This document shows, one piece after another, positions 1 through 53,082 of a stretch of 53,082 nucleotides of DNA. Positions within the stretch are counted from its first letter, which is position 1; every line of letters starts with the position of its first letter. The translations under genes were made by a program, and so were the position numbers. The DNA lies in assembly GCA_016866975.1 (NCBI GenBank), contig VGKP01000003.1, positions 1 through 53,082 on the forward strand. The letters run 5' to 3'. The notes beneath the pieces are model-generated. The model searched no databases. It was not told the origin of the DNA and worked only from the letters and a program-made list of their open reading frames with translations. Source of the stretch: Candidatus Pacearchaeota archaeon (GTDB lineage Archaea > Nanobdellota > Nanobdellia > Pacearchaeales > GW2011-AR1).

Positions 1-62
1 ACAAAGTGATATTTTATCCTGAACACCTTGTGGGCAGACTTATTTAACTCGTTTTCTTCCAT
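1..62 (-). CDS. tnpA: N-terminal 21 codons of a probable IS200/IS605-family Y1 (HUH) transposase, truncated by the window edge
   Basis: Hand translation gives MEENELNKSAHKVFRIKYHFV, matching the typical TnpA start (H-x-V-Y/F-x-I/L-x-Y-H-F/I-V). The HUH and Tyr motifs lie outside the window. Confidence 0.65.
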   Translation of the reverse strand, partial: MEENELNKSAHKVFRIKYHF

Positions 63-131
63 GCATCAGCGAAGTTCTAAGCGTTTATATTTTTGCTGGA
101 CGCTTTATCCCCGTGGCAAGACCACGGAGTA
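1..131 (-). mobile_element. Putative left end of an IS200/IS605-family element
   Basis: Hairpin CCGTGG-caaga-CCACGG (111-127) lies upstream of the tnpA-like start and follows TTAA (132-135, minus strand). It replaces the natural C-terminus of the DUF2784-like ORF. Confidence 0.55.
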
Positions 132-394
132 TTAACCAAAAATAAAGTGGACAAGAACTGATGCCTCCCTACTTTCTGGCCAGCAAATCTCCTTAACTTT
201 TTCTCTTGTACTGTCAAAGGGCATTTCCCTCCATAGGCTGCCTCTACAAGCCATACAAAGATGATATAACTTGCACCCATTATCCTGAATCCTCCAAAAA
301 TAAGGGCAGCGACCGACAAGATGTATAAAATCATAACTAAAATATGTGCCTTCTCCACAACTTCTGCCCAAAAAAGATATCTTTTCCTATCCAT
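77..394 (-). CDS. DUF2784-like membrane protein; C-terminus probably replaced by IS left-end sequence
   Basis: Two hydrophobic helices and a CPLTxxExxLR motif. The last ~15 residues are read from the IS-like hairpin. Confidence 0.55.
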   Translation of the reverse strand: MDRKRYLFWAEVVEKAHILVMILYILSVAALIFGGFRIMGASYIIFVWLVEAAYGGKCPLTVQEKKLRRFAGQKVGRHQFLSTLFLVNTPWSCHGDKASSKNINA

Positions 395-466
395 ATAATC
401 TTATTAGCCTTTGTCGTTTATAACTTTTGTCAAAATGTTTAAGTACATCAGACAACAACTATTTAT

Positions 467-1159
467 ATGTGTTTCACACCATCTGTTTCTCTTTTAACAG
501 CAATTGTTGAATGGATGCTGGCACTTATCATGTTTGCATCCTTTAGAAAGTCTAAGCTTGCAAAATTCTTTGTAGTTCTCTTTATACTCTTGGGCCTTTA
601 TCAATTCAGCGAATTTATGCTATGCACTACAGGAAATCTGATCTGGGTCAAAATCGGATTTATTAGTTACTCTTTCCTACCAGCCATTGGCCTGCATAGT
701 GTACTAAGCTATTTCAAAATAAAGAAAAATACCCTGCTCCTGTATGCCGTGCCTTCAATCTACTCTTTGCTCGCAATTTTCCAGAATGACTTCGTACATT
801 TTGGGCAATGCATGACTTTCTTCGTGCAGGCAACAACTATACTCTCTCTGAATCCCTATTTGGCAATCCCTTATGAAATGTATTACGCAGTCTTCATCAT
901 TCTCGCCTTCTTAATACTTGCTCAAGCCTATAAAAGAGCAAAGACTAAGATAGAAAAAAAGATAGATATTAGTGAAATGATAGGCATAATGCTCATGACA
1001 ATTCCCACGTTCATACTAATAATCATCTTCCCATCATTAGGAATTATGTTCCCTTCGGTACTTTGCCACTTTGCTCTCTTTCTAGCAATAATGTTCTTCG
1101 CCAGCGCATATCTGGATGAAAAGAGATCTTTGCATGAGAAGTATCATCGTATGCCTTGA
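467..1159 (+). CDS. Multi-pass (about 7 TM) membrane protein, HisKA_7TM-like sensor domain without a kinase
   Basis: 230 aa, hydrophobic segments, MCFT start and LGLYQFSEFMLC motif. TATA-like TTTAAGTA starts 29 nt upstream. Confidence 0.55.
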   Translation: MCFTPSVSLLTAIVEWMLALIMFASFRKSKLAKFFVVLFILLGLYQFSEFMLCTTGNLIWVKIGFISYSFLPAIGLHSVLSYFKIKKNTLLLYAVPSIYSLLAIFQNDFVHFGQCMTFFVQATTILSLNPYLAIPYEMYYAVFIILAFLILAQAYKRAKTKIEKKIDISEMIGIMLMTIPTFILIIIFPSLGIMFPSVLCHFALFLAIMFFASAYLDEKRSLHEKYHRMP

Positions 1160-1278
1160 GCATCCCCTAGAGCGGCATCTAATCATTTTAAAATATTGAA
1201 GCGATTTTATCTAAAATCTTTGCACAATCTGAAATCATATGTATTAAAAAAAACTTTAAACTATAAGCAGATTTATTT

Positions 1279-1358
1279 TCGAGGATGTGAAGCCTAGATG
1301 ACAGTCAAGAATCTTAGATTCCTTATGAGATGCTTTTTGCTTCAAGTTCCTTGATATC
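1279..1358 (+). repeat. Decayed copy of the short double-hairpin module plus a remnant of module C end
   Basis: 1279-1329 matches 37482-37532 at 46/51 nt and is followed by caagttccttga (module C 3' arm). Confidence 0.75.
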
Positions 1359-1431
1359 ACATGCTCTAGGTTATAGTGCGAAGAATTTGATTAGTAGGAA
1401 CTTTTAAATTCTCTCCTCTCCCTGCATCTTC

Positions 1432-2607
1432 ATGCTCATCGGAATCCTCGGGCGCCCAAACGCGGGAAAAAGCACGTTCTTCAAAGCAGCGACTCTTATA
1501 GATGTTCTTATAGCAAATTATCCTTTCGCGACGATAAAGGCCAATCACGGCATAGCATATGTCAGGATACCAGACCTTGCAAAAGAATTTGGAAAAGTCA
1601 GCAATCCTCGAGAAGGATATGTAAAAGAAGGGTGGAGATTTGTCCCATTCGAGCTCATGGATGTAGCTGGGCTTGTGAAAGGTGCAAGCCAGGGTAAAGG
1701 TCTTGGTAATGAGTTCCTGAATGACCTATCCGCAGCAGACGCATTCATACATGTCATAGACCTTTCAGGAGAAACAGATGGAGAAGGCAAGCCGGCAGAG
1801 AACTACGACCCATCTAAAGACATCAAGATAATAGAGAAAGAACTTGACCTCTGGTACCTCGGCATCCTCAAGAAAGTATGGGCTGGTTTCGCAAGGACTG
1901 TAGAGATGCAAAAGAAAAAATTTGAAGATTCAGTCTCAAAGCAATTCTCAGGCCTGAAGGTCACAGAAGACGATGTCAGGCACGTAGTATTGAAGTCAGG
2001 TCTTGACCCTGATCATCCTACGAAATGGACAGAGCAGCAATTAGAGAATTTCGCCAACTTACTAAGAAAGACTACGAAGCCGATGATCTTGGCATCAAAT
2101 AAGATCGACAGGCCAAATGGTAAAACCAATTATGAAAAAATCAAATCAATGTTTGACTATCCAATTATCCCATGTTTTGCAGACGGAGAGCTCTCTCTTA
2201 GACAAGCAGATAAAGCAGGTCTCATCTCATATATTCCAGGTGAGAAGTCTTTCAAAATTACAAAAGATCTCAACGACAAGCAAAAAGCGGCACTTGAACA
2301 AATCCAGAAAACAATAAATGAATTTGGTAGTACTGGCATTCAGGATGTCCTCAATCATGTAGTCTTTGAGATGATGAAATATGTAGCCATATATCCCGCA
2401 GGAGCAAAGCTAAGTGACAGCAAGGGTAACATCCTCCCAGACTGTTTCCTCATGCCTCCAGGGACAACTGCTCTTGATTTTGCATATCGTCTTCATACAG
2501 ACATAGGCAAGAATTTTGTCAAAGCCATAGACATCAGAACAAAACACGCCGTAGGAAAAGACCATCTCCTAAAAAGCGGCGATGGTTTGGAAATTCTTAC
2601 GAAATGA
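1432..2607 (+). CDS. Archaeal YchF/Obg-family translation-associated GTPase/ATPase with TGS domain
   Basis: GRPNAGKST, NYPFATI, DVAGLV, NKID motifs and a C-terminal TGS (LPDCFL...AYRLHTDIG). Confidence 0.9.
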   Translation: MLIGILGRPNAGKSTFFKAATLIDVLIANYPFATIKANHGIAYVRIPDLAKEFGKVSNPREGYVKEGWRFVPFELMDVAGLVKGASQGKGLGNEFLNDLSAADAFIHVIDLSGETDGEGKPAENYDPSKDIKIIEKELDLWYLGILKKVWAGFARTVEMQKKKFEDSVSKQFSGLKVTEDDVRHVVLKSGLDPDHPTKWTEQQLENFANLLRKTTKPMILASNKIDRPNGKTNYEKIKSMFDYPIIPCFADGELSLRQADKAGLISYIPGEKSFKITKDLNDKQKAALEQIQKTINEFGSTGIQDVLNHVVFEMMKYVAIYPAGAKLSDSKGNILPDCFLMPPGTTALDFAYRLHTDIGKNFVKAIDIRTKHAVGKDHLLKSGDGLEILTK

Positions 2608-2633
2608 TCATCCAACTTATTCTGAAGAGAACA

Positions 2634-3737
2634 TCAAATAAAACGCTTACGCGCTTCAGCTGCAATAGTATCATACAATGGATAGATCCATTGTTGCGTG
2701 CCGTATCCCCCATTGCGTTCTGGAGGAAGGCGTAAGCGTTCAAGATGAGATTCTGCTAGCCCTAAAAGGTCAGTAACTTCACGCCCCGTATAGTGTTTCT
2801 TTCGCTCTCCCTTCAATTGATGGAGGACAATATCAATTCCTTGTACAGCAACGCGTTTACGTCGACCATCCTGCACGCGAGAATACGGTAAATTTTTAGT
2901 CGTGAAGATATAGGAGCGAAGAGTATTTTCCCTCACACCAAGCTTTTCATGCAGTTCAGATAACGTATATAATCTTTTATGAGAAAGTTCTCTTTTCTTC
3001 AAATAAGGAAGAACGCGACGATTGATAAATCCTGCAATAACATCTTGAAAATAAGAATCATGATCGGCTTCTATATACAATTGTTGTACACGTTTATCTG
3101 TCAGTAATGAGACAAATTGCGCTAAGGCTTTTACATGAACTCGATTATGCAAACTTCTTAGCACAAAGTGACCTGAATGAGGGACGATAAAACCGTGATC
3201 CATAATTTCGCGGACTGTTGCTTGGCTCACTTTTAGTATTCCAGATAGCATTCCTGTGGATATCACTTGCCAAGAACGTAAGGGGGAAAAACCGGAAAAT
3301 TTTTCACGCGCATGCATACGATACCACTCGAACCAACGTTCTCCTCCATAAGCATTCCAAAGTAATTTTACATGCTCTTCAGGAGTCTGATTTGATTCAA
3401 CACTATACTGTACACTATCAATAAGTATCTCTTCAAGAGGTCTTTTGAATACAGCACTGATTGTGCGTGCAAGTGAGATTGGAGCCACACATTTTTGAGT
3501 AGGACGTGAATTCTCAGAATCAATCTCAAGTAATCTACGCTCGCATAACTCACGGAAAATGCGCTTGCTTGCACGTAATTTCTCACGTACTCCAATGAGA
3601 GGATACTCTCCCTGTGCAACAACTCTCGGATACGATCGACTATAGACTTCTCGAAGTTTCTGAATCCAATTTTGGAATGTAACGCGAGGACCTCTTCCCT
3701 TGTCCTGCGGAAAATCATAGACAATAATTTCTGACAT
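2634..3737 (-). CDS. Hypothetical protein with several HTH-like segments
   Basis: 367 aa ORF with segments such as YTLSELHEKLGVRENTLRSYI and YTGREVTDLLGLAESHL. Confidence 0.55.
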   Translation of the reverse strand: MSEIIVYDFPQDKGRGPRVTFQNWIQKLREVYSRSYPRVVAQGEYPLIGVREKLRASKRIFRELCERRLLEIDSENSRPTQKCVAPISLARTISAVFKRPLEEILIDSVQYSVESNQTPEEHVKLLWNAYGGERWFEWYRMHAREKFSGFSPLRSWQVISTGMLSGILKVSQATVREIMDHGFIVPHSGHFVLRSLHNRVHVKALAQFVSLLTDKRVQQLYIEADHDSYFQDVIAGFINRRVLPYLKKRELSHKRLYTLSELHEKLGVRENTLRSYIFTTKNLPYSRVQDGRRKRVAVQGIDIVLHQLKGERKKHYTGREVTDLLGLAESHLERLRLPPERNGGYGTQQWIYPLYDTIAAEARKRFI

Positions 3738-3809
3738 TCTTTCAAAATTACAATATCCTTTATAAAAATAGCGTTAATAGTTTATATACTTGCACTTACT
3801 GCCAACTTC

Positions 3810-4322
3810 ATGGGAATGGAAGAAATCGAGCGCGTCAAGAGCATCTTCCAAGAGCTCAATCTCAATCCTGAATACCGGGAACATGCGCCTGCAATCACTA
3901 GTGAAGAAGCTTCCCGTAATAGAGGAGATTTGCTGAAGCAAGGCATTAAATCTCTCCTGTTCACCAACGGCAAAGACTTCATCATCGTGAATCTTCCGGC
4001 AGATCAAAAAGTCGACACCAAAAAAGTCGAGCAAACGCTCAATTGGCAACGCTCAACTATGAGAATGGCAACACCTCAAGAAGTCATCGAAAAAACAGGT
4101 TGCGAGATTGGCGCAGTCCCTCCATTCGGCCACAAAACCCCTCTTCAAATCCTTGTAGACCTAGGAGTCTATGATAACAAAGAAAGCGCATTCAATATCG
4201 GTCTCCGCACGTATTCAGTAAAAATCTCTACGCATAAGATGAAAAATCTCTTTAGACATCTCAATGCGCTGGAAGGTGCATTTGCAAAATCATCACAAAA
4301 ACGATGCGCCACCTCGGATTGA
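3810..4322 (+). CDS. YbaK/ProXp aminoacyl-tRNA editing domain protein; last codons and stop supplied by the inserted hairpin element
   Basis: IKSLLF, GCEIGAVPPFGH and AFNIG motifs. TATA TTTATATA starts 29 nt upstream. Confidence 0.85.
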   Translation: MGMEEIERVKSIFQELNLNPEYREHAPAITSEEASRNRGDLLKQGIKSLLFTNGKDFIIVNLPADQKVDTKKVEQTLNWQRSTMRMATPQEVIEKTGCEIGAVPPFGHKTPLQILVDLGVYDNKESAFNIGLRTYSVKISTHKMKNLFRHLNALEGAFAKSSQKRCATSD

Positions 4323-4493
4323 AAACCGAGGTTTGTTGCAGTCGCTCGTTTTTGGAGATGCTCGGGAACCACCACACCTTGAAAGGTGTGGTTTTCATCG
4401 GTTCCCGACATAAGCACGATACACCACCTCGGATTGAAAACCGAGGTTTGTTGCAGTCGCTCTTGTCATCAAGGATGTAAATCCTTGACATAA
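4292..4493 (+). mobile_element. Hairpin element copy 1 (composite: A + B + partial A + minimal 26-bp hairpin)
   Basis: ATCA-caaaaacgatgcgccacctcgg...ggttcccGACATAA, then a second A arm and ATCAAGGATGTAAATCCTTGACATAA. Confidence 0.9.
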
Positions 4494-4499
4494 AATAAA

Positions 4500-5726
4500 T
4501 CAAACAACAACTTGAGCATCTCTATCAACATGTTTCCTCCAGCCTTGATTTGTTGGATCATATGAATTGATATAGCTTGAGATATAATTTGAAGGAATCA
4601 TCGCTTTGTGTCCTCTTCCTCTCTTGAAATTCACGTTTTTCCAGACATTGTTTCTGCTCTGGATTCTCGATAGTTCTTTAGCGCTCATGACAGAAATTCC
4701 AAGAACATATGCAATATCCTTGAAACTCAAGGAATTTTCTTTCCCTGCAAGCCTTAAAAGTGCTTCTTGCCTTCTTTCTTCCAAAGCCTGGCCGTTAAAA
4801 TTAAGCTTATTTCTGACTCTGTAAAGTTCTTCGCGTATTTTATACTGTTCAATATCATAATAGTCATAGAGAGATTGGAGCGAAACACATCCCTTGCCAT
4901 CGGCCTCAAAATCTCTTTGTGTTACGAGCCTCTTAATAGTGATCTCACCCATATTAAGGACGGAGACAAGTTCTTGATAAGGTATCCCTATTCTGCCCTT
5001 GGTATTCCAACTGACAAGTTGCTCTTCAAGCTTAAAAAGCTCATCCCAATCACGATGTTTAAGGCGGTTAAGTGCCTCTTGGGGCAGGATGTCGATGCGA
5101 TGCTCAAAGTGATAGGATGTAAACTGGCGTGGTTGTGATGCAGTGACAAGATTGATGAAAGAAGGATGAAATTTCTTAATATACCTATCGCTCCCATTGA
5201 GTTGGTAAAATAAAAAGGGATGTGGGAAGCAGTGATAAATGATCTCATCAGGATCCGAACATTTTAGAGCAGTATGCGTTGCGCTGATTGATGTGTGAAT
5301 ATGCGCTGCAAGATTGCGTGAAAGAGCACAGCTTTGGCGGCCCTTCATAGTAGCAGGAGAAAGGACATAGTACTGAGATGCATTTCCTTTGAGCTTAAAT
5401 CCTACAAACGTAGTGATGCACTTGCGCTCTAAAGTTGACATTATTTCAGCATCTTTTTGCATGCGCTCCCGAAGTAGCTCATGATCATCGAAGAGTTCAT
5501 GGAGCGCAGTTACAGATACTCGCGTATAGTGGTGCTCGTAAACACCTTCCCGCAACTTCTTAAAAGAATCTTTTATTTTTTTTCTAGCTCGCCTGATAGA
5601 AGTCTGTTCCTGGAACTTAAGAGAACGTAGTCGCTGTTGTAAACGCACATTCATGTCATTATACCCTACCATTAAAAAATTGACTATCGAAACTCTTATA
5701 AGCTTTTCGTACAGGCTCCACCGCAA
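4500..5726 (-). CDS. Hypothetical protein with C-terminal HTH-like segments (start uncertain, possibly 5656)
   Basis: 408 aa ORF containing IPYQELVSVLNMGEITIKRLV and LSFKDIAYVLGISVMSAKEL. Confidence 0.55.
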   Translation of the reverse strand: MRWSLYEKLIRVSIVNFLMVGYNDMNVRLQQRLRSLKFQEQTSIRRARKKIKDSFKKLREGVYEHHYTRVSVTALHELFDDHELLRERMQKDAEIMSTLERKCITTFVGFKLKGNASQYYVLSPATMKGRQSCALSRNLAAHIHTSISATHTALKCSDPDEIIYHCFPHPFLFYQLNGSDRYIKKFHPSFINLVTASQPRQFTSYHFEHRIDILPQEALNRLKHRDWDELFKLEEQLVSWNTKGRIGIPYQELVSVLNMGEITIKRLVTQRDFEADGKGCVSLQSLYDYYDIEQYKIREELYRVRNKLNFNGQALEERRQEALLRLAGKENSLSFKDIAYVLGISVMSAKELSRIQSRNNVWKNVNFKRGRGHKAMIPSNYISSYINSYDPTNQGWRKHVDRDAQVVV

Positions 5727-5768
5727 TTCTTTTAATCTACAATTCCCTCACTACAAAAAGAGACTATC

Positions 5769-6188
5769 ATGAAATACGAATTTGCCGAAGATATCCAACA
5801 GCGCATGTCGGAGATAGTGCAGACCTTGGGTATGCATCATATTGACTTACAGAGGGTAAAATGCTATCGTAGTAGTGGAAGCAGCACAAAAAGAACCATC
5901 GCGCGCTGCCATACCGTGGGTAAGCTTATGCAGAAAGCTATGGGTATGCCTGCATATTATGCAATAGAATTTCTGGAAAGATTTGAGAGAATGCAGAAAG
6001 ATGAGCAGGACAAGGTAATAATCCATGAGCTGATGCACATCCCTAAGACATTCGGCGGGGGTTTTAGACAGCACGATTTTGTATGCGACCAGAATGTAGA
6101 GATAATGCATGAAAAGTTTCTTGGTATGAAAAGATCCGGCACTGAACATAAGGTTCCTGAGAAAAAGCTCTTCCCATTTTGGAAATGA
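5769..6188 (+). CDS. Putative HExxH metallopeptidase
   Basis: VIIHELMHIP zinc-binding motif and RTIARCH; a small archaeal metallopeptidase-like family. Confidence 0.75.
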   Translation: MKYEFAEDIQQRMSEIVQTLGMHHIDLQRVKCYRSSGSSTKRTIARCHTVGKLMQKAMGMPAYYAIEFLERFERMQKDEQDKVIIHELMHIPKTFGGGFRQHDFVCDQNVEIMHEKFLGMKRSGTEHKVPEKKLFPFWK

Positions 6189-6538
6189 TTATCGACATAA
6201 CTATCTCAAAGAATAATAGAAAAATAAGCTTCCCCGTACATAGAGTGTCTATTCTGGGAAAGATAACCGGTCTTATGTTCCGCACCAGGAATACACGAAA
6301 CCTTCTCTTCGAATTTACCAGGCCAGTAAAATTATCAATACATTCCTGGTTCGTCTTTTTCCCTTTCCTTATAGTCTGGACAGACAAGAAAAACAATGTC
6401 ATCGGACAGAAAGTTGTCTTGCCGTTCACGACGGCAATTGCTCCACTAAGACCATTTTCAAAGGCCATAGAAGTGCCATTTTCACGACGAAATAAGGACA
6501 TCCTTGATTTCTTCGTCGACACAAAAAGATTTAAATAG
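6185..6538 (+). CDS. DUF192 family protein
   Basis: GLMFR, IHSWFVFFPFLIVWTD and IEVP motifs. Confidence 0.75.
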   Translation: MIIDITISKNNRKISFPVHRVSILGKITGLMFRTRNTRNLLFEFTRPVKLSIHSWFVFFPFLIVWTDKKNNVIGQKVVLPFTTAIAPLRPFSKAIEVPFSRRNKDILDFFVDTKRFK

Positions 6539-6580
6539 AGAGAGTATTTAATCTAGATATCAGCCAAAAGGAGGTTTAAA

Positions 6581-6703
6581 ATGGGATCAGTTATTGCAAA
6601 AAATATTGTAAAGCGAAAACCAGGTTATCTCTACTATGTCGACAGTAAAGGAAATGTCTGCGAAGCAAAGATGGCTCGTGGTGGACGAAAGAAGAAGAAA
6701 TAA
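6581..6703 (+). CDS. Small basic protein, 40 aa (MGSVIAKNIVKRKPGYLYYVDSKGNVCEAKMARGGRKKKK), not in ORF track
   Basis: Hand translation. AGGAGGT Shine-Dalgarno at about 6569-6575 and TTTAAATA at 6530. Confidence 0.75.
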   Translation: MGSVIAKNIVKRKPGYLYYVDSKGNVCEAKMARGGRKKKK

Positions 6704-6872
6704 ATAAAATATTCACAGTCAATCGACAGCCGTGTCGAATTTATTTTTTCTTCAATTATTGATTTCACTTTTTTATATTTCCTATGTGCTGCAGTATGCC
6801 TGCAGCTATCTTTATGGAGCTAGCAGTTTTTGTAATCTATAGTCTTTTAAACTCATTTAAATTACAAGCTCC

Positions 6873-7841
6873 ATGATCCTTGGAGTTGAATGCACGGCGC
6901 ATACATTCGGCGTATCTTTATGTAATAAAAAGAAAATTCTTTCTAACATCAAGGATATGTACCGTCCCGAGAGAGGAGGGATTATTCCTGCAGAGAGCGC
7001 GAAACATCACGAAAATATCTCGCAATCTATCTTTGAACAGGCACTTGACAAAGCATGCATCCGAGAGCAAAAAATTGACGCCATAGCAATCTCAAATGCA
7101 CCAGGTCTAGCCCCTTGCCTTCTTGCAGGGATGAGATTCGCAAAGCAAAAAGCATTGAAGTTAGGCAAGCCAATCATTCCAGTCAATCACTGTATAGCTC
7201 ACCTTGAGATCGGCCAGCATGAGGGTGCAAAGGATCCTGTCCTTCTTTATACTTCAGGTGCTAACACTCAGATAATTGCATTCTCTGAAGGAAAATATCG
7301 TATATTTGGAGAGACACTAGACATAGGAATTGGAAATTTCCTGGATAAGTTTGCCAGATTCACAGGTATACCTTTCCCTGGCGGTCCAGAGATAGAGCGG
7401 CTTGCAAAAAATGGGAAATACATAGAACTCCCTTATGTGATAAAGGGCATGGATGTATCTTTCTCAGGGCTCTACACCAAACTCACACAACTATACAATA
7501 ATAAAGTCCTTATAGAAGATCTTTGTTTTTCTATACAGGAAACTGCTTTTGCAATATTGGTAGAAGCCGCAGAGCGCGCCCTTGCACACACTGGAAAAAA
7601 AGAGCTTGTCCTTGGTGGAGGCGTTGCATGCAACTCACGTTTGCAAGAGATGTGCAGGATAATGTGTCAGGAAAGAGGCGCACACTTCTTCTGTCCGCCC
7701 AAAGAGTTTCTTGTAGACAACGCTGGAATGATTGCATATACAGGAGAACTTATGTTCAATAAAGGCATTAAGATGGATCCTTCCAAAATAGATATCAGTC
7801 CAAGGGAAAGGACTGATGAAGTAGTTGTTACCTGGCGATAG
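6873..7841 (+). CDS. kae1: tRNA t6A37 threonylcarbamoyltransferase Kae1 (KEOPS)
   Basis: TAHT, HCIAHLEIG, SGANTQ, GETLDIGIGN and DNAGMIA motifs. Confidence 0.95.
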   Translation: MILGVECTAHTFGVSLCNKKKILSNIKDMYRPERGGIIPAESAKHHENISQSIFEQALDKACIREQKIDAIAISNAPGLAPCLLAGMRFAKQKALKLGKPIIPVNHCIAHLEIGQHEGAKDPVLLYTSGANTQIIAFSEGKYRIFGETLDIGIGNFLDKFARFTGIPFPGGPEIERLAKNGKYIELPYVIKGMDVSFSGLYTKLTQLYNNKVLIEDLCFSIQETAFAILVEAAERALAHTGKKELVLGGGVACNSRLQEMCRIMCQERGAHFFCPPKEFLVDNAGMIAYTGELMFNKGIKMDPSKIDISPRERTDEVVVTWR

Positions 7842-7921
7842 CATTTACCGTCGATAAACACCACCTATATACAGAAAGGTTTTTAAAGCAGGCTGCGTTT
7901 TGGGGATTTAGAGCTTCAAAG

Positions 7922-9823
7922 ATGAGTGACAAAGAATCAAAATCTAAAGATTATAAGGCTGAAAACATAAGAGTTCTTGAGGGCCTTGAAGGAGTCAGGC
8001 ACAGGCCTGCAATGTATATAGGTAGCACAAGTAAGACAGGTCTCCACCATCTGGTCTGGGAACTCATGGATAACTCGATTGATGAAGCTATGGGAGGTCA
8101 TTGTGATTTAATAGAGGCCACAATAAACAAGGACGGAAGCATAACTGTTAAAGACAATGGAAGGGGTATCCCTGTAGACATCCATCCCGTATACAAAAGA
8201 CCTGCCCTTGAAATTGCTGTGACAAAACTCCACGCAGGAGGGAAGTTTGATAAGTCAAATTACAAATTCTCTGGAGGCCTTCACGGAGTAGGCATTTCGG
8301 TAGTAGCAGCGCTTTCCAAGTTGATGAAAGTTATTGTAAAAAAAGGAGGCAAAATATACCAGCAGGAATACAAAATAGGAAAGCCGATTTATGACATGAA
8401 GGCTCTTGGCGATTGCCCTAAGGATGAGACTGGAACAAGTGTCACATTCCTTCCTGACGATACAATATTTTCCACCGTCAAATTTGATTTCTCTACTCTT
8501 TCCTCAAGATTTAGAGAGATGGCATTCCTCAATAAAGGCCTTAAGATAATGCTCGAAGACAAAGATACAGAGAAAAAAGAAGTCTTCCATTATGAGGGTG
8601 GACTTATAGAATTTGTCAAGGAACTCAATAAGTCAAAAGATGAGTTGCACAAGCCAATATATTTCTTCAAAGAACAAGACAAGATAGAGATTGAATGTGC
8701 AGTCCAATACAACTCGAGCTATTATGAGAACGTCCTGAGTTTTGTAAATACAATAAACACAACTGAAGGAGGCACACATGTTGTAGGATTCAAGACGGCC
8801 CTTACAAGGACTATCAATGACTATGCCAACAAAAACAAGATGAATAAGGGCGAGAACCTTACTGGAGACGACGTCCGAGAAGGTTTGACTGCAGTTGTGT
8901 CTGTCAAGATAGGTGAACCTCAATTCGAAGGACAGACAAAAACAAAACTTGGCAACGCAGAAGTGAAAGGCATCGTAGATGCTGCTGCAACGACAGCTTT
9001 AACAGTATTCTTCGAAGAAAATCCCACAACTGCAAGAAGGATTGTAGACAAAGCAATGGAAGCACAGAAGGCGAGAAATGCTGCAAAGAAAGCAAAAGAA
9101 CTGGTAAGAAGAAAGAATGCATTCAGTGTTGGCGGCCTTCCAGGTAAGCTTGCTGACTGTTCAAGCAACAAGATGGAAGAGAGCGAAATATACATTGTTG
9201 AGGGAGATTCTGCAGGAGGCAGTGCAAAACAGGCACGTAATAAAGAAAATCAGGCTATCCTTCCGATAAAAGGTAAGATTCTTAACGTGGAGAAAGCAAA
9301 TCCCATAAAAGTATTTTCTCATGAGGAGATAGCAAATCTGATTACAGCCATAGGTTGTGGAGTAGGTGACCAATTTGACATAGGGAAACTCCGATATGCA
9401 AAGACGATTATTATGACAGATGCAGACGTTGATGGAGCACATATTAGGACTTTACTGCTCACTTTCTTTTTCCGTTTCGTTCCAAAGCTTATTGAACAAG
9501 GCAAAATTTACATCGCTGTACCTCCGCTCTATCGCATAAGGAAACGCGGAGACCATTACGTCTATTCAGACGATGAACTTAAAAAGATAACTTCAAAATT
9601 CAATGGCAACATTGACGTTCAGAGATTCAAAGGTCTAGGAGAGATGAATCCGGAGCAGCTCTGGGAGACAACAATGGATCCAAAGACGCGTTTGCTCAAG
9701 AAAGTAACTATTGATGATGCTGCCCAAGCAGATGTAACATTTTCAAAACTAATGGGTGATGATGTAGAACCCAGAAAACAGTTCATTGCAGAACATGCGG
9801 CGGAGGCGCAGATTGACATCTGA
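7922..9823 (+). CDS. gyrB: DNA gyrase subunit B
   Basis: [42 protein letters not shown] and RFKGLGEM motifs. Confidence 0.97.
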
Positions 9824-12372
9824 TGACTGACAAACAAAACAACAGTGAGGACAAGCTAGAAGAAGAACTCAAGAGGGAAGAACAAGAGAGAAGAGAGAAA
9901 GGCCAAATAGGCAATGAAAAAGGAGTCATTGCTGCAGAAATTGTAGAGGAGATGGAACAAGCATTCATAGATTATGCCATGTCAGTCATCGTTGACCGTG
10001 CACTCCCAAGCGTCGAAGATGGCCTTAAGCCAGTGCATAGAAGGATTCTGTATGCCATGCACAGCATCGGTCTTGATTCCAGCAAACCCACAAAAAAATC
10101 AGCAACAGTAGTGGGAGAAGTCATAGGAAAGTATCATCCTCACGGAGACGTCCCAGTTTATGAGGCAATGGTGCGTATGGCGCAGGACTTCTCTCTCCGT
10201 TATCCTCTTGTCCATGGCCAAGGTAACTTCGGCAGCATGGATGGAGATAAGCAGGCAGCGATGCGTTATACTGAAGCAAAGCTCAGCAAGATATCCACAG
10301 AATTGCTTGCTGACATAGAAAAAGAAACAGTAGCCATGCATCCAAACTTCGACAATTCTCTCAAAGAGCCAGATACCCTTCCTGCAAAACTTCCAAATCT
10401 TCTTCTTAATGGCTCCACAGGTATTGCAGTGGGCATGGCGACAAACATACCTCCTCACAATCTCACAGAAATCTCAGATGCAATAATCGAGTGCATCAAT
10501 AAGCCAGACGTGACTACTGAAGATCTCGCAGAGATTGTCAAAGGCCCAGACTTCCCCACAGGAGGCATCGTCATAGGTTCTGGCATCAAGGACATGTACA
10601 AGACAGGAAAAGGAAAACTCATCCTTCGTGCAAAACATACTTTGGAAGAATCCAAAGGAAAGCAACGCATTATCATAAATGAGATACCTTATATGGTCAA
10701 TAAGGCAGAACTTGTGAAAGAAATAGCTCGCCTTGCTACAGAGAAAAAACTACCTGATATCTCTGATCTCAGGGACGAGTCTGCAAAAGGAAAAGTCAGG
10801 ATAGTCATTGAGCTCAAGAAAGACGTAGATCCCAAGTTTACATTGAACAAGCTATATACTCTTACTAATATCCAGACTACATTTGATGCTAATATGCTTG
10901 CCCTTGTAGGAAAGCAGCCACGCGTATTAAATCTCAAAGATATTCTCACAGAATATATCAAATACCGCCAGGGAGTCGTAAGAAAAAGAAGCAACTTTGA
11001 GCTTAAGAAAGCAGAAGACCGCCTTGAGATCGTCCTTGGTCTTCTTATTGCACTCAAGGACATAGATAAGATAGTTGAATACATAAAGAAAGCAGATAAC
11101 GCTCAGTCAGCCCATGAAGGATTAATGAAAAAATTCGGGCTCTCAGACAGGCAAGCAAAAGCAGTTCTAGAGATACGCCTTCAACAACTTACTCACCTTG
11201 AGGCAACTAAGTTGAAAGATGAGGAGAAATCTTTGAAAGAGATTATAAATGAGTTAAAGCACATCCTTGGAGATGAGAAAGAGATCCTTAAAGTCATAAA
11301 GAAAGAAGTGCAGGAATTGAAGACAAAGTATGGTGACGATAGAAGAACGAGAGTCATAAGAAAAGTTGATGAGATAACTGAACAGGATCTCGTTGAAAAG
11401 AAAGATGTAGTGGTCATGATAAGCGAAGCAGGATATATCAAGAGAGTAGATGTTAAGGCATACAGGGAGCAGAAGCGAGGAGGAGCAGGAGTATCTGGCG
11501 CAGAACTTAAAGAAGAAGACTTCATAAGGAAGATGATTACCTGTAGCACCCATGACTACCTGTTGTTCTTCACGACGAACGGCCGTATCTACTGGCTCAA
11601 AGCAAATGATGTGCCTGCCACGGAAAGAGCAGGAAAAGGCAAGGCAATTGTAAATGTCCTCAATCTACGCGATGAGAAAATAGCTAATGTCCTTGCTATA
11701 AAAGACTTCAATGCAGGGTATTTAATTTTTGCCACGAAGCTCGGCATGGTGAAGAAATTGCCTCTCAAGGATGTCTCCAAACCAAGAAGTACAGGAGTCC
11801 GCATAATGAATCTACCAACAGACAATTCGGATGTCATAATAAATGTAAGAAGAGTAACAGATAAGCAAGAAGTCCTCCTCATTACTAAAAAAGGCCAAGC
11901 CATCCGCTTTGACAGCGATGAAGTTAGACCTATGGGACGTTCAAGCTACGGAGTCAAAGGCGCAGAGCTTGAGAAGAATGATGAAGTCGTATCCCTCGAA
12001 GCGCTCCCCCTAGATGGCAAAACCACCATTCTCACAGTCACTGTCAAAGGCTTTGGCAAGCGCACTGACTTAGAAGAATACCGCAAGACAGCAAGAGGAG
12101 CAAAAGGAGTCATTAACCTCAACACGAGTGACAAGACAGGCGATGTTATAGGTTCTCTTTCAGTTGACGATAAAAACTCTATCATTGCAACCACAAAACA
12201 AGGTATGGTAATCCGTGTCTCCATGCGCGACCTACGCGTCATGGGCCGCGCGACGCAAGGTGTCCATGTCGTCCGTCTTAAAGACAATGATAAAGTCGCA
12301 GATATCGTTAAAGTCCCTATTGCCGAAGGCCTTCCACCTGCAGAGCAACAGACACTAGAAGATATTGAATAA
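9823..12372 (+). CDS. gyrA: DNA gyrase subunit A
   Basis: [23 protein letters not shown] active Tyr, GyrA-box QKRGGAG and six beta-pinwheel repeats. Confidence 0.97.
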
Positions 12373-12471
12373 AGAAATCAAAGACGCGATTCGCCATCAC
12401 GTAGAATCCTATCAAACAATTCTTCAAGTACTTAACGCTCTCAATTCCACCAATCCTCTACCTAAGTAAAC

Positions 12472-12564
12472 ATGCCATCAAGAATCGAAGATTCTTGAGG
12501 TTTGGATGCTCAAGGAACAACTCCAGCTTAAAAGCTGGAGTTTTAGTCAAGTTCTTTGACATAA
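12472..12564 (+). mobile_element. Hairpin element copy 2 (short hairpin + module C)
   Basis: atgccATCAAGAATCgaaGATTCTTGAggtttggatgctcaaggaac...gttctttGACATAA, nearly identical to 37580-37672. Confidence 0.88.
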
Positions 12565-12709
12565 AGAAAGATACATTAATTTGGCAAATCCATTCTTTTC
12601 TTCATAGCATGAGATTACTTCATATCCTTGTCCCCAAAGTCCAAACATCGTGCTCACCGTAAATTCATCATGATCTAATCGCGCTATCAACGTAGACATT
12701 TCCATTATT

Positions 12710-13024
12710 TCAAGATCCTCCCAAAGGCACCCTCACCCACTTCTTAATGCCTGCAAGAGCATAATGACGATAGTCCTTCTTCTCCATATCCCACCCCTTC
12801 AGAAGCCATTGCATCTGCTCATGATATGGTTTAAGATTCCCATAATATATTTCAAGTGGAACAAAACGTCTCTCACTAGTCTCTCCCTTCCAATTCGTAT
12901 AAACTGCACAAATCGCAATCTCCTCTAAATCTCTTCCTTTCGCAACATTAGTCACTTCTCTTGGGACTCCAACACCATCAGGTTCAGCCATCAACTTATC
13001 ACTAAAGTAACATTTAAAAATCAT
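12710..13024 (-). CDS. Stand-alone WYL-domain protein
   Basis: YTNWKGETSERRFVPLEIYYG...WLLKGWDMEKKDYRHYAL is the WYL pattern. No HTH domain. Confidence 0.75.
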   Translation of the reverse strand: MIFKCYFSDKLMAEPDGVGVPREVTNVAKGRDLEEIAICAVYTNWKGETSERRFVPLEIYYGNLKPYHEQMQWLLKGWDMEKKDYRHYALAGIKKWVRVPLGGS

Positions 13025-13043
13025 CCCTCCAATCCTATCACAA

Positions 13044-13116
13044 GCCTCAATAGTTTAGTGGTTTAAAACACATCCCTGTCACGGATGAGTCCCGAGTTCG
13101 ATTCTCGGTTGGGGCG
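13044..13116 (+). tRNA. tRNA-Asp(GTC)
   Basis: Acceptor GCCTCAA/TTGGGGC, anticodon arm CATCC-CT-GTC-AC-GGATG, T-arm CCGAG-TTCGATT-CTCGG, G73, no CCA. Confidence 0.93.
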
Positions 13117-13239
13117 TTTGACAAAGAGAGTTCTTTACAAAGCACAACAAAGACATCAAGCACAAATCGTATTTTACGAAGCAATTTTACGCAATCGTAA
13201 AAAGCCAGAGACTTAAGCCCATGAGAAAAAGAAGTGATT

Positions 13240-13641
13240 TCAATAATACGCGACTTCAAGCTTAATTCCATCAGGGTCAGAAAAGAATACTGCATAATAC
13301 TTATCAGTATATTCAGGATAACTTTGTGGCGGATCAAAAATATCAGTTTTGTTCTTAATAATTTCATAAATAGAATCCACATCCTCGGTAGATTTAGCTT
13401 TAATACACAAATGATGCAATCCTGGTGCAAAGAATTTATATTTTGGTTCTAAGCTTTCTGCTTGGGCTATTGAAATCCCAAATCCTTCTTTTGTTACCCA
13501 AGCAGCACTCTTTTCTTTACTCGAGACTTGTGCAAAACCTAATTTATCGAAAATAAGCTTGTAAAACTCTTGGCTTTTCTCGAAGTTACTTACCGCAATT
13601 TTTATGTGGCCTATCGGGTCTCTAGACAAATTATCTTTCAT
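13240..13641 (-). CDS. VOC/glyoxalase family protein
   Basis: GHIKIAVSNFEKSQEFY, GLHHLCI and YYAVFFSDPDGIKLEV motifs. Confidence 0.88.
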   Translation of the reverse strand: MKDNLSRDPIGHIKIAVSNFEKSQEFYKLIFDKLGFAQVSSKEKSAAWVTKEGFGISIAQAESLEPKYKFFAPGLHHLCIKAKSTEDVDSIYEIIKNKTDIFDPPQSYPEYTDKYYAVFFSDPDGIKLEVAYY

Positions 13642-13899
13642 AATTTTATATAAGTAGGCTCTTATTTAATTTCTCTCGTTTTAACTTGTACGAGGAAAAT
13701 AGGGGATTTTATAGAGATCTTAATCGTGCCTCAACAAGAGGAAATTCATGGGAGAAATAACGCTCAAAACGAAGAGCATATTTACCTTAAAACTTCTACC
13801 AGCTCCTCCTGCACCTTCTTAAGCGCACCTTTTTCTATAAATCTCATCACGAAACTTCTCTCTTCACTACATTTTCATCACATTAAAAAGAATTAAGGA

Positions 13900-13977
13900 T
13901 TACTTTTTCCTCTTCAATCGAATTTTTTGTGCTCTGCGGGAACGATTGCGCCGCAAGGCTCTTCTGCGTGTTGGCAT
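13900..13977 (-). CDS. 25-aa Arg/Lys-rich peptide (MPTRRRALRRNRSRRAQKIRLKRKK), eL41-like in size and composition
   Basis: Hand translation of an ATG...TAA ORF with locally higher GC. Confidence 0.4.
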   Translation of the reverse strand: MPTRRRALRRNRSRRAQKIRLKRKK

Positions 13978-14102
13978 AATACACTAAGTAAATGTATGTT
14001 CTTAAATGCATGTTTTAAAGTAAAAACTGCTTCATCTGAAGTTTTACACAAGTTTCTTGATATCGATAAAATTTATAAATACAGGAAACTTTTCAAAAAA
14101 AC

Positions 14103-14927
14103 ATGATAAGTAAAAAATTCCAGATTATGCTGGTATTCTCACTGATTCTATTGGTGATGCCACTTGTCTCGGCTGTTGAGACTTCTATAGGTGTCGAGAC
14201 ACTCCCTGGACACCATGTTACATTGAATATTCTTAATGCGAAGACAGATGACCTATACAAGAGCCTTGAAGGCAATGCCAGCACATCAGGGATAGCATCA
14301 TTCACTTACACCTCTAGCAGTACTCGGGACATCAATATCTATACAATTATCAGGAACGAGAACGGCAAGATAGTCCTTACAAAAAAGTTCACGGGCATGA
14401 CTACTGGAAATGCAATCACCCTTAAAGTAATAGATGAGACAAATAAACTTGCTGCTTCAAGCCCTCCTGCTCCTAACCTGACAGTAAATAATTCCCCTCA
14501 GAACAACACTCCTGTAAATCTCTCTGTTAATATCACTGCCAAGAATGATACAAATGTGACATCTAATGTGACATCTAACGCGACCTCATTCAACTTTGAG
14601 TCAGCTGCATCTGGTCTCTGGAACAACATCCTGGGCTATAGCTACATCATCCTCATTGTCGTCATCGTTCTCGCATTAGCTTTCCTGATATACTGGTTCT
14701 GGCCAACTATAAGCAGTAAACTAAAGTCAATCAAGCCAACACAATTTGCCAAGACAGGAAACAACTTTGATACAGGAGAATCAAAAGAACTCATCCACGC
14801 CGAAAGAAAGCTAAAGCAACTGGAAGAGGAGATTTACAAGATAAAGAACAGGGGCAAAAGGATTGCAGAGGCTGAGAGAAAATTTGAAGAAGCGAAGAGG
14901 GAATTAGAGAGAGTTAAGAAAGAATAA
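14103..14927 (+). CDS. Secreted, membrane-anchored glycoprotein with sequon-rich stalk and cytoplasmic coiled coil
   Basis: Signal peptide, NVTS-NVTS-NATS repeats, a TM helix and an E/K-rich tail. Confidence 0.7.
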   Translation: MISKKFQIMLVFSLILLVMPLVSAVETSIGVETLPGHHVTLNILNAKTDDLYKSLEGNASTSGIASFTYTSSSTRDINIYTIIRNENGKIVLTKKFTGMTTGNAITLKVIDETNKLAASSPPAPNLTVNNSPQNNTPVNLSVNITAKNDTNVTSNVTSNATSFNFESAASGLWNNILGYSYIILIVVIVLALAFLIYWFWPTISSKLKSIKPTQFAKTGNNFDTGESKELIHAERKLKQLEEEIYKIKNRGKRIAEAERKFEEAKRELERVKKE

Positions 14928-14994
14928 ATCTATTCCTTTTGAAATTGAAGTTAGGTATAATCCTCAGATTCCCCATTAAATTCTCATACAGATA

Positions 14995-16356
14995 CTAGGC
15001 CTTTTCAACTTTAGGTCCATGTGGAGTATCCAATATTCTATATCCTTTCTCAAGTATTCTCTGCCTGATTATGTCAGACTCTGCCCACATCTTATTTTTC
15101 CTTAGTCTCTCTCTTGAATCTACAAGTTTCTGGACTTCTTCAGGAACATCAATCTTTTCTTCTTTCATCTCAGAGATTCCAAGTCCAAGGACAGAGTCCA
15201 TATGCTCAATCATCTCGATCCTTTTTTTGCTTTCAAACGCATCGTCATCCAGTGTCTTAAGAAAAACTTGTAACGCCGCAGGAATATTCATGTCATCATA
15301 CAAAGCCTTTTCAAATTCCCCTCTATATTCTTCGCTCTTGTCGCTTCCTTTATGCTTCGTCATCTTCATCTCAATAACTTTTCTCCTCACTCTTTCATAA
15401 GCTGATCTCGCCGCATCAAGACCTTCGAATGTAAACGCCAACGGCTTCCTATAATGAGTTTGTAAGCAATAATATCTATAATGCACTGACTCGTAACCTT
15501 GCTTTTTCAGCTCATCAAGCGTAAGAATATTTCCAAGTGATTTTGACATCTTTCCTTCTTTCATAGTCACTAAACCGCCATGAATCCAATAATTAACAAA
15601 TTTCTTTCCAGTTGCTGTTTCGCTCTGTGCGATTTCATTGGTATGATGTGGAAAGAGCAAATCAACTCCCCCAGTATGAATATCAAACGATTCACCCAAA
15701 TTAGAGATCCCCATAGCTGAACATTCTATATGCCACCCTGGCCTTCCTTTGCCTATCTCTGTCTCCCAAAATACATCTCCATCTTCAGGAGTATAAAATT
15801 TCCACAATGCAAAATCCTGCGAATTCTCTTTTCCATATTCATCAGAGCGCACCCTCGCCTTTGTTTTCTTTGATTTTTCAAGTTGCGCCAATTTCCCATA
15901 GTTCTTAAACTTAGAAATAGAAAAATAAACTCCATCTTCAGATTTGTAAGCATATCCTTTATCAATTAGTTTTTTTATCATTTCGACCATCTCAGGAATA
16001 CTGTCAACTGCGCTAGATACAATTGTAGGCCTTAGTATATTGAGTTCCAATAAGTCATTAAAAAATATCTTTTCATATTTTGATGTCAGAGCCTTCAGCG
16101 TTATCCCTTCTTTCTGGCTCGCCTTTATAGTTTTATCATCAACATCTGTAATATTCATTACATGCTTTACCTTATATCCTAAAAATCCAAGAGTTCTCCT
16201 CAAAAAGTCATTAAGTAACATTGTCCTGAAGTTTCCAATATGCTGGTACCAGTAAACAGTCGGCCCGCATGTGTACATCCCGACCTGCCCTTTCTTAATC
16301 GGCTTGAATTCCTCTTTCTTTCGCGTCAGAGAATTGTATAGGTATAGTTTTCCCAT
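14995..16356 (-). CDS. cysS: Cysteinyl-tRNA synthetase
   Basis: CGPTVY, HIGN, GRPGWHIECS, FPHHTNE and KMSKS motifs. Confidence 0.97.
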   Translation of the reverse strand: MGKLYLYNSLTRKKEEFKPIKKGQVGMYTCGPTVYWYQHIGNFRTMLLNDFLRRTLGFLGYKVKHVMNITDVDDKTIKASQKEGITLKALTSKYEKIFFNDLLELNILRPTIVSSAVDSIPEMVEMIKKLIDKGYAYKSEDGVYFSISKFKNYGKLAQLEKSKKTKARVRSDEYGKENSQDFALWKFYTPEDGDVFWETEIGKGRPGWHIECSAMGISNLGESFDIHTGGVDLLFPHHTNEIAQSETATGKKFVNYWIHGGLVTMKEGKMSKSLGNILTLDELKKQGYESVHYRYYCLQTHYRKPLAFTFEGLDAARSAYERVRRKVIEMKMTKHKGSDKSEEYRGEFEKALYDDMNIPAALQVFLKTLDDDAFESKKRIEMIEHMDSVLGLGISEMKEEKIDVPEEVQKLVDSRERLRKNKMWAESDIIRQRILEKGYRILDTPHGPKVEKA

Positions 16357-16446
16357 ATATTCTCGGCGGAATTGGTTATATTTAAGAGTTTCTAGGCAAT
16401 TTTCTAGTACCCTATTGCTTTATATACTCACATTTCCAGCCCATAA

Positions 16447-16553
16447 TACTACAAACGGAAAACCGGATGTTATAGGACAAGGCTGCCCAGCAGACTTCTT
16501 GTTCTACCCACGCAGGGCACGCGTACAAGCGCCTTTGGTGCATTATAGAAACA
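16447..16553 (+). promoter_or_regulatory. Probable structured 5' leader of the DEAD-box helicase gene
   Basis: TTTATATA at 16418-16425 and hairpin TAGGACAAG...CTTGTTCTA (16473-16506) with inner CTGC-cca-GCAG. Confidence 0.4.
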
Positions 16554-17873
16554 ATGGAATCATTTAAGAAATTAGGGCTATCTGAAGAGATAATTAAAGC
16601 ACTAGCTGAAGCTAAGTTCGAAAACCCTACAGAGATTCAGGAAAAAGCTATCCCTCTTTCTCTTCAGGGAAAAGATATAATTGGAAGTGCGGCTACAGGA
16701 AGTGGAAAGACTCTGGCCTTTGGATCCCAAATAATACAGAATCTTCAAAGGAAGCAGGGTGTCCAAGCACTTATAATGACTCCTACAAGAGAGCTTGCCG
16801 AGCAGGTTGGGAAAAATCTAAGAGCTTTCTCTAAACATCATCCACTGAATATCGTAATGGTATATGGAGGTGTCTCCATAGGTCCTCAGGTCTCTGCAAT
16901 TGAGCATGCAGATGTCATTGTAGGCACTCCTGGACGCATATTGGATCACCTCACACAGGGCACACTCTCACTCAGAAAAATAAAGATTCTTGTCCTGGAT
17001 GAAGCAGACAGAATGCTTGATATGGGGTTCATCGAGGATGTTGACAAAATAATTTCACAATGTCCTAAAGAAAGACAGACAATGTTATTTTCTGCAACAA
17101 TATCTCCAGACATAGAGCATCTTACAAAGAAGTATCTCAAGAATCCTGTTAATATCTCAGTCGAGACATATGTCGACCCTTCACTTCTAAAGCAAGTATA
17201 TTATGACGTTCCAAAAGAACAGAAATTCTCTCTTCTTGTTCACCTTTTAAAGAAGGAAGAGGCAGGCTTGGTAATGGTATTCTGCAATACAAGAAGGAAC
17301 ACTGACATAGTGGCCAGAAATCTGAATGAGAATGAAATTGATGCTATGCCGATCCATGGTGGCCTTTCACAACAAAAGAGGAATTCTATCCTGGAAAGAT
17401 TCCATGGAGGAAAAGTTTGTGTATTGGTTTGTACAGATGTCGCGGCGCGCGGTTTGGACATCAAAGGGGTCTCTCACGTCTATAATTACGATTCCCCTCC
17501 AAATAGTAAGGAATATGTCCATAGAATTGGAAGGACAGCAAGAGCAGGAAAGGAAGGTATAGCTATAAGTCTTGTCTCCCAGAGAGATTATGAAAATTTC
17601 AGGAACGTACTAAGAAACTCAGACTTGAAGATAGAACCACTTTCCCTTCCAGAAAATATGCAAAGAGTCTTCTTCCAAGTAAATGATCATAGAGATAGAG
17701 GTAGAAGAAGCTTCAGCCCAAGAGGTCACAGAGAAAGTGGAGGAAGAGAATCAAGAGGCAGGTCGTATAGAGGCCGAGAAGATAGCAGAGGAGAACGTAG
17801 GAACTTTGGAGGTCGAGGAAGAGGTTTTGGAGAAAGAAGCCGTTCTTACGGCGGGCGCGGAAGAAGATATTAG
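16554..17873 (+). CDS. DEAD-box RNA helicase with RGG-rich tail
   Basis: Q motif, ATGSGKT, PTRELA, DEAD, SAT and HRIGRTARAG motifs. Confidence 0.95.
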   Translation: MESFKKLGLSEEIIKALAEAKFENPTEIQEKAIPLSLQGKDIIGSAATGSGKTLAFGSQIIQNLQRKQGVQALIMTPTRELAEQVGKNLRAFSKHHPLNIVMVYGGVSIGPQVSAIEHADVIVGTPGRILDHLTQGTLSLRKIKILVLDEADRMLDMGFIEDVDKIISQCPKERQTMLFSATISPDIEHLTKKYLKNPVNISVETYVDPSLLKQVYYDVPKEQKFSLLVHLLKKEEAGLVMVFCNTRRNTDIVARNLNENEIDAMPIHGGLSQQKRNSILERFHGGKVCVLVCTDVAARGLDIKGVSHVYNYDSPPNSKEYVHRIGRTARAGKEGIAISLVSQRDYENFRNVLRNSDLKIEPLSLPENMQRVFFQVNDHRDRGRRSFSPRGHRESGGRESRGRSYRGREDSRGERRNFGGRGRGFGERSRSYGGRGRRY

Positions 17874-18434
17874 ATGAACAATACTTTTATTTTTATCAGG
17901 CATGCAAAGACATTGGTCGATAAGGATGTGCCTATAGATGACTGGATACTCACAAAAGAAGGCGAACAGCAAGCTAATTCACTTGCAGAATCTAGCAACT
18001 TTGATGATGCAGACATCCTTATTTCATCTGAAGAACAAAAATCATTTCTTACTCTAGTGCCTCTTTCAAAGAAATTAGGTAAGGACATAATAAAGATCAA
18101 GGAGCTTGGAGAGATCCAACGTCCAAATTCAGAGAAGCTCACATTAAAAGAATATGAAGATATGAAAACTAAGGTTTTCAAGAACCTAAATTTTACAGAC
18201 CATGGATGGGAGACAGCAAATCATGCTCTTTCTCGTTTCAAGCAAACTATAAATAATATTGATTCTATATATCAAAATAAGATCATAATCATTTGCGCTC
18301 ACGGTACTGTCATGACTTTATTTTTCGCGGATTTACAAAATAAGTTGGACAATCTGTTCTCTCGTTGGCACGGCCTTGAATTTGGAGCCTCTGGAATTGT
18401 AAAAGATGGCAAAGTACTCAAGGACATAGTATAA
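17874..18434 (+). CDS. Histidine phosphatase family protein
   Basis: FIRHAKT, LGEIQRP and IICAHGT motifs. Confidence 0.8.
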   Translation: MNNTFIFIRHAKTLVDKDVPIDDWILTKEGEQQANSLAESSNFDDADILISSEEQKSFLTLVPLSKKLGKDIIKIKELGEIQRPNSEKLTLKEYEDMKTKVFKNLNFTDHGWETANHALSRFKQTINNIDSIYQNKIIIICAHGTVMTLFFADLQNKLDNLFSRWHGLEFGASGIVKDGKVLKDIV

Positions 18435-18476
18435 ACTTAATCAAATTTAAAAGCATAGGAATAGAAGTATTCTCCC

Positions 18477-19121
18477 ATGAGCTCATTAGAACAGAAACTC
18501 CATAAAGAGAAAGACTCTCCTTCCCATATACAATTGCACGCAATAGACTCTGTAGCATCACTTGGAGTGTCTCAGCCCCTCTGGAGCATCATAGATAAGA
18601 ATATCCTGGGGATTCCTTATGAGCAGTCGCTTTCTGGCAGATGGTTAGGGGTATGCCTTACCGTTGGAGGTCTGGGCTTTCTGATGGGAAAGTCAAGAGA
18701 ACTCTATCAAGGATTAAGGGGAGTGACGAGATACTCTCCTGAGAATAAGATAAAACAAGTTGACAGAGAATTTCTTGCATTATGGAGTGCTGCGACATGC
18801 CCTCTGTACTATAAGCTATCAGGAGGGCAATTTGATGCAAGCATGTTCTGGACAACTGTAATGGCTACAGGAGTTGGATACACTATTGGTCCTGAGATGG
18901 GAATGGCTGTAGATGGTCTAAGAGGTATGTCTGGATTAGGTGAAGAGCATAGATTACCAGAAAAAATAAAATCCTTGCCAAATTATGCTAAAAAAAGCAT
19001 TGTAGCGACTACTGCTGCAATCGCATTATTATTCGTAAGCGCATGGTACAATAAACCTTGGGACAACTACACGCCAAAAATGAACAGAATAGAATTAAAA
19101 CAAAATATAAACTCTCATTGA
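18477..19121 (+). CDS. Membrane protein, AlaE-like in part
   Basis: GIPYEQSLSGRW segment resembles the AlaE exporter pattern; several TM segments. Confidence 0.4.
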   Translation: MSSLEQKLHKEKDSPSHIQLHAIDSVASLGVSQPLWSIIDKNILGIPYEQSLSGRWLGVCLTVGGLGFLMGKSRELYQGLRGVTRYSPENKIKQVDREFLALWSAATCPLYYKLSGGQFDASMFWTTVMATGVGYTIGPEMGMAVDGLRGMSGLGEEHRLPEKIKSLPNYAKKSIVATTAAIALLFVSAWYNKPWDNYTPKMNRIELKQNINSH

Positions 19122-19132
19122 CTTACTGTATT

Positions 19133-20089
19133 ATGAATATTATAGAAAAGCCTCTTAAAATAGGCAAGATAAAAATTCCCAATAGGATATTCCTCGCTCC
19201 TATGGTGGACGTCACAGATGCAGCATATAGAGAGATATGTAGAAGTGCAGGGGCAGGAATGTCTTATATCGAGATGCTTAATATAGGCGCAATTCTCCAC
19301 ACAAATCCCAAAACACAGAATCTTATGAAGACCTTTGAAAACGAATATCCAAAAGCTATACAGATAACAGGAAAATCAGTTGAAGAATTCAAAGATGTAC
19401 TTCCATTCCTTAAAAACTACGACCTTATTGACCTGAATTGTGGCTGCCCTTCTATACGGACGATAGACAATGAATCAGGAGCCTCCCTCCTCAAAGATCC
19501 AGAAAAGATAGTAATGATAATCAAGATGCTAAAGAAAACAAAGAAAACCGTGACTGCAAAAATTCGGCTTGGATACAAGAACAATAATGTACTCGAGATT
19601 GCAAAAGCAATTGAAAAAGCAGGAGCAGATGCATTGACTGTCCACGCCAGATTAGCTTGGCACAGCAATAAAATTCCAGCGGATTGGGAATGGATAAAGA
19701 GAGTAAAAGAGTCTGTTAAAATTCCAGTCATAGGAAATGGAGATATAGACTCGCCTGAGAAAGCCGAGTTGATGTGTAATATCGCAGATGGCGCCATGAT
19801 AGCACGTGCCGCCATAGGAAATCCCTTCCTCTTCAAACAAATCTTCCATTATTCCAAGACGAGAAAAGACATGCCCTTCAACTTCAAAGAGAATCTCTCC
19901 TATTTCCAAGAATATCTCAGGCTAATAAAAAAATATGATATCATAGACCTCCCAAGAGCAAAGTACATCGGTACTAACTTCTTCAGGAACATAAAAGGGG
20001 CCTCACAGATGCGCCAGAAACTCATGACTTGCAGGTCTTATGAAGATATTTCAGATACAGTAGAAGGATTTAGTAAAGCCAATCCCTGA
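19133..20089 (+). CDS. dus: tRNA-dihydrouridine synthase
   Basis: LAPMVDVTD, DLNCGCP, KIRLG, TVHAR and IGNGDI motifs. Confidence 0.92.
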   Translation: MNIIEKPLKIGKIKIPNRIFLAPMVDVTDAAYREICRSAGAGMSYIEMLNIGAILHTNPKTQNLMKTFENEYPKAIQITGKSVEEFKDVLPFLKNYDLIDLNCGCPSIRTIDNESGASLLKDPEKIVMIIKMLKKTKKTVTAKIRLGYKNNNVLEIAKAIEKAGADALTVHARLAWHSNKIPADWEWIKRVKESVKIPVIGNGDIDSPEKAELMCNIADGAMIARAAIGNPFLFKQIFHYSKTRKDMPFNFKENLSYFQEYLRLIKKYDIIDLPRAKYIGTNFFRNIKGASQMRQKLMTCRSYEDISDTVEGFSKANP

Positions 20090-20279
20090 GTTCGTCTTTC
20101 TGATTATTTACCATTATTCCATACCGTTAATCGCATATTTGGCCTAGGCCTCTCACCTCAACAAGTGACAATTGAACACGACCCTTCAGACTTTGAACCT
20201 TACGGTTATAATCCATTCTCAAGAGTCTACAACACTCTGCGGGGAAAACCTTTATAAACCTACAAGCCATCAAATCACC

Positions 20280-20834
20280 ATGGCATGGTTCCTCTGGATA
20301 ATCTTGGCAATTGTCGCTTTGATAGTAATCGCATTCATCTATTATTACAATAAGTTCGTTGTCTTGGACAACAGAATAGATAATTCTCTTTCTCAGATAG
20401 ATGTCCAGCTCAAGAAGAGAGCAGACCTTGTTCCAAATCTTCTTAACTCTGTTAAGGGATACATGAAACACGAAAAAGGCATAATAAAGGAAGTGACTGA
20501 CGCAAGAAAAGCCCTTCTTGGAGCAAAAGATATTCCAGAGAAAGCAAAAGCTGGCGCTGAGCTTCAGGCAGCCCTTAAATCTCTCTTTGCTCTGGCTGAG
20601 AATTATCCAAATCTAAAGGCAAATGAAAACTTCATACACCTTCAACAGGAACTTTCAGCCATAGAAGAAAGGATTGCCTACAGCAGACAGTATTATAACG
20701 ATTCAATATTGAGCTTTAACAACTCAGTAGAATCTTTCCCAGGAGTGATGTTTGCAAATATATATGGCAAGAAAGAGAAGCCATTCCTAGCCATAAAAGA
20801 AGAGGAAAGAGCAGTTCCAAAAGTAGAATTCTAA
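20280..20834 (+). CDS. lemA: LemA family protein
   Basis: N-terminal TM, QLKKRADLVPNL, AENYPNLKAN and RQYYND motifs. TATA starts 29 nt upstream. Confidence 0.93.
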   Translation: MAWFLWIILAIVALIVIAFIYYYNKFVVLDNRIDNSLSQIDVQLKKRADLVPNLLNSVKGYMKHEKGIIKEVTDARKALLGAKDIPEKAKAGAELQAALKSLFALAENYPNLKANENFIHLQQELSAIEERIAYSRQYYNDSILSFNNSVESFPGVMFANIYGKKEKPFLAIKEEERAVPKVEF

Positions 20835-20898
20835 GATTTTACTTTTGTAAAATCCTGGACACCAATACCTTTAAATTATCTTTATTCTCAATCCAAGT

Positions 20899-22131
20899 AT
20901 GTCATTTAGAATAGTTTCTCCCGATTTGCAGACTCTTGACCTTAATGTTGTAGAATTAAACAAAAGATATGGGATGATTCTTCATTCTCTTAATAATTTC
21001 ACAAATACCTATGCTGCACAAGAGATGATCAAGAATATTGAAGCTCTAAAAAGAAGATTAGAGAGTCTAAAAGTCTCTGGATTTGACCTCCTAGTCCAGA
21101 AAAATCATTTGGCTAACCTTGAAGTACAGAGAGTATATTTAGAATATTTTGCTACAAGAACAAAAGAGAATACAGAGCAGATGTTCTCAAAGGTCCTTGG
21201 AAAAGACGCTTTGAAGATTATAAAAGATAATATAAAGTCAATAGATTACAAGAAAATGTGGGAATATTATTGTTCATATCAAGAATACACTTACAGGCAG
21301 ATACCTTCAGACGACGAATCCTTGCGCCCGCGATTAAAGGATATTCTTGTCCAACTTAAGCAAGATACTCTTGCCTATGGAGAGGAGAAGTTCAATTTCT
21401 CAAAGGATTATACATTTGACCTCATCCTTAGCCAACCCTATTCAACAAGGACATTTTTCCACCCTACAACGAAGAGAATGGAAGTATCTCCAAATACATT
21501 CTTCGTCTTCCATGACGACGGCGAGGTCAAGATAAATGTCTGTGGCGTGATTGAAGCCCTTTTCCACGAGCTCCTAGGGCACGGAAGACACGAGTTCAAC
21601 TCACGTTCAATGCCTCCTGGATTGCAAGACAATGGAGTGAATATCACCGTGCCCACTTCACACGTACATGCAGAAGGAGTTTCTCAAACGACAAAACATA
21701 TCTCCTTGGATTTCATGAGAAAATATCAGAAGAAATACAATATAGAAGAAGAGTATATCCGACAAAGAGAGCTTTCAGTATCCTCTGAGGCTACAGTCAA
21801 CTTCTGGGTCTACTTCAATTACCTCAAGCTTCAGTCATTTGAGAAGAAAAAGATAGATGTAGAGAAAGAATTCCTTTCCCTGACTAACAACTACGGCCTT
21901 TTCCTCATTTATTCTACATCGGAGCATTCCTCTTTGTCATGCGTCAAAGACGCAACATATCCTATCGGCCTGAAATATATGAATGATCTTCTTGAGAAGC
22001 TTAAGAAAGAATTGGGCGAGAAATCTTTTGCCCAGCAGCATGCCAGGATATACGAAGCCATAGCCACAGGAGTATGGCACTATTCAGTCCTCCCTCAATT
22101 CGTGAAGATGTTTCTTGAAGAGAAAGATTAG
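20899..22131 (+). CDS. Hypothetical protein, possible zinc metallopeptidase (HELLGH motif)
   Basis: FHELLGHGRH followed by HAEG. Confidence 0.45.
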   Translation: MSFRIVSPDLQTLDLNVVELNKRYGMILHSLNNFTNTYAAQEMIKNIEALKRRLESLKVSGFDLLVQKNHLANLEVQRVYLEYFATRTKENTEQMFSKVLGKDALKIIKDNIKSIDYKKMWEYYCSYQEYTYRQIPSDDESLRPRLKDILVQLKQDTLAYGEEKFNFSKDYTFDLILSQPYSTRTFFHPTTKRMEVSPNTFFVFHDDGEVKINVCGVIEALFHELLGHGRHEFNSRSMPPGLQDNGVNITVPTSHVHAEGVSQTTKHISLDFMRKYQKKYNIEEEYIRQRELSVSSEATVNFWVYFNYLKLQSFEKKKIDVEKEFLSLTNNYGLFLIYSTSEHSSLSCVKDATYPIGLKYMNDLLEKLKKELGEKSFAQQHARIYEAIATGVWHYSVLPQFVKMFLEEKD

Positions 22132-22136
22132 ATTAA

Positions 22137-22652
22137 TTATGTCTTTTTTCCCATCACTCTCTGTATAATATTCCTATAAGGTCTCTCCTGAGCCATCCTC
22201 TCAAGCATCCCTCCAACTTTTCCAGTTTCATCAGGAGTAAGCTCGAACCACGCCATTTCGCCATTAACAATGGGTTTTACAACATAAGCATTGACTTCAT
22301 TCTGCCCAAAACCTGCAAAAAGAAGAGGACTATAGCTATACACGCTATTTATCTTTCTAGTAATTTGTTCTTCAATTCCCAGCCTTGGTGCCACTTTTCC
22401 CACTTCTAGCAATACCTTCTCATCAGATGTCCAGCATGTATCTCTATCTTCTAATCCGTCCCAGACAACTTCTGCTCTCGCGGCAAGTCCCGTTCTAAGC
22501 TCGGGAGACAATCTGAAAGCCTCACTGTTGCCATCCGCAGTATAACTAGGATACACAAAATCTACGCTGGGCAGTTTCCAACGATTAGTAATTCTCTTGA
22601 ACCTATAATTCTGTACAAGTGCATCTATAGTTTTTTTCATAAGAACAAGCAA
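22137..22652 (-). CDS. Hypothetical protein
   Basis: 171 aa ORF with no recognised motif. Confidence 0.5.
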   Translation of the reverse strand: MLVLMKKTIDALVQNYRFKRITNRWKLPSVDFVYPSYTADGNSEAFRLSPELRTGLAARAEVVWDGLEDRDTCWTSDEKVLLEVGKVAPRLGIEEQITRKINSVYSYSPLLFAGFGQNEVNAYVVKPIVNGEMAWFELTPDETGKVGGMLERMAQERPYRNIIQRVMGKKT

Positions 22653-22748
22653 TACTGTGATATTATATTATTTAACCCTTATATTTCAGACACCAAAACC
22701 ATGTTATACTTTAGAAATATTTATATACCCCTTTAAAGTAAACTAGGT

Positions 22749-23609
22749 ATGAAAAAGGCACAGGTGTTCGGAATTATTTTCCTTTTAGCTTTCTCTATTC
22801 TTATCACTACATCGTTTGTGATTGCTGAAGGTGCCGGAGGGCCTGGAGGGCCTGCAGGAACCTCTGGTGCAGGTAATACGTTTGCAACTTCAATAAACAA
22901 AGGAATTACTACTGTTACTAGTGTGCTCGAGCCTATATTCATCCAGATTCTTGGAAGTGATGGTACTACAGACAACGCCTACCTTTTTGCGAGGATTCTT
23001 TTCTTATTTTTGATTTTCTCAGTTATTTATGTTGTTTTGAGCAGAGTACCTTTTTTTATTGATAGAACGGGAATAGTGGTTCTTATCGGCGCCTTAATAT
23101 CCATATTATCTATGAGATCCGTAGTATCTCCAGCTATGATCGAAGCAATCGCTCTTCCAACAGAGACATTGGGGATTGCTATTTCTGTAGGAATCCCTCT
23201 TGTAGTTGCAGCATTCTTGATTGAAAGCCAGCAAGGATTAGGGGCAGCTGGAGTCCCTCGTGCAGCAAGAAATTCTGCATGGATTTTAATAATAGTAATA
23301 CTGTTAGGTTTATGGATAACCAGATATGATGCCTTAACACAGAAAGGATTAAATCCATTTGCACTCTATGTATACCCTCTTGCAGCATTTCTTGCATTCC
23401 TAATGATGATATTTGACGGAACAATCCAAAAGTGGAGAGTAGGATGGCAAATTGATAAAGCCCGTGAAGAATCCAAGAGCGATGAAATGAGAGCTTACAA
23501 AAGAGAACTAATAGAATTAGATGGGGATTTAAGAACTAACGTAATTACTAATGCAGAATATCACCGAAGAGTAAGTAAAATAAGAGCTAAGATCAAAGCT
23601 TTATCATAA
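22749..23609 (+). CDS. Multi-pass membrane protein (paralog of the next gene)
   Basis: Shares an LFxK/RxLxxFxxxxxxxxxLxxxPxF pattern with 23642-24421. TATA starts 29 nt upstream. Confidence 0.65.
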   Translation: MKKAQVFGIIFLLAFSILITTSFVIAEGAGGPGGPAGTSGAGNTFATSINKGITTVTSVLEPIFIQILGSDGTTDNAYLFARILFLFLIFSVIYVVLSRVPFFIDRTGIVVLIGALISILSMRSVVSPAMIEAIALPTETLGIAISVGIPLVVAAFLIESQQGLGAAGVPRAARNSAWILIIVILLGLWITRYDALTQKGLNPFALYVYPLAAFLAFLMMIFDGTIQKWRVGWQIDKAREESKSDEMRAYKRELIELDGDLRTNVITNAEYHRRVSKIRAKIKALS

Positions 23610-23641
23610 ATCTTTATAAACTCCTTTTACTAATTACTGAT

Positions 23642-24421
23642 ATGAAAAGATGCGTATCACTTTTATTCTTATTATTCTTAACAACTTTATTTGTATCTCC
23701 CTTTACCTCTGCATATCAAGACATAAGATATTATACCGAAACTACCGTAGATGCCTTTGTAAACGCTGTAGAGCCATTCCTTCAAGCTATACTTGGAGGA
23801 AACGATTGGACAAGCAAGTACTTGTTTGAGAAGCTCCTTATTTATTTCATCCTTGTCGCGTTGGTATTCTTCTCATTGAAAAACATCCCTGCATTCAGGG
23901 ATAGTGGCTCAAAGGTAACTGGATTTATATCCTTCCTGATACCTCTTATAGGCGTAAGATACATCGAGCCTGCATGGATTGAAGCGATACTCCTCCAATA
24001 CCAGATACTTGCAATAGCTCTTGCAGGCATTCTCCCTTTTATAATCTACTTCTTCTTCCTTCATGAAGGTGTAGGGAAAGAAAACGATGTGATAAGGAAA
24101 GTGGGATGGGTATTCTTCATAGTCATCTACTTTGGGCTCTGGACAACTGCTCCATCCAGTTCTTATGCAGACATCTATTTCTGGACAATGGTTGCATCCC
24201 TTATTTTACTTTTTATGGACAATACCATTCATCGAGCATTGATAATGCAAGATATGAAAAGAGCAGGAAGAACGCAAATAGCATTATATATTGGAGACTT
24301 AAGAGATAAGATTAGAGTTATTAGGGGTTCAGGACTCCCCCCAAATCAGATAGACAGCGAAGTAAGAGGATTAGAAAATCAAATCAGAAAAGCAATCAAA
24401 CAAATGGGAAGAATCCCTTAA
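23642..24421 (+). CDS. Multi-pass membrane protein (paralog of the previous gene)
   Basis: Same architecture: signal peptide, 5-6 TM and a C-terminal helix. TATA starts 29 nt upstream. Confidence 0.65.
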   Translation: MKRCVSLLFLLFLTTLFVSPFTSAYQDIRYYTETTVDAFVNAVEPFLQAILGGNDWTSKYLFEKLLIYFILVALVFFSLKNIPAFRDSGSKVTGFISFLIPLIGVRYIEPAWIEAILLQYQILAIALAGILPFIIYFFFLHEGVGKENDVIRKVGWVFFIVIYFGLWTTAPSSSYADIYFWTMVASLILLFMDNTIHRALIMQDMKRAGRTQIALYIGDLRDKIRVIRGSGLPPNQIDSEVRGLENQIRKAIKQMGRIP

Positions 24422-24428
24422 AAATATT

Positions 24429-24680
24429 TCAAATTCTTCTATATCCTACAACTTTCTTGCCCTCATAAATAGGCACTTCTGTGCCTTTCTTCTGTCCCTT
24501 TCCAGCAAGATAGACTAACACAGCCCCTATAATAGTTACAATCAGGCTTAAAGGCATAATGACAGTTGAAGACATTGATGCAGACAAGGACAAATAATTT
24601 CTTATAGGAGGAAAACTTGTGCTAGCAAGCCCTATTATCCCTAATGCAACTATAACATAACCCAATAATTTACTCACCAT
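24429..24680 (-). CDS. Small two-TM membrane protein
   Basis: Two hydrophobic helices and a VPIYEGKKVVGYRR tail. Confidence 0.6.
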   Translation of the reverse strand: MVSKLLGYVIVALGIIGLASTSFPPIRNYLSLSASMSSTVIMPLSLIVTIIGAVLVYLAGKGQKKGTEVPIYEGKKVVGYRRI

Positions 24681-24841
24681 CTTTACTAACTCAGCAGTTT
24701 TTTATATATAAACTTTTCTCATGGGAGGTGGATTGACATGTCAAAAACTCTCTTTGTACACTCCTTTAAATTAACCCCTTGATAGCCAAGGAGTTCTTGA
24801 CAATAGGAAAGTTTAAAAATTAACCATCATTAATTTCAAGA

Positions 24842-25498
24842 ATGTTCTTTAAGAAAAAATCAGAGAAAGAGAAACTTCGCTGCATGAATTGCGAATCAAA
24901 GGTCAGCGATAGCTTCATGTTCTGCCCCTATTGCGGAGAGAGTCTTGTAGATCCTGTTGAAGAGATGGAAGATTTTGGGATACTCGGAAGAAACGATATG
25001 GTCAACGAAGAGATGTTTTCTCCAACTCCTTCTCAATTAAGTATGACTGAGAAGATATTAAACTCTTTTATGAGTACTCTTATGAAAAGTATCGACCAGC
25101 AGGTCCAAAAATCCCAAAATGATAAGTCAGAGGTGACTGCTTTCCCTAATGGCATCAAGATAAGAATAGGCATGCCTGGACAGCAACAGCAGCCTAAGAA
25201 GGAAGAGCCTGTCATGAAGGTTTTTACTGATGACCAACTCAAGAAGATGTCTGGACTTCCCAGGACAAAAGCCAAAATGACGATGAAAAGGCTGAATAAT
25301 AAAGTCATATATGAGCTAAATACTCCAGGAATAAACTCCAGAGAAGACATCTATCTGGCAAAACTAGAATCAGGATATGAAATAAAGGCAATATCTGACA
25401 AGAAAGTATATGTAAACAGCATACCTATAAACCTTCCTTTAGACAACTACTCGATCCAAGACAACAAGCTCATTGTTGAATTCAAGGCGCAAAGATAA
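24842..25498 (+). CDS. Zinc-ribbon plus HSP20-like domain protein
   Basis: CxxC...CPYCG followed by a C-terminal alpha-crystallin-like beta pattern. Confidence 0.65.
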   Translation: MFFKKKSEKEKLRCMNCESKVSDSFMFCPYCGESLVDPVEEMEDFGILGRNDMVNEEMFSPTPSQLSMTEKILNSFMSTLMKSIDQQVQKSQNDKSEVTAFPNGIKIRIGMPGQQQQPKKEEPVMKVFTDDQLKKMSGLPRTKAKMTMKRLNNKVIYELNTPGINSREDIYLAKLESGYEIKAISDKKVYVNSIPINLPLDNYSIQDNKLIVEFKAQR

Positions 25499-25578
25499 TA
25501 TTCTCTTTAAAGTTTCTCGATACAACTAAGAATTCTTTCTGCAGATATCCATAGGGCAATTGACTAAGGACATAGGGA

Positions 25579-25652
25579 TGATCCCGCCAAGATTTGAACT
25601 TGGGACCCCTACCGTATCAGGATAGTGCTCTAACCAACTGAGCTACGGGATC
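25579..25652 (-). tRNA. tRNA-Ile(GAT)
   Basis: GATCCCG/CGGGATC acceptor, CTATC-CT-GAT-AC-GGTAG anticodon arm, CCAAG-TTCAAAT-CTTGG T-arm, A73. Confidence 0.95.
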
Positions 25653-25817
25653 AAGTATACCGAGCTTTGAACATTTAAAAATATGCTGGTTAATAATCCA
25701 ACTTGCTCGAAAAGTCTCACATCTCGAAGAATTTACTTTGCGAAGATGTTAAGAACAACACAATAGAGTGAAAACTCCATTAAGAATAAATACCCCGCTT
25801 TTCTATCATTCGAATAA

Positions 25818-25888
25818 GCAGCTTTAGTTCATCGGTAGAATGCGACCTTCCCAAGGTCGAGAGACGGGTTCAATTCCCGTAAGCTGCA
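25818..25888 (+). tRNA. tRNA-Gly(CCC)
   Basis: GCAGCTT/AAGCTGC acceptor, CGACC-TT-CCC-AA-GGTCG anticodon arm, ACGGG-TTCAATT-CCCGT T-arm, A73 (archaeal type). Confidence 0.93.
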
Positions 25889-26073
25889 TTGCTTACGGGA
25901 AGAATTCGCTGCAATTTTTATATGATTGCAGCTGCCGCGGACTTTGTCTGCGAGCACCGTAAGCTGCATTGCTTACGGGAAGAATTCGCTGCAATTATTA
26001 TATGATTGCAGCTGCCGCGGACTTTGTCTGCGAGCACCGTAAGCTGCATTGCTTACGGGAAGAATTCGCTGCA
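25877..26073 (+). repeat. 80-bp tandem repeat (about 2.5 copies) beginning with the last 12 nt of tRNA-Gly
   Basis: CCGTAAGCTGCA at 25877, 25957 and 26037. Units 1 and 2 differ at one base. Confidence 0.95.
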
Positions 26074-27666
26074 TCACCATTCTTGAGCATCCAACTTACT
26101 AGACTTTCTCATATAGGCTACCAATATGAATATGACGATTATTATAATCAAAGACAATATAAACAATAAAGCTACCCAGTAGACTATGCCTGCGTTCTGC
26201 ACTTTTGATCCTGGACCCAATAATGTGCTATTGATTGTAAGATTGGAACTGTTTACCACTAAATTGTTGTTTGTAGATGCACTTCCGCTTTGTTTTGAAA
26301 CTGGAAAAGCTTCTCTTACGGCCAAGATTTTAAGATTTGCCTTTCCAGATGTAATGCTTATTAATGTCACATTTAGGTCAAAATATAAGTCGCTGTTAAC
26401 ATCGAATTGTCTTGTCTGTCCAACAGCTATGGTTGCCTGCTGTGGTGTTGAAGAGACATTGATGACTACGCTCTGCCCAAAGACATTTACCATCCCTACA
26501 TGATGGTCTTCCCCGGCCACCTTGACTCTTATGGCTTCAGAATTTGCAAGTTCTTTTGTATATCCTGCATTTGCTTGAGTATCATTTATTATAAATATTA
26601 ACTTCCATTGAGGTGAACTTGTTATCTGGGACCCAGAATTGCCCTCTGAAGGCACGCAAGCCGACGTGGTAGCTGTAGCATTCTGAGCTTTAGAGTTTCC
26701 AGCACTATCTGTACAAGTGACAGTATAATTATAGTTGCTAAGACAAGTCAGACTTGATTCTGTAAGTCTTTGACTTGTCCCATTTCCAGATATAGTTGCT
26801 CCTGACCTGCTTGATGTGCACATTGCACTGACTCCAGATAGAGAATCACTGAGAGTTATGTTAATAGACACTACAGATGCAGTAACTTCTGAAGTAGATA
26901 AAGTTACAGTAGGAGAGGTAGTATCTAAGATAAATATTCTATTCTCGCTCCAGTTCCTGTTTCCAAAGCTATCATTGGCACTAACATTTATCCTATAGGT
27001 TCCCTGAACAAGTCCGCTGAAATTTACATTTATTGATGATGAAGTATAGTTTGTAGTAGAATTTACTATCTGGTGAGAAGCATTATAGAGATAGAAAGAT
27101 ACTGACTGAAAAATGCCATTATCTGATACACTCACATTCATTGTCAAAGAAGTTGTAGAGAGATTTATCCCAGAAAGAGAGGTTGGAGAATTGAATGTCA
27201 AGGATGGAGGAGTAGTGTCATTCACAGATACTGCAATCAATGTAGTATTGGAGAATCCGGAGCTATTTGCCGTGATTATTGTAAAATTGAAATTGCCTGG
27301 ATTTGCCGCTGTAGCATTAAACCATACAAATACTCTGCTTCCATTTTTCACAATTCCTAAATCTGAAGAAGAAACATTCCATATAAGGTCTGATGAGCTT
27401 GAAAATGTCGTGCTTGTGCTGCTGCTCATTCCAGCACTACCTGAAACATAAGTAAATCCTGATGGGAGAGTTATGTTTATATAAGAAATATTCTCAGGAG
27501 ATGTCAAAGCAGTATTGTTTACAGAGATATTGTAAAGTATAGAGATGTCTTCATTTGAATTAAAAGAAGCCTGAAAGTCTGAGGTTAAGACTATATGCAA
27601 TGCAGACACTCCAAATAACAACACTATGAATAGAAAAGCGGCCGTTGAAAAAAGACTACACCTCAT
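26074..27666 (-). CDS. Surface/S-layer-like glycoprotein with Ig-like repeats and C-terminal TM anchor
   Basis: Signal peptide, dense N-x-S/T sequons, Ser/Thr rich; module-for-module paralog of the next gene. Confidence 0.75.
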   Translation of the reverse strand: MRCSLFSTAAFLFIVLLFGVSALHIVLTSDFQASFNSNEDISILYNISVNNTALTSPENISYINITLPSGFTYVSGSAGMSSSTSTTFSSSSDLIWNVSSSDLGIVKNGSRVFVWFNATAANPGNFNFTIITANSSGFSNTTLIAVSVNDTTPPSLTFNSPTSLSGINLSTTSLTMNVSVSDNGIFQSVSFYLYNASHQIVNSTTNYTSSSINVNFSGLVQGTYRINVSANDSFGNRNWSENRIFILDTTSPTVTLSTSEVTASVVSINITLSDSLSGVSAMCTSSRSGATISGNGTSQRLTESSLTCLSNYNYTVTCTDSAGNSKAQNATATTSACVPSEGNSGSQITSSPQWKLIFIINDTQANAGYTKELANSEAIRVKVAGEDHHVGMVNVFGQSVVINVSSTPQQATIAVGQTRQFDVNSDLYFDLNVTLISITSGKANLKILAVREAFPVSKQSGSASTNNNLVVNSSNLTINSTLLGPGSKVQNAGIVYWVALLFILSLIIIIVIFILVAYMRKSSKLDAQEW

Positions 27667-27696
27667 AGATGAAAAAAGATTACAAGTTTTATAAAT

Positions 27697-29706
27697 CTAC
27701 CTACGACGACGCCGCATCACTAGGACAATTAATATCACTACAATGATAGCCACTACAAGATACACATATTTATCTGAGGATAATGTTTTTTGGGTCTTCT
27801 TTTCTGCCTGCCCAACATCCTGTTTTTGTTCTCCGCTTTCTTGAGCAGTATTCTCAGAGGATGGCTTCTTATTGGTATCTGAAGCGACTATTGCTGAAGG
27901 CATTATCTCATAGACTTTCTTCATGGTTACATTAACCTTTCCAGCCTGAATGCTATTGAGGGTCACATTAAGGTCATAATAACTGTCATTTGTAAGCTCG
28001 AATTGCCTTGTCTGTCCTACTCTCAAAGTAACTTTCTGAGGTGTTGAAGCAACTTCAATAGTTGCAGTTCCAGCACTGGAATCAACACTCACAACTCCTA
28101 CACTATGACTGCCTCCACTTACAGTGATGCTCGCCTTCTGATTGGCTGAGAGAGAAGTAGAGACTCCTTCACTTACCTGCGTCTCCGTTACAGTCTGTAC
28201 TACTGACCAAGAAGGGGTTGTAGAAGGACTGCTTCCGCCGCCTCCACCGCCGCCGCCTCCTCCACTAGAACATCCTAAAGTTGTGAAATCCTTTGTCGCA
28301 GCCCCAGAACGACCACTCTGGTCGTAACAGGTTATGGTATATGAATACGTAGTGCTGCAAGTCAAGCTAGATTCTGTAAGTGTCTGACTTCCTCCCGTGC
28401 CACTTACGCTGGATGTAGAACGATTTGTAGTACAGGTGCCATTGATAGAAGATCCAGATTCGGCAACAGTAATTGGGACACTTATAGTTGTATCTGTTGA
28501 TGTAGACTCTCCAAGTGAGACTGTAGGGTTAGAAGTATCTACTGTAATAGTTCTTGTTGGCAGACTCAAATTCAGGTTTCCAGCAGTGTCATTGACTGTG
28601 ACATTAAAGAAGTAGACACCATCATTAAGTCCTGTGAAGTTAACATAGAATGAAGAGAGAGTGCCATTATCACTAGCAAATGTGAGATTGCTCCTAACAA
28701 TACTTCCACTTGCATTATGAAGCGATATATTAGTAAAATTGAAATTGGTATCAATTGCAGAAATATTGACAACTATAAAGTTTCTACTTACAAAAGAATT
28801 ATTTGCCTCAGTTCCAGTGCCATAGGTAGGAACAGGAATTATAGTATCGATAGTGACTGTTCTCGTAGCAGTAGTAGCATTGAGATTTCCAGCAGTATCA
28901 TTAGCTGTGACATTGAAATAGTATACACCATCAGCAAGATTTGTAATATTGAAGCTAAAGTTCGTGTTTAGTTTAGTTTCTTGAGAGACATTAGAGAATG
29001 TTGTAGTATTGGTATAATTGAACGTGCCTGAAAGATTAGAGCCGCTTGCATTGTAAAACATTCCACTCGCGTTAAAGAGTGCAAGTGTAATGGTTTGTAT
29101 TGCACCATTATCATATGTACTAGCATTAACAAAAATTGATCTAGCAGCGATAAAAGACCCATTTAATGGAGTTGACCCCTGATAAGTTATTGCATTCGGT
29201 ATGGTAGTATCATTTACAATTATTGAAATATTGGTATAATTGACAAAACCAGATACATTCATCGTCGTCACAGTCATATTGTATGTTCCAGGAGTAGATG
29301 CGTTGACCAAGAACCAGAAGTTTACCCTTGTTGCATTTGCTACAAGGATGGCTCCTGTCCCGTCTGCAAGAGTGCTGTTCCAAGAAAGCACAGTAGAAGT
29401 ATTAGTGAAAGTAATACCATACCCGCTTGTTGTTGCATTAGTTGCATTTGTCCCATTTAGGAAAGAAAATCCAGTAAGAAGAGTGACATTCACTTGAGTT
29501 ATATTATCGAAAGCAAGGAGAGCAGTGTTATTCACAGTTATATTTATTGTGAAATTCACATCTTCTCTAGCAGGAACGTGCCCAGCAGCATTGAGTGGCG
29601 CACCAGTAATTATGTCAAATCCTTGAACTATGGATAAAAATATTATAGCAAACAGAACAGACCATACGAATAAAAACACTGCAAACCATCTGCCCTCTTT
29701 TTTCAT
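27697..29706 (-). CDS. Surface/S-layer-like glycoprotein (paralog, with an internal duplicated module and poly-Gly linker); start likely MKKEGRW
   Basis: DGVY(Y/F)FNVT(A/V)NDTAGNLN occurs twice, a G10 linker, and TM plus basic tail. The upstream extension in the ORF track runs into the hairpin element. Confidence 0.75.
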   Translation of the reverse strand: MKKEGRWFAVFLFVWSVLFAIIFLSIVQGFDIITGAPLNAAGHVPAREDVNFTINITVNNTALLAFDNITQVNVTLLTGFSFLNGTNATNATTSGYGITFTNTSTVLSWNSTLADGTGAILVANATRVNFWFLVNASTPGTYNMTVTTMNVSGFVNYTNISIIVNDTTIPNAITYQGSTPLNGSFIAARSIFVNASTYDNGAIQTITLALFNASGMFYNASGSNLSGTFNYTNTTTFSNVSQETKLNTNFSFNITNLADGVYYFNVTANDTAGNLNATTATRTVTIDTIIPVPTYGTGTEANNSFVSRNFIVVNISAIDTNFNFTNISLHNASGSIVRSNLTFASDNGTLSSFYVNFTGLNDGVYFFNVTVNDTAGNLNLSLPTRTITVDTSNPTVSLGESTSTDTTISVPITVAESGSSINGTCTTNRSTSSVSGTGGSQTLTESSLTCSTTYSYTITCYDQSGRSGAATKDFTTLGCSSGGGGGGGGGGSSPSTTPSWSVVQTVTETQVSEGVSTSLSANQKASITVSGGSHSVGVVSVDSSAGTATIEVASTPQKVTLRVGQTRQFELTNDSYYDLNVTLNSIQAGKVNVTMKKVYEIMPSAIVASDTNKKPSSENTAQESGEQKQDVGQAEKKTQKTLSSDKYVYLVVAIIVVILIVLVMRRRRR

Positions 29707-29733
29707 CACTTTAAATCTATGAAAAACAGGTAT

Positions 29734-29855
29734 ATCACAAAAACGATGCGCCACCTCGGCTTAAAAGCCGAGGTTTGTTGCAGGCGCTCGTTTTTGGAGA
29801 TGCTCGGGAACCACCACACCTTGAAAGGTGTGGTTTTCATCGGTTCCCGACATAA
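29734..29855 (+). mobile_element. Hairpin element copy 3 (A + B)
   Basis: ATCA...ccacctcggcttaaaagccgagg...cgggaaccaccacaccttgaaaggtgtgg...GACATAA. Confidence 0.93.
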
Positions 29856-29863
29856 ATATTACG

Positions 29864-30955
29864 TCAGAGGATCTCTGCGCATCCAAGGACCTTGTTCTTT
29901 ATAGAAAATACAATAATCTGTCCTGAGGCTATTGAAGAGATAGGCTTATCAGATTCAAAGTACATCTTTCCGCCTACTCTAACTACCTTGCCCTCATGAT
30001 ATTCCCCCAGATGTCTTATTCTGGCACAGACTTTGCCATTAAGAGAAGAGCCAGGGCCAATCATATGTACCTTGCCGATATTTATCCTTTTTCTGCACAA
30101 TCTAATGTCTCCCTCAGGCGCGACTTTAATTATATTTTTCTTGACGTCTTTACTTACCACATAAAACCTCTTCTGTGCCAGTCCATAAGGTTTGACTAAT
30201 TTAATTCCTGAACTCTCTCCTGCCTTCTGTCCTTCAGTATAGAAAAATGCTCCATTATGTTCTCCAATTTCAGTCCCATCAGGCATCACAACTCTTCCTT
30301 TCTTCTCTCTTATCTTCGTTCTAAGAAAATTGCGCATATTGTCCTGTCCAACAAAACATATCCCTACTGTGCCATGTTTGTCCCAGTTTGGCAACCCTTC
30401 TTTTCTTGCAATATCTCTTACATCCTTTTTCTTGTAATGCCCAAGAGGAAAAATCGTCCTAGAAAGATGATTTTGCGAAAGGTCCGAAAGGAAATATGAC
30501 TGATCCTTATCCTTATCTGCTCCTGAAAATAGTTCCCACACTTTTCCTCTTCTCCTTACTCGCGCATAATGGCCAGTAGAAATATATTCAGCTTCAAGTT
30601 TCCTGGCAGCAGTGAGCAATAAAGGGAACTTGATGACTTTGTTGCATGCAATATCTGGATTTGGGGTCTTCCCTCTTTTATATCCTTCAAACATGGGTCC
30701 TAGAACTTTATTCTTGTAGTCCTTTTCATAGTCAAGGACATGTAAGGGAATCTCTAATATCATTGCAACTTTCCTGGCCATCTTAAGATCTTCAAGATAC
30801 TTGCATTCTCCAGTAGACTTATTCTTTGTATCAGAATACAACTTAAAAAATACTCCGACAACTTCATAGCCTTTTTTCTTTAATAAAAGCGCCGCTACGC
30901 TTGAATCAACTCCTCCAGACAGTCCAATTACAACTTTCTTTCTCTGGTTTTTCAT
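29864..30955 (-). CDS. mnmA: tRNA 2-thiouridine(34) synthase MnmA (bacterial type)
   Basis: SGGVDSS, PNPDIACN, TGHYAR, KDQSYFL and GICFVG motifs. Confidence 0.92.
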   Translation of the reverse strand: MKNQRKKVVIGLSGGVDSSVAALLLKKKGYEVVGVFFKLYSDTKNKSTGECKYLEDLKMARKVAMILEIPLHVLDYEKDYKNKVLGPMFEGYKRGKTPNPDIACNKVIKFPLLLTAARKLEAEYISTGHYARVRRRGKVWELFSGADKDKDQSYFLSDLSQNHLSRTIFPLGHYKKKDVRDIARKEGLPNWDKHGTVGICFVGQDNMRNFLRTKIREKKGRVVMPDGTEIGEHNGAFFYTEGQKAGESSGIKLVKPYGLAQKRFYVVSKDVKKNIIKVAPEGDIRLCRKRINIGKVHMIGPGSSLNGKVCARIRHLGEYHEGKVVRVGGKMYFESDKPISSIASGQIIVFSIKNKVLGCAEIL

Positions 30956-31083
30956 TTTATTCTGAAAAATCTTTCGAGTAATACAGAATCACTATCGCAT
31001 TTGTCCATAATAAACAGACAGAAAAAATGTTTATATGCCTTTCCTTTACATAAATTTTTAAGCATAATAGTACAAGTTTTATC

Positions 31084-31293
31084 ATGGCAGAAGAAGTAGA
31101 GACAGGTGGCCTGATGAGATTCCGTTATTCCGGAGAACAGGCCAAACTAAGTGAGAAGGGAAAAAAAGATATCGAAGATGCGTACAAGCAAGCAGATGAG
31201 AGGAAAAGAAAAGAGAGACGTAAACGTCAAGCCCTCTGGATTCTAGCTATTTTAATAATAATTAGTACTCTTGCTTATTTTCTCTGGAAATAA
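31084..31293 (+). CDS. Small tail-anchored membrane protein
   Basis: Charged N-terminal region with a single C-terminal TM helix. Confidence 0.6.
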   Translation: MAEEVETGGLMRFRYSGEQAKLSEKGKKDIEDAYKQADERKRKERRKRQALWILAILIIISTLAYFLWK

Positions 31294-31295
31294 AA

Positions 31296-31574
31296 CGTCC
31301 CCTGGAGGACTCGAACCTCCGACCCTGCGGTTACAACCTTCTCTAATTACTTAGAGGGTAGGACTATACCATCACCATAGCAAAATGCCTCAGGTGGCGA
31401 GTGTCTAGTCTCTGCACCTTCCCTTTCGGGCTTGGCTCAGGATTGCCCTTTACCAATAAAGGGTTTCCCTGAATTTACTCGCTTTTTCATTCCACAGTTT
31501 CCTATGAAAGCTGCTAACTCGGTTTTTTCAACCTGTCTTACAGCCGCATGCTCTACCGGCTGAGCTAAGGGGAC
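31296..31574 (-). tRNA. tRNA-Asn(GTT) interrupted at 35/36 (exon 1 31574-31540, exon 2 31333-31296)
   Basis: Splicing gives a canonical 73-nt cloverleaf: GTCCCCT/AGGGGAC, TGCGG-CT-GTT-AA-CCGCA, GGAGG-TTCGAGT-CCTCC, G73. Confidence 0.9.
31334..31539 (-). ncRNA. Group I intron (IC3-like), 206 nt, no ORF
   Basis: P3 GCGAGU/ACUCGC, P4 UUCAGG/CCUGAG, P7 GACUA/UAGUC, IGS GUUAGCAGC forming P1 (U35.G wobble) and P10, terminal omega-G. Confidence 0.92.
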
Positions 31575-31629
31575 ATAGAAACATCAAAGAAAAACGTTAT
31601 TTAAAGCTTTAGATGAAGCACAAAATAAG

Positions 31630-32121
31630 TCAATTATCTAGCCCTCTCCTTGCAGTGTTCATTCTCTCTAAAAACCTATAGACATTGGCCTGTTTTGACC
31701 CTCTAATTAGATTAGTGATTGCAGTTGTTGCTTCTTCAATAGATTCCGCAGAACCCAACAATCCAACCGCGTCATCTCGGATTATAATCTCACACCCAGA
31801 AATGTTTTCAAGAGCGTGTTTTGTCTTGCCTTCCTTTCCTATCAATCTACCTCGAACCACAGACATATCTTTCCTTCTTGTGAAATTCTTCAAGGGAAGT
31901 TTCCTAAAAATATACCCTTCATCGAGGAGCATAAGTGCCTTCTTTGCAGAATAACCAAATTCCATGGCTTCTAGAACAAGTCTTGCTTCATACTCATCAA
32001 GTGAGTCTCCTTCGACAGTCACCTTCTTTCCTTCTACCTTTATCGTGACATTCATCCTTTTTTCTAATTGCACTTTCTCTTTCCTTAACTCTGCAGTCTT
32101 GTTGAAATATAACGTTTCCAT
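31630..32121 (-). CDS. KH-domain ribosome biogenesis protein Dim2/Pno1
   Basis: RGRLIGKEGKTKHALENISGCEI KH motif and GSKQANVYRFLE. Confidence 0.88.
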   Translation of the reverse strand: METLYFNKTAELRKEKVQLEKRMNVTIKVEGKKVTVEGDSLDEYEARLVLEAMEFGYSAKKALMLLDEGYIFRKLPLKNFTRRKDMSVVRGRLIGKEGKTKHALENISGCEIIIRDDAVGLLGSAESIEEATTAITNLIRGSKQANVYRFLERMNTARRGLDN

Positions 32122-32163
32122 AATATCTATGATGTAAATAAGTTTTTTAAAGTTCCGGTCAGG

Positions 32164-32463
32164 TTAAAGAAGCTTCAAAGCAAATGGCACTCCCTGTATT
32201 GTAATCACGCTATCCTCGTCAATAACTCCAACCTCAATCGCGCATTGGATTGCCTCTAGCCCGACAATATTGAATGTTGCATCTTCTCTCAACTGGCTTG
32301 CAAGAACGAAAAGAGCCTTCTCTCTATCTACTTCTTCTCCTTTGAAGAATCCTTCTTTTATCTCGACCTGTCTTTTCCCTTCCTCAAATCTCTTTCCTAA
32401 TAACTCGGAATCTACCAACGCTACTACTGATCTATATGAACTGTGTATTTTCAGAAACATCAT
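32164..32463 (-). CDS. DUF424 family protein
   Basis: VVALVDSELLGKRFEEG...FFKGE...ATFNIVG pattern. Confidence 0.85.
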   Translation of the reverse strand: MMFLKIHSSYRSVVALVDSELLGKRFEEGKRQVEIKEGFFKGEEVDREKALFVLASQLREDATFNIVGLEAIQCAIEVGVIDEDSVITIQGVPFALKLL

Positions 32464-32870
32464 ATCTTTTGTTTGATAGAGGACTTTGCCCCGCATGCAA
32501 GGCAATGTTTAGACTTTATTCCTTTATCAGATATTATCTCCGTGTCAGGTTTTCCGCACTCGTTGCAGAGCACGAACTCTTTTGAATATATCTGAATCTT
32601 TTCAATTACCTTCTGAGAATTGAGCTTTGTATTGAGGATTAATCTCTCACCATCAAGTTTTCCAGGCGTTGCAAGTGATCTCTGCAAAAACTTAGCAAGA
32701 TGTTCTACAGGTCTCCTTAAATAATTTGCAATAGTAGTTATATTTGTTATTATTGTACTTTTTCCAGATATAATGCCTGCTACTTTGGGTATTTCAAACC
32801 TTTCACCTGTGCCACCAACTATTTTTATCTTACCATATGCCTTTTCCAATAACACTTCATAACTTTCCAT
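32460..32870 (-). CDS. eif2b: Translation initiation factor aIF-2 beta
   Basis: YEVLLEKAY, ERFEIP, LRRPVEHL, CNECGKPDT and CLACGA motifs. Confidence 0.95.
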   Translation of the reverse strand: MESYEVLLEKAYGKIKIVGGTGERFEIPKVAGIISGKSTIITNITTIANYLRRPVEHLAKFLQRSLATPGKLDGERLILNTKLNSQKVIEKIQIYSKEFVLCNECGKPDTEIISDKGIKSKHCLACGAKSSIKQKI

Positions 32871-32922
32871 ACATCAAAGGAGGACGACAAGGGTTTATAA
32901 ATCTGCGCACCTTTTTTCTGAC

Positions 32923-33486
32923 ATGAATATTAAAAACCTTGTGCTGGGCATTGGCATTTTCATAGTCTACCTTCTAGCAGTAGGATATGGAATAGCGACA
33001 TTTTATCCCTCTCCAGATTATCAGGATTTCTGCAAGAATGATGGTAGATTCCCATACTATGCAAAGCCAATCGATCCTTCTCAGAACTGCACTTTTTCCC
33101 GCACAGTACAGGAACAGACTGAACAATGTTATGCAAATCAAGGCATCCCTATATATGAGTACAATGATGCAGGATGCACAATAGCTGTCAAGACCTGCGA
33201 CTATTGCAACAAGGAATTTAATAATGCCCAAAAATCTCATCAGAAGATAGTCTTTATTATAGCCCTTATTGTTGGGATTATCACTATCTTTGTAGGATAT
33301 GGCATTCTCTCTGTTGAGCCAGTAGGTTCCGCACTCATGGCATCAGGGATAGGTGCAATATTCTACGGCTCAGCAAGGAACTGGGCAAACCTAACAGATA
33401 TCTGGAGATTCTTACTATTGATTGCAGCCCTTATCCTCTTAATCTGGATAACTTTAAACCTGAATAAGTCTAAAAGTAAAAGATGA
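32923..33486 (+). CDS. Membrane protein with Cys-containing extracellular loop
   Basis: Four TM segments and a Cys-rich loop. TATA TTTATAAA starts 29 nt upstream. Confidence 0.65.
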   Translation: MNIKNLVLGIGIFIVYLLAVGYGIATFYPSPDYQDFCKNDGRFPYYAKPIDPSQNCTFSRTVQEQTEQCYANQGIPIYEYNDAGCTIAVKTCDYCNKEFNNAQKSHQKIVFIIALIVGIITIFVGYGILSVEPVGSALMASGIGAIFYGSARNWANLTDIWRFLLLIAALILLIWITLNLNKSKSKR

Positions 33487-33558
33487 ATATAATCGCTTTT
33501 ACAATTCACAATCCAAAGTACGCCTATTTGAAACATCCTGAAGAGGATTTCTTTGCAT

Positions 33559-33680
33559 ATCAAAAAAACGATGCGCCACTGCGGCTTAAAAGCCGAGGTT
33601 TGTTGCAGGCGCTCGTTTTTGGAGATGCTCGGGAACCACCACACCTTGAAAGGTGTGGTTTTCATCGGTTCCCGACATAA
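33559..33680 (+). mobile_element. Hairpin element copy 4 (chimeric A'/A + B)
   Basis: The left arm CTGCGGC (A') is paired with the right arm GCCGAGG (A). Confidence 0.92.
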
Positions 33681-33725
33681 AATTGCAGGTAGTGAAGGAA
33701 CATTATTAGCTCTGAAATATTAAAT

Positions 33726-34379
33726 TTATGAGGGTTCAACTTCTATCTTCTTTCCATTAACAGTAAATAATTTAGAATCAACTCCCTCAGTAAGATGCAC
33801 AATTCCTTTTTCAACCTCGTAGCTTTCAATCACTCTTGGGAGAAAGCGATATTTAGGAAATCTAATCCAATGATCCCACTCTGAAAGCCTTGTCTTTCCT
33901 ACATGATGATATCTCTTAAACTGATACATCCAATTCCAAGCCACAATATAAAGAGTCCTTCTATTAACATATTTTTCCTTAATAGTTCCAATTCTACCAA
34001 TATCTCTAGTTAAATCAAAAAAACGATGCGCCACTGCGGCTTAAAAGCCGCAGTTTGATGCAGGCGCTCGTTTTTTGGATGCTCAAGGAACAACTCCAGC
34101 TTAAAAGCTGGAGTTTTAGTCAAGTTCCTTGACATAATAAAATCCAAGTCCCCAGCAAGTAGTTTTATTCCTCTCCCCCCATTTCATTTCATGATCAAGT
34201 TTTCGCCATGATTTATGAATATATTCTTCATCAGACTGCTTTGCAAAAGCAACTTCTAAATCAACTTTCTCGTCTAGTAAATCAATACCAGGGGCAGGAT
34301 TGTTTTTCATATTTAGAACTTTCGCAGCCCAGAACTCATTCAGATGAAAGAAAGTCCCGTTAAAATGCCTGTGATCCAT
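33726..34379 (-). pseudogene. One hypothetical gene (about 178 aa) split by an antisense hairpin-element insertion
   Basis: ORFs 34116-34379 and 33726-34034 share a frame (offset 345 nt). Removing the element joins ...GLGFYY to (D)LTRDIG... Confidence 0.7.
34014..34137 (+). mobile_element. Hairpin element copy 5 (A' + C), intragenic
   Basis: ATCA-aaaaaacgatgcgccactgcggcttaaaagccgcag...caaggaac...gttcctt-GACATAA. Confidence 0.93.
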
Positions 34380-34991
34380 CTAACCCAGCCATCTCAATTT
34401 TCCAGGCCTAGGCTCATAGACAAGCCCATCTTCAAGAAGTTTCTTTATTTCTTCATTTATTGTATGCGGCGATTCTTTTGATTGCAATATTATCTTCTCA
34501 ATATCTACTCCACCATCTTTCTCCGCATTCTTCACCATCTCCAATATCCCGTCTTTTAATGCCAATAATTTAGTAGTGTCCTGAGACTTTGGCTTGTTCG
34601 ACTCTATCTCCAATTTCCTTACCAAGAGAAAAGAAGGATCTTTCTTCTTCAGGATATCAGGAGTTAGGTAAATCTCATTGTTCCAAGACCTTAGGAGACC
34701 AATTATCTGCACCGTGTCTCCTTGATTTAATCCTTCAAACTTTTCGATATCATCTCCAAATGTCTTTGCCTTAATTTGCCCAGTAGCATCATCAAGTGTC
34801 AAAGAACCAAATTTCTTCTCCCCATCTTGTATATACTTATCGACTACATTTGCAATTAAATTGACTCTGACTACATGCTTGTCTCCAATCTCAAGGAACT
34901 TTATCCTCTCCCCTTCAAGTATAGGTTTTCCAGTCAATAGAGAACTGATATGATATTTATAAGCTACATTTCTCTTGAATTGCTGTTCCAT
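34380..34991 (-). CDS. RPA32-like OB-fold ssDNA-binding protein with C-terminal wHTH
   Basis: VRVNLIANVV...LTLDDATGQIKAK and LLEDGLVYEPRPG motifs. Confidence 0.8.
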   Translation of the reverse strand: MEQQFKRNVAYKYHISSLLTGKPILEGERIKFLEIGDKHVVRVNLIANVVDKYIQDGEKKFGSLTLDDATGQIKAKTFGDDIEKFEGLNQGDTVQIIGLLRSWNNEIYLTPDILKKKDPSFLLVRKLEIESNKPKSQDTTKLLALKDGILEMVKNAEKDGGVDIEKIILQSKESPHTINEEIKKLLEDGLVYEPRPGKLRWLG

Positions 34992-35040
34992 AGTACTTTT
35001 TGACAACTTGCCCTTTTAAGTTTTTATGTGAAATAAAACA

Positions 35041-35373
35041 TTAAAAAATATCATCTTTTCTCGCGTCAGTAGTTATTTCTTCACCATTTATTATATCTCT
35101 TATGGCAATATCGCACATATTTTTCAAATCCTGGACAGTATTTGGATTGTTAGAATGGTTAACATATCTCTCAGGCTCTGAATAGAGATGGATAACTCCT
35201 TTTTGAGAATGAGTAAACTTCTTCTCTTCTTCAGATAAATTATGATATTCTTCCTCAGTTAATGAAGTGAGATGATATCTGATAACTATCTTTCCTTTCC
35301 TGAAGTCCCTATTGGCAAATGCCCCTTTATCAAACTGATCTATATTTGATTTTTTAATGATTACATCTTTCAT
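35041..35373 (-). CDS. SET-domain protein
   Basis: KGAFANRDFRKG, RYVNHSNNPN and RDIINGEEITTD motifs. The usual terminal Tyr is replaced by Ala. Confidence 0.8.
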   Translation of the reverse strand: MKDVIIKKSNIDQFDKGAFANRDFRKGKIVIRYHLTSLTEEEYHNLSEEEKKFTHSQKGVIHLYSEPERYVNHSNNPNTVQDLKNMCDIAIRDIINGEEITTDARKDDIF

Positions 35374-35374
35374 A

Positions 35375-37402
35375 TTAGATTTTCTGGATATACCCTTTCT
35401 TAGGCTTAAACAAGTCACCGGATTTCACAAGCTGTTCAAGAGCCTCTTCTATCTCTACTTTGCTTACTTTGCCTTCCAAGACCTTTTCCACTTCCTCTAC
35501 GGGAATAAGTTTCCCAAGGCGAGATTCAAGTTGAGCAAGAGCTTCTTTGACAGTGATTATCTTCCCTCTTTTAGAGGAGCTTATCCCCGTAGTTACTCTA
35601 TCAATATCAAAAGTTTTAGTCTCTTCATCATACCCTACTTGAGTGAGAGACATCTTAAGCAAGTCTATAGCCTTCTTAGCATCTTCTCTCTTAACTTCAT
35701 TGCTCAATCTCAATTTTGCATGAGCCTCAGAAAGACGGATGATGCCTTCAAGTTGACGGGCAGTGACGGGTATAGGTTTTACTGCTGAATCTACATTGAC
35801 AGATTGGTTCCTCATACGCACGTAAAAAGATTTTATTTCATCTACAGCCTCATCACTTAATTTTGGCTTATATTTCTGTTTTGCATAAGAAATAAATTTC
35901 CTCAAGAGTTTTGGATCGATAATTTCTTCTCGTTCTACATCCTGTTGATGCTCTTGCAAGACATGGGATGCAATAGCTTCATCTTGCGCTTTGTTCGGAA
36001 TATCTTTTATGACAAAGATGACGTCAAATCTGCTTAAGAGAGCAGGAGATATGTCTATTTGTTGAGGGATAGGCGTATATGGATCAAATCTTCCTAATTT
36101 TGGGTTTCCTGCTGCAAGTACAGTTGTCTCAGATCGTAAAGTTGCATGGATATTTGCTTTTGAAATTGTGACTGTCTGCTGTTCCATAGCCTCATGCATC
36201 GCGCTTCTATCCTGCTCATTCATCTTTTCTATCTCGTCAATGCAAACCATTCCTTTGTTCGCCAATACCATTGCTCCAGCCTCCAATGACCACCCTCTAA
36301 GAAATTCATCTTTTACTACTGCGGCAGTAAGTCCAGCACTTGTTGCGGCTTTTCCAGATACGTACCTTCCTTTTGGGGCAATTGATGATGTAAACTTCAG
36401 TAAGACAGACTTTGCCACTCCCGGGTCTCCAACAAGCAGTAAGTGCATATCTCCTCTCGTAAAACCCCCGTCAGATTTTTTCTTCTTAACTCCTCCAAAT
36501 AATTGTAGTAACACTGCTTCTTTGATGCGATCAAAGACCGGTGTGCCATATATGCTAGGAGCAATACTTCGAGTCAGACGCTGAAAGATTTTTGGATCGC
36601 TTCCCAATTCAAGGATAAGCTGGATTTCATCATCACTTACATTAAGGTCTTCAAAAGACTCTTCTAAAGGTATTACATTATTTGCTTCGATAGCGATATC
36701 ATACCTTGTAGAGATTGCGCCTGTCTGTAATGGCACAGGAACTTCCTTAAGCACTCCAAAAACTCTAACTTTGCTTCCAGGAGTAGTTCTTTCTTCCATT
36801 CTGGGATCTACAAGATCTTCTTTAAGAAAAACATTTATCCTTCTGGGCTGCTCGCCTCCTTCAAGAGAATCAGGAGATTCCTCTATGACTAATCTCTGTG
36901 TATCTACCATCTCTTTAGAAATAAGCTTGAAACTGCTTTTCCATCCGCAAGTACACCTGCTAGGTTCTCTGAATTTCTTCTCTATTTGAAGAACAGACAG
37001 GGTGGCCCCGCAATTAGGGCATTCAAACTTTGCGTTCACTACCTGGGGCCTTACATCTGAAGCTTGCCTGACAATCCCTTCTATCCAGATCATCAGATCG
37101 AGATTCTTTGCTCTTATTTCCCTTATCTTTACGAATGTAGTCTTGGGTAAGTCGGAAAATCTGACTCTAGGATTCTTCAACAAGCCAGATTCGTCCAAAG
37201 CATCTTCAAGTACCGCTATTGTTTGTTCAGGAGTCTCTATGACGCTGTCAGAAAGCACCGGAGAGAACTCTTCAAGTTGATGGAAGCTAAGATAAATCAC
37301 TTTCTGTTCAGAACGTATAAATTGCCCAAAGTCCTTTTTATGTGCATCAAAAAAGTTTTTAGCTTCCAGTAACAACTCTTCCTGCTTTCTCTTTTTATCC
37401 AT
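35375..37402 (-). CDS. mcm: Replicative helicase MCM
   Basis: CPNC...C-C zinc motif, GDPGVAKS Walker A, IDEIEKM, SRFD, ARQLEG and a C-terminal wHTH. Confidence 0.97.
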   Translation of the reverse strand: MDKKRKQEELLLEAKNFFDAHKKDFGQFIRSEQKVIYLSFHQLEEFSPVLSDSVIETPEQTIAVLEDALDESGLLKNPRVRFSDLPKTTFVKIREIRAKNLDLMIWIEGIVRQASDVRPQVVNAKFECPNCGATLSVLQIEKKFREPSRCTCGWKSSFKLISKEMVDTQRLVIEESPDSLEGGEQPRRINVFLKEDLVDPRMEERTTPGSKVRVFGVLKEVPVPLQTGAISTRYDIAIEANNVIPLEESFEDLNVSDDEIQLILELGSDPKIFQRLTRSIAPSIYGTPVFDRIKEAVLLQLFGGVKKKKSDGGFTRGDMHLLLVGDPGVAKSVLLKFTSSIAPKGRYVSGKAATSAGLTAAVVKDEFLRGWSLEAGAMVLANKGMVCIDEIEKMNEQDRSAMHEAMEQQTVTISKANIHATLRSETTVLAAGNPKLGRFDPYTPIPQQIDISPALLSRFDVIFVIKDIPNKAQDEAIASHVLQEHQQDVEREEIIDPKLLRKFISYAKQKYKPKLSDEAVDEIKSFYVRMRNQSVNVDSAVKPIPVTARQLEGIIRLSEAHAKLRLSNEVKREDAKKAIDLLKMSLTQVGYDEETKTFDIDRVTTGISSSKRGKIITVKEALAQLESRLGKLIPVEEVEKVLEGKVSKVEIEEALEQLVKSGDLFKPKKGYIQKI

Positions 37403-37447
37403 TATTCTTAACTGGCAAGTGCCTTTATATCATTTATTGTGTTAAGA

Positions 37448-37672
37448 ATCTAAAAAACGATGCGCCACTGCGGCTTAAACCTCGAGGATGTGAATCCTCG
37501 ATGGCAGTCAGGAATCTTAGATTCCTGATGAGCCGCAGTTTGATGCAGGCGCTCATTTCACCAAGAACATTGTTCTTGGATGCCATCAAGAATCGAAGAT
37601 TCTTGAGGTTTGGAAGCTCAAGGAACAACTCCAGCTTAAAAGCTGGAGTTTTAATCAAGTTCCCTGACATCA
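37448..37672 (+). mobile_element. Hairpin element copy 6 (A' with nested double hairpin + second double hairpin + C)
   Basis: A 51-nt insert (37480-37530) lies in the A' loop and a second insert lies between A' and C. The ends are degenerate (ATCT / GACATCA). Confidence 0.88.
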
Positions 37673-38851
37673 AAAGTACAATACCTCTTGGGAAATCAGG
37701 AACAATATTAGGAATGAAAGGATAGAATAGAATGCCAGATTTAATCTTTCACCATAATGCTCATCATCAACAAGCAAGAAAAGGAGAGATATCGGTATGA
37801 TGCTATACCTGAATTCTATATGTTGCATCGGCAGCAAAAACAACAATATGAAAGGATATAATATATAAGAAATATTGCTTACAGTCTTGGTTACCTTCAA
37901 TGATAACATAGTATATGCCAAAGGGATAAAGAATAATATCTTTAACGCCAAAGAGGAAGTTATCGCCAAAAGTGCTTGGTTTCTGAAGAACAAGGTTATT
38001 TTATTGAAATGATGTTCGACATTGAATGTTACTAGGTAAATTATAAATGCCAAAGCAATAAATACCCATGTAGATGTTTTACTCAGTTCCTTGGTTACTA
38101 CCTTTCTATTTATCCAGTGCAAAGGCAAGAAAAGTATGAAAGCAATAAAAAGAAATATGAATATATTTCCTGTGAAAAATCCAACAGGATGAATGTTCTT
38201 GGCTTTTATTACAAAGAAGTCTTGGATGAAGAAAGCATATAATATGACTATGGCTCCAATTATAGTCGGCGCAATTAATCTAATGAAATTTAGGCTGAAC
38301 ACTTTTATTTTATTTTTTTCTTCCATGATGATCCATAATATGATGAATCCTATCCAAATTGCATTATTCTGTCTTGCAAATACAGATATTATCGCAAATA
38401 TCTGAGCTAAAGTATAATGCTTCTTTAATACGAGCAGGAATGATAATAATACCAAAAATAGTGAAAAGATATCTGTATATATAAGAAAAAGATAAGGGAA
38501 GATTATTGGGATGTAAAAGAATCTAACAGTCTTGTGGACAGCATTGCTTTGACTGAAATGAGAGATGATAAAATAAGAAATCAAGGCCGTAGATGCTCCA
38601 ATTAAAAGATTGATGAATCTGAAGAAAGATATTGAATCGTTCCCAAATATCCATCCAAAAATAAAAATAAAAGCGTGATATAGGGGATAAAATGGGATTG
38701 ATGCATATACGCTTATTTGCCCATTGAAAAACATCATTAATTGCCGATAATGGTCGTGTTCATCAACATAAAGCCCTCTTTGAGAGATGATTAAATATCC
38801 CAATACTGCACCCAATACCATAAGAGATAACAATATTTTCTTATTTATCAT
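37670..38851 (-). CDS. GT-C membrane glycosyltransferase, ALG10/Die2-like
   Basis: YVDEHDH, IYTDIFS, RQNNAIW and EFRYSIIP parallel the ALG10 motifs YMDEIFH, YYTD, RQTNIIW and EFRYFILP. Confidence 0.7.
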   Translation of the reverse strand: MINKKILLSLMVLGAVLGYLIISQRGLYVDEHDHYRQLMMFFNGQISVYASIPFYPLYHAFIFIFGWIFGNDSISFFRFINLLIGASTALISYFIISHFSQSNAVHKTVRFFYIPIIFPYLFLIYTDIFSLFLVLLSFLLVLKKHYTLAQIFAIISVFARQNNAIWIGFIILWIIMEEKNKIKVFSLNFIRLIAPTIIGAIVILYAFFIQDFFVIKAKNIHPVGFFTGNIFIFLFIAFILFLPLHWINRKVVTKELSKTSTWVFIALAFIIYLVTFNVEHHFNKITLFFRNQALLAITSSLALKILFFIPLAYTMLSLKVTKTVSNISYILYPFILLFLLPMQHIEFRYSIIPISLLFLLVDDEHYGERLNLAFYSILSFLILFLISQEVLYF

Positions 38852-39548
38852 AAAATTTCCTAGAATAATATCTTAGAAGGTTTGAGAGATAGAATCTTAT
38901 TTCCTTGAGACTTACCTTGCTTTTGCCTTTTTTTCTATCTACGAAGGTAATAGGTACTTCTACTATCCTCGCAGGTTTGGACTTAATTATTATTTCAAGC
39001 AATATCTTGAACCCTTTTGAGTTAATTTGTGATTTAGACAGTAAAGATTTTTTTAAAATGAAAAATCCAGTCATGGGATCCAGGACTCTAGTCAATGGGC
39101 GCGCAAGGAGTGTTGCCGTAGATGAGAGAACTTTTCTTCTTAATCCCCATCCCTCAATCTTCCCTCCCTGTATGTACCTGCTTCCAATAACTAGATCTGC
39201 ACCTTCCATCACTCGAGAATACATCTCACCTATTTTTTTTGTAGGATGGCTTCGGTCAGAATCCATCAATCCGACAAATTTCGCCTTTGAAAGGTTAAAA
39301 CCTTCCATGGCTGCAGATGACAATCCTCTTTTTCCTTTCCTATGTATAACTTTTACCTTGTCATTCTTCCTGCATATTCTGTCCGCAATCACACCAGTAC
39401 AATCAGGAGAACTATCATCGACAATAATTACTTCCCCTGCTATTCTTCTCTTTTTGAACTCTGTAAATATATCTCTTACAATCGCATCCAAATTGTCCAC
39501 CTCATTATAAGTCGGCAAGATCATGGATAGCTCCGCTCTTTTCCCCAT
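38841..39548 (-). CDS. Polyprenol/dolichol-phosphate glycosyl synthase (GT2, DPM1-like)
   Basis: ILPTYNE, DDSSPD, MDSDRSH, GSRY and GFKILLEI motifs. Confidence 0.88.
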   Translation of the reverse strand: MGKRAELSMILPTYNEVDNLDAIVRDIFTEFKKRRIAGEVIIVDDSSPDCTGVIADRICRKNDKVKVIHRKGKRGLSSAAMEGFNLSKAKFVGLMDSDRSHPTKKIGEMYSRVMEGADLVIGSRYIQGGKIEGWGLRRKVLSSTATLLARPLTRVLDPMTGFFILKKSLLSKSQINSKGFKILLEIIIKSKPARIVEVPITFVDRKKGKSKVSLKEIRFYLSNLLRYYSRKFYDK

Positions 39549-39700
39549 TTAAAGACTATAATAGCAGAATATTAAAACCTTCTTAAAATATTAAAATAGG
39601 GTTATAGAAATAAAACCAATCTTGAATATTTAGACTTTTCTTTTCGAAAAGTTGCTTTGTTTCACAATGATAATTTTAAACAAGCTCGAGGTAAGAAAAT

Positions 39701-40018
39701 ATGAACCAAGAAGAAATGTCTCTTTACGAAGGTCAAATAGTCTATTTTCTACATAAACTGAATGAAGAAGATCCAATACCTGGTAGATGTTCTAGAGGAG
39801 TAATATACAAAGGAAAATGTTATGACATCTCCATTAAATACAAAAATGGCCAGATTCCTTCCATACATCTAGAGACTATAAGGCCAGATTATATAGGATA
39901 TATCGGAGTCCTGCAGAAAAGCCAATATTCTGGCCTTGAGCAAAGCGTATTGGATACCCTCCTATCTGGAGAACACGAGTTTTCCTGCCTAAAAGTCAAA
40001 GTAGTATTTGATCCTTGA
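39701..40018 (+). CDS. Hypothetical protein
   Basis: 105 aa ORF with a TATA-like motif about 27 nt upstream. Confidence 0.5.
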   Translation: MNQEEMSLYEGQIVYFLHKLNEEDPIPGRCSRGVIYKGKCYDISIKYKNGQIPSIHLETIRPDYIGYIGVLQKSQYSGLEQSVLDTLLSGEHEFSCLKVKVVFDP

Positions 40019-40103
40019 AGAGAGGAAAAGGAGAAAGACAGAGAGAAAAAAACAAGGAAAAGGAAAGAAGAAAAGAGATTAAAAAAAAGAGAAGTTAGTT
40101 AAA

Positions 40104-40225
40104 ATCACAAAAACGATGCGCCACCTCGGCTTAAAAGCCGAGGTTTGTTGCAGGCGCTCGTTTTTGGAGATGCTCGGGAACCACCACACCTTGAAAGGTG
40201 TGGTTTTCATCGGTTCCCGACATAA
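40104..40225 (+). mobile_element. Hairpin element copy 7 (A + B)
   Basis: Identical in sequence to copy 3 by eye. It abuts the aRF1 stop codon. Confidence 0.93.
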
Positions 40226-41344
40226 TCACTCGATTGGAAACCGAAGTATTGCACCAACACCCTTCGTTAAATTAAAAAATTGTTCTCCTTCCTGGTTCTC
40301 ATTTCCAATTATTATGACCTCAGAACCGATATTATTTGCCTTCTGCTCTAATTCCTGCATCACACTTTTCGCCACATCTTTTGAGATCAGCAACTTCTCA
40401 ACCGCGCCTCTCTCCAAAGCAAGCTTTACTTTTTCATAACCATATGCTGCCCTCTCTCTCTTTTTTCCAAGGGTTTCAAAAAATTTCTGGATAATCTCTT
40501 TCTCCTTTATGAATTCTTGTTGTGAAATATCTTCTTGTGAAGCCTCGACCAACAATTTAAGACCATGATCATCAGTATATCCAATATCTTTGACAGCTAT
40601 GACTTTCTCCTTTAATTTAGTGACAAGATCCCCTTGGTCCAAAAATTCTTCTTTTGTTGGAATAGGTCCGCCAACAAGTATCCCATGTAATTTTGGAAGA
40701 TCAAAAAATATCTCTTTCATAGATTCTGATACTCTCCTGAAAAATTCCTTTGCGAGCCCTTCCGTAATCCTATGGAATCTCTGACTACTCTGCCCTCCTG
40801 CCCTTACCTTACCAGGAACTCCTGAAGTCATAGTCCTAAGAACCTTTATCTGCTTTCCTTCAAGCACCCCTATAGTCGCCTGCTGCCTGTCAATGGCCAG
40901 AAGTCCATACACTTCCTGCACTTCTAGCATTTCTTTGAGAGGTTCTATCACAAATGTCTTGTCACATCTATACAACCTCACATTAAGTGGTCTTGGTGGT
41001 TCATATGCCCAAATCTTTATGTCTTGCCCTCCTTCCTTCTCAGATACATTTCCACAATATATGGCCAGGCCATTCTTGGGTGTCTGCTTATAGTTCTTAA
41101 GTTCCCGAATAATCGTCTCAAGTGCAGTCACTACCGCAGTCCTTGTCTGTTTAGATTTTATATTTTCTGCAGTTCCTGCCTCTGATGCAAGTTGGCTAGA
41201 TACCTGATGGATATTCGTCCCGGATGGAATCAACACCGATACAAGCTCAGTATGGCTTCCACGGATACCTATAAGTAAGTTCACGATTTCTTCAAGTTCT
41301 TGTTTCTGCTTCGGAGTAATCTCCGGGCTGATTATGTCTGCCAT
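40226..41344 (-). CDS. prf1: Peptide chain release factor aRF1
   Basis: TELVSVLIP, NIKS, YRCDKTF and AGGQS motifs. Confidence 0.96.
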   Translation of the reverse strand: MADIISPEITPKQKQELEEIVNLLIGIRGSHTELVSVLIPSGTNIHQVSSQLASEAGTAENIKSKQTRTAVVTALETIIRELKNYKQTPKNGLAIYCGNVSEKEGGQDIKIWAYEPPRPLNVRLYRCDKTFVIEPLKEMLEVQEVYGLLAIDRQQATIGVLEGKQIKVLRTMTSGVPGKVRAGGQSSQRFHRITEGLAKEFFRRVSESMKEIFFDLPKLHGILVGGPIPTKEEFLDQGDLVTKLKEKVIAVKDIGYTDDHGLKLLVEASQEDISQQEFIKEKEIIQKFFETLGKKRERAAYGYEKVKLALERGAVEKLLISKDVAKSVMQELEQKANNIGSEVIIIGNENQEGEQFFNLTKGVGAILRFPIE

Positions 41345-41411
41345 GAATTGAGAAGAAAAGAATGGTTAATAAAGGTTAGGACTACATCAAATGAAGAGTT
41401 TCCTTATTTTG

Positions 41412-42380
41412 TTATTCAAACACCATTTTTTCTGCGGGAAAAATATACTCTTCTATTATTACTGCACTTTCAACCTTATTAATGTTCTTTGAAAATTCTT
41501 CAGTTAATTTTGAAACAATGAGATTATATTCTCCAAATCCCTTGCATAGAATTTCAAGTTCCATATCCCATGGAGAAATCTGCTTAATGACGTGAATGAT
41601 ATTTTGATCTTTTCTCACATATTCCATAAATCTTTCAAGTTCGGCACTACTCAAGCATCTAAAATACAAGAAAGTTTTATACAATTCATAACCTAATTTT
41701 GAGTAATCTACATGAGTTGTATATCTCTTAATGATTTCTTGCTCCTCAAGTTTTCTCATGCGTCCTCTTACGATATCCACGCTAACTCCCATTTCATGCG
41801 CAATTGTTGCGATATTCTCTCGTGCATTCTTAAAAAGCTTCCTCAGTATACCTTTGCTCACTTTATCCAATTCAATAGCGACATGTTTATCAAACATGCT
41901 CGTCCATTCAGCATTTTCTTTAAATAAGAATGTTTTATCATGATAAGATACTGAAACTACGTTTCCTATCTTGCTCTCCAAAATCAAGTCTTTATATTTT
42001 GAAAATAAGCTATTTTTCAGCTCAAAAAATTCTTCAGGAGACTTGACAAAATAAGTCAGGCCTGCGTTCCACGCACCTTCGGCAATTCCTAGCCAAAATA
42101 ATCTTTTATCAGAGGTGACATGAGCAATTAGTTCTTTTCTTTTTGAAGGAATATTTGCTAATTGTAAATACATCTTCACAGTAGAATAGCCTAAACTTAC
42201 AGGATCTATCCAAGTCGTAAATCCTAATATCACTCCTTTATCTTTCAATTTTCCGATGCGGTAGCGCACAGCTTCTTTGCTTTTCCCTATTTTCTTCGCA
42301 AGTGCCACTTCGCTAATACGAGAATTTCTGTCAAGTTCATAGATGATTCTTTTATCAATATCGTCAATTTCAATTCTCAT
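41412..42380 (-). CDS. Tandem Lrp/AsnC-type transcriptional regulator (two wHTH-RAM units)
   Basis: IDDIDKRIIYELDRNSR and LDKVSKGILRKLFKNAR HTH starts. Confidence 0.85.
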   Translation of the reverse strand: MRIEIDDIDKRIIYELDRNSRISEVALAKKIGKSKEAVRYRIGKLKDKGVILGFTTWIDPVSLGYSTVKMYLQLANIPSKRKELIAHVTSDKRLFWLGIAEGAWNAGLTYFVKSPEEFFELKNSLFSKYKDLILESKIGNVVSVSYHDKTFLFKENAEWTSMFDKHVAIELDKVSKGILRKLFKNARENIATIAHEMGVSVDIVRGRMRKLEEQEIIKRYTTHVDYSKLGYELYKTFLYFRCLSSAELERFMEYVRKDQNIIHVIKQISPWDMELEILCKGFGEYNLIVSKLTEEFSKNINKVESAVIIEEYIFPAEKMVFE

Positions 42381-42473
42381 TTTAGTAAATAATTGTTTTA
42401 ATTTATAAATTTTTCCATTATTTGACTATTATAAGACCAAAATATTTATCTATTAACAATTGATGCATTTTTT

Positions 42474-43256
42474 ATGGCATATGGTAATTTCCAAGACCTT
42501 TCAAATGTTGAAGAATATCTCAAAGAAAGAATCATGAAAACTAAAGCGACAGCCATCATAGGGGGACATTACGCTCTGGAACCAGAATACAAAAAAGAAT
42601 GTCTAGAAGTGCGTTCCGGGATAGATGAAGATGATGCCTTCGGAGCTTTTCCTATTGCAACATTTGATTATGCATGTAGATTGGCATCTTTTGCAAGAGA
42701 AAGAGGTAAACAGAGCAAGCTAGTTCTGTTGATTGACGACCATTCTCTTATGCATCCGAGAAATTGGTATGCGCAGACAGAGGAAGATGAAAATTCAAAG
42801 CAGACACAAGAAGCTGTGCAAAGATATTTTAGTTCTTTTCAAGTCCCGCAATCATATCAAAAAATCCTAGGAAAATACGGCCTTGCACAGAATGACCTCT
42901 TATCTTCAAAACAAGGTCTTCCAGTCTTTCAAGAAAGCAGATATAGAGTAGCTTATTTAAAAAAAACAGGAGTTGATCGTACATGCGCAGGAGAATTTGA
43001 GTTCATCCTTGACGAGATTTCCCATGCTGGATTTGATAACATCATAGGCTATATACCTCTCCGTTGTCGTGAACCAACTTGCGGGGCACTGGTAAGCACG
43101 AATTTCTATGCAATACAGGAAAATAGAGGACGTAGCTTTCAGGGTGATCTTATATATATGATAACTAGAAATAATTATGATTCAATTGAGAAGTTTGAAG
43201 CAGCACACAATGATGATAATCATGGTATTCTATTATTTCATTGTGGAGGTGATTAA
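42474..43256 (+). CDS. Hypothetical protein
   Basis: 260 aa ORF with no recognised family. Confidence 0.55.
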   Translation: MAYGNFQDLSNVEEYLKERIMKTKATAIIGGHYALEPEYKKECLEVRSGIDEDDAFGAFPIATFDYACRLASFARERGKQSKLVLLIDDHSLMHPRNWYAQTEEDENSKQTQEAVQRYFSSFQVPQSYQKILGKYGLAQNDLLSSKQGLPVFQESRYRVAYLKKTGVDRTCAGEFEFILDEISHAGFDNIIGYIPLRCREPTCGALVSTNFYAIQENRGRSFQGDLIYMITRNNYDSIEKFEAAHNDDNHGILLFHCGGD

Positions 43257-45589
43257 ACAAACTCTACTTTCATCTCCCCTTCTTTCACTCCCTTAAAATT
43301 GCAGACCGCCTTCAAATCACTCATGACTGAAGCAAGAATTTTCTGCTCTGCTTTAGGCAATGAAAGCAATATTTCTGCCTTCATGGATTTCTTAGCTTCT
43401 GATTTCTTTCCGCGCACAAAAGCGACAATGTCAAGCATATGCTGCCAAGTTTCGCTATCGCTCTTTAAAGTTGCTATCTTGAGTAACTTAGGCCATTCTG
43501 ATAAATGTACTGATTTTTCCCCCTCATATTTTCTAAAATGTGTTTGAAAGATTTCTTCAGTAATATAAGGGACTATAGGAGCATATAATTTCAATACAGC
43601 TAAAAAGGCTTGATATAATGTATATGCTGCCGATGCTTTCTCATCTTCATTTCCCTGATATACTCTATTCTTTACAATCTCGAGATAATTGTCTGCAAAT
43701 ACCTTCCAGAAAAATTGGTCTGTCTCGAGCCTTGCTCTAGCATAATCACAGTCATCAAATGCATCTGTTACCTTTTTTATCAATGAATTCAGTTGTAATA
43801 AGAAAAGCCTGTCACTCTCATGCAATTTAACTTTTTTTACCGGCAGTGATCCTGAGATGTTCATGAAAACAAAATTTGCAGCATTCAGCAATTTAGTTAC
43901 AAGTTTCTTCCCAGTCACTAGATCTTTCTCCTGATAATCGAGATCTTCTCCTAATTTTGAGGAAGATGCCCAATATCTTAATGCGTCAGCGCCAAATTTA
44001 TTCAACACATCTTTAGGTTCTATAGTATTTCCCTTAGACTTCGACATTTTTTCTCCTCCAAGAGATACATTGCCTGATATCGCAATTGTTTCCCATGGTA
44101 ATTTTTTCTCATGATACAATGATTTTACAATAGTATAAAACGCCCAAGTCCTGATTATATCGTGGGCTTGCGGCCTAAGAGCATAGGGTATCTTGACTCC
44201 AGTAGTCAATGATGCTGCAATCTCTGGTGTCAGCGAAGAAGTCGCCCAAGTATCTAGGACTTTGCTTTCAGGTTCGGCAACATTCTTGCACTTTGGACAT
44301 TTTTTCTCTTTCTCCAAAGGATCTACGGGCAATTCTCTTTCATCAGGCAGTATGAACTCATCACAATCTTTGCAATGCCATATCGGTATGGGTATTCCAA
44401 AGTGCCTCTCTCGAGAGATAGACCAGTCCCATTCCAGCCCATTTACCCAATTCTCATATCTTTTGAACATAAATTCCGGCTTCCAGGAAATCTTTTTAGC
44501 TTCTTTGATGAGCATCTCCTTATTGTCCAGAATCTTTATGAACCATTGTGACACTGGAAGAAACTCTATGGGCGTCCCGCATTTATCATGCACGTTCACA
44601 ATATGTTTTATCTGTTTCTGCTCAATTATAAGCCCTTTTTCTTTTAGATCCTTCAATATTGCCTTCCTCGCATCTTTTATTTGCATACCTGAATAAGGCG
44701 AAGCAGAGACCTTCCCTTTACTTGTAAGAACTACATTAGGTTGAAGTCTATGCCTCTTAATAGCATCGACATCATATTTATCACCATATGAACATATCAT
44801 TAATACTCCCGTTCCCTTGTCCATCTTTGCAGAATCGTCTGCTATAATGGGGACTTCATGCTCAAATATAGGCACTTTTGCTTTCTTTCCAACAAGCCTT
44901 GAATATCTCTTATCCTGATGGTTCACAAATACTGCGACACATGCCCCAAGGAGCTCAGGCCTTGTAGTAGCGATAGGCAATACTTCTTTCCCACACATAA
45001 ACTTCAATGTCGTGAAAAAAGTATCTTTTTCAAGATCTTCCAGTTCTGCCTGCGCAATAGGCGTCTGACATTCTGGGCAGAATAAGGTAGGAAATGCTTC
45101 TTCATATATCCTGGCTTTCTTATATAATTCAAAAAATGATTTCTGTGACAATGTCTGCGCATGTTTGTCTATTGTAGAATAATACATCTCATAATCTGCA
45201 GATACACCTAAATCCTTCCAGTCTTGCACAAAATCAGGAGTTATCTCCTTCAATGTTTTCAAGCATAACTCGATGAAAGCGGCACGAGTCATCTCTTTGC
45301 TCTTCACACCTTTTAATCTTTCAACAAGCCTTTCAGTAGGAAGTCCGTTGTCATCTGTCCCAAAAGGATAAAAAACCTCATTTCCAGACATCCTTTTATA
45401 TCTCACTATAAAATCTTGTTGCGAATATGAAAACGCATGTCCTAAATGCATATTCCCAGATACAGTTGGAGGAGGTGTATCTACTGCATATACTCTTTTC
45501 TTAGACTTGGGATTATAGGCAAAGATCTTCTCCTTCTCCCAGAAATCCCTCCATTTCTTTTCTATCTCAGCACTATTAAGTTCAGGCAT
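43253..45589 (-). CDS. valS: Valyl-tRNA synthetase (archaeal type)
   Basis: DTPPPTVSG, HLGH, WSISRERHFGIPIP, RPQAHDII and KMSKS motifs. Confidence 0.96.
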   Translation of the reverse strand: MPELNSAEIEKKWRDFWEKEKIFAYNPKSKKRVYAVDTPPPTVSGNMHLGHAFSYSQQDFIVRYKRMSGNEVFYPFGTDDNGLPTERLVERLKGVKSKEMTRAAFIELCLKTLKEITPDFVQDWKDLGVSADYEMYYSTIDKHAQTLSQKSFFELYKKARIYEEAFPTLFCPECQTPIAQAELEDLEKDTFFTTLKFMCGKEVLPIATTRPELLGACVAVFVNHQDKRYSRLVGKKAKVPIFEHEVPIIADDSAKMDKGTGVLMICSYGDKYDVDAIKRHRLQPNVVLTSKGKVSASPYSGMQIKDARKAILKDLKEKGLIIEQKQIKHIVNVHDKCGTPIEFLPVSQWFIKILDNKEMLIKEAKKISWKPEFMFKRYENWVNGLEWDWSISRERHFGIPIPIWHCKDCDEFILPDERELPVDPLEKEKKCPKCKNVAEPESKVLDTWATSSLTPEIAASLTTGVKIPYALRPQAHDIIRTWAFYTIVKSLYHEKKLPWETIAISGNVSLGGEKMSKSKGNTIEPKDVLNKFGADALRYWASSSKLGEDLDYQEKDLVTGKKLVTKLLNAANFVFMNISGSLPVKKVKLHESDRLFLLQLNSLIKKVTDAFDDCDYARARLETDQFFWKVFADNYLEIVKNRVYQGNEDEKASAAYTLYQAFLAVLKLYAPIVPYITEEIFQTHFRKYEGEKSVHLSEWPKLLKIATLKSDSETWQHMLDIVAFVRGKKSEAKKSMKAEILLSLPKAEQKILASVMSDLKAVCNFKGVKEGEMKVEFV

Positions 45590-45673
45590 AAAAAGCTTAA
45601 GAATGGAGAGGTTAAAAAGATTTGGTGAGACTCATTAAGATACTTTTTTAAATATAATCTCATTAAATATCCT

Positions 45674-45979
45674 ATGGGAAGTTATTATAGAAGAAAACTA
45701 GTATACTTTGCAAGAAATGGATTTTACATGGGTGCAGATGCAGTAGGTTTGCTTTATTCTCTTTGTAATGGAGACGAGCGCTCTCTGGGTTTTAGTGCGC
45801 TCGAAAAACAAGTTAAATCAGTCCAAAGAAAAGTCTCTGCTACAACACAGTTGGCAATGATTGTAGGGGGATTAACAGGATTAGCTGCCAATGTATTTAC
45901 ATTCGGCCTTTTAAACACAATGACACTTAGCGAATCTTATTGTAGGGATAAAAGGAATCTGCAAGACAAAAGACTTTAA
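45674..45979 (+). CDS. Hypothetical small membrane protein
   Basis: 101 aa ORF with one hydrophobic segment. Confidence 0.4.
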   Translation: MGSYYRRKLVYFARNGFYMGADAVGLLYSLCNGDERSLGFSALEKQVKSVQRKVSATTQLAMIVGGLTGLAANVFTFGLLNTMTLSESYCRDKRNLQDKRL

Positions 45980-46015
45980 AGTAGTGTTTAAATAATATTC
46001 TCCTCAATATAATTT

Positions 46016-46630
46016 ATGAATAAAGAAAGTAAGCTATTTCTTAGGATATTCCGAAAGGCAGAATCAAGGTACGGCAAGACCGATAAGAGACTTGCAGGAG
46101 AAGGTTGGCAGCATGATTGGCAGACACTTATAGCTACAATATATTCTGCCCAGAGCAGGGATGAGATGACAATTCCAGTGATGGAGAACCTTTTCAAGAA
46201 ATATCCTTCATTAGATAGCCTCTCCAAGGCACCTCTCCAGGGCATTATGGATATAACAAGAAGAATCAATTACTATAAGACAAAATCAAAAAATGCAAGA
46301 GCTGCAGCCCAGATGCTTATTGACAAATTTAATGGAAATGTTCCTGAAACGATTGAAGAGCTTGTAGAAATACCGGGTGTAGGGAGGAAGACCGCAAACC
46401 TTGTCTTATCAGAAATACATTCAAAAGACACCATCTGCGTTGATACTCACGTACACCGTCTGAGTAATGTGCTCGGTCTCCTCAAGACAAAGACTCCCCA
46501 TCAAACAGAATTAGCCTTGCAAAAAATAGCGCCCAAAGAGTACTGGTCAAGAATTAACAGGATTTTTGTGCTTTGGGGGAAAGATGTAAGGGGAAGGGAC
46601 AAAAATAAGATTCTGGCAAAAATAAAATGA
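46016..46630 (+). CDS. nth: Endonuclease III-family HhH-GPD DNA glycosylase lacking the Fe-S cysteine cluster
   Basis: SAQSRD, IPGVGRKTANLVL and VDTHVHR motifs. No C-terminal CxxxxxxCxxC. Confidence 0.85.
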   Translation: MNKESKLFLRIFRKAESRYGKTDKRLAGEGWQHDWQTLIATIYSAQSRDEMTIPVMENLFKKYPSLDSLSKAPLQGIMDITRRINYYKTKSKNARAAAQMLIDKFNGNVPETIEELVEIPGVGRKTANLVLSEIHSKDTICVDTHVHRLSNVLGLLKTKTPHQTELALQKIAPKEYWSRINRIFVLWGKDVRGRDKNKILAKIK

Positions 46631-47268
46631 AGAAAATCACAAAAACGATGCGCCACCTCGGCTTAAAAGCCGAGGTTTGTTGCAGGCGCTCGTTTTTTGG
46701 ATGCTCAAGGAACAACTCCAGCTTAAAAGCTGGAGTTTTAGTCAAGTTCCTTGACATAAAAAGAATACATATTTTAGGAATTTACGGCAGTGGAAAATCT
46801 ACTTTTGCTCTTTCTCTGTCTAAAAGATTGAACATTAGGTGCTATGACTTGGATGAGATAAAATACAAGAGAAAATTTGACAAGATTCGCTCATTGAAAG
46901 AAAGATTAAAAATAATCAGAAACATCTCAAGAAAAACCTCTTGGATAACTGAAGGAGCTTGGACATCTTACGCGGCCCCTGTTTACAGAAATGCTGACCT
47001 TGTGGTTTTCCTGAAGATACCCGAACCGAGAATCTATTGGAGGATATTGAAAAGATATATCAGAAGAAGATCAGACTCAACTAAATACGAGAAAGATACC
47101 ATACTTACCACATTGTGCATAATGCGGCAGGTCTTTAGGTATTTTCACAAACCAAAGAGCTTTATGACTTTGCAGAGCCATAAAGAATGCATTGACACAT
47201 ATGCCAAGAAGTATATCCTTTTAAGGAACCAAAAAGAGATAAATGCATTTCTGGATAAGGTAAGATGA
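46627..47268 (+). CDS. Adenylate-kinase-like P-loop protein (FlaR/topology-modulation type) carrying an in-frame hairpin-element insertion near its N-terminus
   Basis: GIYGSGKST, DLDEI and WITEG motifs. About 39-40 codons after MKKI are element-derived. Confidence 0.8.
   Translation: MKKITKTMRHLGLKAEVCCRRSFFGCSRNNSSLKAGVLVKFLDIKRIHILGIYGSGKSTFALSLSKRLNIRCYDLDEIKYKRKFDKIRSLKERLKIIRNISRKTSWITEGAWTSYAAPVYRNADLVVFLKIPEPRIYWRILKRYIRRRSDSTKYEKDTILTTLCIMRQVFRYFHKPKSFMTLQSHKECIDTYAKKYILLRNQKEINAFLDKVR
46636..46759 (+). mobile_element. Hairpin element copy 8 (A + C), intragenic, in frame, no stop
   Basis: Reads TKTMRHLGLKAEVCCRRSFFGCSRNNSSLKAGVLVKFLDI in the host frame. Confidence 0.93.

Positions 47269-53082: not shown

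Follow-up and report, generated by a model that had tools for sequence, protein, structure and literature searches.

A small tnpA-only IS200/IS605 insertion sequence at a contig edge of a Pacearchaeota genome, and why it most likely does not move the hairpin elements dispersed around it

Introduction

What the outermost nucleotides of a Candidatus Pacearchaeota archaeon contig represent, and whether the transposase gene that begins there encodes the enzyme moving the numerous hairpin-bearing elements scattered throughout the same genome, are the questions addressed here. The stretch of DNA analysed (53,082 nucleotides in full, hereafter "the window") is contig C3 of a 31-contig, 805-kb genome that is 89% complete. 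An earlier note, made from its letters alone, had proposed that an IS200/IS605 Y1 (HUH) transposase with a subterminal left hairpin starts at the window edge and that this is a candidate for the helper enzyme of the dispersed elements, adding the caveat that it may not be the cognate one. IS200/IS605 is the most widespread IS family reported in archaea (PMC13343696), and the element at the edge, termed ISx here, is an ordinary member of this known family that is new in this DPANN archaeon. The reading of the locus that is held here with considerable confidence is that ISx is an autonomous, 552-nt, tnpA-only member of the family, of which window positions 1-141 are the left end, and that the dispersed elements are most likely not mobilised by it.

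Results

Layout of the ISx left end

The features recognised at the window edge are collected in Table 1, together with the transposase gene of a second element that is taken up further below.

Table 1. Features of the ISx left end and its surroundings in the window, and the transposase gene of the second Y1 element (ISy). Positions refer to the window unless a contig is named.
Feature	Position	Strand	Remarks
ISx left end to contig edge	1..141	(-)	first 141 of the element's 552 nt
TTTAT target and left cleavage-site pentanucleotide	142..146	(-)	flanking DNA, outside ISx
Putative left guide tetranucleotide AATA	130..133	(-)	directly 5' of the hairpin foot; read from sequence
Left subterminal hairpin (IP-L)	109..129	(-)	8-bp stem CTCCGTGG/CCACGGGG, loop TCTTG
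tnpA codons 1-20, MEENELNKSAHKVFRIKYHF	3..62	(-)	following codon GT- severed by the contig edge
DUF2784-like gene, insertion-truncated	77..394	(-)	native part 147-394 (or 142-394)
ISy tnpA	C10:122-586		155-aa TnpA; left ends in C21, C2; right flanks in C10, C18

Read 5' to 3' on the minus strand, the first 146 positions of the window begin with TTTAT (146-142), followed by TTTTGGTT (141-134), AATA (133-130), CTCCGTGG (129-122), the TCTTG loop (121-117), CCACGGGG (116-109) and ATAAAGCG..., with ATG GAA GAA AAC following from position 62. The minus-strand open reading frame described in the earlier note, MEENELNKSAHKVFRIKYHF(V), is present there, runs from 62 to 3 and is open at the edge; in a sibling copy (L050, see below) the same stretch opens a complete 146-aa Y1 transposase gene. 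The arms of the CCGTGG/CCACGG hairpin that the note had drawn can likewise be found (122-127 and 111-116), but the stem is really 8 bp long, C129-G122 pairing with C116-G109 around a loop at 117-121, and the hairpin 17-mer is found a single time in the window, where 0.04 occurrences would be expected by chance. Its placing of the element start at a hairpin following TTAA, on the other hand, did not hold: ISx starts one base past TTTAT, 12 nt upstream of the hairpin foot, and TTAA is internal to the linker and guide sequence (TTAATA), not a boundary of ISx. The AATA at the hairpin foot probably acts as the left guide tetranucleotide, and either AATA or TATA is kept at this position in relatives. 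The remainder of the window's copy is missing beyond the edge because the element collapsed in the assembly.

On the far side of the boundary lies a DUF2784-like gene, which the ISx insertion truncates, as the earlier note had supposed. Its Pfam DUF2784 match (residues 10-83, corresponding to profile positions 4-77 of 109) stops exactly at the IS boundary, codons 84-105 and the stop codon come from TTTAT and IS DNA, and homologues in two relatives (G110 and G218) extend approximately 40 aa further. A search of the assembly for the missing 3' part of the gene returned nothing convincing, and a search of 5.8 billion proteins for an intact ortholog returned none, only the window's own protein.

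Copies of ISx and the breaks in the assembly

Window positions 1-146 recur at 99-100% identity at the ends of three other contigs (C23, C30 and C9), the similarity ending exactly at position 146, while the flanks upstream of the four left ends, that of the window (C3) included, all differ (CCAC, GGAG, AGTT and CTTC) before running into TTTAT each time. Four right ends are also situated at contig ends (C6, C12, C1 and C20), with downstream flanks that are all different and unrelated to one another. Those of C6 and C12 encode 63 C-terminal residues of a Y1 transposase, after which comes ATG-CCCCACGG-TCTTG-CCGTGGGG-AGCTTCAC, and those of C1 and C20 hold only the last 20 transposase residues, plus the identical hairpin and end. 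The overlaps between the contig ends are 127-146 nt long, as is expected where a de Bruijn assembler meets near-identical repeats.

A complete copy of ISx was retrieved by an exact-pattern scan of JGI metagenome contigs. The 1280-nt contig carrying it (L050, Ga0194120_10166413), which appears to come from the same population as the window genome, has TTTAT at 370-374, the 552-nt element at 375-926 and tnpA at 454-894, with positions 375-515 being the counterpart of window positions 1..141. On its right the element is followed by the start of C20, and on its left it adjoins a fifth site, which the bin lacks; at least five ISx insertion sites are thereby on record for this DPANN (Pacearchaeota-type) population. 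As the stretch is repeated at the ends of C23, C30 and C9 and the same 20 codons are found in L050, the open reading frame at the window edge is not there by chance.

The ISx transposase

The L050 tnpA gene encodes a 146-aa TnpA, MEENELNKSAHKVFRIKYHFVFVIKYRKDLFLQNKYVETFKKICRGLEERYHMKFETIGFDEDHVHFLLQSVMKYSPSQLFRLVKSITAIQLFEEHTDIKKELWGGEFWSDGGYAGTVGEGVNADIIRRYIQQQGRSGKQLRLDNF, the first 20 codons of which are identical to those of MEENELNKSAHKVFRIKYHF in the window. This protein scores 108.7 bits against PF01797 (Y1_Tnp; cut-off 23) and 122.4 bits against NCBIfam NF033573 (transpos_IS200; cut-off 55), in line with the family that the earlier note had named together with the subterminal left hairpin. 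The ISx right-end fragments of this genome reach 39 bits in the profile search, while the window's 21 residues alone yield no profile match and are identical to the start of the sibling TnpA. Among solved structures, the best match is the TnpA of ISDra2 (2XM3; E 1.4e-14, residues 5-134), and both catalytic motifs for which the extended ORF was to be checked are present in the sibling copy: the HUH motif (HVH) of ISx, D-H-V-H-F-L-L, aligns with DHVHLLL of ISDra2, and its catalytic Tyr, in R-R-Y-I-Q-Q-Q, aligns with that of QKYIESQ, the aligned Tyr being the residue changed to Phe in the mutant chain 2XO6.

No PF07282 match, as would be expected of a TnpB/omega-RNA partner, was found in the genome, and, as it has no TnpB-type gene, ISx is assigned to the tnpA-only IS200 group. 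The identity of ISx TnpA as a RAYT was also considered and rejected, given that NF047646 is matched with only 30.6 bits (cut-off 80) and that the gene is multicopy and lies inside a transposon with its own ends, rather than being a single-copy domesticated gene.

Ends, hairpins and relatives

Both ends of ISx carry an 8-bp hairpin with a TCTTG loop, situated 12 nt from the left and 8 nt from the right end; terminal inverted repeats are absent, and every right end reads ...AGCTTCAC. Relatives whose TnpA is 60-81% identical were found in some dozen genomes belonging to the same family, these being Pacearchaeota, Woesearchaeota and Nanoarchaeota MAGs, and they have a common plan, which at the left end consists of a TT(T/G)AT pentamer, 11-15 nt ending in (A/T)ATA and the hairpin, and at the right end of GATG, the hairpin and AGCTTCAC. 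Across 18 distinct hairpins of the family, 97.9% of the cells are paired (36-58% in slid controls), compensatory changes are seen in four of the eight pairs, all of them central, and the observed covariation score is reached by none of 500 shuffles, while the TCTTG loop and the closing GG/CC pairs are invariant. The ISx ends are thus functional structures. A right-end signature, CCNNNNGGTCTTGCCNNNNGGAGCTTCAC, searched for in one representative genome of each of 185,579 species, occurs 15 times, always in DPANN archaea. In a Nanoarchaeota MAG, there are also mini-ISx derivatives of approximately 165 nt, made up of a left end and a right end with no tnpA in between, which have kept the TCTTG hairpins.

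Target, absence of duplication and guide logic

The pentanucleotide TTTAT stands before every left end seen in this population (5/5), as well as before those of three relatives, while the left flank of a second ISx subgroup is TTGAT, and the mini-copies in one MAG are preceded by TTGAT, TTCAT or TTTAT. An empty site could be reconstructed for a relative, Pacearchaeota RS_7_11 (L007), whose element sits inside a histidine-phosphatase (His_Phos_1) gene on the opposite strand. When its flanks are joined with TTTAT kept, a 242-codon ORF results, whereas the frame is lost with 0 or 3 nt kept; the restored ORF matches His_Phos_1 with 81 bits in two stretches, the best of which (residues 16-109, corresponding to profile positions 1-94) crosses the joint without any change in length. 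In IS608, the left cleavage site is the preserved flanking DNA (PMC3201880), and the restoration of the L007 gene only when TTTAT is kept matches this rule. Insertion 3' of an AT-rich pentanucleotide, which is kept on the left flank, without duplication of the target, as the earlier note had anticipated for this class of enzyme, is the mode that these sequences speak for.

For the ISx insertions of the window genome itself, no empty sites were found, including by way of neighbouring genes in other assemblies, and all the contigs checked in those assemblies break at the same IS. When left and right flanks were paired by their open reading frames, the left flank at C9 and the right flank at C12 made up the only pair that looked biological; it is in frame only with 0 or 3 nt of TTTAT kept, which conflicts with the empty site of L007 and its retention of TTTAT.

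The rule by which guides and cleavage sites pair includes a C4:G4 pair. At the left end of ISx, TTAT with AATA, and at its right end, TCAC with GATG, would form canonical pairs in the IS608 register (C1:G2, C2:G1 and C4:G4), so the guide/cleavage pairing of ISx is consistent with IS608 logic, a consistency of sequence and not of function. In IS608, this register joins CL TTAC with GL AAAG and CR TCAA with GR GAAT, with A+16:T-3 and A+17:T-4 among the pairs (PMC3201880, PMC5934647).

Which transposase could mobilise the dispersed elements

The dispersed two-hairpin (PATE-like) elements occupy approximately 75 loci of the genome. On the 5' side they are flanked by TTAT in 44 of 63 cases and by TNAT in 54 of 63, and their hairpins, with 7-bp stems and TTTCAA or TTTTAA loops, lie 18 and 20 nt from the ends. 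A separate family of elements, built to the same architecture, is present in another genus (G191).

The reading that fares best for the helper of these elements, even though it is put at somewhat short of an even chance, is that it is a second IS with a Y1 transposase, ISy, the ISx at the window edge being an unrelated co-resident. The TnpA of ISy reaches 77.8 bits against NF033573 and is 25% identical to that of ISx; the identical 155-aa protein is found in at least three genomic contexts (public contigs and this genome), i.e., the element is multicopy. It is the ends of ISy that speak most for this reading, with z of 7.2-16.5 overall against the elements. The ISy left hairpin (AAATCTA-CCAGCC-TTTA-GGCTGG-AGT) resembles the hairpin of the element module B' (22/26, z 7.2), one variant of the ISy left end carries the 22-nt terminal tail of the elements, AGTGGCGCATCGTTTTTTTGAT (z 13-16), and the right end of an ISy relative (L075) matches the module-B hairpin together with 10 nt upstream of it (25/27, E 7e-5, in a search of 171 kb, including 143 kb of ISx-type loci that gave no match). 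The hairpins of ISy and of the elements also have a common plan, namely, NAAA, a stem of 6-8 bp and a TTT(C/T)AA or TTTA loop.

However, the order of modules within the elements, a right-end-like hairpin at the 5' side and a left-end tail at the 3' side, is unlike what a simple internal deletion of ISy would give, and the tail in the ISy left end, missing from the other ISy variant, could stem from recombination with an element. The left flank of ISy is, moreover, TTAAT and not TTAT, and the same-genus genome G094 has approximately 49 element matches and no Y1 gene (Y1_Tnp) of either the ISx or the ISy type. In the loci fetched from same-genus genomes, no element module was found beside Y1 genes. 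For the left cleavage site of ISy, the guide rule admits several registers, each with a loose fit and none of them singled out. On comparison of the ends, ISy nonetheless appears to be the better helper candidate than ISx, and the caveat of the earlier note that the enzyme at the window edge may not be the cognate one proved apt, it being ISy that has end modules in common with the elements.

That ISx TnpA itself is the trans-acting helper of the two-hairpin elements is regarded as very unlikely, although the enzyme class that the earlier note had called for was right. Under such a reading, TnpA would recognise its hairpins by shape and not by sequence, with the guide tetranucleotides of the elements directing the cleavage, and several observations can be cited for it. 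ISx is intact and has been active recently, its copies being nearly identical; the ends of the elements fit an IS608-type register (TTAT/AAAA and TGAT/CAAA), the inner hairpins serving as binding sites; the target is of the same class, TTTAT as against the TTAT seen in the element flanks; and on shared contigs the orientation of ISx agrees with that of the elements in 23 cases versus 6, so the common orientation of ISx and neighbouring hairpin elements that the earlier note had described is real. The last two points carry little weight between enzymes. A shared target is not specific to ISx, because each element determines its target through its own guide DNA, and replication-directed single-strand insertion predicts a shared orientation for any member of the family (PMC5027513), for which reason shared orientation does not discriminate between IS200/IS605 enzymes; neighbouring elements agree among themselves in 32 cases versus 6.

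Against ISx as the helper stands, above all, the lack of similarity between its ends and those of the elements, with z of no more than 1.9 in Smith-Waterman local alignments against shuffles and nothing above chance in blastn-short. The geometry of the hairpins differs as well (12 and 8 nt from the ends in ISx, 18 and 20 nt in the elements), and the TCTTG loop and GG/CC pairs stay invariant down to approximately 60% TnpA identity, which implies that the loop is read in a sequence-specific way. In genuine mini-ISx elements, the ISx hairpins are retained, and beyond the eight ISx ends no TCTTG hairpins were found in the window genome, so there is no mini-ISx derivative here. The occurrence of ISx and of the elements is also dissociated across genomes, nine genomes with ISx relatives outside the genus having no elements and G094 presenting the converse case, in a co-occurrence test made on incomplete MAGs, from the bins of which repeats are often lost. 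Were ISx the helper after all, one transposase acting on unrelated hairpins would mean shape-based recognition that is far more permissive than that of IS608 or ISDra2, and it would explain the load of hairpin elements in a 0.8-Mb symbiont genome.

The idea that the window-edge copy is a dead relic, either a solo left end or a copy with its tnpA broken past the edge, is the least probable of those weighed. In its favour, just 141 nt are visible, the left and right flanks cannot be matched up, and T128 makes a G.T wobble with G110 in the outer stem, at a position taken by C in three of the five left ends. However, a second copy (C30) has the T variant too, and over the visible 146 nt the window's copy shows 100% identity with that of C30/L048 and 99.3% identity with the intact one of L050. 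Full-length, near-identical repeats would also be expected to break the assembly at overlaps of k-mer length, and all eight ends do so. For the window's copy, the integrity of tnpA beyond codon 20 is accordingly presumed from its siblings.

Discussion

Of the systems that ISx can be set beside, IS200 of Salmonella and Yersinia belongs with it to the tnpA-only subgroup, ISx being above the transpos_IS200 cut-off. Like ISx, IS200 has a single small tnpA gene and short, hairpin-bearing ends; it is about 700 nt long and is bacterial. The best solved relative of ISx TnpA belongs to ISDra2 of Deinococcus radiodurans (2XM3, 2XMA and 2XO6), with which ISx has in common subterminal hairpins, insertion without duplication and a TTNAT-type pentanucleotide target, the TTGAT of ISDra2 (PMC5934647) being the left flank of one ISx subgroup. 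ISDra2, however, has a tnpB gene, whereas ISx is tnpA-only and 552 nt long, with perfect 8-bp stems and a TCTTG loop; the host of ISx is, unlike that of ISDra2, a DPANN archaeon, and the sequence identity is low.

IS608 of Helicobacter pylori, the mechanistic paradigm of the family, has the same end architecture as ISx, even though its TnpA is a weaker match (E 3e-8). In both, the cleavage sites are situated outside the element and 5' of the hairpin at the left end, and within the element and 3' of the hairpin at the right end, and a tetranucleotide that would serve as the guide precedes the foot of each hairpin in the same pairing register. An A-T directly 3' of the left hairpin of ISx is also reminiscent of A+42/T+43 of IS608. 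The two differ in the distances from site to hairpin, which are 12 and 8 nt for ISx but 19 and 10 nt for IS608, and in the third guide base (T in ISx, A in IS608), and ISx has neither an extrahelical stem base nor tnpB. As for the PATEs and REP-RAYT systems, the ISx family likewise spawns PATE-type minis of approximately 165 nt, as seen in the Nanoarchaeota MAG, but the approximately 75 hairpin elements of the window genome are not ISx derivatives, nor is the ISx transposase a RAYT.

If ISx works as IS608 and ISDra2 do, a dimer of its TnpA would bind both ISx hairpins on the top (tnpA-sense) strand while it is single-stranded at the replication fork. The tetranucleotide preceding each hairpin foot would then locate the cleavage sites through DNA-DNA pairing (TTAT/AATA at the left and TCAC/GATG at the right), and the top strand would be excised as a circle, to be pasted 3' of another TT(N)AT. 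Indirectly, the orientation that ISx has in common with other single-strand elements (23 versus 6) fits such a strand-specific reaction. The RE-LE junction of such a circle would read ...AGCTTCAC joined directly to TTTTGGTTAATAC....

For the genome at hand, ISx accounts for eight contig breaks in the MAG and one truncated gene. It is no longer the prime suspect for the mini-transposons, a second element with a Y1 transposase being indicated instead. For the family, ISx represents a fully defined and very small (552-nt) archaeal single-strand transposon, the target, guides and hairpins of which can be read out and are supported by covariation.

Copies and Derivatives of ISx

The copies of ISx, the 552-nt tnpA-only IS200/IS605-family element of this Pacearchaeota genome (G000), differ from one another in the two residues immediately N-terminal to the catalytic Tyr (ADTILRY, ADIILRY and ADIIRRY at the right ends compared), and are therefore near-identical yet non-clonal. 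A degraded copy is found in the same genus (L012, on contig C96 of genome G214), where a short palindrome (GAGAATTCTGG...CCAGAATTCTC) has been inserted into an ISx-type tnpA at about codon 20. Mini-derivatives of the family, of ~165 nt, were also seen in Nanoarchaeota archaeon H41-bin129_1 (JBBTAG01 contigs; loci L054, L056 and L058), which consist of a left and a right end with TCTTG hairpins, without tnpA, and lie at TTGAT, TTCAT and TTTAT targets, the left hairpin loop of the L058 mini holding an insert of ~25 nt.

Coordinates of features in G000 contigs
Feature	Location	Strand
Second IS200-type element	C10:1-607	
Second IS200-type element, left end	C21:1-202	reverse
Second IS200-type element, left end	C2:96735-96941	
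Second IS200-type element, further right flank	C18:122 onward	
ISx right-end copies compared before the catalytic Tyr	C6:1-235; C12 end; C1:1-100; C20:1-100	
(M)VYKKYIKK-G-K-YGPYYYES motif	C9:32401-32520; C4:45815; C28:1253	

Interrupted Reading Frame and N-Terminal Motif

The ends of contigs C9 and C12 represent the left and right flanks of ISx, respectively. At the C9 end, ISx interrupts an ORF whose product has MVYKKYIKKDGKRYGPYYYES... as its N-terminal motif, directly upstream of the expected membrane helix. The C12 ORF, starting with a helix, joins this ORF in frame only when TTTAT is reduced to 0 or 3 nt, which is at odds with the empty site seen in a relative. The motif (M)VYKKYIKK-G-K-YGPYYYES, present in 144 of the 201 genomes of the family, stands at the N-terminus of proteins differing widely in length, many of them large (up to ~4,800 aa), and appears to be a signal or anchor sequence common to the lineage.

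Two-Hairpin Elements and Their Candidate Helper

The right edge of the window (contig C3) falls within a copy of the dispersed two-hairpin elements (52970-53082), so that the assembly of this contig was broken by a repeat at each of its two ends. A genome of another genus of the family (G191) has its own two-hairpin elements of the same architecture (L086-L089), following the plan TTTAT|GTC..GAAAA-hairpin..GAGCATCC..CAAA-CCACACC TTTCAA GGTGTGG..TTTTTTGAT|, with extra nested modules in some copies.

Besides ISx, G000 carries a second, multicopy IS200-type element, whose 155-aa TnpA is 25% identical to that of ISx. The hairpin and tail modules at its ends also occur in the dispersed two-hairpin elements of G000, so that this element, rather than ISx, is the better candidate for the helper that moves them.

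Follow-up and report, generated by a model that had tools for sequence, protein, structure and literature searches.

Hairpin cassettes in a composite repeat element

The window analyzed here is a stretch of 53,082 nt on contig VGKP01000003.1 of a tiny uncultured DPANN archaeon (Candidatus Pacearchaeota archaeon). Its forward strand contains a composite repeat element (37448..37672), made up of a module A with a cassette in its loop, a second cassette in the linker, and a module B. The loop cassette (37480..37530, plus strand, 51 nt) reads CC-TCGAGGAT(gtga)ATCCTCGA-TGGCAG-TCAGGAATC(tta)GATTCCTGA-TG. It lies between TTAAA and A(GCC) of module A, and the claim of a sequence-only reading of this DNA, that a 51-nt hairpin pair sits exactly in the TTAAA^A loop of a module, was thereby borne out (37480-37530, between TTAAA and AGCC). 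The linker cassette (37559..37608, 50 nt) reads CC-TCAAGAATC(ttc)GATTCTTGA-TGGCAT-CCAAGAAC(aat)GTTCTTGG-TG on the minus strand and is located in AAA^AAA, within the T6 linker of modules A and B. As single-stranded DNA, the entire composite folds with -59.2 kcal/mol (z = -10.3), and it is present with 100% identity on a JGI contig from the same population.

Several related elements were found in the window. An “empty” variant-1 element (34014..34137, plus strand), with neither its loop TTAAAA nor its linker TTTTTT occupied, matches the composite at C13:7454-7678 with 100% identity outside these two sites (C-numbers denote contigs of the genome under study, G000, which comprises 805 kb), and an “empty” variant-2 module A (40104..40163, plus strand) was compared with its filled counterpart at C24:4549-4659. 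Half a linker cassette, ATGCCA-TCAAGAATC(gaa)GATTCTTGA-GG (12472..12500, minus strand), stands at the 5′ end of a truncated element, of which module B alone (12501-12564) is left. A decayed loop cassette of family D7 (1277..1327, plus strand), 44/51 identical over the cassette, lies in what is left of a short A-cassette-B3 element like the one at C15:4921; the 46/51 identity reported earlier for 1279-1329 was confirmed against 37482-37532. Finally, a 26-nt remnant (4468..4493, plus strand) consists of one linker-cassette hairpin (TCAAGGAT gtaa ATCCTTGA) joined to the family 3′ end CATAA. It follows a complete variant-2 A+B element (4292-4415) and a second module A (4409-4467), which together span 4292..4467 on the plus strand.

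Short hairpins occur as fixed doublets

All six short hairpins of the sequence-only reading were recovered by an independent palindrome scan: those at 4469-4488 and 37482-37501 have stems of 8 bp and loops of 4 nt, those at 12478-12498, 37586-37606, and 37508-37528 have stems of 9 bp and loops of 3 nt, and the one at 37561-37579 combines a stem of 8 bp with a loop of 3 nt. Short hairpins exceed chance in the genome. Perfect hairpins (stem ≥8, loop 3-6) numbered 296, compared with 52-69 in block shuffles, and 82 of the genomic hairpins had a YCRRR foot, compared with 8-19 in ten shuffles. The spacer between hairpins less than 30 nt apart was exactly 6 nt in 21/21 pairs of G000. None of these 21 doublets was located within real coding sequence, nor was any cassette found in unique DNA of this genome.

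With 21 doublets across G000, and others in 7 genomes of the genus and in GTDB DPANN MAGs, the hairpins are not confined to a few loci. The earlier proposals that a second hairpin class is nested at exact positions within the main modules, and that the elements are mosaics comparable to BIMEs, are both supported, whereas build-up by repeated insertion is no more than plausible. That reading had missed that the hairpins are halves of fixed doublets, that every stem runs 2 bp further past a 1-nt bulge, and that loop pair and linker pair (37559-37608) represent one kind of unit in opposite orientations.

The recurrent unit is a doublet of 50-51 nt, CC-H1-TGGCAK-H2-TG, of which the short hairpins are the halves. 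Cassettes overall measure 48-51 nt, are non-coding, and contain two hairpins, laid out as 5′-N1N2-stem1-loop-stem1′-b-N2′N1′/M1M2-b-stem2-loop-stem2′-M2′M1′-3′ (typically CC-H1-T-GG/CA-K-H2-TG). Each stem begins 2 nt from a cassette end, has the foot TCRRG/CYYGA, and continues into 3-4 upper base pairs that vary and covary; one base is bulged in each hairpin. Joined in this order, the 3′-terminal and 5′-terminal dinucleotides form the reverse complement of the central tetranucleotide (GGCA, CGCG, or GGTC). Because each stem thus gains 2 closing base pairs past its one-base bulge, the cassette ends abut on the central tetranucleotide, and the folded strand forms a dumbbell whose sole nick lies at the junction with host DNA.

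The closing pairs were Watson-Crick in 193/200 cases among 50 distinct doublets, which had been collected without use of flanks or spacer (partner-shuffled mean 119.5, maximum 137); in the same doublets, a register without the bulge failed. In alignment A1, comprising 35 distinct doublets from seven genomes of the genus, 97% of cells were paired and 17/21 pairs showed compensatory changes on both sides. The covariation score was 0.471 vs 0.212 and was reached by 0/500 shuffles, while slid partners gave only 27-48% pairing. Stem positions 6-8 vary freely, yet were complementary in 195/198 cases. In 6/24 loop pairs, the loop was the exact reverse complement on an unchanged stem, and such loop flips are palindrome behaviour at the level of DNA.

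The two hairpins of a doublet are different palindromes that fold separately. The left end of the cassette, CCTCRAG, resembles the reverse complement of the right end, CAYCARG, because both palindromes share the TCRRG foot; this likeness derives from the two palindromes rather than from an inverted repeat of its own. We also considered the archaeal bulge-helix-bulge (BHB) splice motif, in which a 4-bp helix lies between two 3-nt bulges and cleavage occurs in the bulges. This candidate was rejected: the central helix of the cassettes does count 4 bp (2+2), but the bulges are of 1 nt and the cassette boundary is in the strand opposite them.

Filled and empty sites differ by exact blocks

In three comparisons, filled and empty copies differed by an exact cassette block, with 0 target duplication and 0 flanking microhomology. 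For the module A loop, the prefix of 32 nt and the suffix of 28 nt add up to the empty length of 60 nt, in variant 1 and variant 2 hosts alike; for the linker, 20 and 26 nt add up to the empty length of 46 nt. A third host is a 36-nt repeat, which is empty at C2:56548 and in the arrays at C5:47602 and C12:26, is filled by a 48-nt CG-H-GCGCGC-H-CG doublet at C2:56463 and C13:7800, and carries a CC..TG doublet in another MAG. Insertion positions are TTAAA^A in the module A loop, AAA^AAA on the other strand of the A-B linker, and AAGA^ACC at the hairpin base of the 36-nt repeat; at each of them, the cassette is flanked by A residues and occupies a part of the host repeat that stays unpaired on folding. 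When reverse-complemented, the linker insert has the design of the loop insert (CC-H1-TGGCAK-H2-TG), and A flanks both inserts on each side. This boundary rule, A/C..G/A (slashes marking the cassette borders), is repeated together with the unit design in three unrelated hosts and in both orientations.

The loop cassettes in variant 1 and variant 2 hosts are distinguished by 1 nt, while their host stems differ at several paired positions (CTGCGG vs CCTCGG). Near-identical cassettes in diverged host variants require at least two precise gains, losses, or transfers. In G000, 8/52 module A loops and 5/53 linkers were occupied, compared with 0/55 inner loops of module B, although these have the same TTAAAA in variant-1 copies; hence, either an unpaired A run does not suffice as a target, or insertions are rare events. 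Cassettes were found in three host contexts only, each with its own subfamily kept across species, and a few old events combined with co-propagation of the host elements could therefore explain most copies. A chromosomal locus that is filled in one strain and empty in another was not found. Further assemblies of the locus all show 100% identity, and the nearest species reach only 86-90% identity in protein.

Alternative explanations

The doublets could belong to a modular repeat family as modules that are optional, long fixed, and without mobility of their own. Composite and simple forms would then exist side by side through copying of whole elements, and homologous exchange, gene conversion, or rare precise loss among family members would shuffle the modules. 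Conservation across genomes fits this explanation: G000 and G005 share TCGAGGAY as the loop H1, and G000, G009, and G013 share TCAAGAAT-N / YCAAGAAC-N as the linker pair. Nearly all module A copies of G005 contain a doublet, vs 8/52 in G000, as different master copies would predict, and solo cassettes are absent from unique DNA. The exact filled/empty boundaries, however, offer no shared bases to guide recombination or slippage, the A/C..G/A rule and unit design recur in three unrelated hosts and both orientations, and diverged host variants hold near-identical cassettes, all of which makes fixed modules a fairly unlikely, if serious, alternative. The sequence-only reading had instead proposed a minimal mobile unit of 26 nt, a single hairpin with both family ends. 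Its string ATCA...GACATAA is literally present at 4468-4493, but the “ATCA” is merely the end of the spacer (..CA) plus the hairpin foot (TCA..), and the census refutes the unit for this genome: the single copy in 805 kb lies within a tandem composite. In this copy, the closing pairs are disrupted (CA..C-AT in place of CA..C-TG), and deletion between two TCCTTGAC repeats of an element of the C2:94225-94372 type yields it exactly. The 26-nt piece is a deletion product and not a unit, and the proposal is scarcely credible.

Two further explanations were weighed. The doublets may act as RNA, either as a conserved two-hairpin motif recognised by an RNA-binding dimer or through a role in the processing or stability of transcripts. 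This would account for the strong covariation and for the occurrence of doublets in introns, leaders, and 3′ regions, with copies located within tRNA introns (C16:9434-9559, C13:7681-7902), in a 503-nt 23S rRNA insertion, and beside tRNA genes; host elements are also enriched between convergent genes (16/49 vs 71/420 background gaps). A function as RNA is nevertheless improbable, given that both doublet orientations occur inside one element, that host elements lie either way round relative to flanking genes (10 (+,+) vs 15 (-,-)), and that loops flip to their reverse complement. At the gathering score, Rfam 15 matched only tRNAs, a group I intron, and LSU rRNA, with no match on a cassette, and a by-eye comparison with box C/D, K-turn, and bulge-helix-bulge motifs revealed no resemblance. 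Alternatively, the palindromes, with TCAAG...CTTGA as half-sites, could be bound as duplex DNA by a dimeric protein, such as a nucleoid protein, a regulator, or a protein of restriction-modification type, in line with the conserved TCRRG/CYYGA foot and the fixed 6-nt spacing. A duplex binder would need neither the 195/198 complementarity at the variable stem positions 6-8 nor the pairing across the bulge of the two bases outside each stem, and the sites lie within other repeats and introns rather than promoters, leaving this very unlikely.

A candidate single-strand DNA cassette

The best reading, for which we see about as much reason to believe as to doubt, is that the doublets are single-strand DNA cassettes, non-autonomous and comparable to the terminal-only PATEs and SMR-A repeats of Haloquadratum; we infer both their mobility and the enzyme. 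The cassettes would be, or would have been, non-autonomous mobile DNA processed as single strands, with an HUH/Y1-type enzyme acting in trans to carry out excision or integration at the dumbbell nick. Once inserted, they would travel with the host element, which itself appears strand-biased and similar to a single-strand transposon: neighbours of host elements were co-oriented in 34/40 cases (p = 8e-6), including 12/12 within the window, and the site upstream of MCM is empty in G016, the closest species. Deletions between the many short direct repeats would then have produced the 26-nt piece (4468-4493), the half cassette (12472-12500), and similar remnants.

A potential enzyme is encoded in the genome. 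An intact IS200/IS605 TnpA gene is located at G000:C10:122-589, and its product, the only complete Y1 protein, scored 77.8 bits on the IS200/IS605 transposase model NF033573 (cut-off 55). The end hairpins of the IS200-type copies (CCCCACGG..CCGTGGGG / CCCCACGGtcttgCCGTGGGG at C6/C12; GAGCGCG.. at C10) are unlike the TCRRG hairpins, and no C10-type TnpA turned up in the assembled sequences of cassette-rich G005, G008, and G016. Host module A alone resembles a hairpin adjoining the C10 gene.

The cassettes are a variant of known selfish palindromic repeats and no new kind of element. The palindrome-associated transposable elements (PATEs) of Haloquadratum walsbyi include 52-bp terminal-only forms (Dyall-Smith et al. 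2011, PMC3119063). Like PATEs, cassettes are too short (48-51 nt) for a transposase gene, have palindromes at or near both ends, and show no target duplication (0 overlap in three filled/empty comparisons). They share a form of about 50 bp consisting of two palindromes only, truncated versions arising by repeat-mediated deletions, and an archaeal host that also has IS200/IS605-type genes. PATE palindromes correspond to those of IS605-type transposons from the same or related genomes, whereas the TCRRG hairpins are unlike the hairpins of either IS200-type copy; in addition, 2 nt separate the cassette ends from the stems, these ends pair with the unit centre, and the host is a DPANN archaeon rather than a haloarchaeon. 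PATEs have no terminal inverted repeats; the two cassette ends are similar to each other through the shared TCRRG foot. PATE insertions are also strain-specific, a given locus being occupied in one strain and vacant in another. The SMR-A repeats of H. walsbyi insert without duplication into PATE palindromes, and their mobilisation has been called enigmatic (PMC3119063). They are likewise small, non-coding, and free of target duplication, and they target the palindromes of other hairpin elements, with a strong preference for near-terminal palindromes of PATEs or IS605-type elements. However, SMR-A measures about 110 bp with prominent terminal inverted repeats and inserts within palindrome arms, while the cassettes comprise two abutting bulged hairpins in 48-51 nt and land in unpaired loops or linkers.

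Transposition of the “peel and paste” type by IS200/IS605 elements (IS608, ISDra2) uses hairpins on one strand and is orientation-specific, beside a short target word and without duplication (described in part in PMC3119063). The cassettes resemble these elements in orientation-specific placement beside a short target word, in the lack of duplication, in hairpins that would be recognised on one strand, and in the strand bias of the host family; they differ in having no transposase gene and in the distance between cleavage site and hairpin. In IS608, cleavage takes place at some 19 and 10 nt from the hairpins, compared with the 2 nt that separate hairpins and ends in the cassettes. As the target of the cassettes is merely an A run, structural context must add specificity.

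Bacterial REP/BIME/REPIN sequences, which are associated with RAYT transposases, are short extragenic palindromes with bulges or mismatches that form doublets and fixed-linker mosaics and are enriched at gene 3′ ends; a Y1 HUH enzyme probably processes REPs in the form of single-stranded hairpins. The cassettes share the short bulged palindromes, the doublets, the mosaics with fixed linkers, and the enrichment near gene 3′ ends. No RAYT was found in the genome (the Y1 protein scored 31.2 bits on the RAYT model, cut-off 80). Unlike a REPIN, which pairs inverted copies of one REP into a single long hairpin, a cassette places two different palindromes side by side, and nesting in loops is not a feature of BIMEs. 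Extra blocks at fixed internal sites are also known from ERIC/IRU copies, and the pneumococcal BOX is modular (A-Bn-C), but these are bacterial and lack dumbbell doublets and a closing-pair rule.

A more far-reaching version, possible but in our view doubtful, is that the nicked dumbbell of about 50 nt is a complete transposition substrate, among the smallest mobile DNA units known, that moves as a fully paired single-stranded circle of which the enzyme reads the shape. TG would join CC on the central GGCA, the enzyme would recognise the two bulged hairpins with dyad symmetry, and insertion would take place into A runs exposed as other palindromes extrude. If true, this would also account for the “enigmatic” SMR-A-type repeats of haloarchaea.

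If mobile, the cassettes represent a minimal substrate, composed of a four-base centre between two bulged hairpins, for single-strand DNA transposition, and bear on the open haloarchaeal question of how transposase-free repeats that target palindromic elements move; if they are fixed modules and no more, the finding refines the anatomy of a repeat family that had already been noted. In this DPANN genus, whose genomes are very small, cassettes account for a large part of the structure of intergenic regions, introns, and repeats. They also hamper assembly, and many contigs of this MAG end within these repeats.

Repeat elements and their short-hairpin cassettes

The source assembly (G000) comprises 805,708 bp in 31 contigs with about 39% G+C, and the window is all of contig C3. 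A repeat of about 125 nt occurs at about 55 to 63 loci genome-wide, including 12 in the window. It is built of two nested-hairpin modules, A (CGATGCGCC-ACTGCGGC-TTAAAA-GCCGCAGT-TTGATGCA-GGCGCTCG) and B (CTCAAGGAAC-AACTCCAGC-TTAAAA-GCTGGAGTT-TTAGTCAA-GTTCCTTGAC), which are joined by a linker and enclosed by the ends ATCA(A/C)AAAAACG (5') and GACATAA (3'). Two variants are set apart by compensatory stem changes, and a search of 16 further genomes of the genus found the family in 12. Adjacent elements are strongly co-oriented (34/40 in G000, p = 8e-6; 12/12 in the window), and relative to genes the elements have no preferred orientation. Many contigs of G000 terminate within copies of this family or of IS200, and contig ends share 74 to 126 25-mers with other contig ends; these repeats are the cause of the fragmentation of this MAG.

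Some of these elements host cassettes of about 50 nt, each a pair (doublet) of short hairpins, H1 and H2. Such composites lie at 37448-37672 of the window, where both blocks are present (37480-37530 and 37559-37608), and at C13:7454-7678, C2:40332-40670, and C24:4549-4659. A palindrome scan of G000, run blind to the sequence-only reading, recovered every short hairpin cited there (4469-4488, 12478-12498, 37482-37501, 37508-37528, 37561-37579, and 37586-37606). The 51-nt hairpin pair it had described is likewise real, at 37480-37530, and its decayed copy at 1279-1329 does match 37482-37532 at 46 of 51 positions.

The genome contains 296 perfect hairpins versus 52 to 69 in shuffled sequences, and 82 hairpins with a YCRRR foot versus 8 to 19 in ten shuffles. 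Wherever two hairpins lay less than 30 nt apart, exactly 6 nt separated them (21/21 pairs). From seven genomes of the genus, 76 doublets were gathered, 50 of them distinct, with CC-H1-TGGCAK-H2-TG as the main design and CG-H1-GCGCGC-H2-CG as the second. The stem feet (TCRRG/CYYGA) are conserved, while the upper stem is variable yet paired: among doublets detected by feet and spacer only, stem positions 6-8 were Watson-Crick in 195 of 198 cases, compared with 137 (maximum 153) for shuffled partners. An assembly artefact was ruled out, as the structures recur across many contigs and seven genomes and also on an independent JGI contig.

Cassettes are bounded exactly in three hosts

The loop cassette sits in the module A loop (TTAAA^A) of the target hairpin GGCTTAAAAGCC. 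For variant 1, the filled copy at C13:7454-7564 and the empty copy at C3:34014-34073 share 32 nt on the left and 28 nt on the right, which together account for all 60 nt of the empty one; the filled copy is longer by exactly 51 nt, and the junction (GGCTTAAA/CC...TG/AGCC) contains no duplicated or shared base. The result was identical for variant 2 (C24:4549-4659 versus C3:40104-40163). In the linker, shared flanks of 20 and 26 nt (46 nt in total) surround an exact 50-nt block within GTTT/TTTGG. The reverse complement of this block, CC-TCAAGAATC..-TGGCAT-CCAAGAAC..-TG, has the design of the loop cassette, so that the linker cassette is the same kind of unit, inserted on the opposite strand in AAA^AAA. 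The loop and linker hairpin pairs are thus not the separate things for which they had been taken.

A third host is a 36-nt repeat, GGGAGTTGACCCACAAGA^ACCGTAGGTTCTTAGGAA, in which the caret marks the insertion point. It forms tandem arrays of the unit GGGAGTTGACCCACAAGAACCGTAGGTTCTTAGGAA at two contig ends (C5:47602-47700 and C12:1-170) and occurs as a single empty copy at C2:56548. At C2:56463 and C13:7800, the latter within a tRNA-Ser intron, a 48-nt doublet of the CG type occupies the marked point; copies at C4:33898, C4:43347, C8:36428, and C2:56580 carry a CC..GA doublet, and a homologous host in another Pacearchaeota MAG holds a CC..TG doublet. As the same host is found empty or with different doublets, the cassettes are exchangeable inserts of at least three unrelated hosts. 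Single 36-nt units, empty or doublet-filled, were also seen at C2:56463-56644, C4:13195-13285, C10:23345-23974, and elsewhere.

Occupancy in G000 differs by site, with 8 filled and 44 empty module A loops and 5 filled and 48 empty linkers. All 55 inner loops of module B are empty, many of them with an identical TTAAAA loop. The 21 doublets of G000 all lie outside real coding sequence; two that seemed to be inside it fall in a spurious ORF spanning a repeat and a tRNA gene. Doublets or single TCAAG hairpins are also found within tRNA introns (C16:9434-9559 and C13:7681-7902) and directly before the genes for tRNA-Leu and tRNA-Glu. The 23S rRNA gene is interrupted between GAACGU and ACAGUUUG by a 503-nt insertion (C6, ~5729-6231; 2729-3232 of locus L231), which lacks a long ORF but contains a segment like that of group I introns (GGTATAGTCC); it carries a TCAAG doublet 12 nt from its 3' end and another TCAAG hairpin inside. 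In another Pacearchaeota MAG (L205), an insertion at this rRNA position likewise ends in a doublet. All of these are places that tolerate extra DNA.

The folded cassette is a nicked rod

The fold of a composite prompted a test for pairing between the spacer and the two bases that flank each stem. Such pairing exists, across one bulged base: among the 50 distinct doublets, whose detection used neither the flanks nor the sequence of the spacer, 193 of 200 closing pairs were Watson-Crick, against a shuffled mean of 119.5 and maximum of 137. A register without the bulge failed on the same doublets. The closing dinucleotides covary (CC/GG, CA/TG, CG/CG, TC/GA, TT/AA, and CT/AG). When 35 distinct doublets were aligned with MAFFT, 97.0% of cells were paired, compared with 84.3% after shuffling and 27-48% with slid partners, and both sides had changed in 17 of 21 pairs. 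The covariation score was 0.471 versus 0.212, and 0 of 500 shuffles reached 0.471.

Spacer positions 2-5 (GGCA, CGCG, or GGTC) are the complement of the cassette 3' end followed by that of the 5' end; since they pair with the cassette ends, the "spacer" is no spacer. When folded, the strand forms a nicked dumbbell: a rod that has a pair of loops, two facing bulges, and a single nick placed exactly where the host DNA attaches. In 6 of 24 loop pairs, from doublets of G000 and three related genomes (G005, G013, and G016), the loop was flipped to its exact reverse complement on identical stems in the same cassette orientation (GAA/TTC, GGA/TCC, TTTC/GAAA, and TTA/TAA), which is the flip-flop behaviour of DNA palindromes.

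The 26-nt piece is a deletion remnant

The unit at 4468-4493 had been proposed as a minimal mobile unit, a proposal that we abandon. It is a single copy in G000, and the linker cassette at C2:94326 has the same hairpin (TCAAGGAT gtaa ATCCTTGA) as its first. The element there contains two copies of TCCTTGAC, one ending this hairpin and the other ending module B, and a deletion between them yields ...GCCATCAAGGATGTAAATCCTTGAC/AT.A, the sequence found at 4468-4493. The closing pairs CA..C-TG are lost in the piece (CA..C-AT), and the "ATCA" that had been read as a family end is a spacer end plus hairpin foot. Judged by its sequence, the piece is no minimal element but the product of a repeat-mediated deletion, as described for the PATE repeats of Haloquadratum walsbyi (PMC3119063). 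A truncated element likewise has half a linker cassette (12472-12500) at its 5' end.

Relatives and age

In G005, G016, and G008, of the same genus, composites have their cassettes at the same two sites as in G000, and their stems show compensatory changes. A linker subfamily (TCAAGAAT-N / YCAAGAAC-N) is common to G000, G009, and G013, and a loop subfamily (TCGAGGAY) to G000 and G005, indicating that cassettes and sites have long been associated. Within G000, however, a single base distinguishes the loop cassettes in variant 1 hosts from those in variant 2 hosts, while the stems of these hosts have diverged at several paired positions; this implies either that a cassette was transferred recently or that precise gain or loss took place at least twice.

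In the closest species (G016, 87% protein identity), no element lies upstream of MCM; in G008 (C5, L048) this region holds a different mosaic, mostly of short hairpins, and the remaining genomes compared have nothing there. The G008 mosaic, about 30 nt from the position of the G000 composite, consists of the 5' half of module A only, six short hairpins, and a ..GCGACATTAA end. A metagenome scan anchored on MCM returned no near-identical strains, only relatives of at most 77% identity, with 2 TCAAG doublets in 251 kb. A search for contigs encoding the neighbouring gene gave only 100% identical copies, and at the orthologous site downstream of gyrA synteny is not conserved. A GTDB pattern scan, which gives the range of doublets and not their frequency, contained at least 22 true hairpins among the 118 matches listed, at least 21 of them doublets and all of these in DPANN MAGs; most of the matches listed were due to chance. 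Public MAGs with these repeats are labelled Woesearchaeota, Pacearchaeota, or Nanoarchaeota.

Mechanism and related systems

We infer that the cassettes would be handled as single-stranded DNA by an enzyme of the HUH/Y1 type. IS608 and ISDra2 insert into one replication strand, which gives co-oriented neighbours. Single-strand handling is favoured by the strong co-orientation of adjacent host elements, the lack of target duplication, the unpaired state of the targets in the folded host, the loop inversions, and the presence of an apparently intact TnpA of the IS200/IS605 type (C10:122-589, 155 aa; 77.8 bits against NF033573), in which the HLH motif and the tyrosine are present. Against it, the hairpins at the ends of the TnpA gene are unrelated to the TCRRG hairpins, and no filled and empty pair at one chromosomal locus was seen in the assemblies compared. 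A transposase of this type was not found in the cassette-rich G005, G008, and G016, which are incomplete MAGs, leaving its genus-wide co-occurrence with the repeats unsupported. The right end of C2 and the reverse of the left end of C21 both join the first 127 nt of C10, and in both a module-A-like hairpin (CGCCACTCCAGCCTAAAGGCTGGTAG) lies about 20 nt upstream, running on in C21 into the family 5' end ATCAAAAAAACGATG. These contig ends possibly link the host family to the transposase.

The main rival reading takes the cassettes for fixed modules that recombination has shuffled. This would account for the conserved association of subfamilies with sites; it leaves unexplained, however, the exact, homology-free boundaries in three hosts and two orientations. 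A role as RNA is disfavoured by the occurrence of both orientations within one element, the absence of orientation bias relative to genes, and the loop inversions, and a duplex-binding site by the fact that the variable inner positions and closing pairs remain complementary. Box C/D or K-turn motifs (UGAUGG lacks the final GA) and BHB introns were rejected by inspection. Hairpin terminators were also rejected, as archaeal termination has no need of hairpins and the elements are unbiased relative to genes.

The closest published systems are the PATE and SMR-A repeats of H. walsbyi. PATEs include terminal-only forms of 52 bp, in which two palindromes are fused, and SMR-A inserts into PATE palindromes without duplication, by a mobilisation called enigmatic (PMC3119063). 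PATEs share their palindromes with a resident IS605-type element, whereas the cassettes tested here do not, making them a variant of the PATE-like kind and not PATE members. REP, BIME, and REPIN elements are a functional analogy only, because no RAYT was found in G000. A search of the literature on DPANN hairpin repeats returned nothing relevant.

Other repeats and introns in the window

In the stretch 25818-26073, the tRNA-Gly(CCC) gene (25818-25888) runs directly into 2.5 tandem units of 80 nt, each starting with the final 12 nt of the tRNA (CCGTAAGCTGCA). The same design was seen on C9 (~7960-8250), with three units of an 89-nt period that regenerate the tRNA 3' end each time. The units of both loci share TGCTCGCAGA..CCGCGGCA in opposite orientation, and the arrays look as if a tiny element had integrated repeatedly at tRNA 3' ends. 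Finally, the window contains a group I intron at 31340-31612 on the minus strand (Rfam RF00028, 81.5 bits versus a gathering score of 50).

Follow-up and report, generated by a model that had tools for sequence, protein, structure and literature searches.

The 80-bp tandem array behind the tRNA-Gly(CCC) gene in the window, i.e. in the whole stretch of 53,082 nucleotides analysed here, is one member of a family of two-hairpin cassettes which, in the samples taken, are restricted to one family of DPANN archaea. The cassettes lie almost exclusively behind tRNA genes and carry antisense and sense copies of the end of whichever tRNA they adjoin, and the comparison with genomes of the same genus suggests that the cassette block is an insertion. 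The reading put forward here, at roughly even chances, is that the array is a gene-less insertion element amplified by unequal recombination.

Organisation of the array behind tRNA-Gly(CCC)

The window is contig C3 of a genome of 0.81 Mb in 31 contigs that is 89% complete and has a G + C content of 39%. Covariance models of the two-hairpin core, termed A1 and R1, were used together with repeat searches and structure prediction, and with hp2 and hp3 denoting the two hairpins of the core the locus consists of the following features:

25818–25888 (+): tRNA-Gly(CCC), intact, without an encoded CCA (ARAGORN; Rfam RF00005, 64.9 bits); its nucleotides 62–73 (25877–25888, CCGTAAGCTGCA) are the first direct-repeat copy
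25874–25901 (+): perfect 28-nt palindrome with arms 25874–25884 (TTCCCGTAAGC) and 25891–25901 (GCTTACGGGAA), 11 of 11 positions complementary
25889–25956 (+): cassette copy 1, 68 nt (R1 match at 25902–25957, 70.5 bits; repeat families; fold)
25889–25907 (+), 5' part of copy 1, in this order: spacer TT; anti-tRNA segment, nt 68 to 58 (25891–25901); G; sense T-loop AATTC (25903–25907)
25908–25932 (+), hp2 of copy 1: arms 25908–25915 and 25925–25932, loop with a T5 run at 25915–25919
25936–25952 (+), hp3 of copy 1: CGCGGAC (25936–25942) and GTCTGCG (25946–25952), followed by the tail AGCA
25957–25968 (+): direct repeat 1, copy of tRNA nt 62–73
25969–26036 (+): cassette copy 2, 68 nt (R1 match at 25982–26037, 68.5 bits)
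26037–26048 (+): direct repeat 2, copy of tRNA nt 62–73
26049–26073 (+): truncated third cassette, 25 nt, with spacer, anti-tRNA segment, GAATTC and the first 6 nt of hp2
26074–27666 (−): convergent ORF of 530 aa with a weak Big_13 Ig-like match, context outside the element

In agreement with the original prediction of 80-bp tandem units derived from the 3' end of tRNA-Gly, TRF reports a period of 80 bp with 2.5 copies at 25877–26073 and 99% matching, and a repeat search places the unit copies at 25877–25956 and 25957–26036, with a partial third at 26037–26073. Each unit starts with the last 12 nt of the tRNA (nt 62–73), as had also been predicted; the array begins at the last base of the tRNA gene, and the third cassette ends exactly against the stop codon of the convergent ORF (26074–26076). 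The two full units differ at only one of 80 positions, which argues for a recent amplification: copy 2 is identical to copy 1 apart from an A at 25997, corresponding to the T at 25917, which abolishes the T5 run. In copy 1, hp2 is an 8–9-bp hairpin spanning 25908–25932.

The 5' arm of the 28-nt palindrome comprises the end of the tRNA T-loop, the 3' strand of the T-stem and the start of the acceptor 3' strand, while its 3' arm is the anti-tRNA segment of the cassette. With a 6-nt loop (TGCATT), and thus an 11-6-11 geometry, it folds with −18.5 kcal/mol (z = −6.2), so that the perfect 11-bp complement which had been noticed directly after the gene stands in full. In the predicted fold of the whole region the T-arm is sequestered in this 11-bp helix, with z = −9.4 versus shuffles. 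Of note, a divergent tRNA-Ile(GAU) gene (25576–25653, −) lies 164 nt upstream of tRNA-Gly(CCC) and is without a cassette.

Further cassette loci in the genome

With introns allowed, ARAGORN finds 43 tRNAs in the genome, many of them with anticodon-loop introns, and the genome also encodes an archaeal tRNA splicing endonuclease, which marks it as that of a small-genome archaeon. One of these tRNAs, tRNA-Asn(GUU) in the window (31295–31575, −), has an intervening sequence of 206 nt according to ARAGORN. When all tRNAs of the genome were scanned for downstream copies of their own last 12 nt, the same arrangement was found at four of them (Gly-GCC, Ser-GGA, Arg-CCT and Gly-CCC). Outside the window, the loci comprise:

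C1: tRNA-Gly(GCC) array, four copies of CCGGCGGGCGCA between cassettes of 70, 77 and 70 nt
C5: tRNA-Ser(GGA) array, 80 bp × 2
C25: tRNA-Arg(CCT) array, 84 bp × 2
C9: array of the intron-containing tRNA-Arg(UCU), 86 bp × 3
C4/C26 contig break: tRNA-Thr(CGT), single cassette
C8: tRNA-Arg(GCG), single cassette

At least seven tRNA genes of the genome therefore bear cassettes, and at five of them (Gly-GCC, Gly-CCC, Ser-GGA, Arg-CCT and Arg-UCU) the tRNA 3' end is repeated 2–4 times. The 77-nt unit on C1 and the tRNA-Gly(CCC) unit are homologous and have two blocks in common, GGGAAGAATTC and TGCCGCGGACTTTGTCTGCGAGCA, the latter 24 nt long; the intervening hairpin has a different sequence in the two units, but its pairing is kept. 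An identical 24-nt hp3 is thus found behind two different tRNAs of the same genome. Cassette types beyond the core model also occur, namely the Arg-CCT type and the 70-nt 'A' unit of the tRNA-Gly(GCC) array. At its start, C4 breaks off within the tRNA-Thr(CGT) cassette (C4:1–175), and since C26 ends in the same sequence (C26:5355–5422), the two contigs are probably connected by a repeated array of cassettes at which the assembly broke.

With respect to the antisense segment, a complement of at least 8 nt to the last 28 nt of the tRNA is present within 60 nt downstream of seven of the 43 tRNAs, six of which are cassette loci. In the upstream control, likewise of 60 nt, such a complement is found at one of 43 tRNAs, the longest complement measuring 3–6 nt at 42 of them and 9 nt at the remaining one.

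Distribution and structure of the core

As an exact-pattern search for the core proved too strict (two of 61 genomes), a covariance model was used instead. In the family sample, which holds one genome per genus, R1 matches were obtained in 21 of 151 genomes, and in a class-wide sample of 151 genomes core matches were confined to the same family. Of the 42 core copies in the fetched loci, 37 follow a tRNA 3' end at a distance of no more than about 210 nt: 25 start 3–37 nt past the tRNA 3' end, and 12 are second or third cassettes located 52–209 nt downstream. The tRNA species concerned number 12 or more and include Gly, Lys, Ala, Cys, Leu, Ser, Gln, Glu, Thr, Met, Phe and Arg, so that the amplification is not particular to tRNA-Gly. 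Roughly one in three cassettes carries the core antisense to the tRNA.

The core consists of two hairpins, of which hp2 is often ACTTCAA-CUC-GUAA-GAG-UUGAAGU with a GNRA-type loop, and hp3 is CCGCGGA...UCUGCG and variants thereof. Both hairpins covary in an alignment fitted to the model, with 98% paired cells as compared to 86% in shuffles and 27–46% with slid partners, and double-sided changes are seen in nine of the 13 hairpin pairs of the same fitted alignment, which suggests that the hairpins are under selection. At the pair 50–106 a G.U is dominant (21 of 30 cells). The hp3 subtype CCCAGAAAAT... is found behind Lys, Gly and Met tRNAs in different genera; because of this one subtype behind different tRNAs, vertical cassette lineages that are specific for a given tRNA were rejected.

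Anatomy of the cassettes relative to the host tRNA

Mapping 22 cassettes onto their own tRNA, from 14 forward and eight reverse loci, reveals a constant scaffold on the tRNA strand, which consists of the tRNA, a spacer of 2–20 nt, an antisense segment running from about nt 65 to nt 53, and a sense copy that extends to nt 73. In the forward type (14 loci, including tRNA-Gly(CCC)) the core has the same strand as the tRNA and interrupts the sense copy with a clean break at 60/61 or 61/62, whereas in the reverse type (eight loci) it is on the other strand and resides between the antisense copy and a sense copy starting at nt 53–58. Position and orientation of the core are coupled without exception in the 22 mapped cassettes, and the junctions are at the edges of the T-loop (53/54, 57/58, and 60/61 or 61/62). 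In most cassettes the antisense copy reaches 2–7 nt past the generic T-loop into tRNA-specific sequence, and at tRNA-Gly(CCC) it reaches nt 68. What had been described as an anti-tRNA stem at a single locus hence turns out to be a trait of the whole cassette family and not a chance palindrome.

Across loci, the gap between the T-arm of the tRNA and its complement varies from 6 to 27 nt, the repeated tRNA end measures 12–20 nt (12 at tRNA-Gly(CCC)), and the units measure 68–90 nt. Distal tRNA-end copies carry mismatches at several loci, as is expected of unselected DNA. On its left, the core is mostly preceded by the hexamers TCGAAT, GAGAAT, CAAATC, GAATTC or similar; in most copies the core's immediate left flank is GAAT, AATC, GAAC or similar, the whole cassette being bracketed by the tRNA-end repeats. 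These left flanks are T-loop-like on whichever strand carries the core. A separate observation concerns locus L050 (G155:C48), where about 60 nt upstream of an intact tRNA-Lys(CUU) there is a truncated 5' piece of a tRNA (GGCTCCGTAGCTCA) and, after it, a reverse core. Downstream of the intact tRNA-Lys there is a bare T-loop palindrome, GATTTGAAC TTTA GTTCAAATC, without a core or a repeated 3' end, which may represent a core-less scaffold.

The original prediction further proposed that each unit junction forms a 41-nt helix resembling the glycine acceptor end, which would be processed, CCA-tailed and maybe charged. The segments invoked, GCAGCT (25928–25933), which equals tRNA nt 1–6, and AGCTGC-A (25962–25968), are indeed present twice, and the 41-mer folds as proposed when taken alone (−21.3 kcal/mol, z = −3.4). 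However, once the whole of hp2 is included, hp2 persists in the predicted structure and the repeated tRNA end remains unpaired, and the helix would have to hold a 9-nt bulge; that the pairing exists at all is explained by the unusual hp2 stem at tRNA-Gly(CCC) (GCTGCAAT/ATTGCAGC), which happens to contain GCAGC. In addition, the tRNA-Gly(GCC) cassette is without a strand complementary to its own acceptor 3' strand, and no consistent acceptor complement is found across the 22 cassettes. An acceptor-stem minihelix, which is neither conserved nor able to compete with hp2 in any fold comprising the whole hairpin, was therefore rejected, and its probability is considered to be minimal.

Empty sites and copies of the core outside tRNA flanks

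Comparison with relatives, which had been suggested as a check on the array, provides evidence for insertion. In the same-genus genome G001 the tRNA-Ile/tRNA-Gly(CCC) pair is syntenic, but tRNA-Gly(CCC) is followed directly by TTCAATTTATTTTG..., and the spacer, anti-T segment, hairpins and repeated end are all absent. Likewise, tRNA-Gly(GCC) is bare in G012 and G003, where it has plain T-rich trailers and no anti-T segment. As the cassette is absent behind orthologous tRNAs in three genomes of the same genus, the block would have been inserted in the genome studied here, and since anti-T segments occur nearly only at cassette loci, the bare orthologues further suggest that the antisense segment arrives together with the cassette. 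The empty orthologous sites, and the 36 of 43 tRNAs without such a segment, rule out a native 'anti-T' terminator hairpin. Among the three readings first offered for the array (a processing switch, a source of tRNA-like small RNAs, or an integration scar), the integration scar thus comes closest in view of the empty site behind tRNA-Gly(CCC) in G001, although the cassettes are intact and not mere remnants. Further copies of the repeated tRNA ends with at most one mismatch were not found elsewhere in the contigs of the genome, and this lack of distant copies rules out a larger island bounded by the repeats.

The core is also found within canonical 37/38 tRNA introns of related genomes, in both orientations. 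In a tRNA-Thr intron it is on the sense strand, and in a tRNA-Ser intron it is antisense and splits the centre of the palindrome AAGAACCAAGGTTCTT, which is intact in another intron. A copy in the 23S rRNA gene (C6:5753–5804, positions 954–1005 of locus L071) lies just upstream of one of two group-I-intron-like matches (173–299 at 31 bits and 996–1355 at 25.9 bits), both of them below the gathering score of 50. Finally, one intergenic copy (L038) has no tRNA nearby.

A putative insertion mechanism and alternative explanations

According to the reading as an insertion element, the two-hairpin core would be the mobile part and would be recognised as a hairpin in single-stranded form, given that only one strand folds well on account of the dominant G.U pair. 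It would land at a T-loop-like sequence (GAAT/AATC), and the antisense and sense segments matching the tRNA would be made from the target during or after the insertion, probably via template switching on the T-arm palindrome. That these segments are made from the target is a conjecture, and we know of no transposition mechanism that makes both inverted and direct copies of its target. Unequal recombination between the repeated tRNA ends, or replication slippage between them, would then have given rise to the near-identical units. To the tRNA itself, the cassette would probably be a mere structured 3' trailer that is removed by RNase Z. Archaeal transcription terminates at oligo-T, and most transcripts that start at the tRNA promoter would probably end at the T5 run of unit 1 and not extend into units 2 and 3.

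From the identical hp3 at different tRNAs and the copies in tRNA introns and in the 23S rRNA region we infer that the core may move on its own. The insertion reading has further points against it, however. No transposase or recombinase is tied to the cassettes, the order of tRNA, antisense and sense segment is fixed whatever the orientation of the core, which selection on a transcript could explain, and the covariation of the hairpins together with the dominant G.U fit a functional RNA equally well.

A first alternative is that the cassette would encode a functional 3'-trailer RNA co-transcribed with the tRNA, and that the anti-T segment of the cassette would delay or gate cloverleaf folding and 3' processing or would be released as a tRNA-specific small RNA. 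In line with such a function, the tRNA-strand order of the scaffold is the same whichever way the core points, each tRNA is matched by an antisense segment of its own, most loci have no run of five or more T between tRNA and cassette, and the predicted fold sequesters the T-arm in the 11-bp helix; moreover, three E. coli tRNA-linked repeats (TLRs) behind rrn operons have been reported as processed sRNAs (PMC8144298). Against it stands the reverse orientation of the core in roughly one locus out of three, with which a co-transcribed tRNA-like small RNA, as envisaged in the original prediction, is hard to square: in the tRNA-sense transcript, reverse cores would present UUAC-type loops in place of the GNRA-type ones and C.A mismatches in place of G.U. 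Furthermore, the orthologous tRNAs in three genomes of the same genus work without a cassette, only about seven of the 43 tRNAs in the genome carry one, the tRNA-end copies farther downstream are decaying, archaeal transcription would be expected to terminate at the T5 run of unit 1 without reaching units 2 and 3, and no Rfam family matches the cassette. The constant tRNA-strand scaffold and the strong structure (z = −9.4) keep a functional trailer under consideration, but it is deemed unlikely. The anti-T segment may conceivably act as a processing switch, one of the readings first offered, but none of the tests made speaks for such a role.

A second alternative is site-specific recombination, in which a tyrosine recombinase would use the T-arm as its core site and either integrate a tiny att-bearing DNA or rearrange T-arm copies, so that att-like duplications accumulate in tandem. 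The T-arm, with 5-bp inverted stems around a 7-nt loop, would as a recombinase core site explain the junctions at the T-loop edges in the 22 cassettes, and the palindromic TTCGAA loop would allow for both alignments and hence for inverted as well as direct joints. Direct repeats of a tRNA 3' end around inserted DNA are the classic signature of integration, and the cassettes show this signature. Also the mixed A-B-A array behind tRNA-Gly(GCC) resembles successive additions at one site, the palindrome at tRNA-Gly(CCC) has an 11-6-11 geometry, and the genome encodes two tyrosine recombinases. Yet the insert is gene-less and only 68–90 bp long, and a double-stranded circle of that size would be hard to synapse; no extra copy of the repeat on the contigs bounds a larger island; and the gap of 6 to 27 nt between the T-arm and its complement is unlike a recombinase core site. 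In addition, the cargo of an integrase would bring along a donor tRNA segment, whereas here the same core subtypes are accompanied by segments matching whichever tRNA adjoins, and one of the two recombinases is presumably the housekeeping XerA. Recombination at the T-arm is accordingly regarded as quite unlikely.

Returning to the insertion element, it would be a considerably bolder and rather doubtful step to regard the core as a new mobile module that targets stable-RNA genes, moves among tRNA introns, an rRNA gene and tRNA 3' flanks, and mimics the tRNA end from its target. If this were true, the module could be a vehicle of intron gain in archaeal tRNAs and could serve as a model for the origin of the E. 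coli tRNA-linked repeats.

Search for a mobilising enzyme

Neither Cas1 (PF01867) nor TnpB nor a reverse transcriptase (RVT_1) was found in the 89%-complete genome, and on these grounds a CRISPR/casposon route (no Cas1) and a retro-element route (no RVT_1) were rejected. Transposases of the Y1 (IS200/IS605) type are present, with one full gene (C10:194–541) and two identical 63-aa C-terminal remnants at contig ends (C6:1–153 and C12:26760–26912). These remnants are followed by a GC-rich hairpin and GAGCTTCAC, beyond which the flanks diverge, and this right end of the IS resembles hp3 plus GAGCAC only loosely. Among genomes that are incomplete MAGs, Y1 genes were detected in ten of 21 cassette-positive as compared to 38 of 130 cassette-negative ones, and Y1 was not detected in the two cassette-richest genomes, G134 and G189, which are incomplete as well. 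With genes present but co-occurrence weak, the Y1 transposase was set aside as the driver. Of the two tyrosine recombinases encoded in the genome, one is probably XerA, and the search of the genome yielded no transposase or recombinase tied to the cassettes.

Comparison with known systems

The closest parallel are the TLRs of E. coli, 22 units of which are found at ten loci with 1–5 units per locus, each ending in the 18–19-bp 3' end of the upstream tRNA or rRNA gene (PMC8144298). They have been known since 1978, are mostly without known function, and their origin is unexplained (PMC8144298); examples are the 178-bp repeats of tyrT, the RtT RNA and rrA/rrB/rrF (Egan & Landy 1978 and Rudd 1999, as cited in PMC8144298). 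The archaeal units, too, are non-coding, lie directly downstream of a stable-RNA gene with one to several units per locus at many loci, and each terminate with a repeat of the upstream tRNA's 3' end. In contrast to the TLRs, they belong to an archaeon and not to an enterobacterium, repeat 12–20 instead of 18–19 nt of the gene end, and consist of 68–90-nt units with a covarying core that can be inserted either way and an antisense copy of the T-arm. A cmscan of 24000–28000 against Rfam (E ≤ 1), RtT included, returned only tRNA and chance matches, so that among known RNA families none but tRNA matches. By this analogy in architecture, the cassettes may be regarded as the archaeal counterpart of the E. 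coli TLRs without being homologous to them. To the TLR class they add an antisense T-arm segment, a core in either orientation and a link to introns. The archaeal cassettes show the TLR architecture independently and with far more internal structure.

Like PATEs (IS200/IS605), REP/BIME, Correia and RPE elements, the cassettes are small, gene-less, multi-copy imperfect hairpins with strand-specific features; they likewise occur in both orientations and in introns or intergenic DNA, and the cassette-bearing genome has Y1 genes. The imperfect subterminal hairpins of PATEs, which are recognised on one strand, have their parallel in the covarying hp2 and hp3 with a dominant G.U at one position. What sets the cassettes apart from these elements is their nearly exclusive location downstream of tRNA genes, the direct and inverted copies of the target on their flanks and the lack of a clear co-occurrence with Y1. 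In IS608-type ends the hairpin does not abut the junction, while the cassette hairpin directly abuts the left one.

An apparent 'transposition' of archaeal tRNA introns, with similar introns at many tRNAs, has been described in the Thermoproteales (Fujishima et al. 2010, as cited in PMC4033280). Bulge-helix-bulge (BHB) introns and the cassettes have in common that similar modules are found at many tRNAs, and the two-hairpin module occurs inside canonical 37/38 introns of related genomes; the cassette module, in contrast, is outside an intact tRNA, 3' of the discriminator base. A BHB scanner that recovers three of the five known introns of the genome found one inter-unit motif in the array (25935/26015), which is matched in quality in 30% of shuffled units, and nothing consistent in the other arrays. 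With no BHB motif above chance at the cassette borders, BHB processing was rejected.

As in att duplications and CIMEs, a direct repeat of the tRNA 3' end brackets the insert, the tRNA stays intact and tandem build-up is possible. However, the insert of the cassette (68 nt) contains no integrase or other gene and has no outer repeat, and its tRNA-like segments match the neighbouring tRNA, whichever this may be.

The cassettes offer a comparative handle on two questions, namely the origin of such repeats and the spread of archaeal tRNA introns from gene to gene. This handle rests on the covarying core, the matched tRNA segments, the filled and empty orthologous sites, and the copies in introns and in the 23S rRNA gene. 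In practical terms, cassettes break assemblies, as at C4 and C26, and can mislead the annotation of tRNAs and small RNAs in DPANN genomes.

Other repeats in the genome

Apart from the cassettes, a 45-bp array of 4.9 copies (C7:4845–5064) starts inside the 5' end of tRNA-Pro(GGG) (4779–4853, −) and runs upstream; it is a separate repeat family with the hairpin AAGGGAAC...GTTGCCCTT. Arrays with periods of 36–37 bp and 71 bp, several of them at contig ends, are found at C5:47596–47700, C12:1–163, C4:33697–33835 and C10:23310–23538. They are built of hairpins of the AGAACC-GTAG-GTTCT type, and palindromes related to these hairpins (AAGAACCAAGGTTCTT) also occur inside tRNA introns.

What the first reader, a model, noticed from the sequence alone, without database searches (positions are those of the whole stretch)
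31296..31574. Self-splicing-type group I intron in the anticodon (35/36) of an archaeal tRNA-Asn(GUU)
Seen (minus strand): exon 1 ends ...GCGGCUGU, a 206-nt intron ends in G, and exon 2 starts UAACCGCA. The internal guide GUUAGCAGC (31518-31510) pairs with exon 1 GCUGU with the required U.G at the splice site (P1) and with exon 2 UAAC (P10), which fixes both junctions and the Asn identity (G73 agrees). The core is complete: P2 with GAAA loop, P3 GCGAGU/ACUCGC, P4, P5 CCCUUUA/UAAAGGG, P6a CCC-GAAA-GGG, P7 GACUA/UAGUC, P8 with CCUGAG...UAUGG (variant 11-nt GAAA receptor), and P9 CUCUAA-GUAA-UUAGAG. Known: this closely resembles the 205-nt Azoarcus IC3 ribozyme, whereas archaeal tRNA introns are normally BHB introns cut by EndA. 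From recollection, archaeal group I introns are reported mostly in rRNA, and 35/36 tRNA-Asn group I introns have been reported in CPR bacteria; both points need checking. Inferred: cross-domain intron transfer, an EndA-independent maturation route for an essential tRNA, and a gene that standard tRNA scans would miss.
Basis: partly seen in the sequence, partly recalled or inferred. Interest (0 to 1): 0.9.

Follow-up and report, generated by a model that had tools for sequence, protein, structure and literature searches.

The report
Self-splicing-type intron in archaeal tRNA-Asn
The only asparagine tRNA gene of this small DPANN archaeon is split inside its anticodon by a complete bacterial-type group I (self-splicing) intron, a kind of intron that the papers I could search accept in archaea only for ribosomal RNA genes.

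Summary
On the minus strand, 31574-31296 is a tRNA-Asn(GUU) gene. A 206-nt intron (31539-31334) splits it between anticodon positions 35 and 36.

- **Identity.** The intron scores 81.5 bits on Rfam Intron_gpI (cut-off 50). It has the U.G pair at the 5' splice site, a terminal G, and helices P1-P10.
- **Structure support.** 93% of predicted pairs hold. There are 23-25 compensatory pairs in 13 cross-domain and in 55 archaea-only relatives.
- **Host.** The host is genuinely archaeal: archaeal rRNA and EndA in the genome; KH protein, aIF2-beta, RPA and MCM beside the gene; G1-C72 exons without encoded CCA; and a TTTAAATA box upstream.
- **Empty site.** Same-genus genomes carry the uninterrupted gene (up to 96% identical, reading CUGUUAACC) at the syntenic locus.
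- **Distribution.** The same intron sits in tRNA-Asn of at least 10 other Woese-/Pacearchaeota-type genomes and 70 metagenome contigs. About 27 of these contigs have introns long enough to hold an HNH-like homing endonuclease ORF in the P1 loop. The window copy lacks the ORF.
- **Relatives.** The nearest relatives are tRNA-Asn introns of Omnitrophota, Planctomycetia and Patescibacteria. The endonuclease tree points to one cross-domain transfer.

No bulge-helix-bulge motif fits the junctions, so ribozyme splicing is the likely route. In print I found only one archaeal hit, dismissed in 2020 as mis-binning.

The parts
31296..31574 (-). Whole tRNA-Asn(GUU) gene, interrupted. It is the only tRNA-Asn found in the 806-kb, 89%-complete genome.
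31540..31574 (-). Exon 1 (tRNA positions 1-35), ending ...GCGGCUGU. U35 is the -1 U of the 5' splice site.
   Evidence: The empty-site allele in G013 is contiguous here.
31334..31539 (-). 206-nt group I intron, compact IC3-like type, without an ORF.
   Evidence: Rfam RF00028 at 81.5 bits; covariation
31296..31333 (-). Exon 2 (positions 36-73), UAACCGCA...GGGGAC plus discriminator G. There is no encoded CCA, and TTTT follows at 31295-31292.
31519..31539 (-). P1 loop, with a small GGUU-GAAAA-AACC hairpin. In relatives the HNH-like endonuclease ORF sits at this place.
31510..31518 (-). Internal guide sequence GUUAGCAGC. GCAGC(U) pairs with exon 1 GGCUGU (P1, with the U.G pair at the splice site). 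GUUA pairs with exon 2 UAAC (P10).
   Evidence: The P1 U.G pair is invariant in 13/13. P10 co-varies with the exon.
31491..31508 (-). P2 hairpin with GAAA tetraloop.
   Evidence: All 7 pairs show compensatory changes.
31477..31482 (-). P3 5' strand, GCGAGU. It pairs with ACUCGC at 31397-31402.
   Evidence: 100% paired, 2 compensatory pairs
31416..31473 (-). P4-P5-P6-P6a domain, including GGGCAAUCCUGAGCCAAGCC.
31406..31412 (-). P7 5' strand, GAGACUA (guanosine-binding helix). It pairs with UAGUCC at 31361-31366.
   Evidence: invariant in all relatives
31373..31396 (-). P8, carrying a CCUGAG...UAUGG variant of the 11-nt tetraloop receptor. Most relatives read CCUAAA/G...UAUGG.
31336..31359 (-). 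P9.0 (ACC/GGU) enclosing P9 (CUCUAA-GUAA-UUAGAG). The terminal omega-G is at 31334.
31598..31605 (-). TTTAAATA box about 27 nt upstream of tRNA position 1, resembling an archaeal TATA box. The same box precedes the gene in congeners.
   Evidence: Sequence read. Its function is inferred.

Best explanation
This is a genuine archaeal tRNA-Asn(GUU) gene carrying a compact, ORF-less group I intron between anticodon nucleotides 35 and 36. The intron is IC3-like and belongs to the class 'Asn.4Ug'.

**How it most likely works.**
1. The gene is transcribed from its own TATA-like box as a 279-nt precursor.
2. The intron folds into the P3-P9 and P4-P6 core.
3. The guide sequence GUUAGCAGC binds the end of exon 1 (P1, with the U.G wobble) and the start of exon 2 (P10).
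4. An external guanosine attacks after U35.
5. The freed exon 1 then attacks after the terminal G. The exons join as CU-GUU-AA and the intron is released.
6. No splicing endonuclease or ligase is needed.

**Origin.** The copy derives from a mobile intron that carries an HNH-like homing endonuclease in its P1 loop. That element targets the anticodon arm of tRNA-Asn genes, which is nearly the same in bacteria and archaea. It appears to have crossed once between bacteria (Omnitrophota, Planctomycetia and Patescibacteria relatives) and DPANN archaea, and then spread and decayed within them. The window holds a decayed, immobile copy that must still splice.

**Shown and inferred.**
- Shown: the anatomy, homology, host identity, empty site and distribution.
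- Inferred: the chemistry in vivo, the direction of transfer, and the endonuclease's target.
For: **Intron identity**
- Rfam match at 81.5 bits.
- Exact tRNA after in-silico splicing.
- Structure supported by 25 compensatory pairs across domains.
- 23 compensatory pairs among 55 distinct archaeal copies, with P3, P4 and P7 100% paired.
- The guide sequence co-varies with exon 2: G/A against C/U, Fisher p = 1e-4, not corrected for phylogeny.

**The tRNA must be made from this gene**
- It is the only tRNA-Asn in the genome.
- The exons are intact and 96% identical to a congener's uninterrupted gene.

**Archaeal host**
- Archaeal rRNA and EndA.
- Archaeal neighbouring genes.
- Synteny on both flanks with G008, which lacks the intron.
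- A relative's 192-kb contig holds both an archaeal LSU rRNA and this intron.
- G1-C72, CCA-less exons in all archaeal carriers, against U1-A72 plus CCA in bacterial ones.

**Mobility and origin**
- About 27 of 68 archaeal copies are 486-566 nt, long enough for the endonuclease ORF. 25 have it intact by motif, and three copies (337-456 nt) are intermediate.
- The archaeal endonuclease is 63% identical to a deltaproteobacterial one.
- The endonuclease tree splits archaea from bacteria at 99.8/100 support. The archaeal clade is nested among bacteria when the tree is rooted on subfamily B.
- Intron subfamily A (archaea plus five bacteria) is separated at 99.4/100.
- The distribution is sporadic: 5 of 61 near relatives and 4 of 401 genomes across the phylum.

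**Endonuclease route unlikely**
- No hBHBh' motif fits the two junctions in any register.
Against: - There is no RNA evidence.
- Self-splicing may need a protein helper in vivo.
- The genome is 89% complete, so a second, uninterrupted tRNA-Asn gene cannot be fully excluded.
- The HNH assignment is below Pfam's cut-off (17-18 bits against 21.4).
- The intron-core tree does not resolve archaeal monophyly (supports of 26-79).
The bacterial sampling, and therefore the inferred direction of transfer, is provisional.
- P8 carries a G in place of the first A of the receptor's AA platform. The effect of this is unknown.
Confidence: 0.85

Rival explanations
1. The stretch is bacterial DNA, either mis-binned or chimerically assembled into an archaeal genome. 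This is how the one earlier archaeal hit was explained in Williams 2020.
For: - The intron's closest non-archaeal relatives are bacterial.
- Williams 2020 suspected mis-binning for a Pacearchaeota hit.
- The downstream gene is an MnmA-type tRNA thiouridylase, a family best known from bacteria.
Against: - The exons are archaeal-type: G1-C72, no CCA, followed by a T-run. All 25 bacterial carriers have U1-A72 plus CCA.
- A KH protein, DUF424, aIF2-beta, RPA and MCM lie within 0.06-6 kb on the same contig.
- Congeners share both flanks and have the same gene without the intron.
- G039 carries the intron on a 192-kb contig together with an archaeal LSU rRNA.
- All 70 metagenome contigs have archaeal-type exon 2 (60 of them both exons); some of these contigs reach 188-867 kb.
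Confidence: 0.01
2. The ribozyme no longer works on its own. The intron is removed by proteins, either a helper such as a maturase or synthetase-type cofactor, or an endonuclease-plus-ligase route, so the RNA is only a passive or assisted substrate.
For: - Many group I introns need protein cofactors in vivo (general knowledge).
- The genome encodes EndA.
- Congeners use short introns at 37/38 in the same gene.
- The P8 receptor is a variant.
Against: - No BHB motif fits the junctions in any of 16 registers.
- The whole catalytic core, including P7, J-regions, the U.G pair and omega-G, is invariant or compensated across 55 archaeal copies. That would not be needed for protein-only excision.
- The compact tRNA introns of this type that have been studied self-splice without proteins. 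This rests on my own knowledge of the Azoarcus and Anabaena introns and was not tested here.
Confidence: 0.08
3. The gene is a disabled copy. tRNA-Asn comes from another gene in the missing 11% of the genome, or from the host cell of this probable symbiont.
For: - The genome is 89% complete.
- DPANN archaea depend on hosts for many functions (general knowledge).
Against: - All four tRNA stems are perfect, and the exons are 86-96% identical to the functional-looking genes of congeners.
- The intron fold is conserved by compensatory change within archaea.
- In the window's own genome and in seven other archaeal carriers read here, the interrupted gene is the only tRNA-Asn seen in the genome or fetched locus. 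G040 has two tRNA-Asn genes, and both are interrupted.
- A search with the spliced sequence finds only the two exon halves in this genome.
Confidence: 0.05

Closest known systems
Bacterial tRNA-Asn group I introns, class 'Asn.4Ug' (Williams 2020, bioRxiv 10.1101/2020.01.27.920355; seed Pam37.Asn.4Ug)
   Same: - Same host gene, with the same insertion point after the fourth anticodon-loop nucleotide (35/36), the same U at -1 and the same terminal G.
- Homologous ribozyme core: 71-79% identity to the compact bacterial copies in Omnitrophota, Planctomycetia and Patescibacteria.
- Homologous endonuclease in the P1 loop.
   Different: - The host here is an archaeon with archaeal-type exons.
- The preprint treated its single archaeal hit as probable mis-binning.
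- The window copy lacks the ORF.
- Most bacterial copies (subfamily B) carry an extra domain between P7 and P3' that this compact form lacks.
Azoarcus sp. BH72 pre-tRNA-Ile(CAU) intron and cyanobacterial/plastid tRNA-Leu(UAA) intron (subgroup IC3)
   Same: - Size of about 200 nt, with no P5abc.
- P2 GAAA loop and a P8 receptor-like motif.
- P9.0/P9 with a GNRA loop.
- Near-identical core words: GGCAAUCCUGAGCCAAGC and AAGGUGCAGAGACUA/C. This is recalled knowledge plus an illustrative alignment to a recalled sequence.
   Different: - A different tRNA and a different insertion point (36/37 and 34/35, from memory).
- Bacterial or plastid hosts.
- Subgroup membership was not tested with a subgroup-specific model here.
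Archaeal group I introns in rRNA genes (Nawrocki, Jones and Eddy 2018, PMC6125680)
   Same: - Group I ribozymes in DPANN and other archaea.
- Relatives of this genome also carry such introns in the LSU rRNA gene.
   Different: - Those introns are of subgroups IA3 and IB4 and sit only in rRNA genes (39 of 39).
- They carry LAGLIDADG endonucleases.
- This one is IC3-like, sits in a tRNA anticodon, and its family carries an HNH-like endonuclease.
Archaeal bulge-helix-bulge tRNA introns cut by EndA
   Same: - They interrupt archaeal tRNA genes in or near the anticodon loop.
- Congeners have such short introns at 37/38 of the same tRNA-Asn gene.
   Different: - No BHB motif fits these junctions.
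- The position is 35/36.
- The 206 nt fold as a ribozyme.

Membership tests
Group I intron (Rfam RF00028) | Match to the family covariance model above its gathering score | tested here: met
   81.5 bits against 50, E = 3e-19. Archaeal relatives score 72-97 bits.
Group I intron (Rfam RF00028) | P1 helix formed by the 5' exon and an internal guide, with a U.G wobble at the splice site | tested here: met
   GGCUGU pairs with GCAGCU, 6 bp. The U.G pair is present in 13/13 sequences. All 55 archaeal copies keep CUGU in the exon and GCAGC in the guide.
Group I intron (Rfam RF00028) | Terminal guanosine (omega-G) before the 3' splice site, and P10 with the 3' exon | tested here: met
   The intron ends ...GGUUG. 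GUUA pairs with UAAC, and the guide co-varies with exon 2.
Group I intron (Rfam RF00028) | Conserved core of P3-P8/P7 pseudoknot and P4-P6 domain, supported by covariation | tested here: met
   63 pairs, 93% paired, 25 compensatory, 0/500 shuffles. Among archaea alone, 23 pairs are compensatory.
Group I intron (Rfam RF00028) | Guanosine-dependent two-step self-splicing | not testable with these tools
   This needs in-vitro transcription or RNA reads.
Bacterial-type tRNA group I introns (IC3; class Asn.4Ug) | Insertion in the tRNA-Asn anticodon loop after loop nucleotide 4, with U at -1 and omega-G | tested here: met
   CUGU|...G|UAA in the window, and in all 33 genome and 60 metagenome copies. 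The class is named in the preprint's seed alignment.
Bacterial-type tRNA group I introns (IC3; class Asn.4Ug) | Sequence homology of the core to bacterial members | tested here: met
   71-79% identity to compact bacterial copies and 60-69% to the rest. Subfamily A has 99.4/100 support.
Bacterial-type tRNA group I introns (IC3; class Asn.4Ug) | Subgroup IC3 architecture (no P5abc, P2, P9.0, L2-P8 tetraloop/receptor) | tested here: inconclusive
   The helices are present in sequence. No subgroup-specific model was available, and the receptor is a variant (CCUGAG).
Bacterial-type tRNA group I introns (IC3; class Asn.4Ug) | Bacterial or plastid host (as described so far) | tested here: not met
   The host is archaeal. 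This is the new point, not a reason to exclude homology.
Archaeal BHB intron | Two 3-nt bulges holding the splice sites, separated by a 4-bp helix and flanked by helices | tested here: not met
   In 16 registers none has a 4-bp central helix together with both flanking helices. The cleavage register itself is taken from memory.
Mobile group I intron with homing endonuclease | Intron-encoded endonuclease ORF | tested here: not met
   The window copy has none, and there is no homologue anywhere in the genome. Among the archaeal relatives, 25 have the ORF intact by motif. The HNH match is below Pfam's cut-off.

The most novel reading that the evidence does not exclude
Self-splicing by a group I ribozyme is a real and, in these lineages, indispensable route for making an essential tRNA in Archaea, running beside the EndA pathway.

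The intron-plus-endonuclease unit entered DPANN archaea from bacteria by homing into the tRNA-Asn anticodon arm, a target shared by both domains. It has since cycled through invasion, endonuclease decay and loss.

In one genus the same gene exists uninterrupted, with short introns at 37/38, or with the group I intron. The group therefore offers a natural test bed for the old proposal that archaeal BHB introns descend from group I introns.
Probability: 0.6. Interest if true: 0.72.

Novelty: new member of a known kind. Interest (0 to 1): 0.6.

Why it matters
- **What is in print.** In the literature I could search, archaeal group I introns are accepted only in rRNA genes (PMC6125680). The single tRNA case was set aside as a binning error (Williams 2020).
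- **What this adds.** This locus and its roughly 80 relatives show that the case is real. An archaeal tRNA can depend on a ribozyme rather than on EndA.
- **Annotation.** DPANN genomes that seem to lack tRNA-Asn may simply have this intron. Default tRNA finders miss it.
- **Gene transfer.** It documents a mobile intron and its endonuclease crossing the bacteria-archaea boundary.
- **Intron evolution.** It places group I and short 37/38 introns in the same orthologous gene within one genus, which bears on how the two intron types relate.

Tried and rejected
- **Failed call.** One multi-locus Rfam call failed internally. I repeated it in parts.
- **First tree.** A tree of 125 core windows with fixed flanks mixed exon and intron sequence and could not be interpreted. 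I replaced it with exactly delimited introns.
- **ARAGORN errors.**
  - It mis-called several long tRNA-Asn introns as tRNA-Thr or tRNA-Arg (L039, L073, L097, L133).
  - It called three Burkholderiales copies tRNA-Asp.
  - I re-derived the boundaries from anticodon-stem complementarity.
- **Truncated scan.** The genome contigs pattern also hits many bacterial tRNA-Gln/Arg/Ser/Tyr introns and was cut at 120 rows. Bacterial diversity is therefore under-sampled.
- **Viruses.** No copy of the compact subfamily was found in viral contigs, so a viral vector has no support so far.
- **BHB reading.** Rejected.
- **Direction of transfer.** The intron core alone does not resolve it (supports 26-79). Only the endonuclease tree is clear.
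- **Azoarcus comparison.** It used a sequence recalled from memory and is illustrative only.

Full report
**1. The observation**

The minus strand of 31574-31296 reads GUCCCCU-UA-GCUC-AGCCGGUA-GAGC-A-UGCGG-CUGU, then 206 nt, then UAA-CCGCA-GGGUC-GGAGG-UUCGAGU-CCUCC-AGGGGAC-G. Removing the 206 nt (31539-31334) gives a 73-nt cloverleaf with perfect acceptor, D, anticodon and T stems, the loop CU-GUU-AA and discriminator G. ARAGORN calls it tRNA-Asn(GUU).

No neighbouring cut gives the same product, so the junctions are unique. Default ARAGORN and the Rfam tRNA model both miss the gene. ARAGORN with introns allowed finds it, and it is the only tRNA-Asn in the 806-kb, 31-contig, 89%-complete genome. 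A search with the spliced sequence finds only the two exon halves.

**2. It is a group I intron**

Rfam Intron_gpI matches at 81.5 bits (gathering score 50, E = 3e-19), the only such hit in the genome.

- **P1:** exon GGCUGU with guide GCAGCU, with U35.G at the splice site.
- **P10:** guide GUUA with exon 2 UAAC.
- **P2:** GAAA loop.
- **P3:** GCGAGU/ACUCGC.
- **P4:** UCAGG/CCUGA.
- **P5:** CCCUUUA/UAAAGGG.
- **P6/P6a:** CCC-GAAA-GGG.
- **P7:** GACUA/UAGUC, plus G-C across a bulged A.
- **P8:** CCUGAG...UAUGG.
- **P9.0:** ACC/GGU.
- **P9:** CUCUAA-GUAA-UUAGAG.
- **Terminal G:** at 31334.

Energy minimisation alone recovers P2, P3, P4, P5, P6a, P8 and P9 (z = -2.9 against shuffles).

I tested the structure on 13 relatives (8 archaeal, 5 bacterial):

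| Measure | Result |
|---|---|
| Cells paired | 93.1% |
| Pairs with changes on both sides | 25 of 63 |
| Shuffles reaching this | 0 of 500 |
| Slid controls, cells paired | 31-47% |
| P2 pairs that co-vary | 7 of 7 |
| P4, P6, P7 and the U.G pair | invariant |

**3. The host is archaeal and the contig is not a chimera**

- The genome has archaeal SSU (1309 bits) and LSU rRNA and a tRNA-splicing endonuclease (88 bits).
- On the window's own contig, upstream of the tRNA on the same strand, lie a KH-domain protein (ending 56 nt away), DUF424, aIF2-beta, an RPA-like OB protein and MCM. Downstream is an MnmA-type thiouridylase.
- A TTTAAATA box sits about 27 nt upstream and a T-run follows the discriminator. 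The same box precedes the gene in congeners.
- Archaeal and bacterial carriers of this intron differ in their exons. All archaeal copies have G1-C72 and no encoded CCA. All 25 bacterial copies have U1-A72 and, in most...GGAGCCA. The window's exons are of the archaeal kind.

**4. Empty site**

Seven same-genus genomes have an uninterrupted tRNA-Asn(GUU) that is 86-96% identical over all 73 positions. G013 reads GCATGCGGCTGTTAACCGCAGGGTC, identical to the window's joined exons across the junction.

G008 aligns with the window on both flanks (the KH/DUF424/aIF2-beta side and the MnmA side), with exactly the 206 nt missing. G010, also same genus, has a 207-nt intron at the orthologous locus.

**5. 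Distribution**

- Among 61 near relatives, Intron_gpI hits in tRNA-Asn occur in 5 genomes: G000, G010, G025, G039 and G040. The other hits are in LSU rRNA, as already published.
- An even sample of 401 genomes of the phylum has it in 4. The two new ones (G264, G299) are again tRNA-Asn at 35/36.
- Named records are titled Candidatus Pacearchaeota, Woesearchaeota or Nanoarchaeota archaeon. G040 is the Woesearchaeota record.
- G039 carries the intron on a 192-kb contig that begins with an archaeal LSU rRNA.
- A metagenome scan with a pattern from the archaeal 3' end found 70 contigs, some 188-867 kb long. All have archaeal-type exon 2. 60 have both exons, with introns of 189-566 nt.
- None was found in viral contigs.

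**6. A mobile family**

About 27 of the 68 archaeal copies are 486-566 nt long. 25 of them carry an intact ORF of roughly 100 aa in the P1 loop, and its last codons (K-L-A-A-S) overlap the guide sequence. The ORF has the CxxC...HH...CxxCH pattern of HNH nucleases, but it scores below Pfam's cut-off (17-18 bits against 21.4).

Truncated ORFs (L028), remnants (L022, L143) and ORF-less copies (the window, G010, G025) complete the picture of invasion, decay and loss. The window's genome has no homologue of the ORF.

**7. Relation to bacterial introns**

The truncated genome scan also returned 25 bacterial tRNA-Asn genes with an intron at the same site. They come from Elusimicrobia, Aminicenantes, Omnitrophota, Deltaproteobacteria, Planctomycetes, Eubacteriales, Burkholderiales, Patescibacteria and others. 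Two subfamilies appear:

- **Subfamily A** is compact. It comprises all archaeal copies plus five bacterial ones: Omnitrophota L039 and L047, Planctomycetia L097 and L133, and Patescibacteria L073.
- **Subfamily B** carries an extra domain after P7.
- The split has 99.4/100 support.

The window's core is 78-86% identical to other archaeal copies, 71-79% to subfamily A bacteria and 60-69% to subfamily B. An archaeal endonuclease is 63% identical to a deltaproteobacterial one.

In the endonuclease tree, the 25 archaeal proteins are separated from the 6 bacterial ones at 99.8/100. Rooted on subfamily B, the archaeal clade is nested among bacteria, next to Omnitrophota (91% bootstrap). This fits one transfer from bacteria into DPANN archaea followed by spread. 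The intron core alone does not resolve the direction, and the bacterial sampling is incomplete.

**8. Selection within archaea**

Among 55 distinct archaeal copies:

- 93.3% of cells pair (slid controls 31-48%).
- 23 pairs show compensatory change.
- P3, P4 and P7 are 100% paired.
- The first guide nucleotide tracks exon 2 position +4: G with C in 30 copies and A with U in 12. Against these stand A with C in 8 and G with U in 3. Fisher p = 1e-4, not corrected for phylogeny.

The ribozyme and its exon pairing have therefore been maintained after arrival in archaea. This is what one expects if splicing of the sole tRNA-Asn depends on them.

**9. Not a BHB intron**

In 16 registers of bulge placement around the two junctions, none gives a 4-bp central helix together with both flanking helices. 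The position, 35/36, is also not the canonical 37/38.

By contrast, congeners G003, G006, G007 and G011 have short inserts at 37/38 of the same gene. G004 and G022 have an additional insert in the D-loop.

**10. Literature**

- Nawrocki et al. 2018 found 39 archaeal group I introns, all in rRNA, of subgroups IA3 and IB4, with LAGLIDADG ORFs.
- Williams 2020 mapped 21 types of bacterial tRNA group I intron, including Asn.4Ug. [quoted passage not shown]
- The other papers I searched do not report archaeal tRNA group I introns.
- Three earlier notes of this scan describe the same phenomenon in other genomes. They agree with this report but are not independent evidence.

**11. Verdict**

What remains inferred is the chemistry in vivo and the direction of transfer. 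It is a new host-domain member of a known intron class, not a new mechanism.

Noticed in passing
L160 (G007), L161 (G011), L162 (G006), L168 (G004), L169 (G003), L170 (G022), L166 (G047), L171 (G021): The orthologous tRNA-Asn gene of several same-genus, same-family or same-order genomes carries short inserts of about 12-66 nt at 37/38, the canonical archaeal intron position. G004 and G022 have a second insert in the D-loop. So this one gene occurs uninterrupted, with short introns, or with the group I intron.
   Followed up: partly
L113:38-95 (-) and upstream to about 5100: A 7-kb contig titled 'Halobacteria archaeon' has an IC3-like group I core inside a split family-A DNA polymerase gene next to a PIF1-like helicase. 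It looks like phage or viral DNA binned with an archaeon. The intron is cut by the contig end.
   Followed up: partly
L007, L008, L010, L011 (also L013, L016): Relatives of this genome carry group I introns in the archaeal LSU rRNA gene, as published for DPANN archaea. The window's own genome has none.
   Followed up: partly
L004/L058 (G040:C24) and L018 (G040:C16): One MAG holds two different tRNA-Asn genes, each with the group I intron. One is cut by a contig end. This may be strain mixture or a true duplicate. The L058 copy has a C-A mismatch in its anticodon stem.
   Followed up: no
window 29864-30955 (-): A full MnmA-type tRNA 2-thiouridylase (235.8 bits) lies directly downstream of the tRNA. 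It is conserved in position in congener G008. The family is best known from bacteria.
   Followed up: no
window 26074-29754 (-): Two large adjacent ORFs (530 and 685 aa) have only weak bacterial Ig-like (Big_13) matches. They may be surface proteins.
   Followed up: no
I did not verify these calls, and some may be false.
   Followed up: no
L039, L073, L097, L133, L043, L117, L127: ARAGORN assigns these bacterial tRNA-Asn genes with long or compact group I introns to Thr, Arg or Asp. Automated surveys of split tRNAs will undercount the Asn class.
   Followed up: yes

Follow-up and report, generated by a model that had tools for sequence, protein, structure and literature searches.

In-frame insertion of a small two-hairpin repeat into an adenylate-kinase-like gene of a Pacearchaeota archaeon

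Results

Organization of the kinase locus

The window analysed here, the whole 53,082-nt stretch of contig VGKP01000003.1, carries an endonuclease III-type gene (HhH-GPD; 46016–46630, plus strand), for which a Pfam HhH-GPD/HHH match was obtained on an identical ENA contig, and directly after it a gene for an adenylate-kinase-like P-loop protein (46627–47268, plus strand). The TGA stop of the former overlaps the ATG of the latter in an ATGA (aaaATGAag, 46627–46630). The kinase ORF consists of 213 codons and a stop, and both the ORF list and the translation give MKKI-TKTMRHLGLKAEVCCRRSFFGCSRNNSSLKAGVLVKFLD-IKRIHILGIYGSGKST with no stop inside. The original 5′ end of the gene (46627–46637, plus strand; ATG AAG AAA AT) encodes MKK and supplies the first two bases of an Ile codon, which is split by an inserted element of 120 nt (46638–46757, plus strand). 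This element, a member of the A+C subfamily of a dispersed repeat, corresponds to 40 codons and reads (I)TKTMRHLGLKAEVCCRRSFFGCSRNNSSLKAGVLVKFLD(I). The Walker A motif GIYGSGKST (P-loop; residues 51–59; 46777–46803, plus strand) is intact downstream of the insert, and the gene without the insert has 173 codons. Since the stretch from the element's last base to the P-loop contains no in-frame ATG, GTG or TTG, the kinase gene is readable only via the element. In public records, the locus is called both as a 213-aa protein and as a 139-aa remnant (the NCBI call). The first-pass annotation had described a repeat inserted in frame and free of stops in a P-loop kinase, and the locus agrees with this description, the repeat belonging to a family of about 65 loci and its likeness to the other copies not being fortuitous.

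Kinase profiles of NCBIfam and Pfam align from residue 45–47 onward. PRK08118 scored 70.8 bits, which is under the equivalog cut-off of NCBIfam, and Pfam AAA_18 scored 23.8 bits, under its gathering score, yet the AAA_18 match is precomputed for most homologues. The PDB folds closest to the predicted structure are hCINAP/AK6, adenylate kinases, shikimate kinases and Fap7. From these profiles and the model, the host gene is assigned to the adenylate-kinase-like P-loop NTPases (AAA_18 / FlaR-like) with a predicted NMP kinase fold. In the AlphaFold2 model of the 213-aa protein, computed from the homologue alignment given below, residues 1–39 have pLDDT below 50, and from about residue 41 the means of 10-residue blocks are 77–96, mostly above 85. 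Thus, the added segment is modelled as a low-confidence N-terminal tail on an otherwise intact kinase fold.

A search with the reconstructed 173-aa kinase returned 39 homologues of 139–184 aa, including the truncated public call of the window itself. We aligned the 28 homologues of 160–184 aa with the window kinase (29 sequences). A 40-column gap stands opposite the insert in all 28, and the columns of GIYGSGKST are invariant or nearly so across the 29. It had been predicted that the empty site would read MKKI(I)KRIHILG (MKKIKRIHILGIYGSGKST), and one relative matches this: the homologue P0014 begins with MKKIKRIHIVGIYGSGKST (MKKIKRIHIV). The orthologues in two congeners, G009 and G001, begin with MKIHICGIYGSGKST and MRIHICGIYGSGKST, both without the insert. 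Exact look-up of the empty-site proteins of the kinase and of two other interrupted genes described below (EamA and Nudix) in the protein collection gave no entry, so there is no sign of an unfilled allele from the same strain.

Elsewhere in the genome, the copy at C7:1528–1647 matches that of the kinase with 100% identity, which indicates that the insertion is very recent. From the commonest A′+C sequence, which accounts for 12 of the 23 copies of 120 nt, the kinase copy differs at six positions. The absence of stops in the kinase insert reflects the sequence of its subfamily and not upkeep after insertion.

Structure and distribution of the repeat family

Twelve copies of the repeat are found in the window and about 65 loci in the source genome (805,708 bp in 31 contigs). 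We took the boundaries of the element as AT|CA(A/C)AAAAACG...GACAT|AA, where the shared AT leaves an ambiguity of 0–2 nt that does not affect the result. Nearly all copies are bordered by AT on the left and by AA on the right, within A-rich flanks, and the two ends of the element, CA(A/C)AAAAACG and CCTTGACAT, do not form an inverted repeat.

The kinase copy is composed of two hairpin modules. Module A (46638–46699, plus strand) comprises a lower stem, a bulge, a GC stem, an internal loop, an upper stem and a TTAAAA loop, and module C (46701–46757, plus strand) is built in the same way and ends with the terminal GACAT. The RNA of 46618–46777 is predicted to fold into two adjacent bulged hairpins with −61.2 kcal/mol (z = −8.2). 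When 18 diverged members were compared, both partners had changed in 21 of the 44 predicted pairs of the whole element. Hardly any change is seen in the unpaired linkers and at the ends, and the encoded peptide varies freely in the same copies. As the substitutions keep base pairs and not residues, it is the hairpin structure rather than the peptide that the family conserves.

Within the genus, 13 of the 16 genomes contain related copies, versus 2 of 24 genomes of other genera. The family is therefore confined almost entirely to one DPANN genus of the Pacearchaeota type. A search of the window against Rfam left the element unmatched, the only hits being three tRNAs and one group I intron. The tRNA genes of the source genome possess long introns made of similar small hairpins. 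The family is archaeal and apparently undescribed.

Copies in other genes

Next to the kinase, a second copy, oriented and framed like the first, splits a gene for an EamA transporter (47265–48254, plus strand) into two ORFs lying in one frame (47265–47396 and 47496–48254). This copy (47354–47473, plus strand; 120 nt) is identical to the A′+C consensus and brings an in-frame TGA (47394–47396). A third copy of 120 nt, also of the A′+C type (34016–34135, plus strand), lies antisense in a 177-codon ORF of the minus strand and introduces four stops in the host frame. That ORF is split into 34116–34379 and 33726–34034 (both minus strand), the latter beginning at a GTG within the element. Accordingly, the claim that the three copies at 34016, 46638 and 47354 are all intragenic and frame-preserving stands for their position and their length of 120 nt, and as for an open frame it holds only for the kinase, the copy at 34016 having four stops and that at 47354 one TGA.

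In silico excision restored a single continuous Pfam match across the junction for HMUDK_hel, NUDIX, HAD_2 and EamA. In the host frame, the element contributes four stops in the HMUDK_hel gene, four in the NUDIX gene, and one TGA each in the HAD_2 and EamA genes. Moreover, in alignments with the nearest relative (G016), the orthologues of EamA and Nudix run across the junction without a gap, the EamA proteins being 75% identical. The insertions of this family are precise. The genes interrupted with stops look accessory by Pfam (Nudix, HAD, EamA, 5-hmdU-kinase-like, MutS-like ATPase and a UVR-domain protein), and no ribosomal, polymerase or aminoacyl-tRNA-synthetase gene with a stop-bearing copy was found in this genome. 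At least nine apparently intact genes bear stop-containing copies with no other lesion seen.

Genome-wide test of frame and length

For a genome-wide frame test, each complete copy was excised in silico and junction-spanning open frames were sought, with the flanks scored by a codon model trained on 258 long ORFs. Among the intragenic copies, 15 have lengths divisible by three, of which fourteen measure 120 nt and the other 123 nt; 11 of the 15 carry one to four stops in the host frame, and the remaining four are open. The first open copy is that of the kinase (after residue 4). Two more interrupt signal peptides, after residues 9 and 10 of proteins that are about 1,080 and about 1,500 residues long, and the fourth is found in a DDE transposase at 48 residues from the C-terminus. 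All four occupy the sites likeliest to tolerate an insert, a pattern that selection on translatability would also give. On the other hand, about 3.8 open copies are expected for random insertion at ATAA/TTAT, as calculated from the frame distribution of ATAA/TTAT in long ORFs and the open frames of each subfamily. Selection for frame preservation is not supported. A frame preference of sense copies (AT|A frame), which at first appeared in five of five cases, was discarded, since p was 0.09–0.20 after removal of a non-coding case and correction of the boundaries of the AAGCACG-type copies.

The length classes differ in their position. Copies with a length of a multiple of three are situated mid-gene in 11 of 22 evaluable cases, but not one of the 17 evaluable 118-nt copies (A+B type) has such a position (Fisher p = 0.0007), and the 118-nt copies that touch genes are located at gene extremities. 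Chance alone does not explain this length bias in this genome. The length class coincides with the presence of module C or B, and among C-bearing copies alone the bias has p = 0.05. The 118-nt copies are also more diverged from their own consensus (27 differences in 19 copies) than the A′+C copies (14 in 21), with a ratio of 2.2 (p = 0.012). Furthermore, the bias is absent among 27 copies of related genomes (mid-gene in 4 of 22 versus 1 of 5, p = 1.0). Since most of the multiple-of-three copies have stops, selection on translatability cannot be the cause of the length bias. A plausible explanation, which we prefer, is that the mid-gene copies belong to a younger burst which has not yet been purged; it would account for only part of the bias. 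Thus, a genome-wide frame bias of the kind proposed in the first-pass annotation exists for the length class and vanishes for the open frame. Its interpretation as selection is not supported, because the number of open copies equals expectation and the length effect is confounded with module and age and lacking in relatives.

Element-derived peptides in predicted proteins

Peptides derived from the element had been expected inside otherwise conserved proteins, and such proteins are indeed predicted: when 1.84 billion representative proteins were scanned in full by HMMER for the 41-residue segment, 11 were matched. The insert is near the C-terminus in a 5′-nucleotidase-like protein (P0008, from G005), near the N-terminus in P0002, and near the C-terminal end in P0006 (149 residues); in G006, a further copy (L022) lies mid-gene and leaves the frame open. 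The P0008 insert is lineage-specific, the element being missing in more than 20 homologues from 20 other genera, and among the in-frame insertions examined none was common to two species at the same site. A word-indexed protein search with the insert region gave a single match, P0001, a receiver-domain fragment whose ORF starts inside an element. In Pfam, the two element-encoded peptides searched, including the insert peptide, matched no family.

Discussion

In this study, we demonstrated that the insertion in the kinase gene is real, clean, very young and ordinary in kind, with no sign of selection. The kinase block is likely to have arisen by one recent insertion event, the inserted DNA being a small, non-autonomous mobile element whose frame is open by chance and unselected. 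The element with its two bulged hairpins targets A-rich AT|AA sites, and in the kinase gene it landed in sense orientation in the Ile codon ATA at position 4. The frame it entered is the sole stop-free one among the three sense frames of the A+C subfamily, and for this reason the kinase ORF stays open by chance. Translation from the original ATG would lengthen the kinase by a probably disordered stretch of 40 residues immediately ahead of strand β1, leaving the Walker A motif and the remaining fold unaffected, and the enzyme may tolerate such an insert. Transposition itself would proceed in a single-strand, IS200/IS605-like manner. The kinase insert is best seen as young and neutral or slightly harmful, that is, as raw material for a new protein and not as an adapted segment; nothing in the sequence shows its retention or exaptation.

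A second reading, which we regard as less probable but as a serious possibility for the functional outcome, is that the hairpins silence the gene by blocking initiation or terminating transcription, and that the kinase is a fresh pseudogene whose ORF has not decayed so far. The predicted hairpin pair (−61 kcal/mol, z = −8.2) starts only 11 nt past the ATG, and a T6 tract (46692–46697) follows the GC stem of hairpin A. Archaeal RNA polymerase terminates at oligo-T tracts. The many other accessory genes plainly broken by the same family in this genome and the NCBI call of just a 139-aa remnant are also in line with silencing. On the other hand, the ATGA overlap suggests coupled translation by ribosomes that are already on the message, and T-runs are common within AT-rich genes.

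It is unlikely that the kinase insert represents protein innovation under selection like that of the Rickettsia palindromic elements (RPEs), in which only frame-preserving, stop-free copies would persist and the insert would be expressed and tolerated or even useful. Such innovation would fit the permissive N-terminal site of the open kinase insert, the three other open in-frame copies (two signal peptides and the DDE transposase), the mid-gene enrichment of multiple-of-three lengths, the length of 120 nt kept in 22 of 27 diverged copies from related genomes, and the predicted proteins of relatives with open in-frame copies (P0002, P0006, P0008 and L022). However, stops occur in 11 of the 15 intragenic multiple-of-three copies and the number of open ones is that of random expectation. 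The kinase insert is identical to another copy and missing in all homologues, and that of P0008 is lineage-specific too. The peptide itself has no Pfam family and is modelled as a low-confidence coil, and the substitutions within the family keep base pairs, not residues.

Post-transcriptional neutralisation, by which copies would be spliced from the mRNA like introns or bypassed by ribosomes and their stops would be irrelevant, appears very improbable. It would account for the nine or more apparently intact genes with stop-bearing copies and no other lesions. In sense A′ copies, GUU-UGA is followed 60 nt later by an in-frame GUU; in antisense copies a GAC-UAA occurs and the element terminates with an in-frame GAU; and the long introns of the tRNA genes here consist of similar small hairpins. 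The elements would then be mobile recoding or removal cassettes and the stop-bearing genes would stay functional by bypass or mRNA excision, to which we give very little credence; ribosomes would take off at GUU-UGA (sense) or GAC-UAA (antisense) and land at the matching downstream codon. Such cassettes, if true, would also explain the tolerance of mid-gene copies of one young subfamily (11 of 22 cases). But the matching take-off and landing codons result from modules A and C being homologous, the near identity of the copies to their consensus means that undecayed genes are expected anyway, the restriction to accessory genes fits disruptive and not harmless insertions, and an intron or a bypass does not need a length of a multiple of three. 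In the predicted fold no helix joins the ends of the element, so that a bulge-helix-bulge, with splice sites in 3-nt bulges on either side of a 4-bp helix, could not form; an archaeal intron of this type was rejected for the two separate hairpins with unjoined ends, and removal by the tRNA-splicing endonuclease is thus unlikely. Finally, an assembly artefact, in which a repeat copy was misplaced into the kinase gene, is hardly credible: many contigs of the source genome do end in repeat copies, and the family evidently disturbs assembly, but the filled locus is found with 100% nucleotide identity on the ENA contig (assembly ERZ27247963) and on a separate 1,214-bp JGI metagenome contig (sample 3300020198) running through the element, two further assemblies that make a single-assembly artefact unlikely, and the flanks, when joined, give a perfect homologue-like N-terminus.

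As a mobile palindromic repeat that landed in frame in a conserved enzyme, the kinase block illustrates, for a DPANN archaeon with a reduced genome, how a path to new protein sequence already described in bacteria begins. The genome-wide control shows that selection is not needed at this stage: open in-frame copies arise as often as target site and element sequence predict. Moreover, a young burst of repeats that heavily breaks accessory genes in an 806-kb genome bears on the genome erosion of DPANN archaea and on annotation, the kinase locus being one that is called in two lengths. Bypass or RNA removal, if true, would be a new kind of archaeal gene expression.

Comparison with known systems

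In its organization the element resembles the palindrome-associated transposable elements (PATEs) and other miniature elements derived from IS200/IS605, which have a hairpin near each end, no terminal inverted repeats, and a fixed short target and orientation. The element described here likewise lacks terminal inverted repeats, has subterminal hairpins on one strand and an apparently fixed short target and orientation, and its excision is seamless on paper; the AT at both junctions is indistinguishable from a 2-bp duplication. A Y1_Tnp gene of the IS200/IS605 type is present in the source genome (C10:194–541), together with two partial copies at contig ends. The end hairpins of these resident Y1 transposase copies are unlike modules A, B and C, and no autonomous partner was recognized there. 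These likenesses are consistent with a PATE-like single-strand transposition. A classical MITE, which has terminal inverted repeats and a target-site duplication of a DDE-type parent, was rejected, as the copies listed have no terminal inverted repeats and only an ambiguous AT at the junctions.

The bypass elements of T4 gene 60 and the byps of Magnusiomyces mitochondria are short structured inserts with a matching codon before the stop and downstream. Short structured inserts in intact-looking genes and matching codons are seen here as well, and bypass in this archaeon is a lead only.

With regard to bacterial repeats, the RPE is a dispersed palindromic repeat of 100–150 bp, found in frame in unrelated genes, where it adds a peptide at a permissive place (PMC10969869). 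The archaeal family is similarly a dispersed palindromic repeat (120 nt, two hairpins, about 65 loci), and its kinase copy interrupts a conserved ORF in frame and brings no stop. In-frame ORF fusions are reported for about half of the RPEs in three of ten families and for 11 of 12 homologues in other species (PMC10969869). In contrast, open fusions here make up only 4 of 15 intragenic copies, no more than chance (about 3.8), and retention across species fails, the kinase insert being missing in the 28 homologues and in the orthologues of the genus. The inserts described here are very young and each restricted to one lineage, they occur in an archaeon, and their peptide shows no conservation. 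Hence, the likeness to RPEs drawn in the first-pass annotation extends to the formal features of the kinase copy and not to an excess of open fusions or to their retention across species. The same review does not regard it as unusual for intragenic miniature elements to form in-frame fusions (PMC10969869). Bacterial repeats of the BOX, ERIC and Correia type are modular with strong secondary structure, and have occasional intragenic copies and ORF fusions (PMC10969869). The modules of the archaeal repeat (A, A′, B, C and extra hairpins) are shuffled in a comparable way, whereas it belongs to another sequence family and another domain of life, and much of one young subfamily is intragenic.

Insertions within coding sequences

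The kinase locus (window 46627-47268), which carries an element inside an adenylate-kinase-like gene, has conflicting gene calls among public annotations. JGI and ENA call a protein of 213 aa, whereas the NCBI call is a fragment of 139 aa, spanning only about 80% of the kinase (173 residues) reconstructed by removal of the insert in silico. A second element, at 47354-47473, breaks the adjoining EamA transporter gene (window 47265-48254); it lies 716 nt further downstream than the one in the kinase. Both copies have the same orientation and frame, but the EamA copy belongs to the A' variant and contains a TGA in frame. The EamA orthologue in the nearest relative genome is not interrupted.

Elsewhere in the genome, 120-nt copies that are open and in frame were found in three further hosts. 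Two of them, on contig C8 (reverse-strand coordinates 30269-30388) and contig C19 (4467-4586), lie in the signal peptides of very large proteins of about 1,080 and 1,500 residues that are predicted to be secreted or surface-located, where they encode MSRNLTKTPAFKLELFLEHPK(N/K)ERLHQTAAFKPQWRIVFL and also provide an ATG at the element edge. The third (C8:20767-20886), which has an AAGCACG-type left module, interrupts an ORF of about 390 codons for a DDE-type transposase, 48 codons before its end.

A 118-nt A+B copy (4294-4411) is inserted within the stop codon (TAA) of an ORF of 170 codons (window 3810-4411), which now extends 9 codons into the element (…AFAKS-SQKRCATSD). Because the target of the repeat family is A-TAA, stop codons are natural landing sites, yielding new C-terminal tails. 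Another copy (34016-34135) splits a 177-codon ORF on the reverse strand (window 33726-34379), for which no Pfam match was obtained. The called ORF of the downstream half begins at an in-frame GTG within the element (MAHRFFD-…), and thus both halves could be produced as separate polypeptides.

Variant copies and other repeats

Variant copies, comprising flipped-loop and 123-nt forms, are present at C1:46346-46465 and C1 79105-79227 (reverse strand). In some copies both hairpin loops are flipped from TTAAAA to TTTTAA with the same stems, and one intragenic copy reaches 123 nt due to two separate small insertions.

IS200/IS605-type Y1 transposase genes were found at C10:194-541, C6:1-153 and C12:26760-26912. 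The location of two of these three at the ends of contigs suggests that the IS is multi-copy. The terminal hairpins of the Y1 transposase copies are unrelated to the two-hairpin family.

An 80-nt unit repeated 2.5 times in tandem (window 25877-26073; repeat-search families D4 and D5) follows tRNA-Gly (25818-25888) immediately; the array and the 3' end of this gene overlap. In the window (31295-31575) and the whole genome, tRNA introns were also observed: tRNA-Asn is interrupted by a group I intron (81.5 bits to Rfam RF00028), and at least 11 tRNA genes genome-wide carry long introns (48-128 nt). These long introns are made of small AAGGAAC/GTTCCTT-type hairpins, resembling the extra modules of long element forms.
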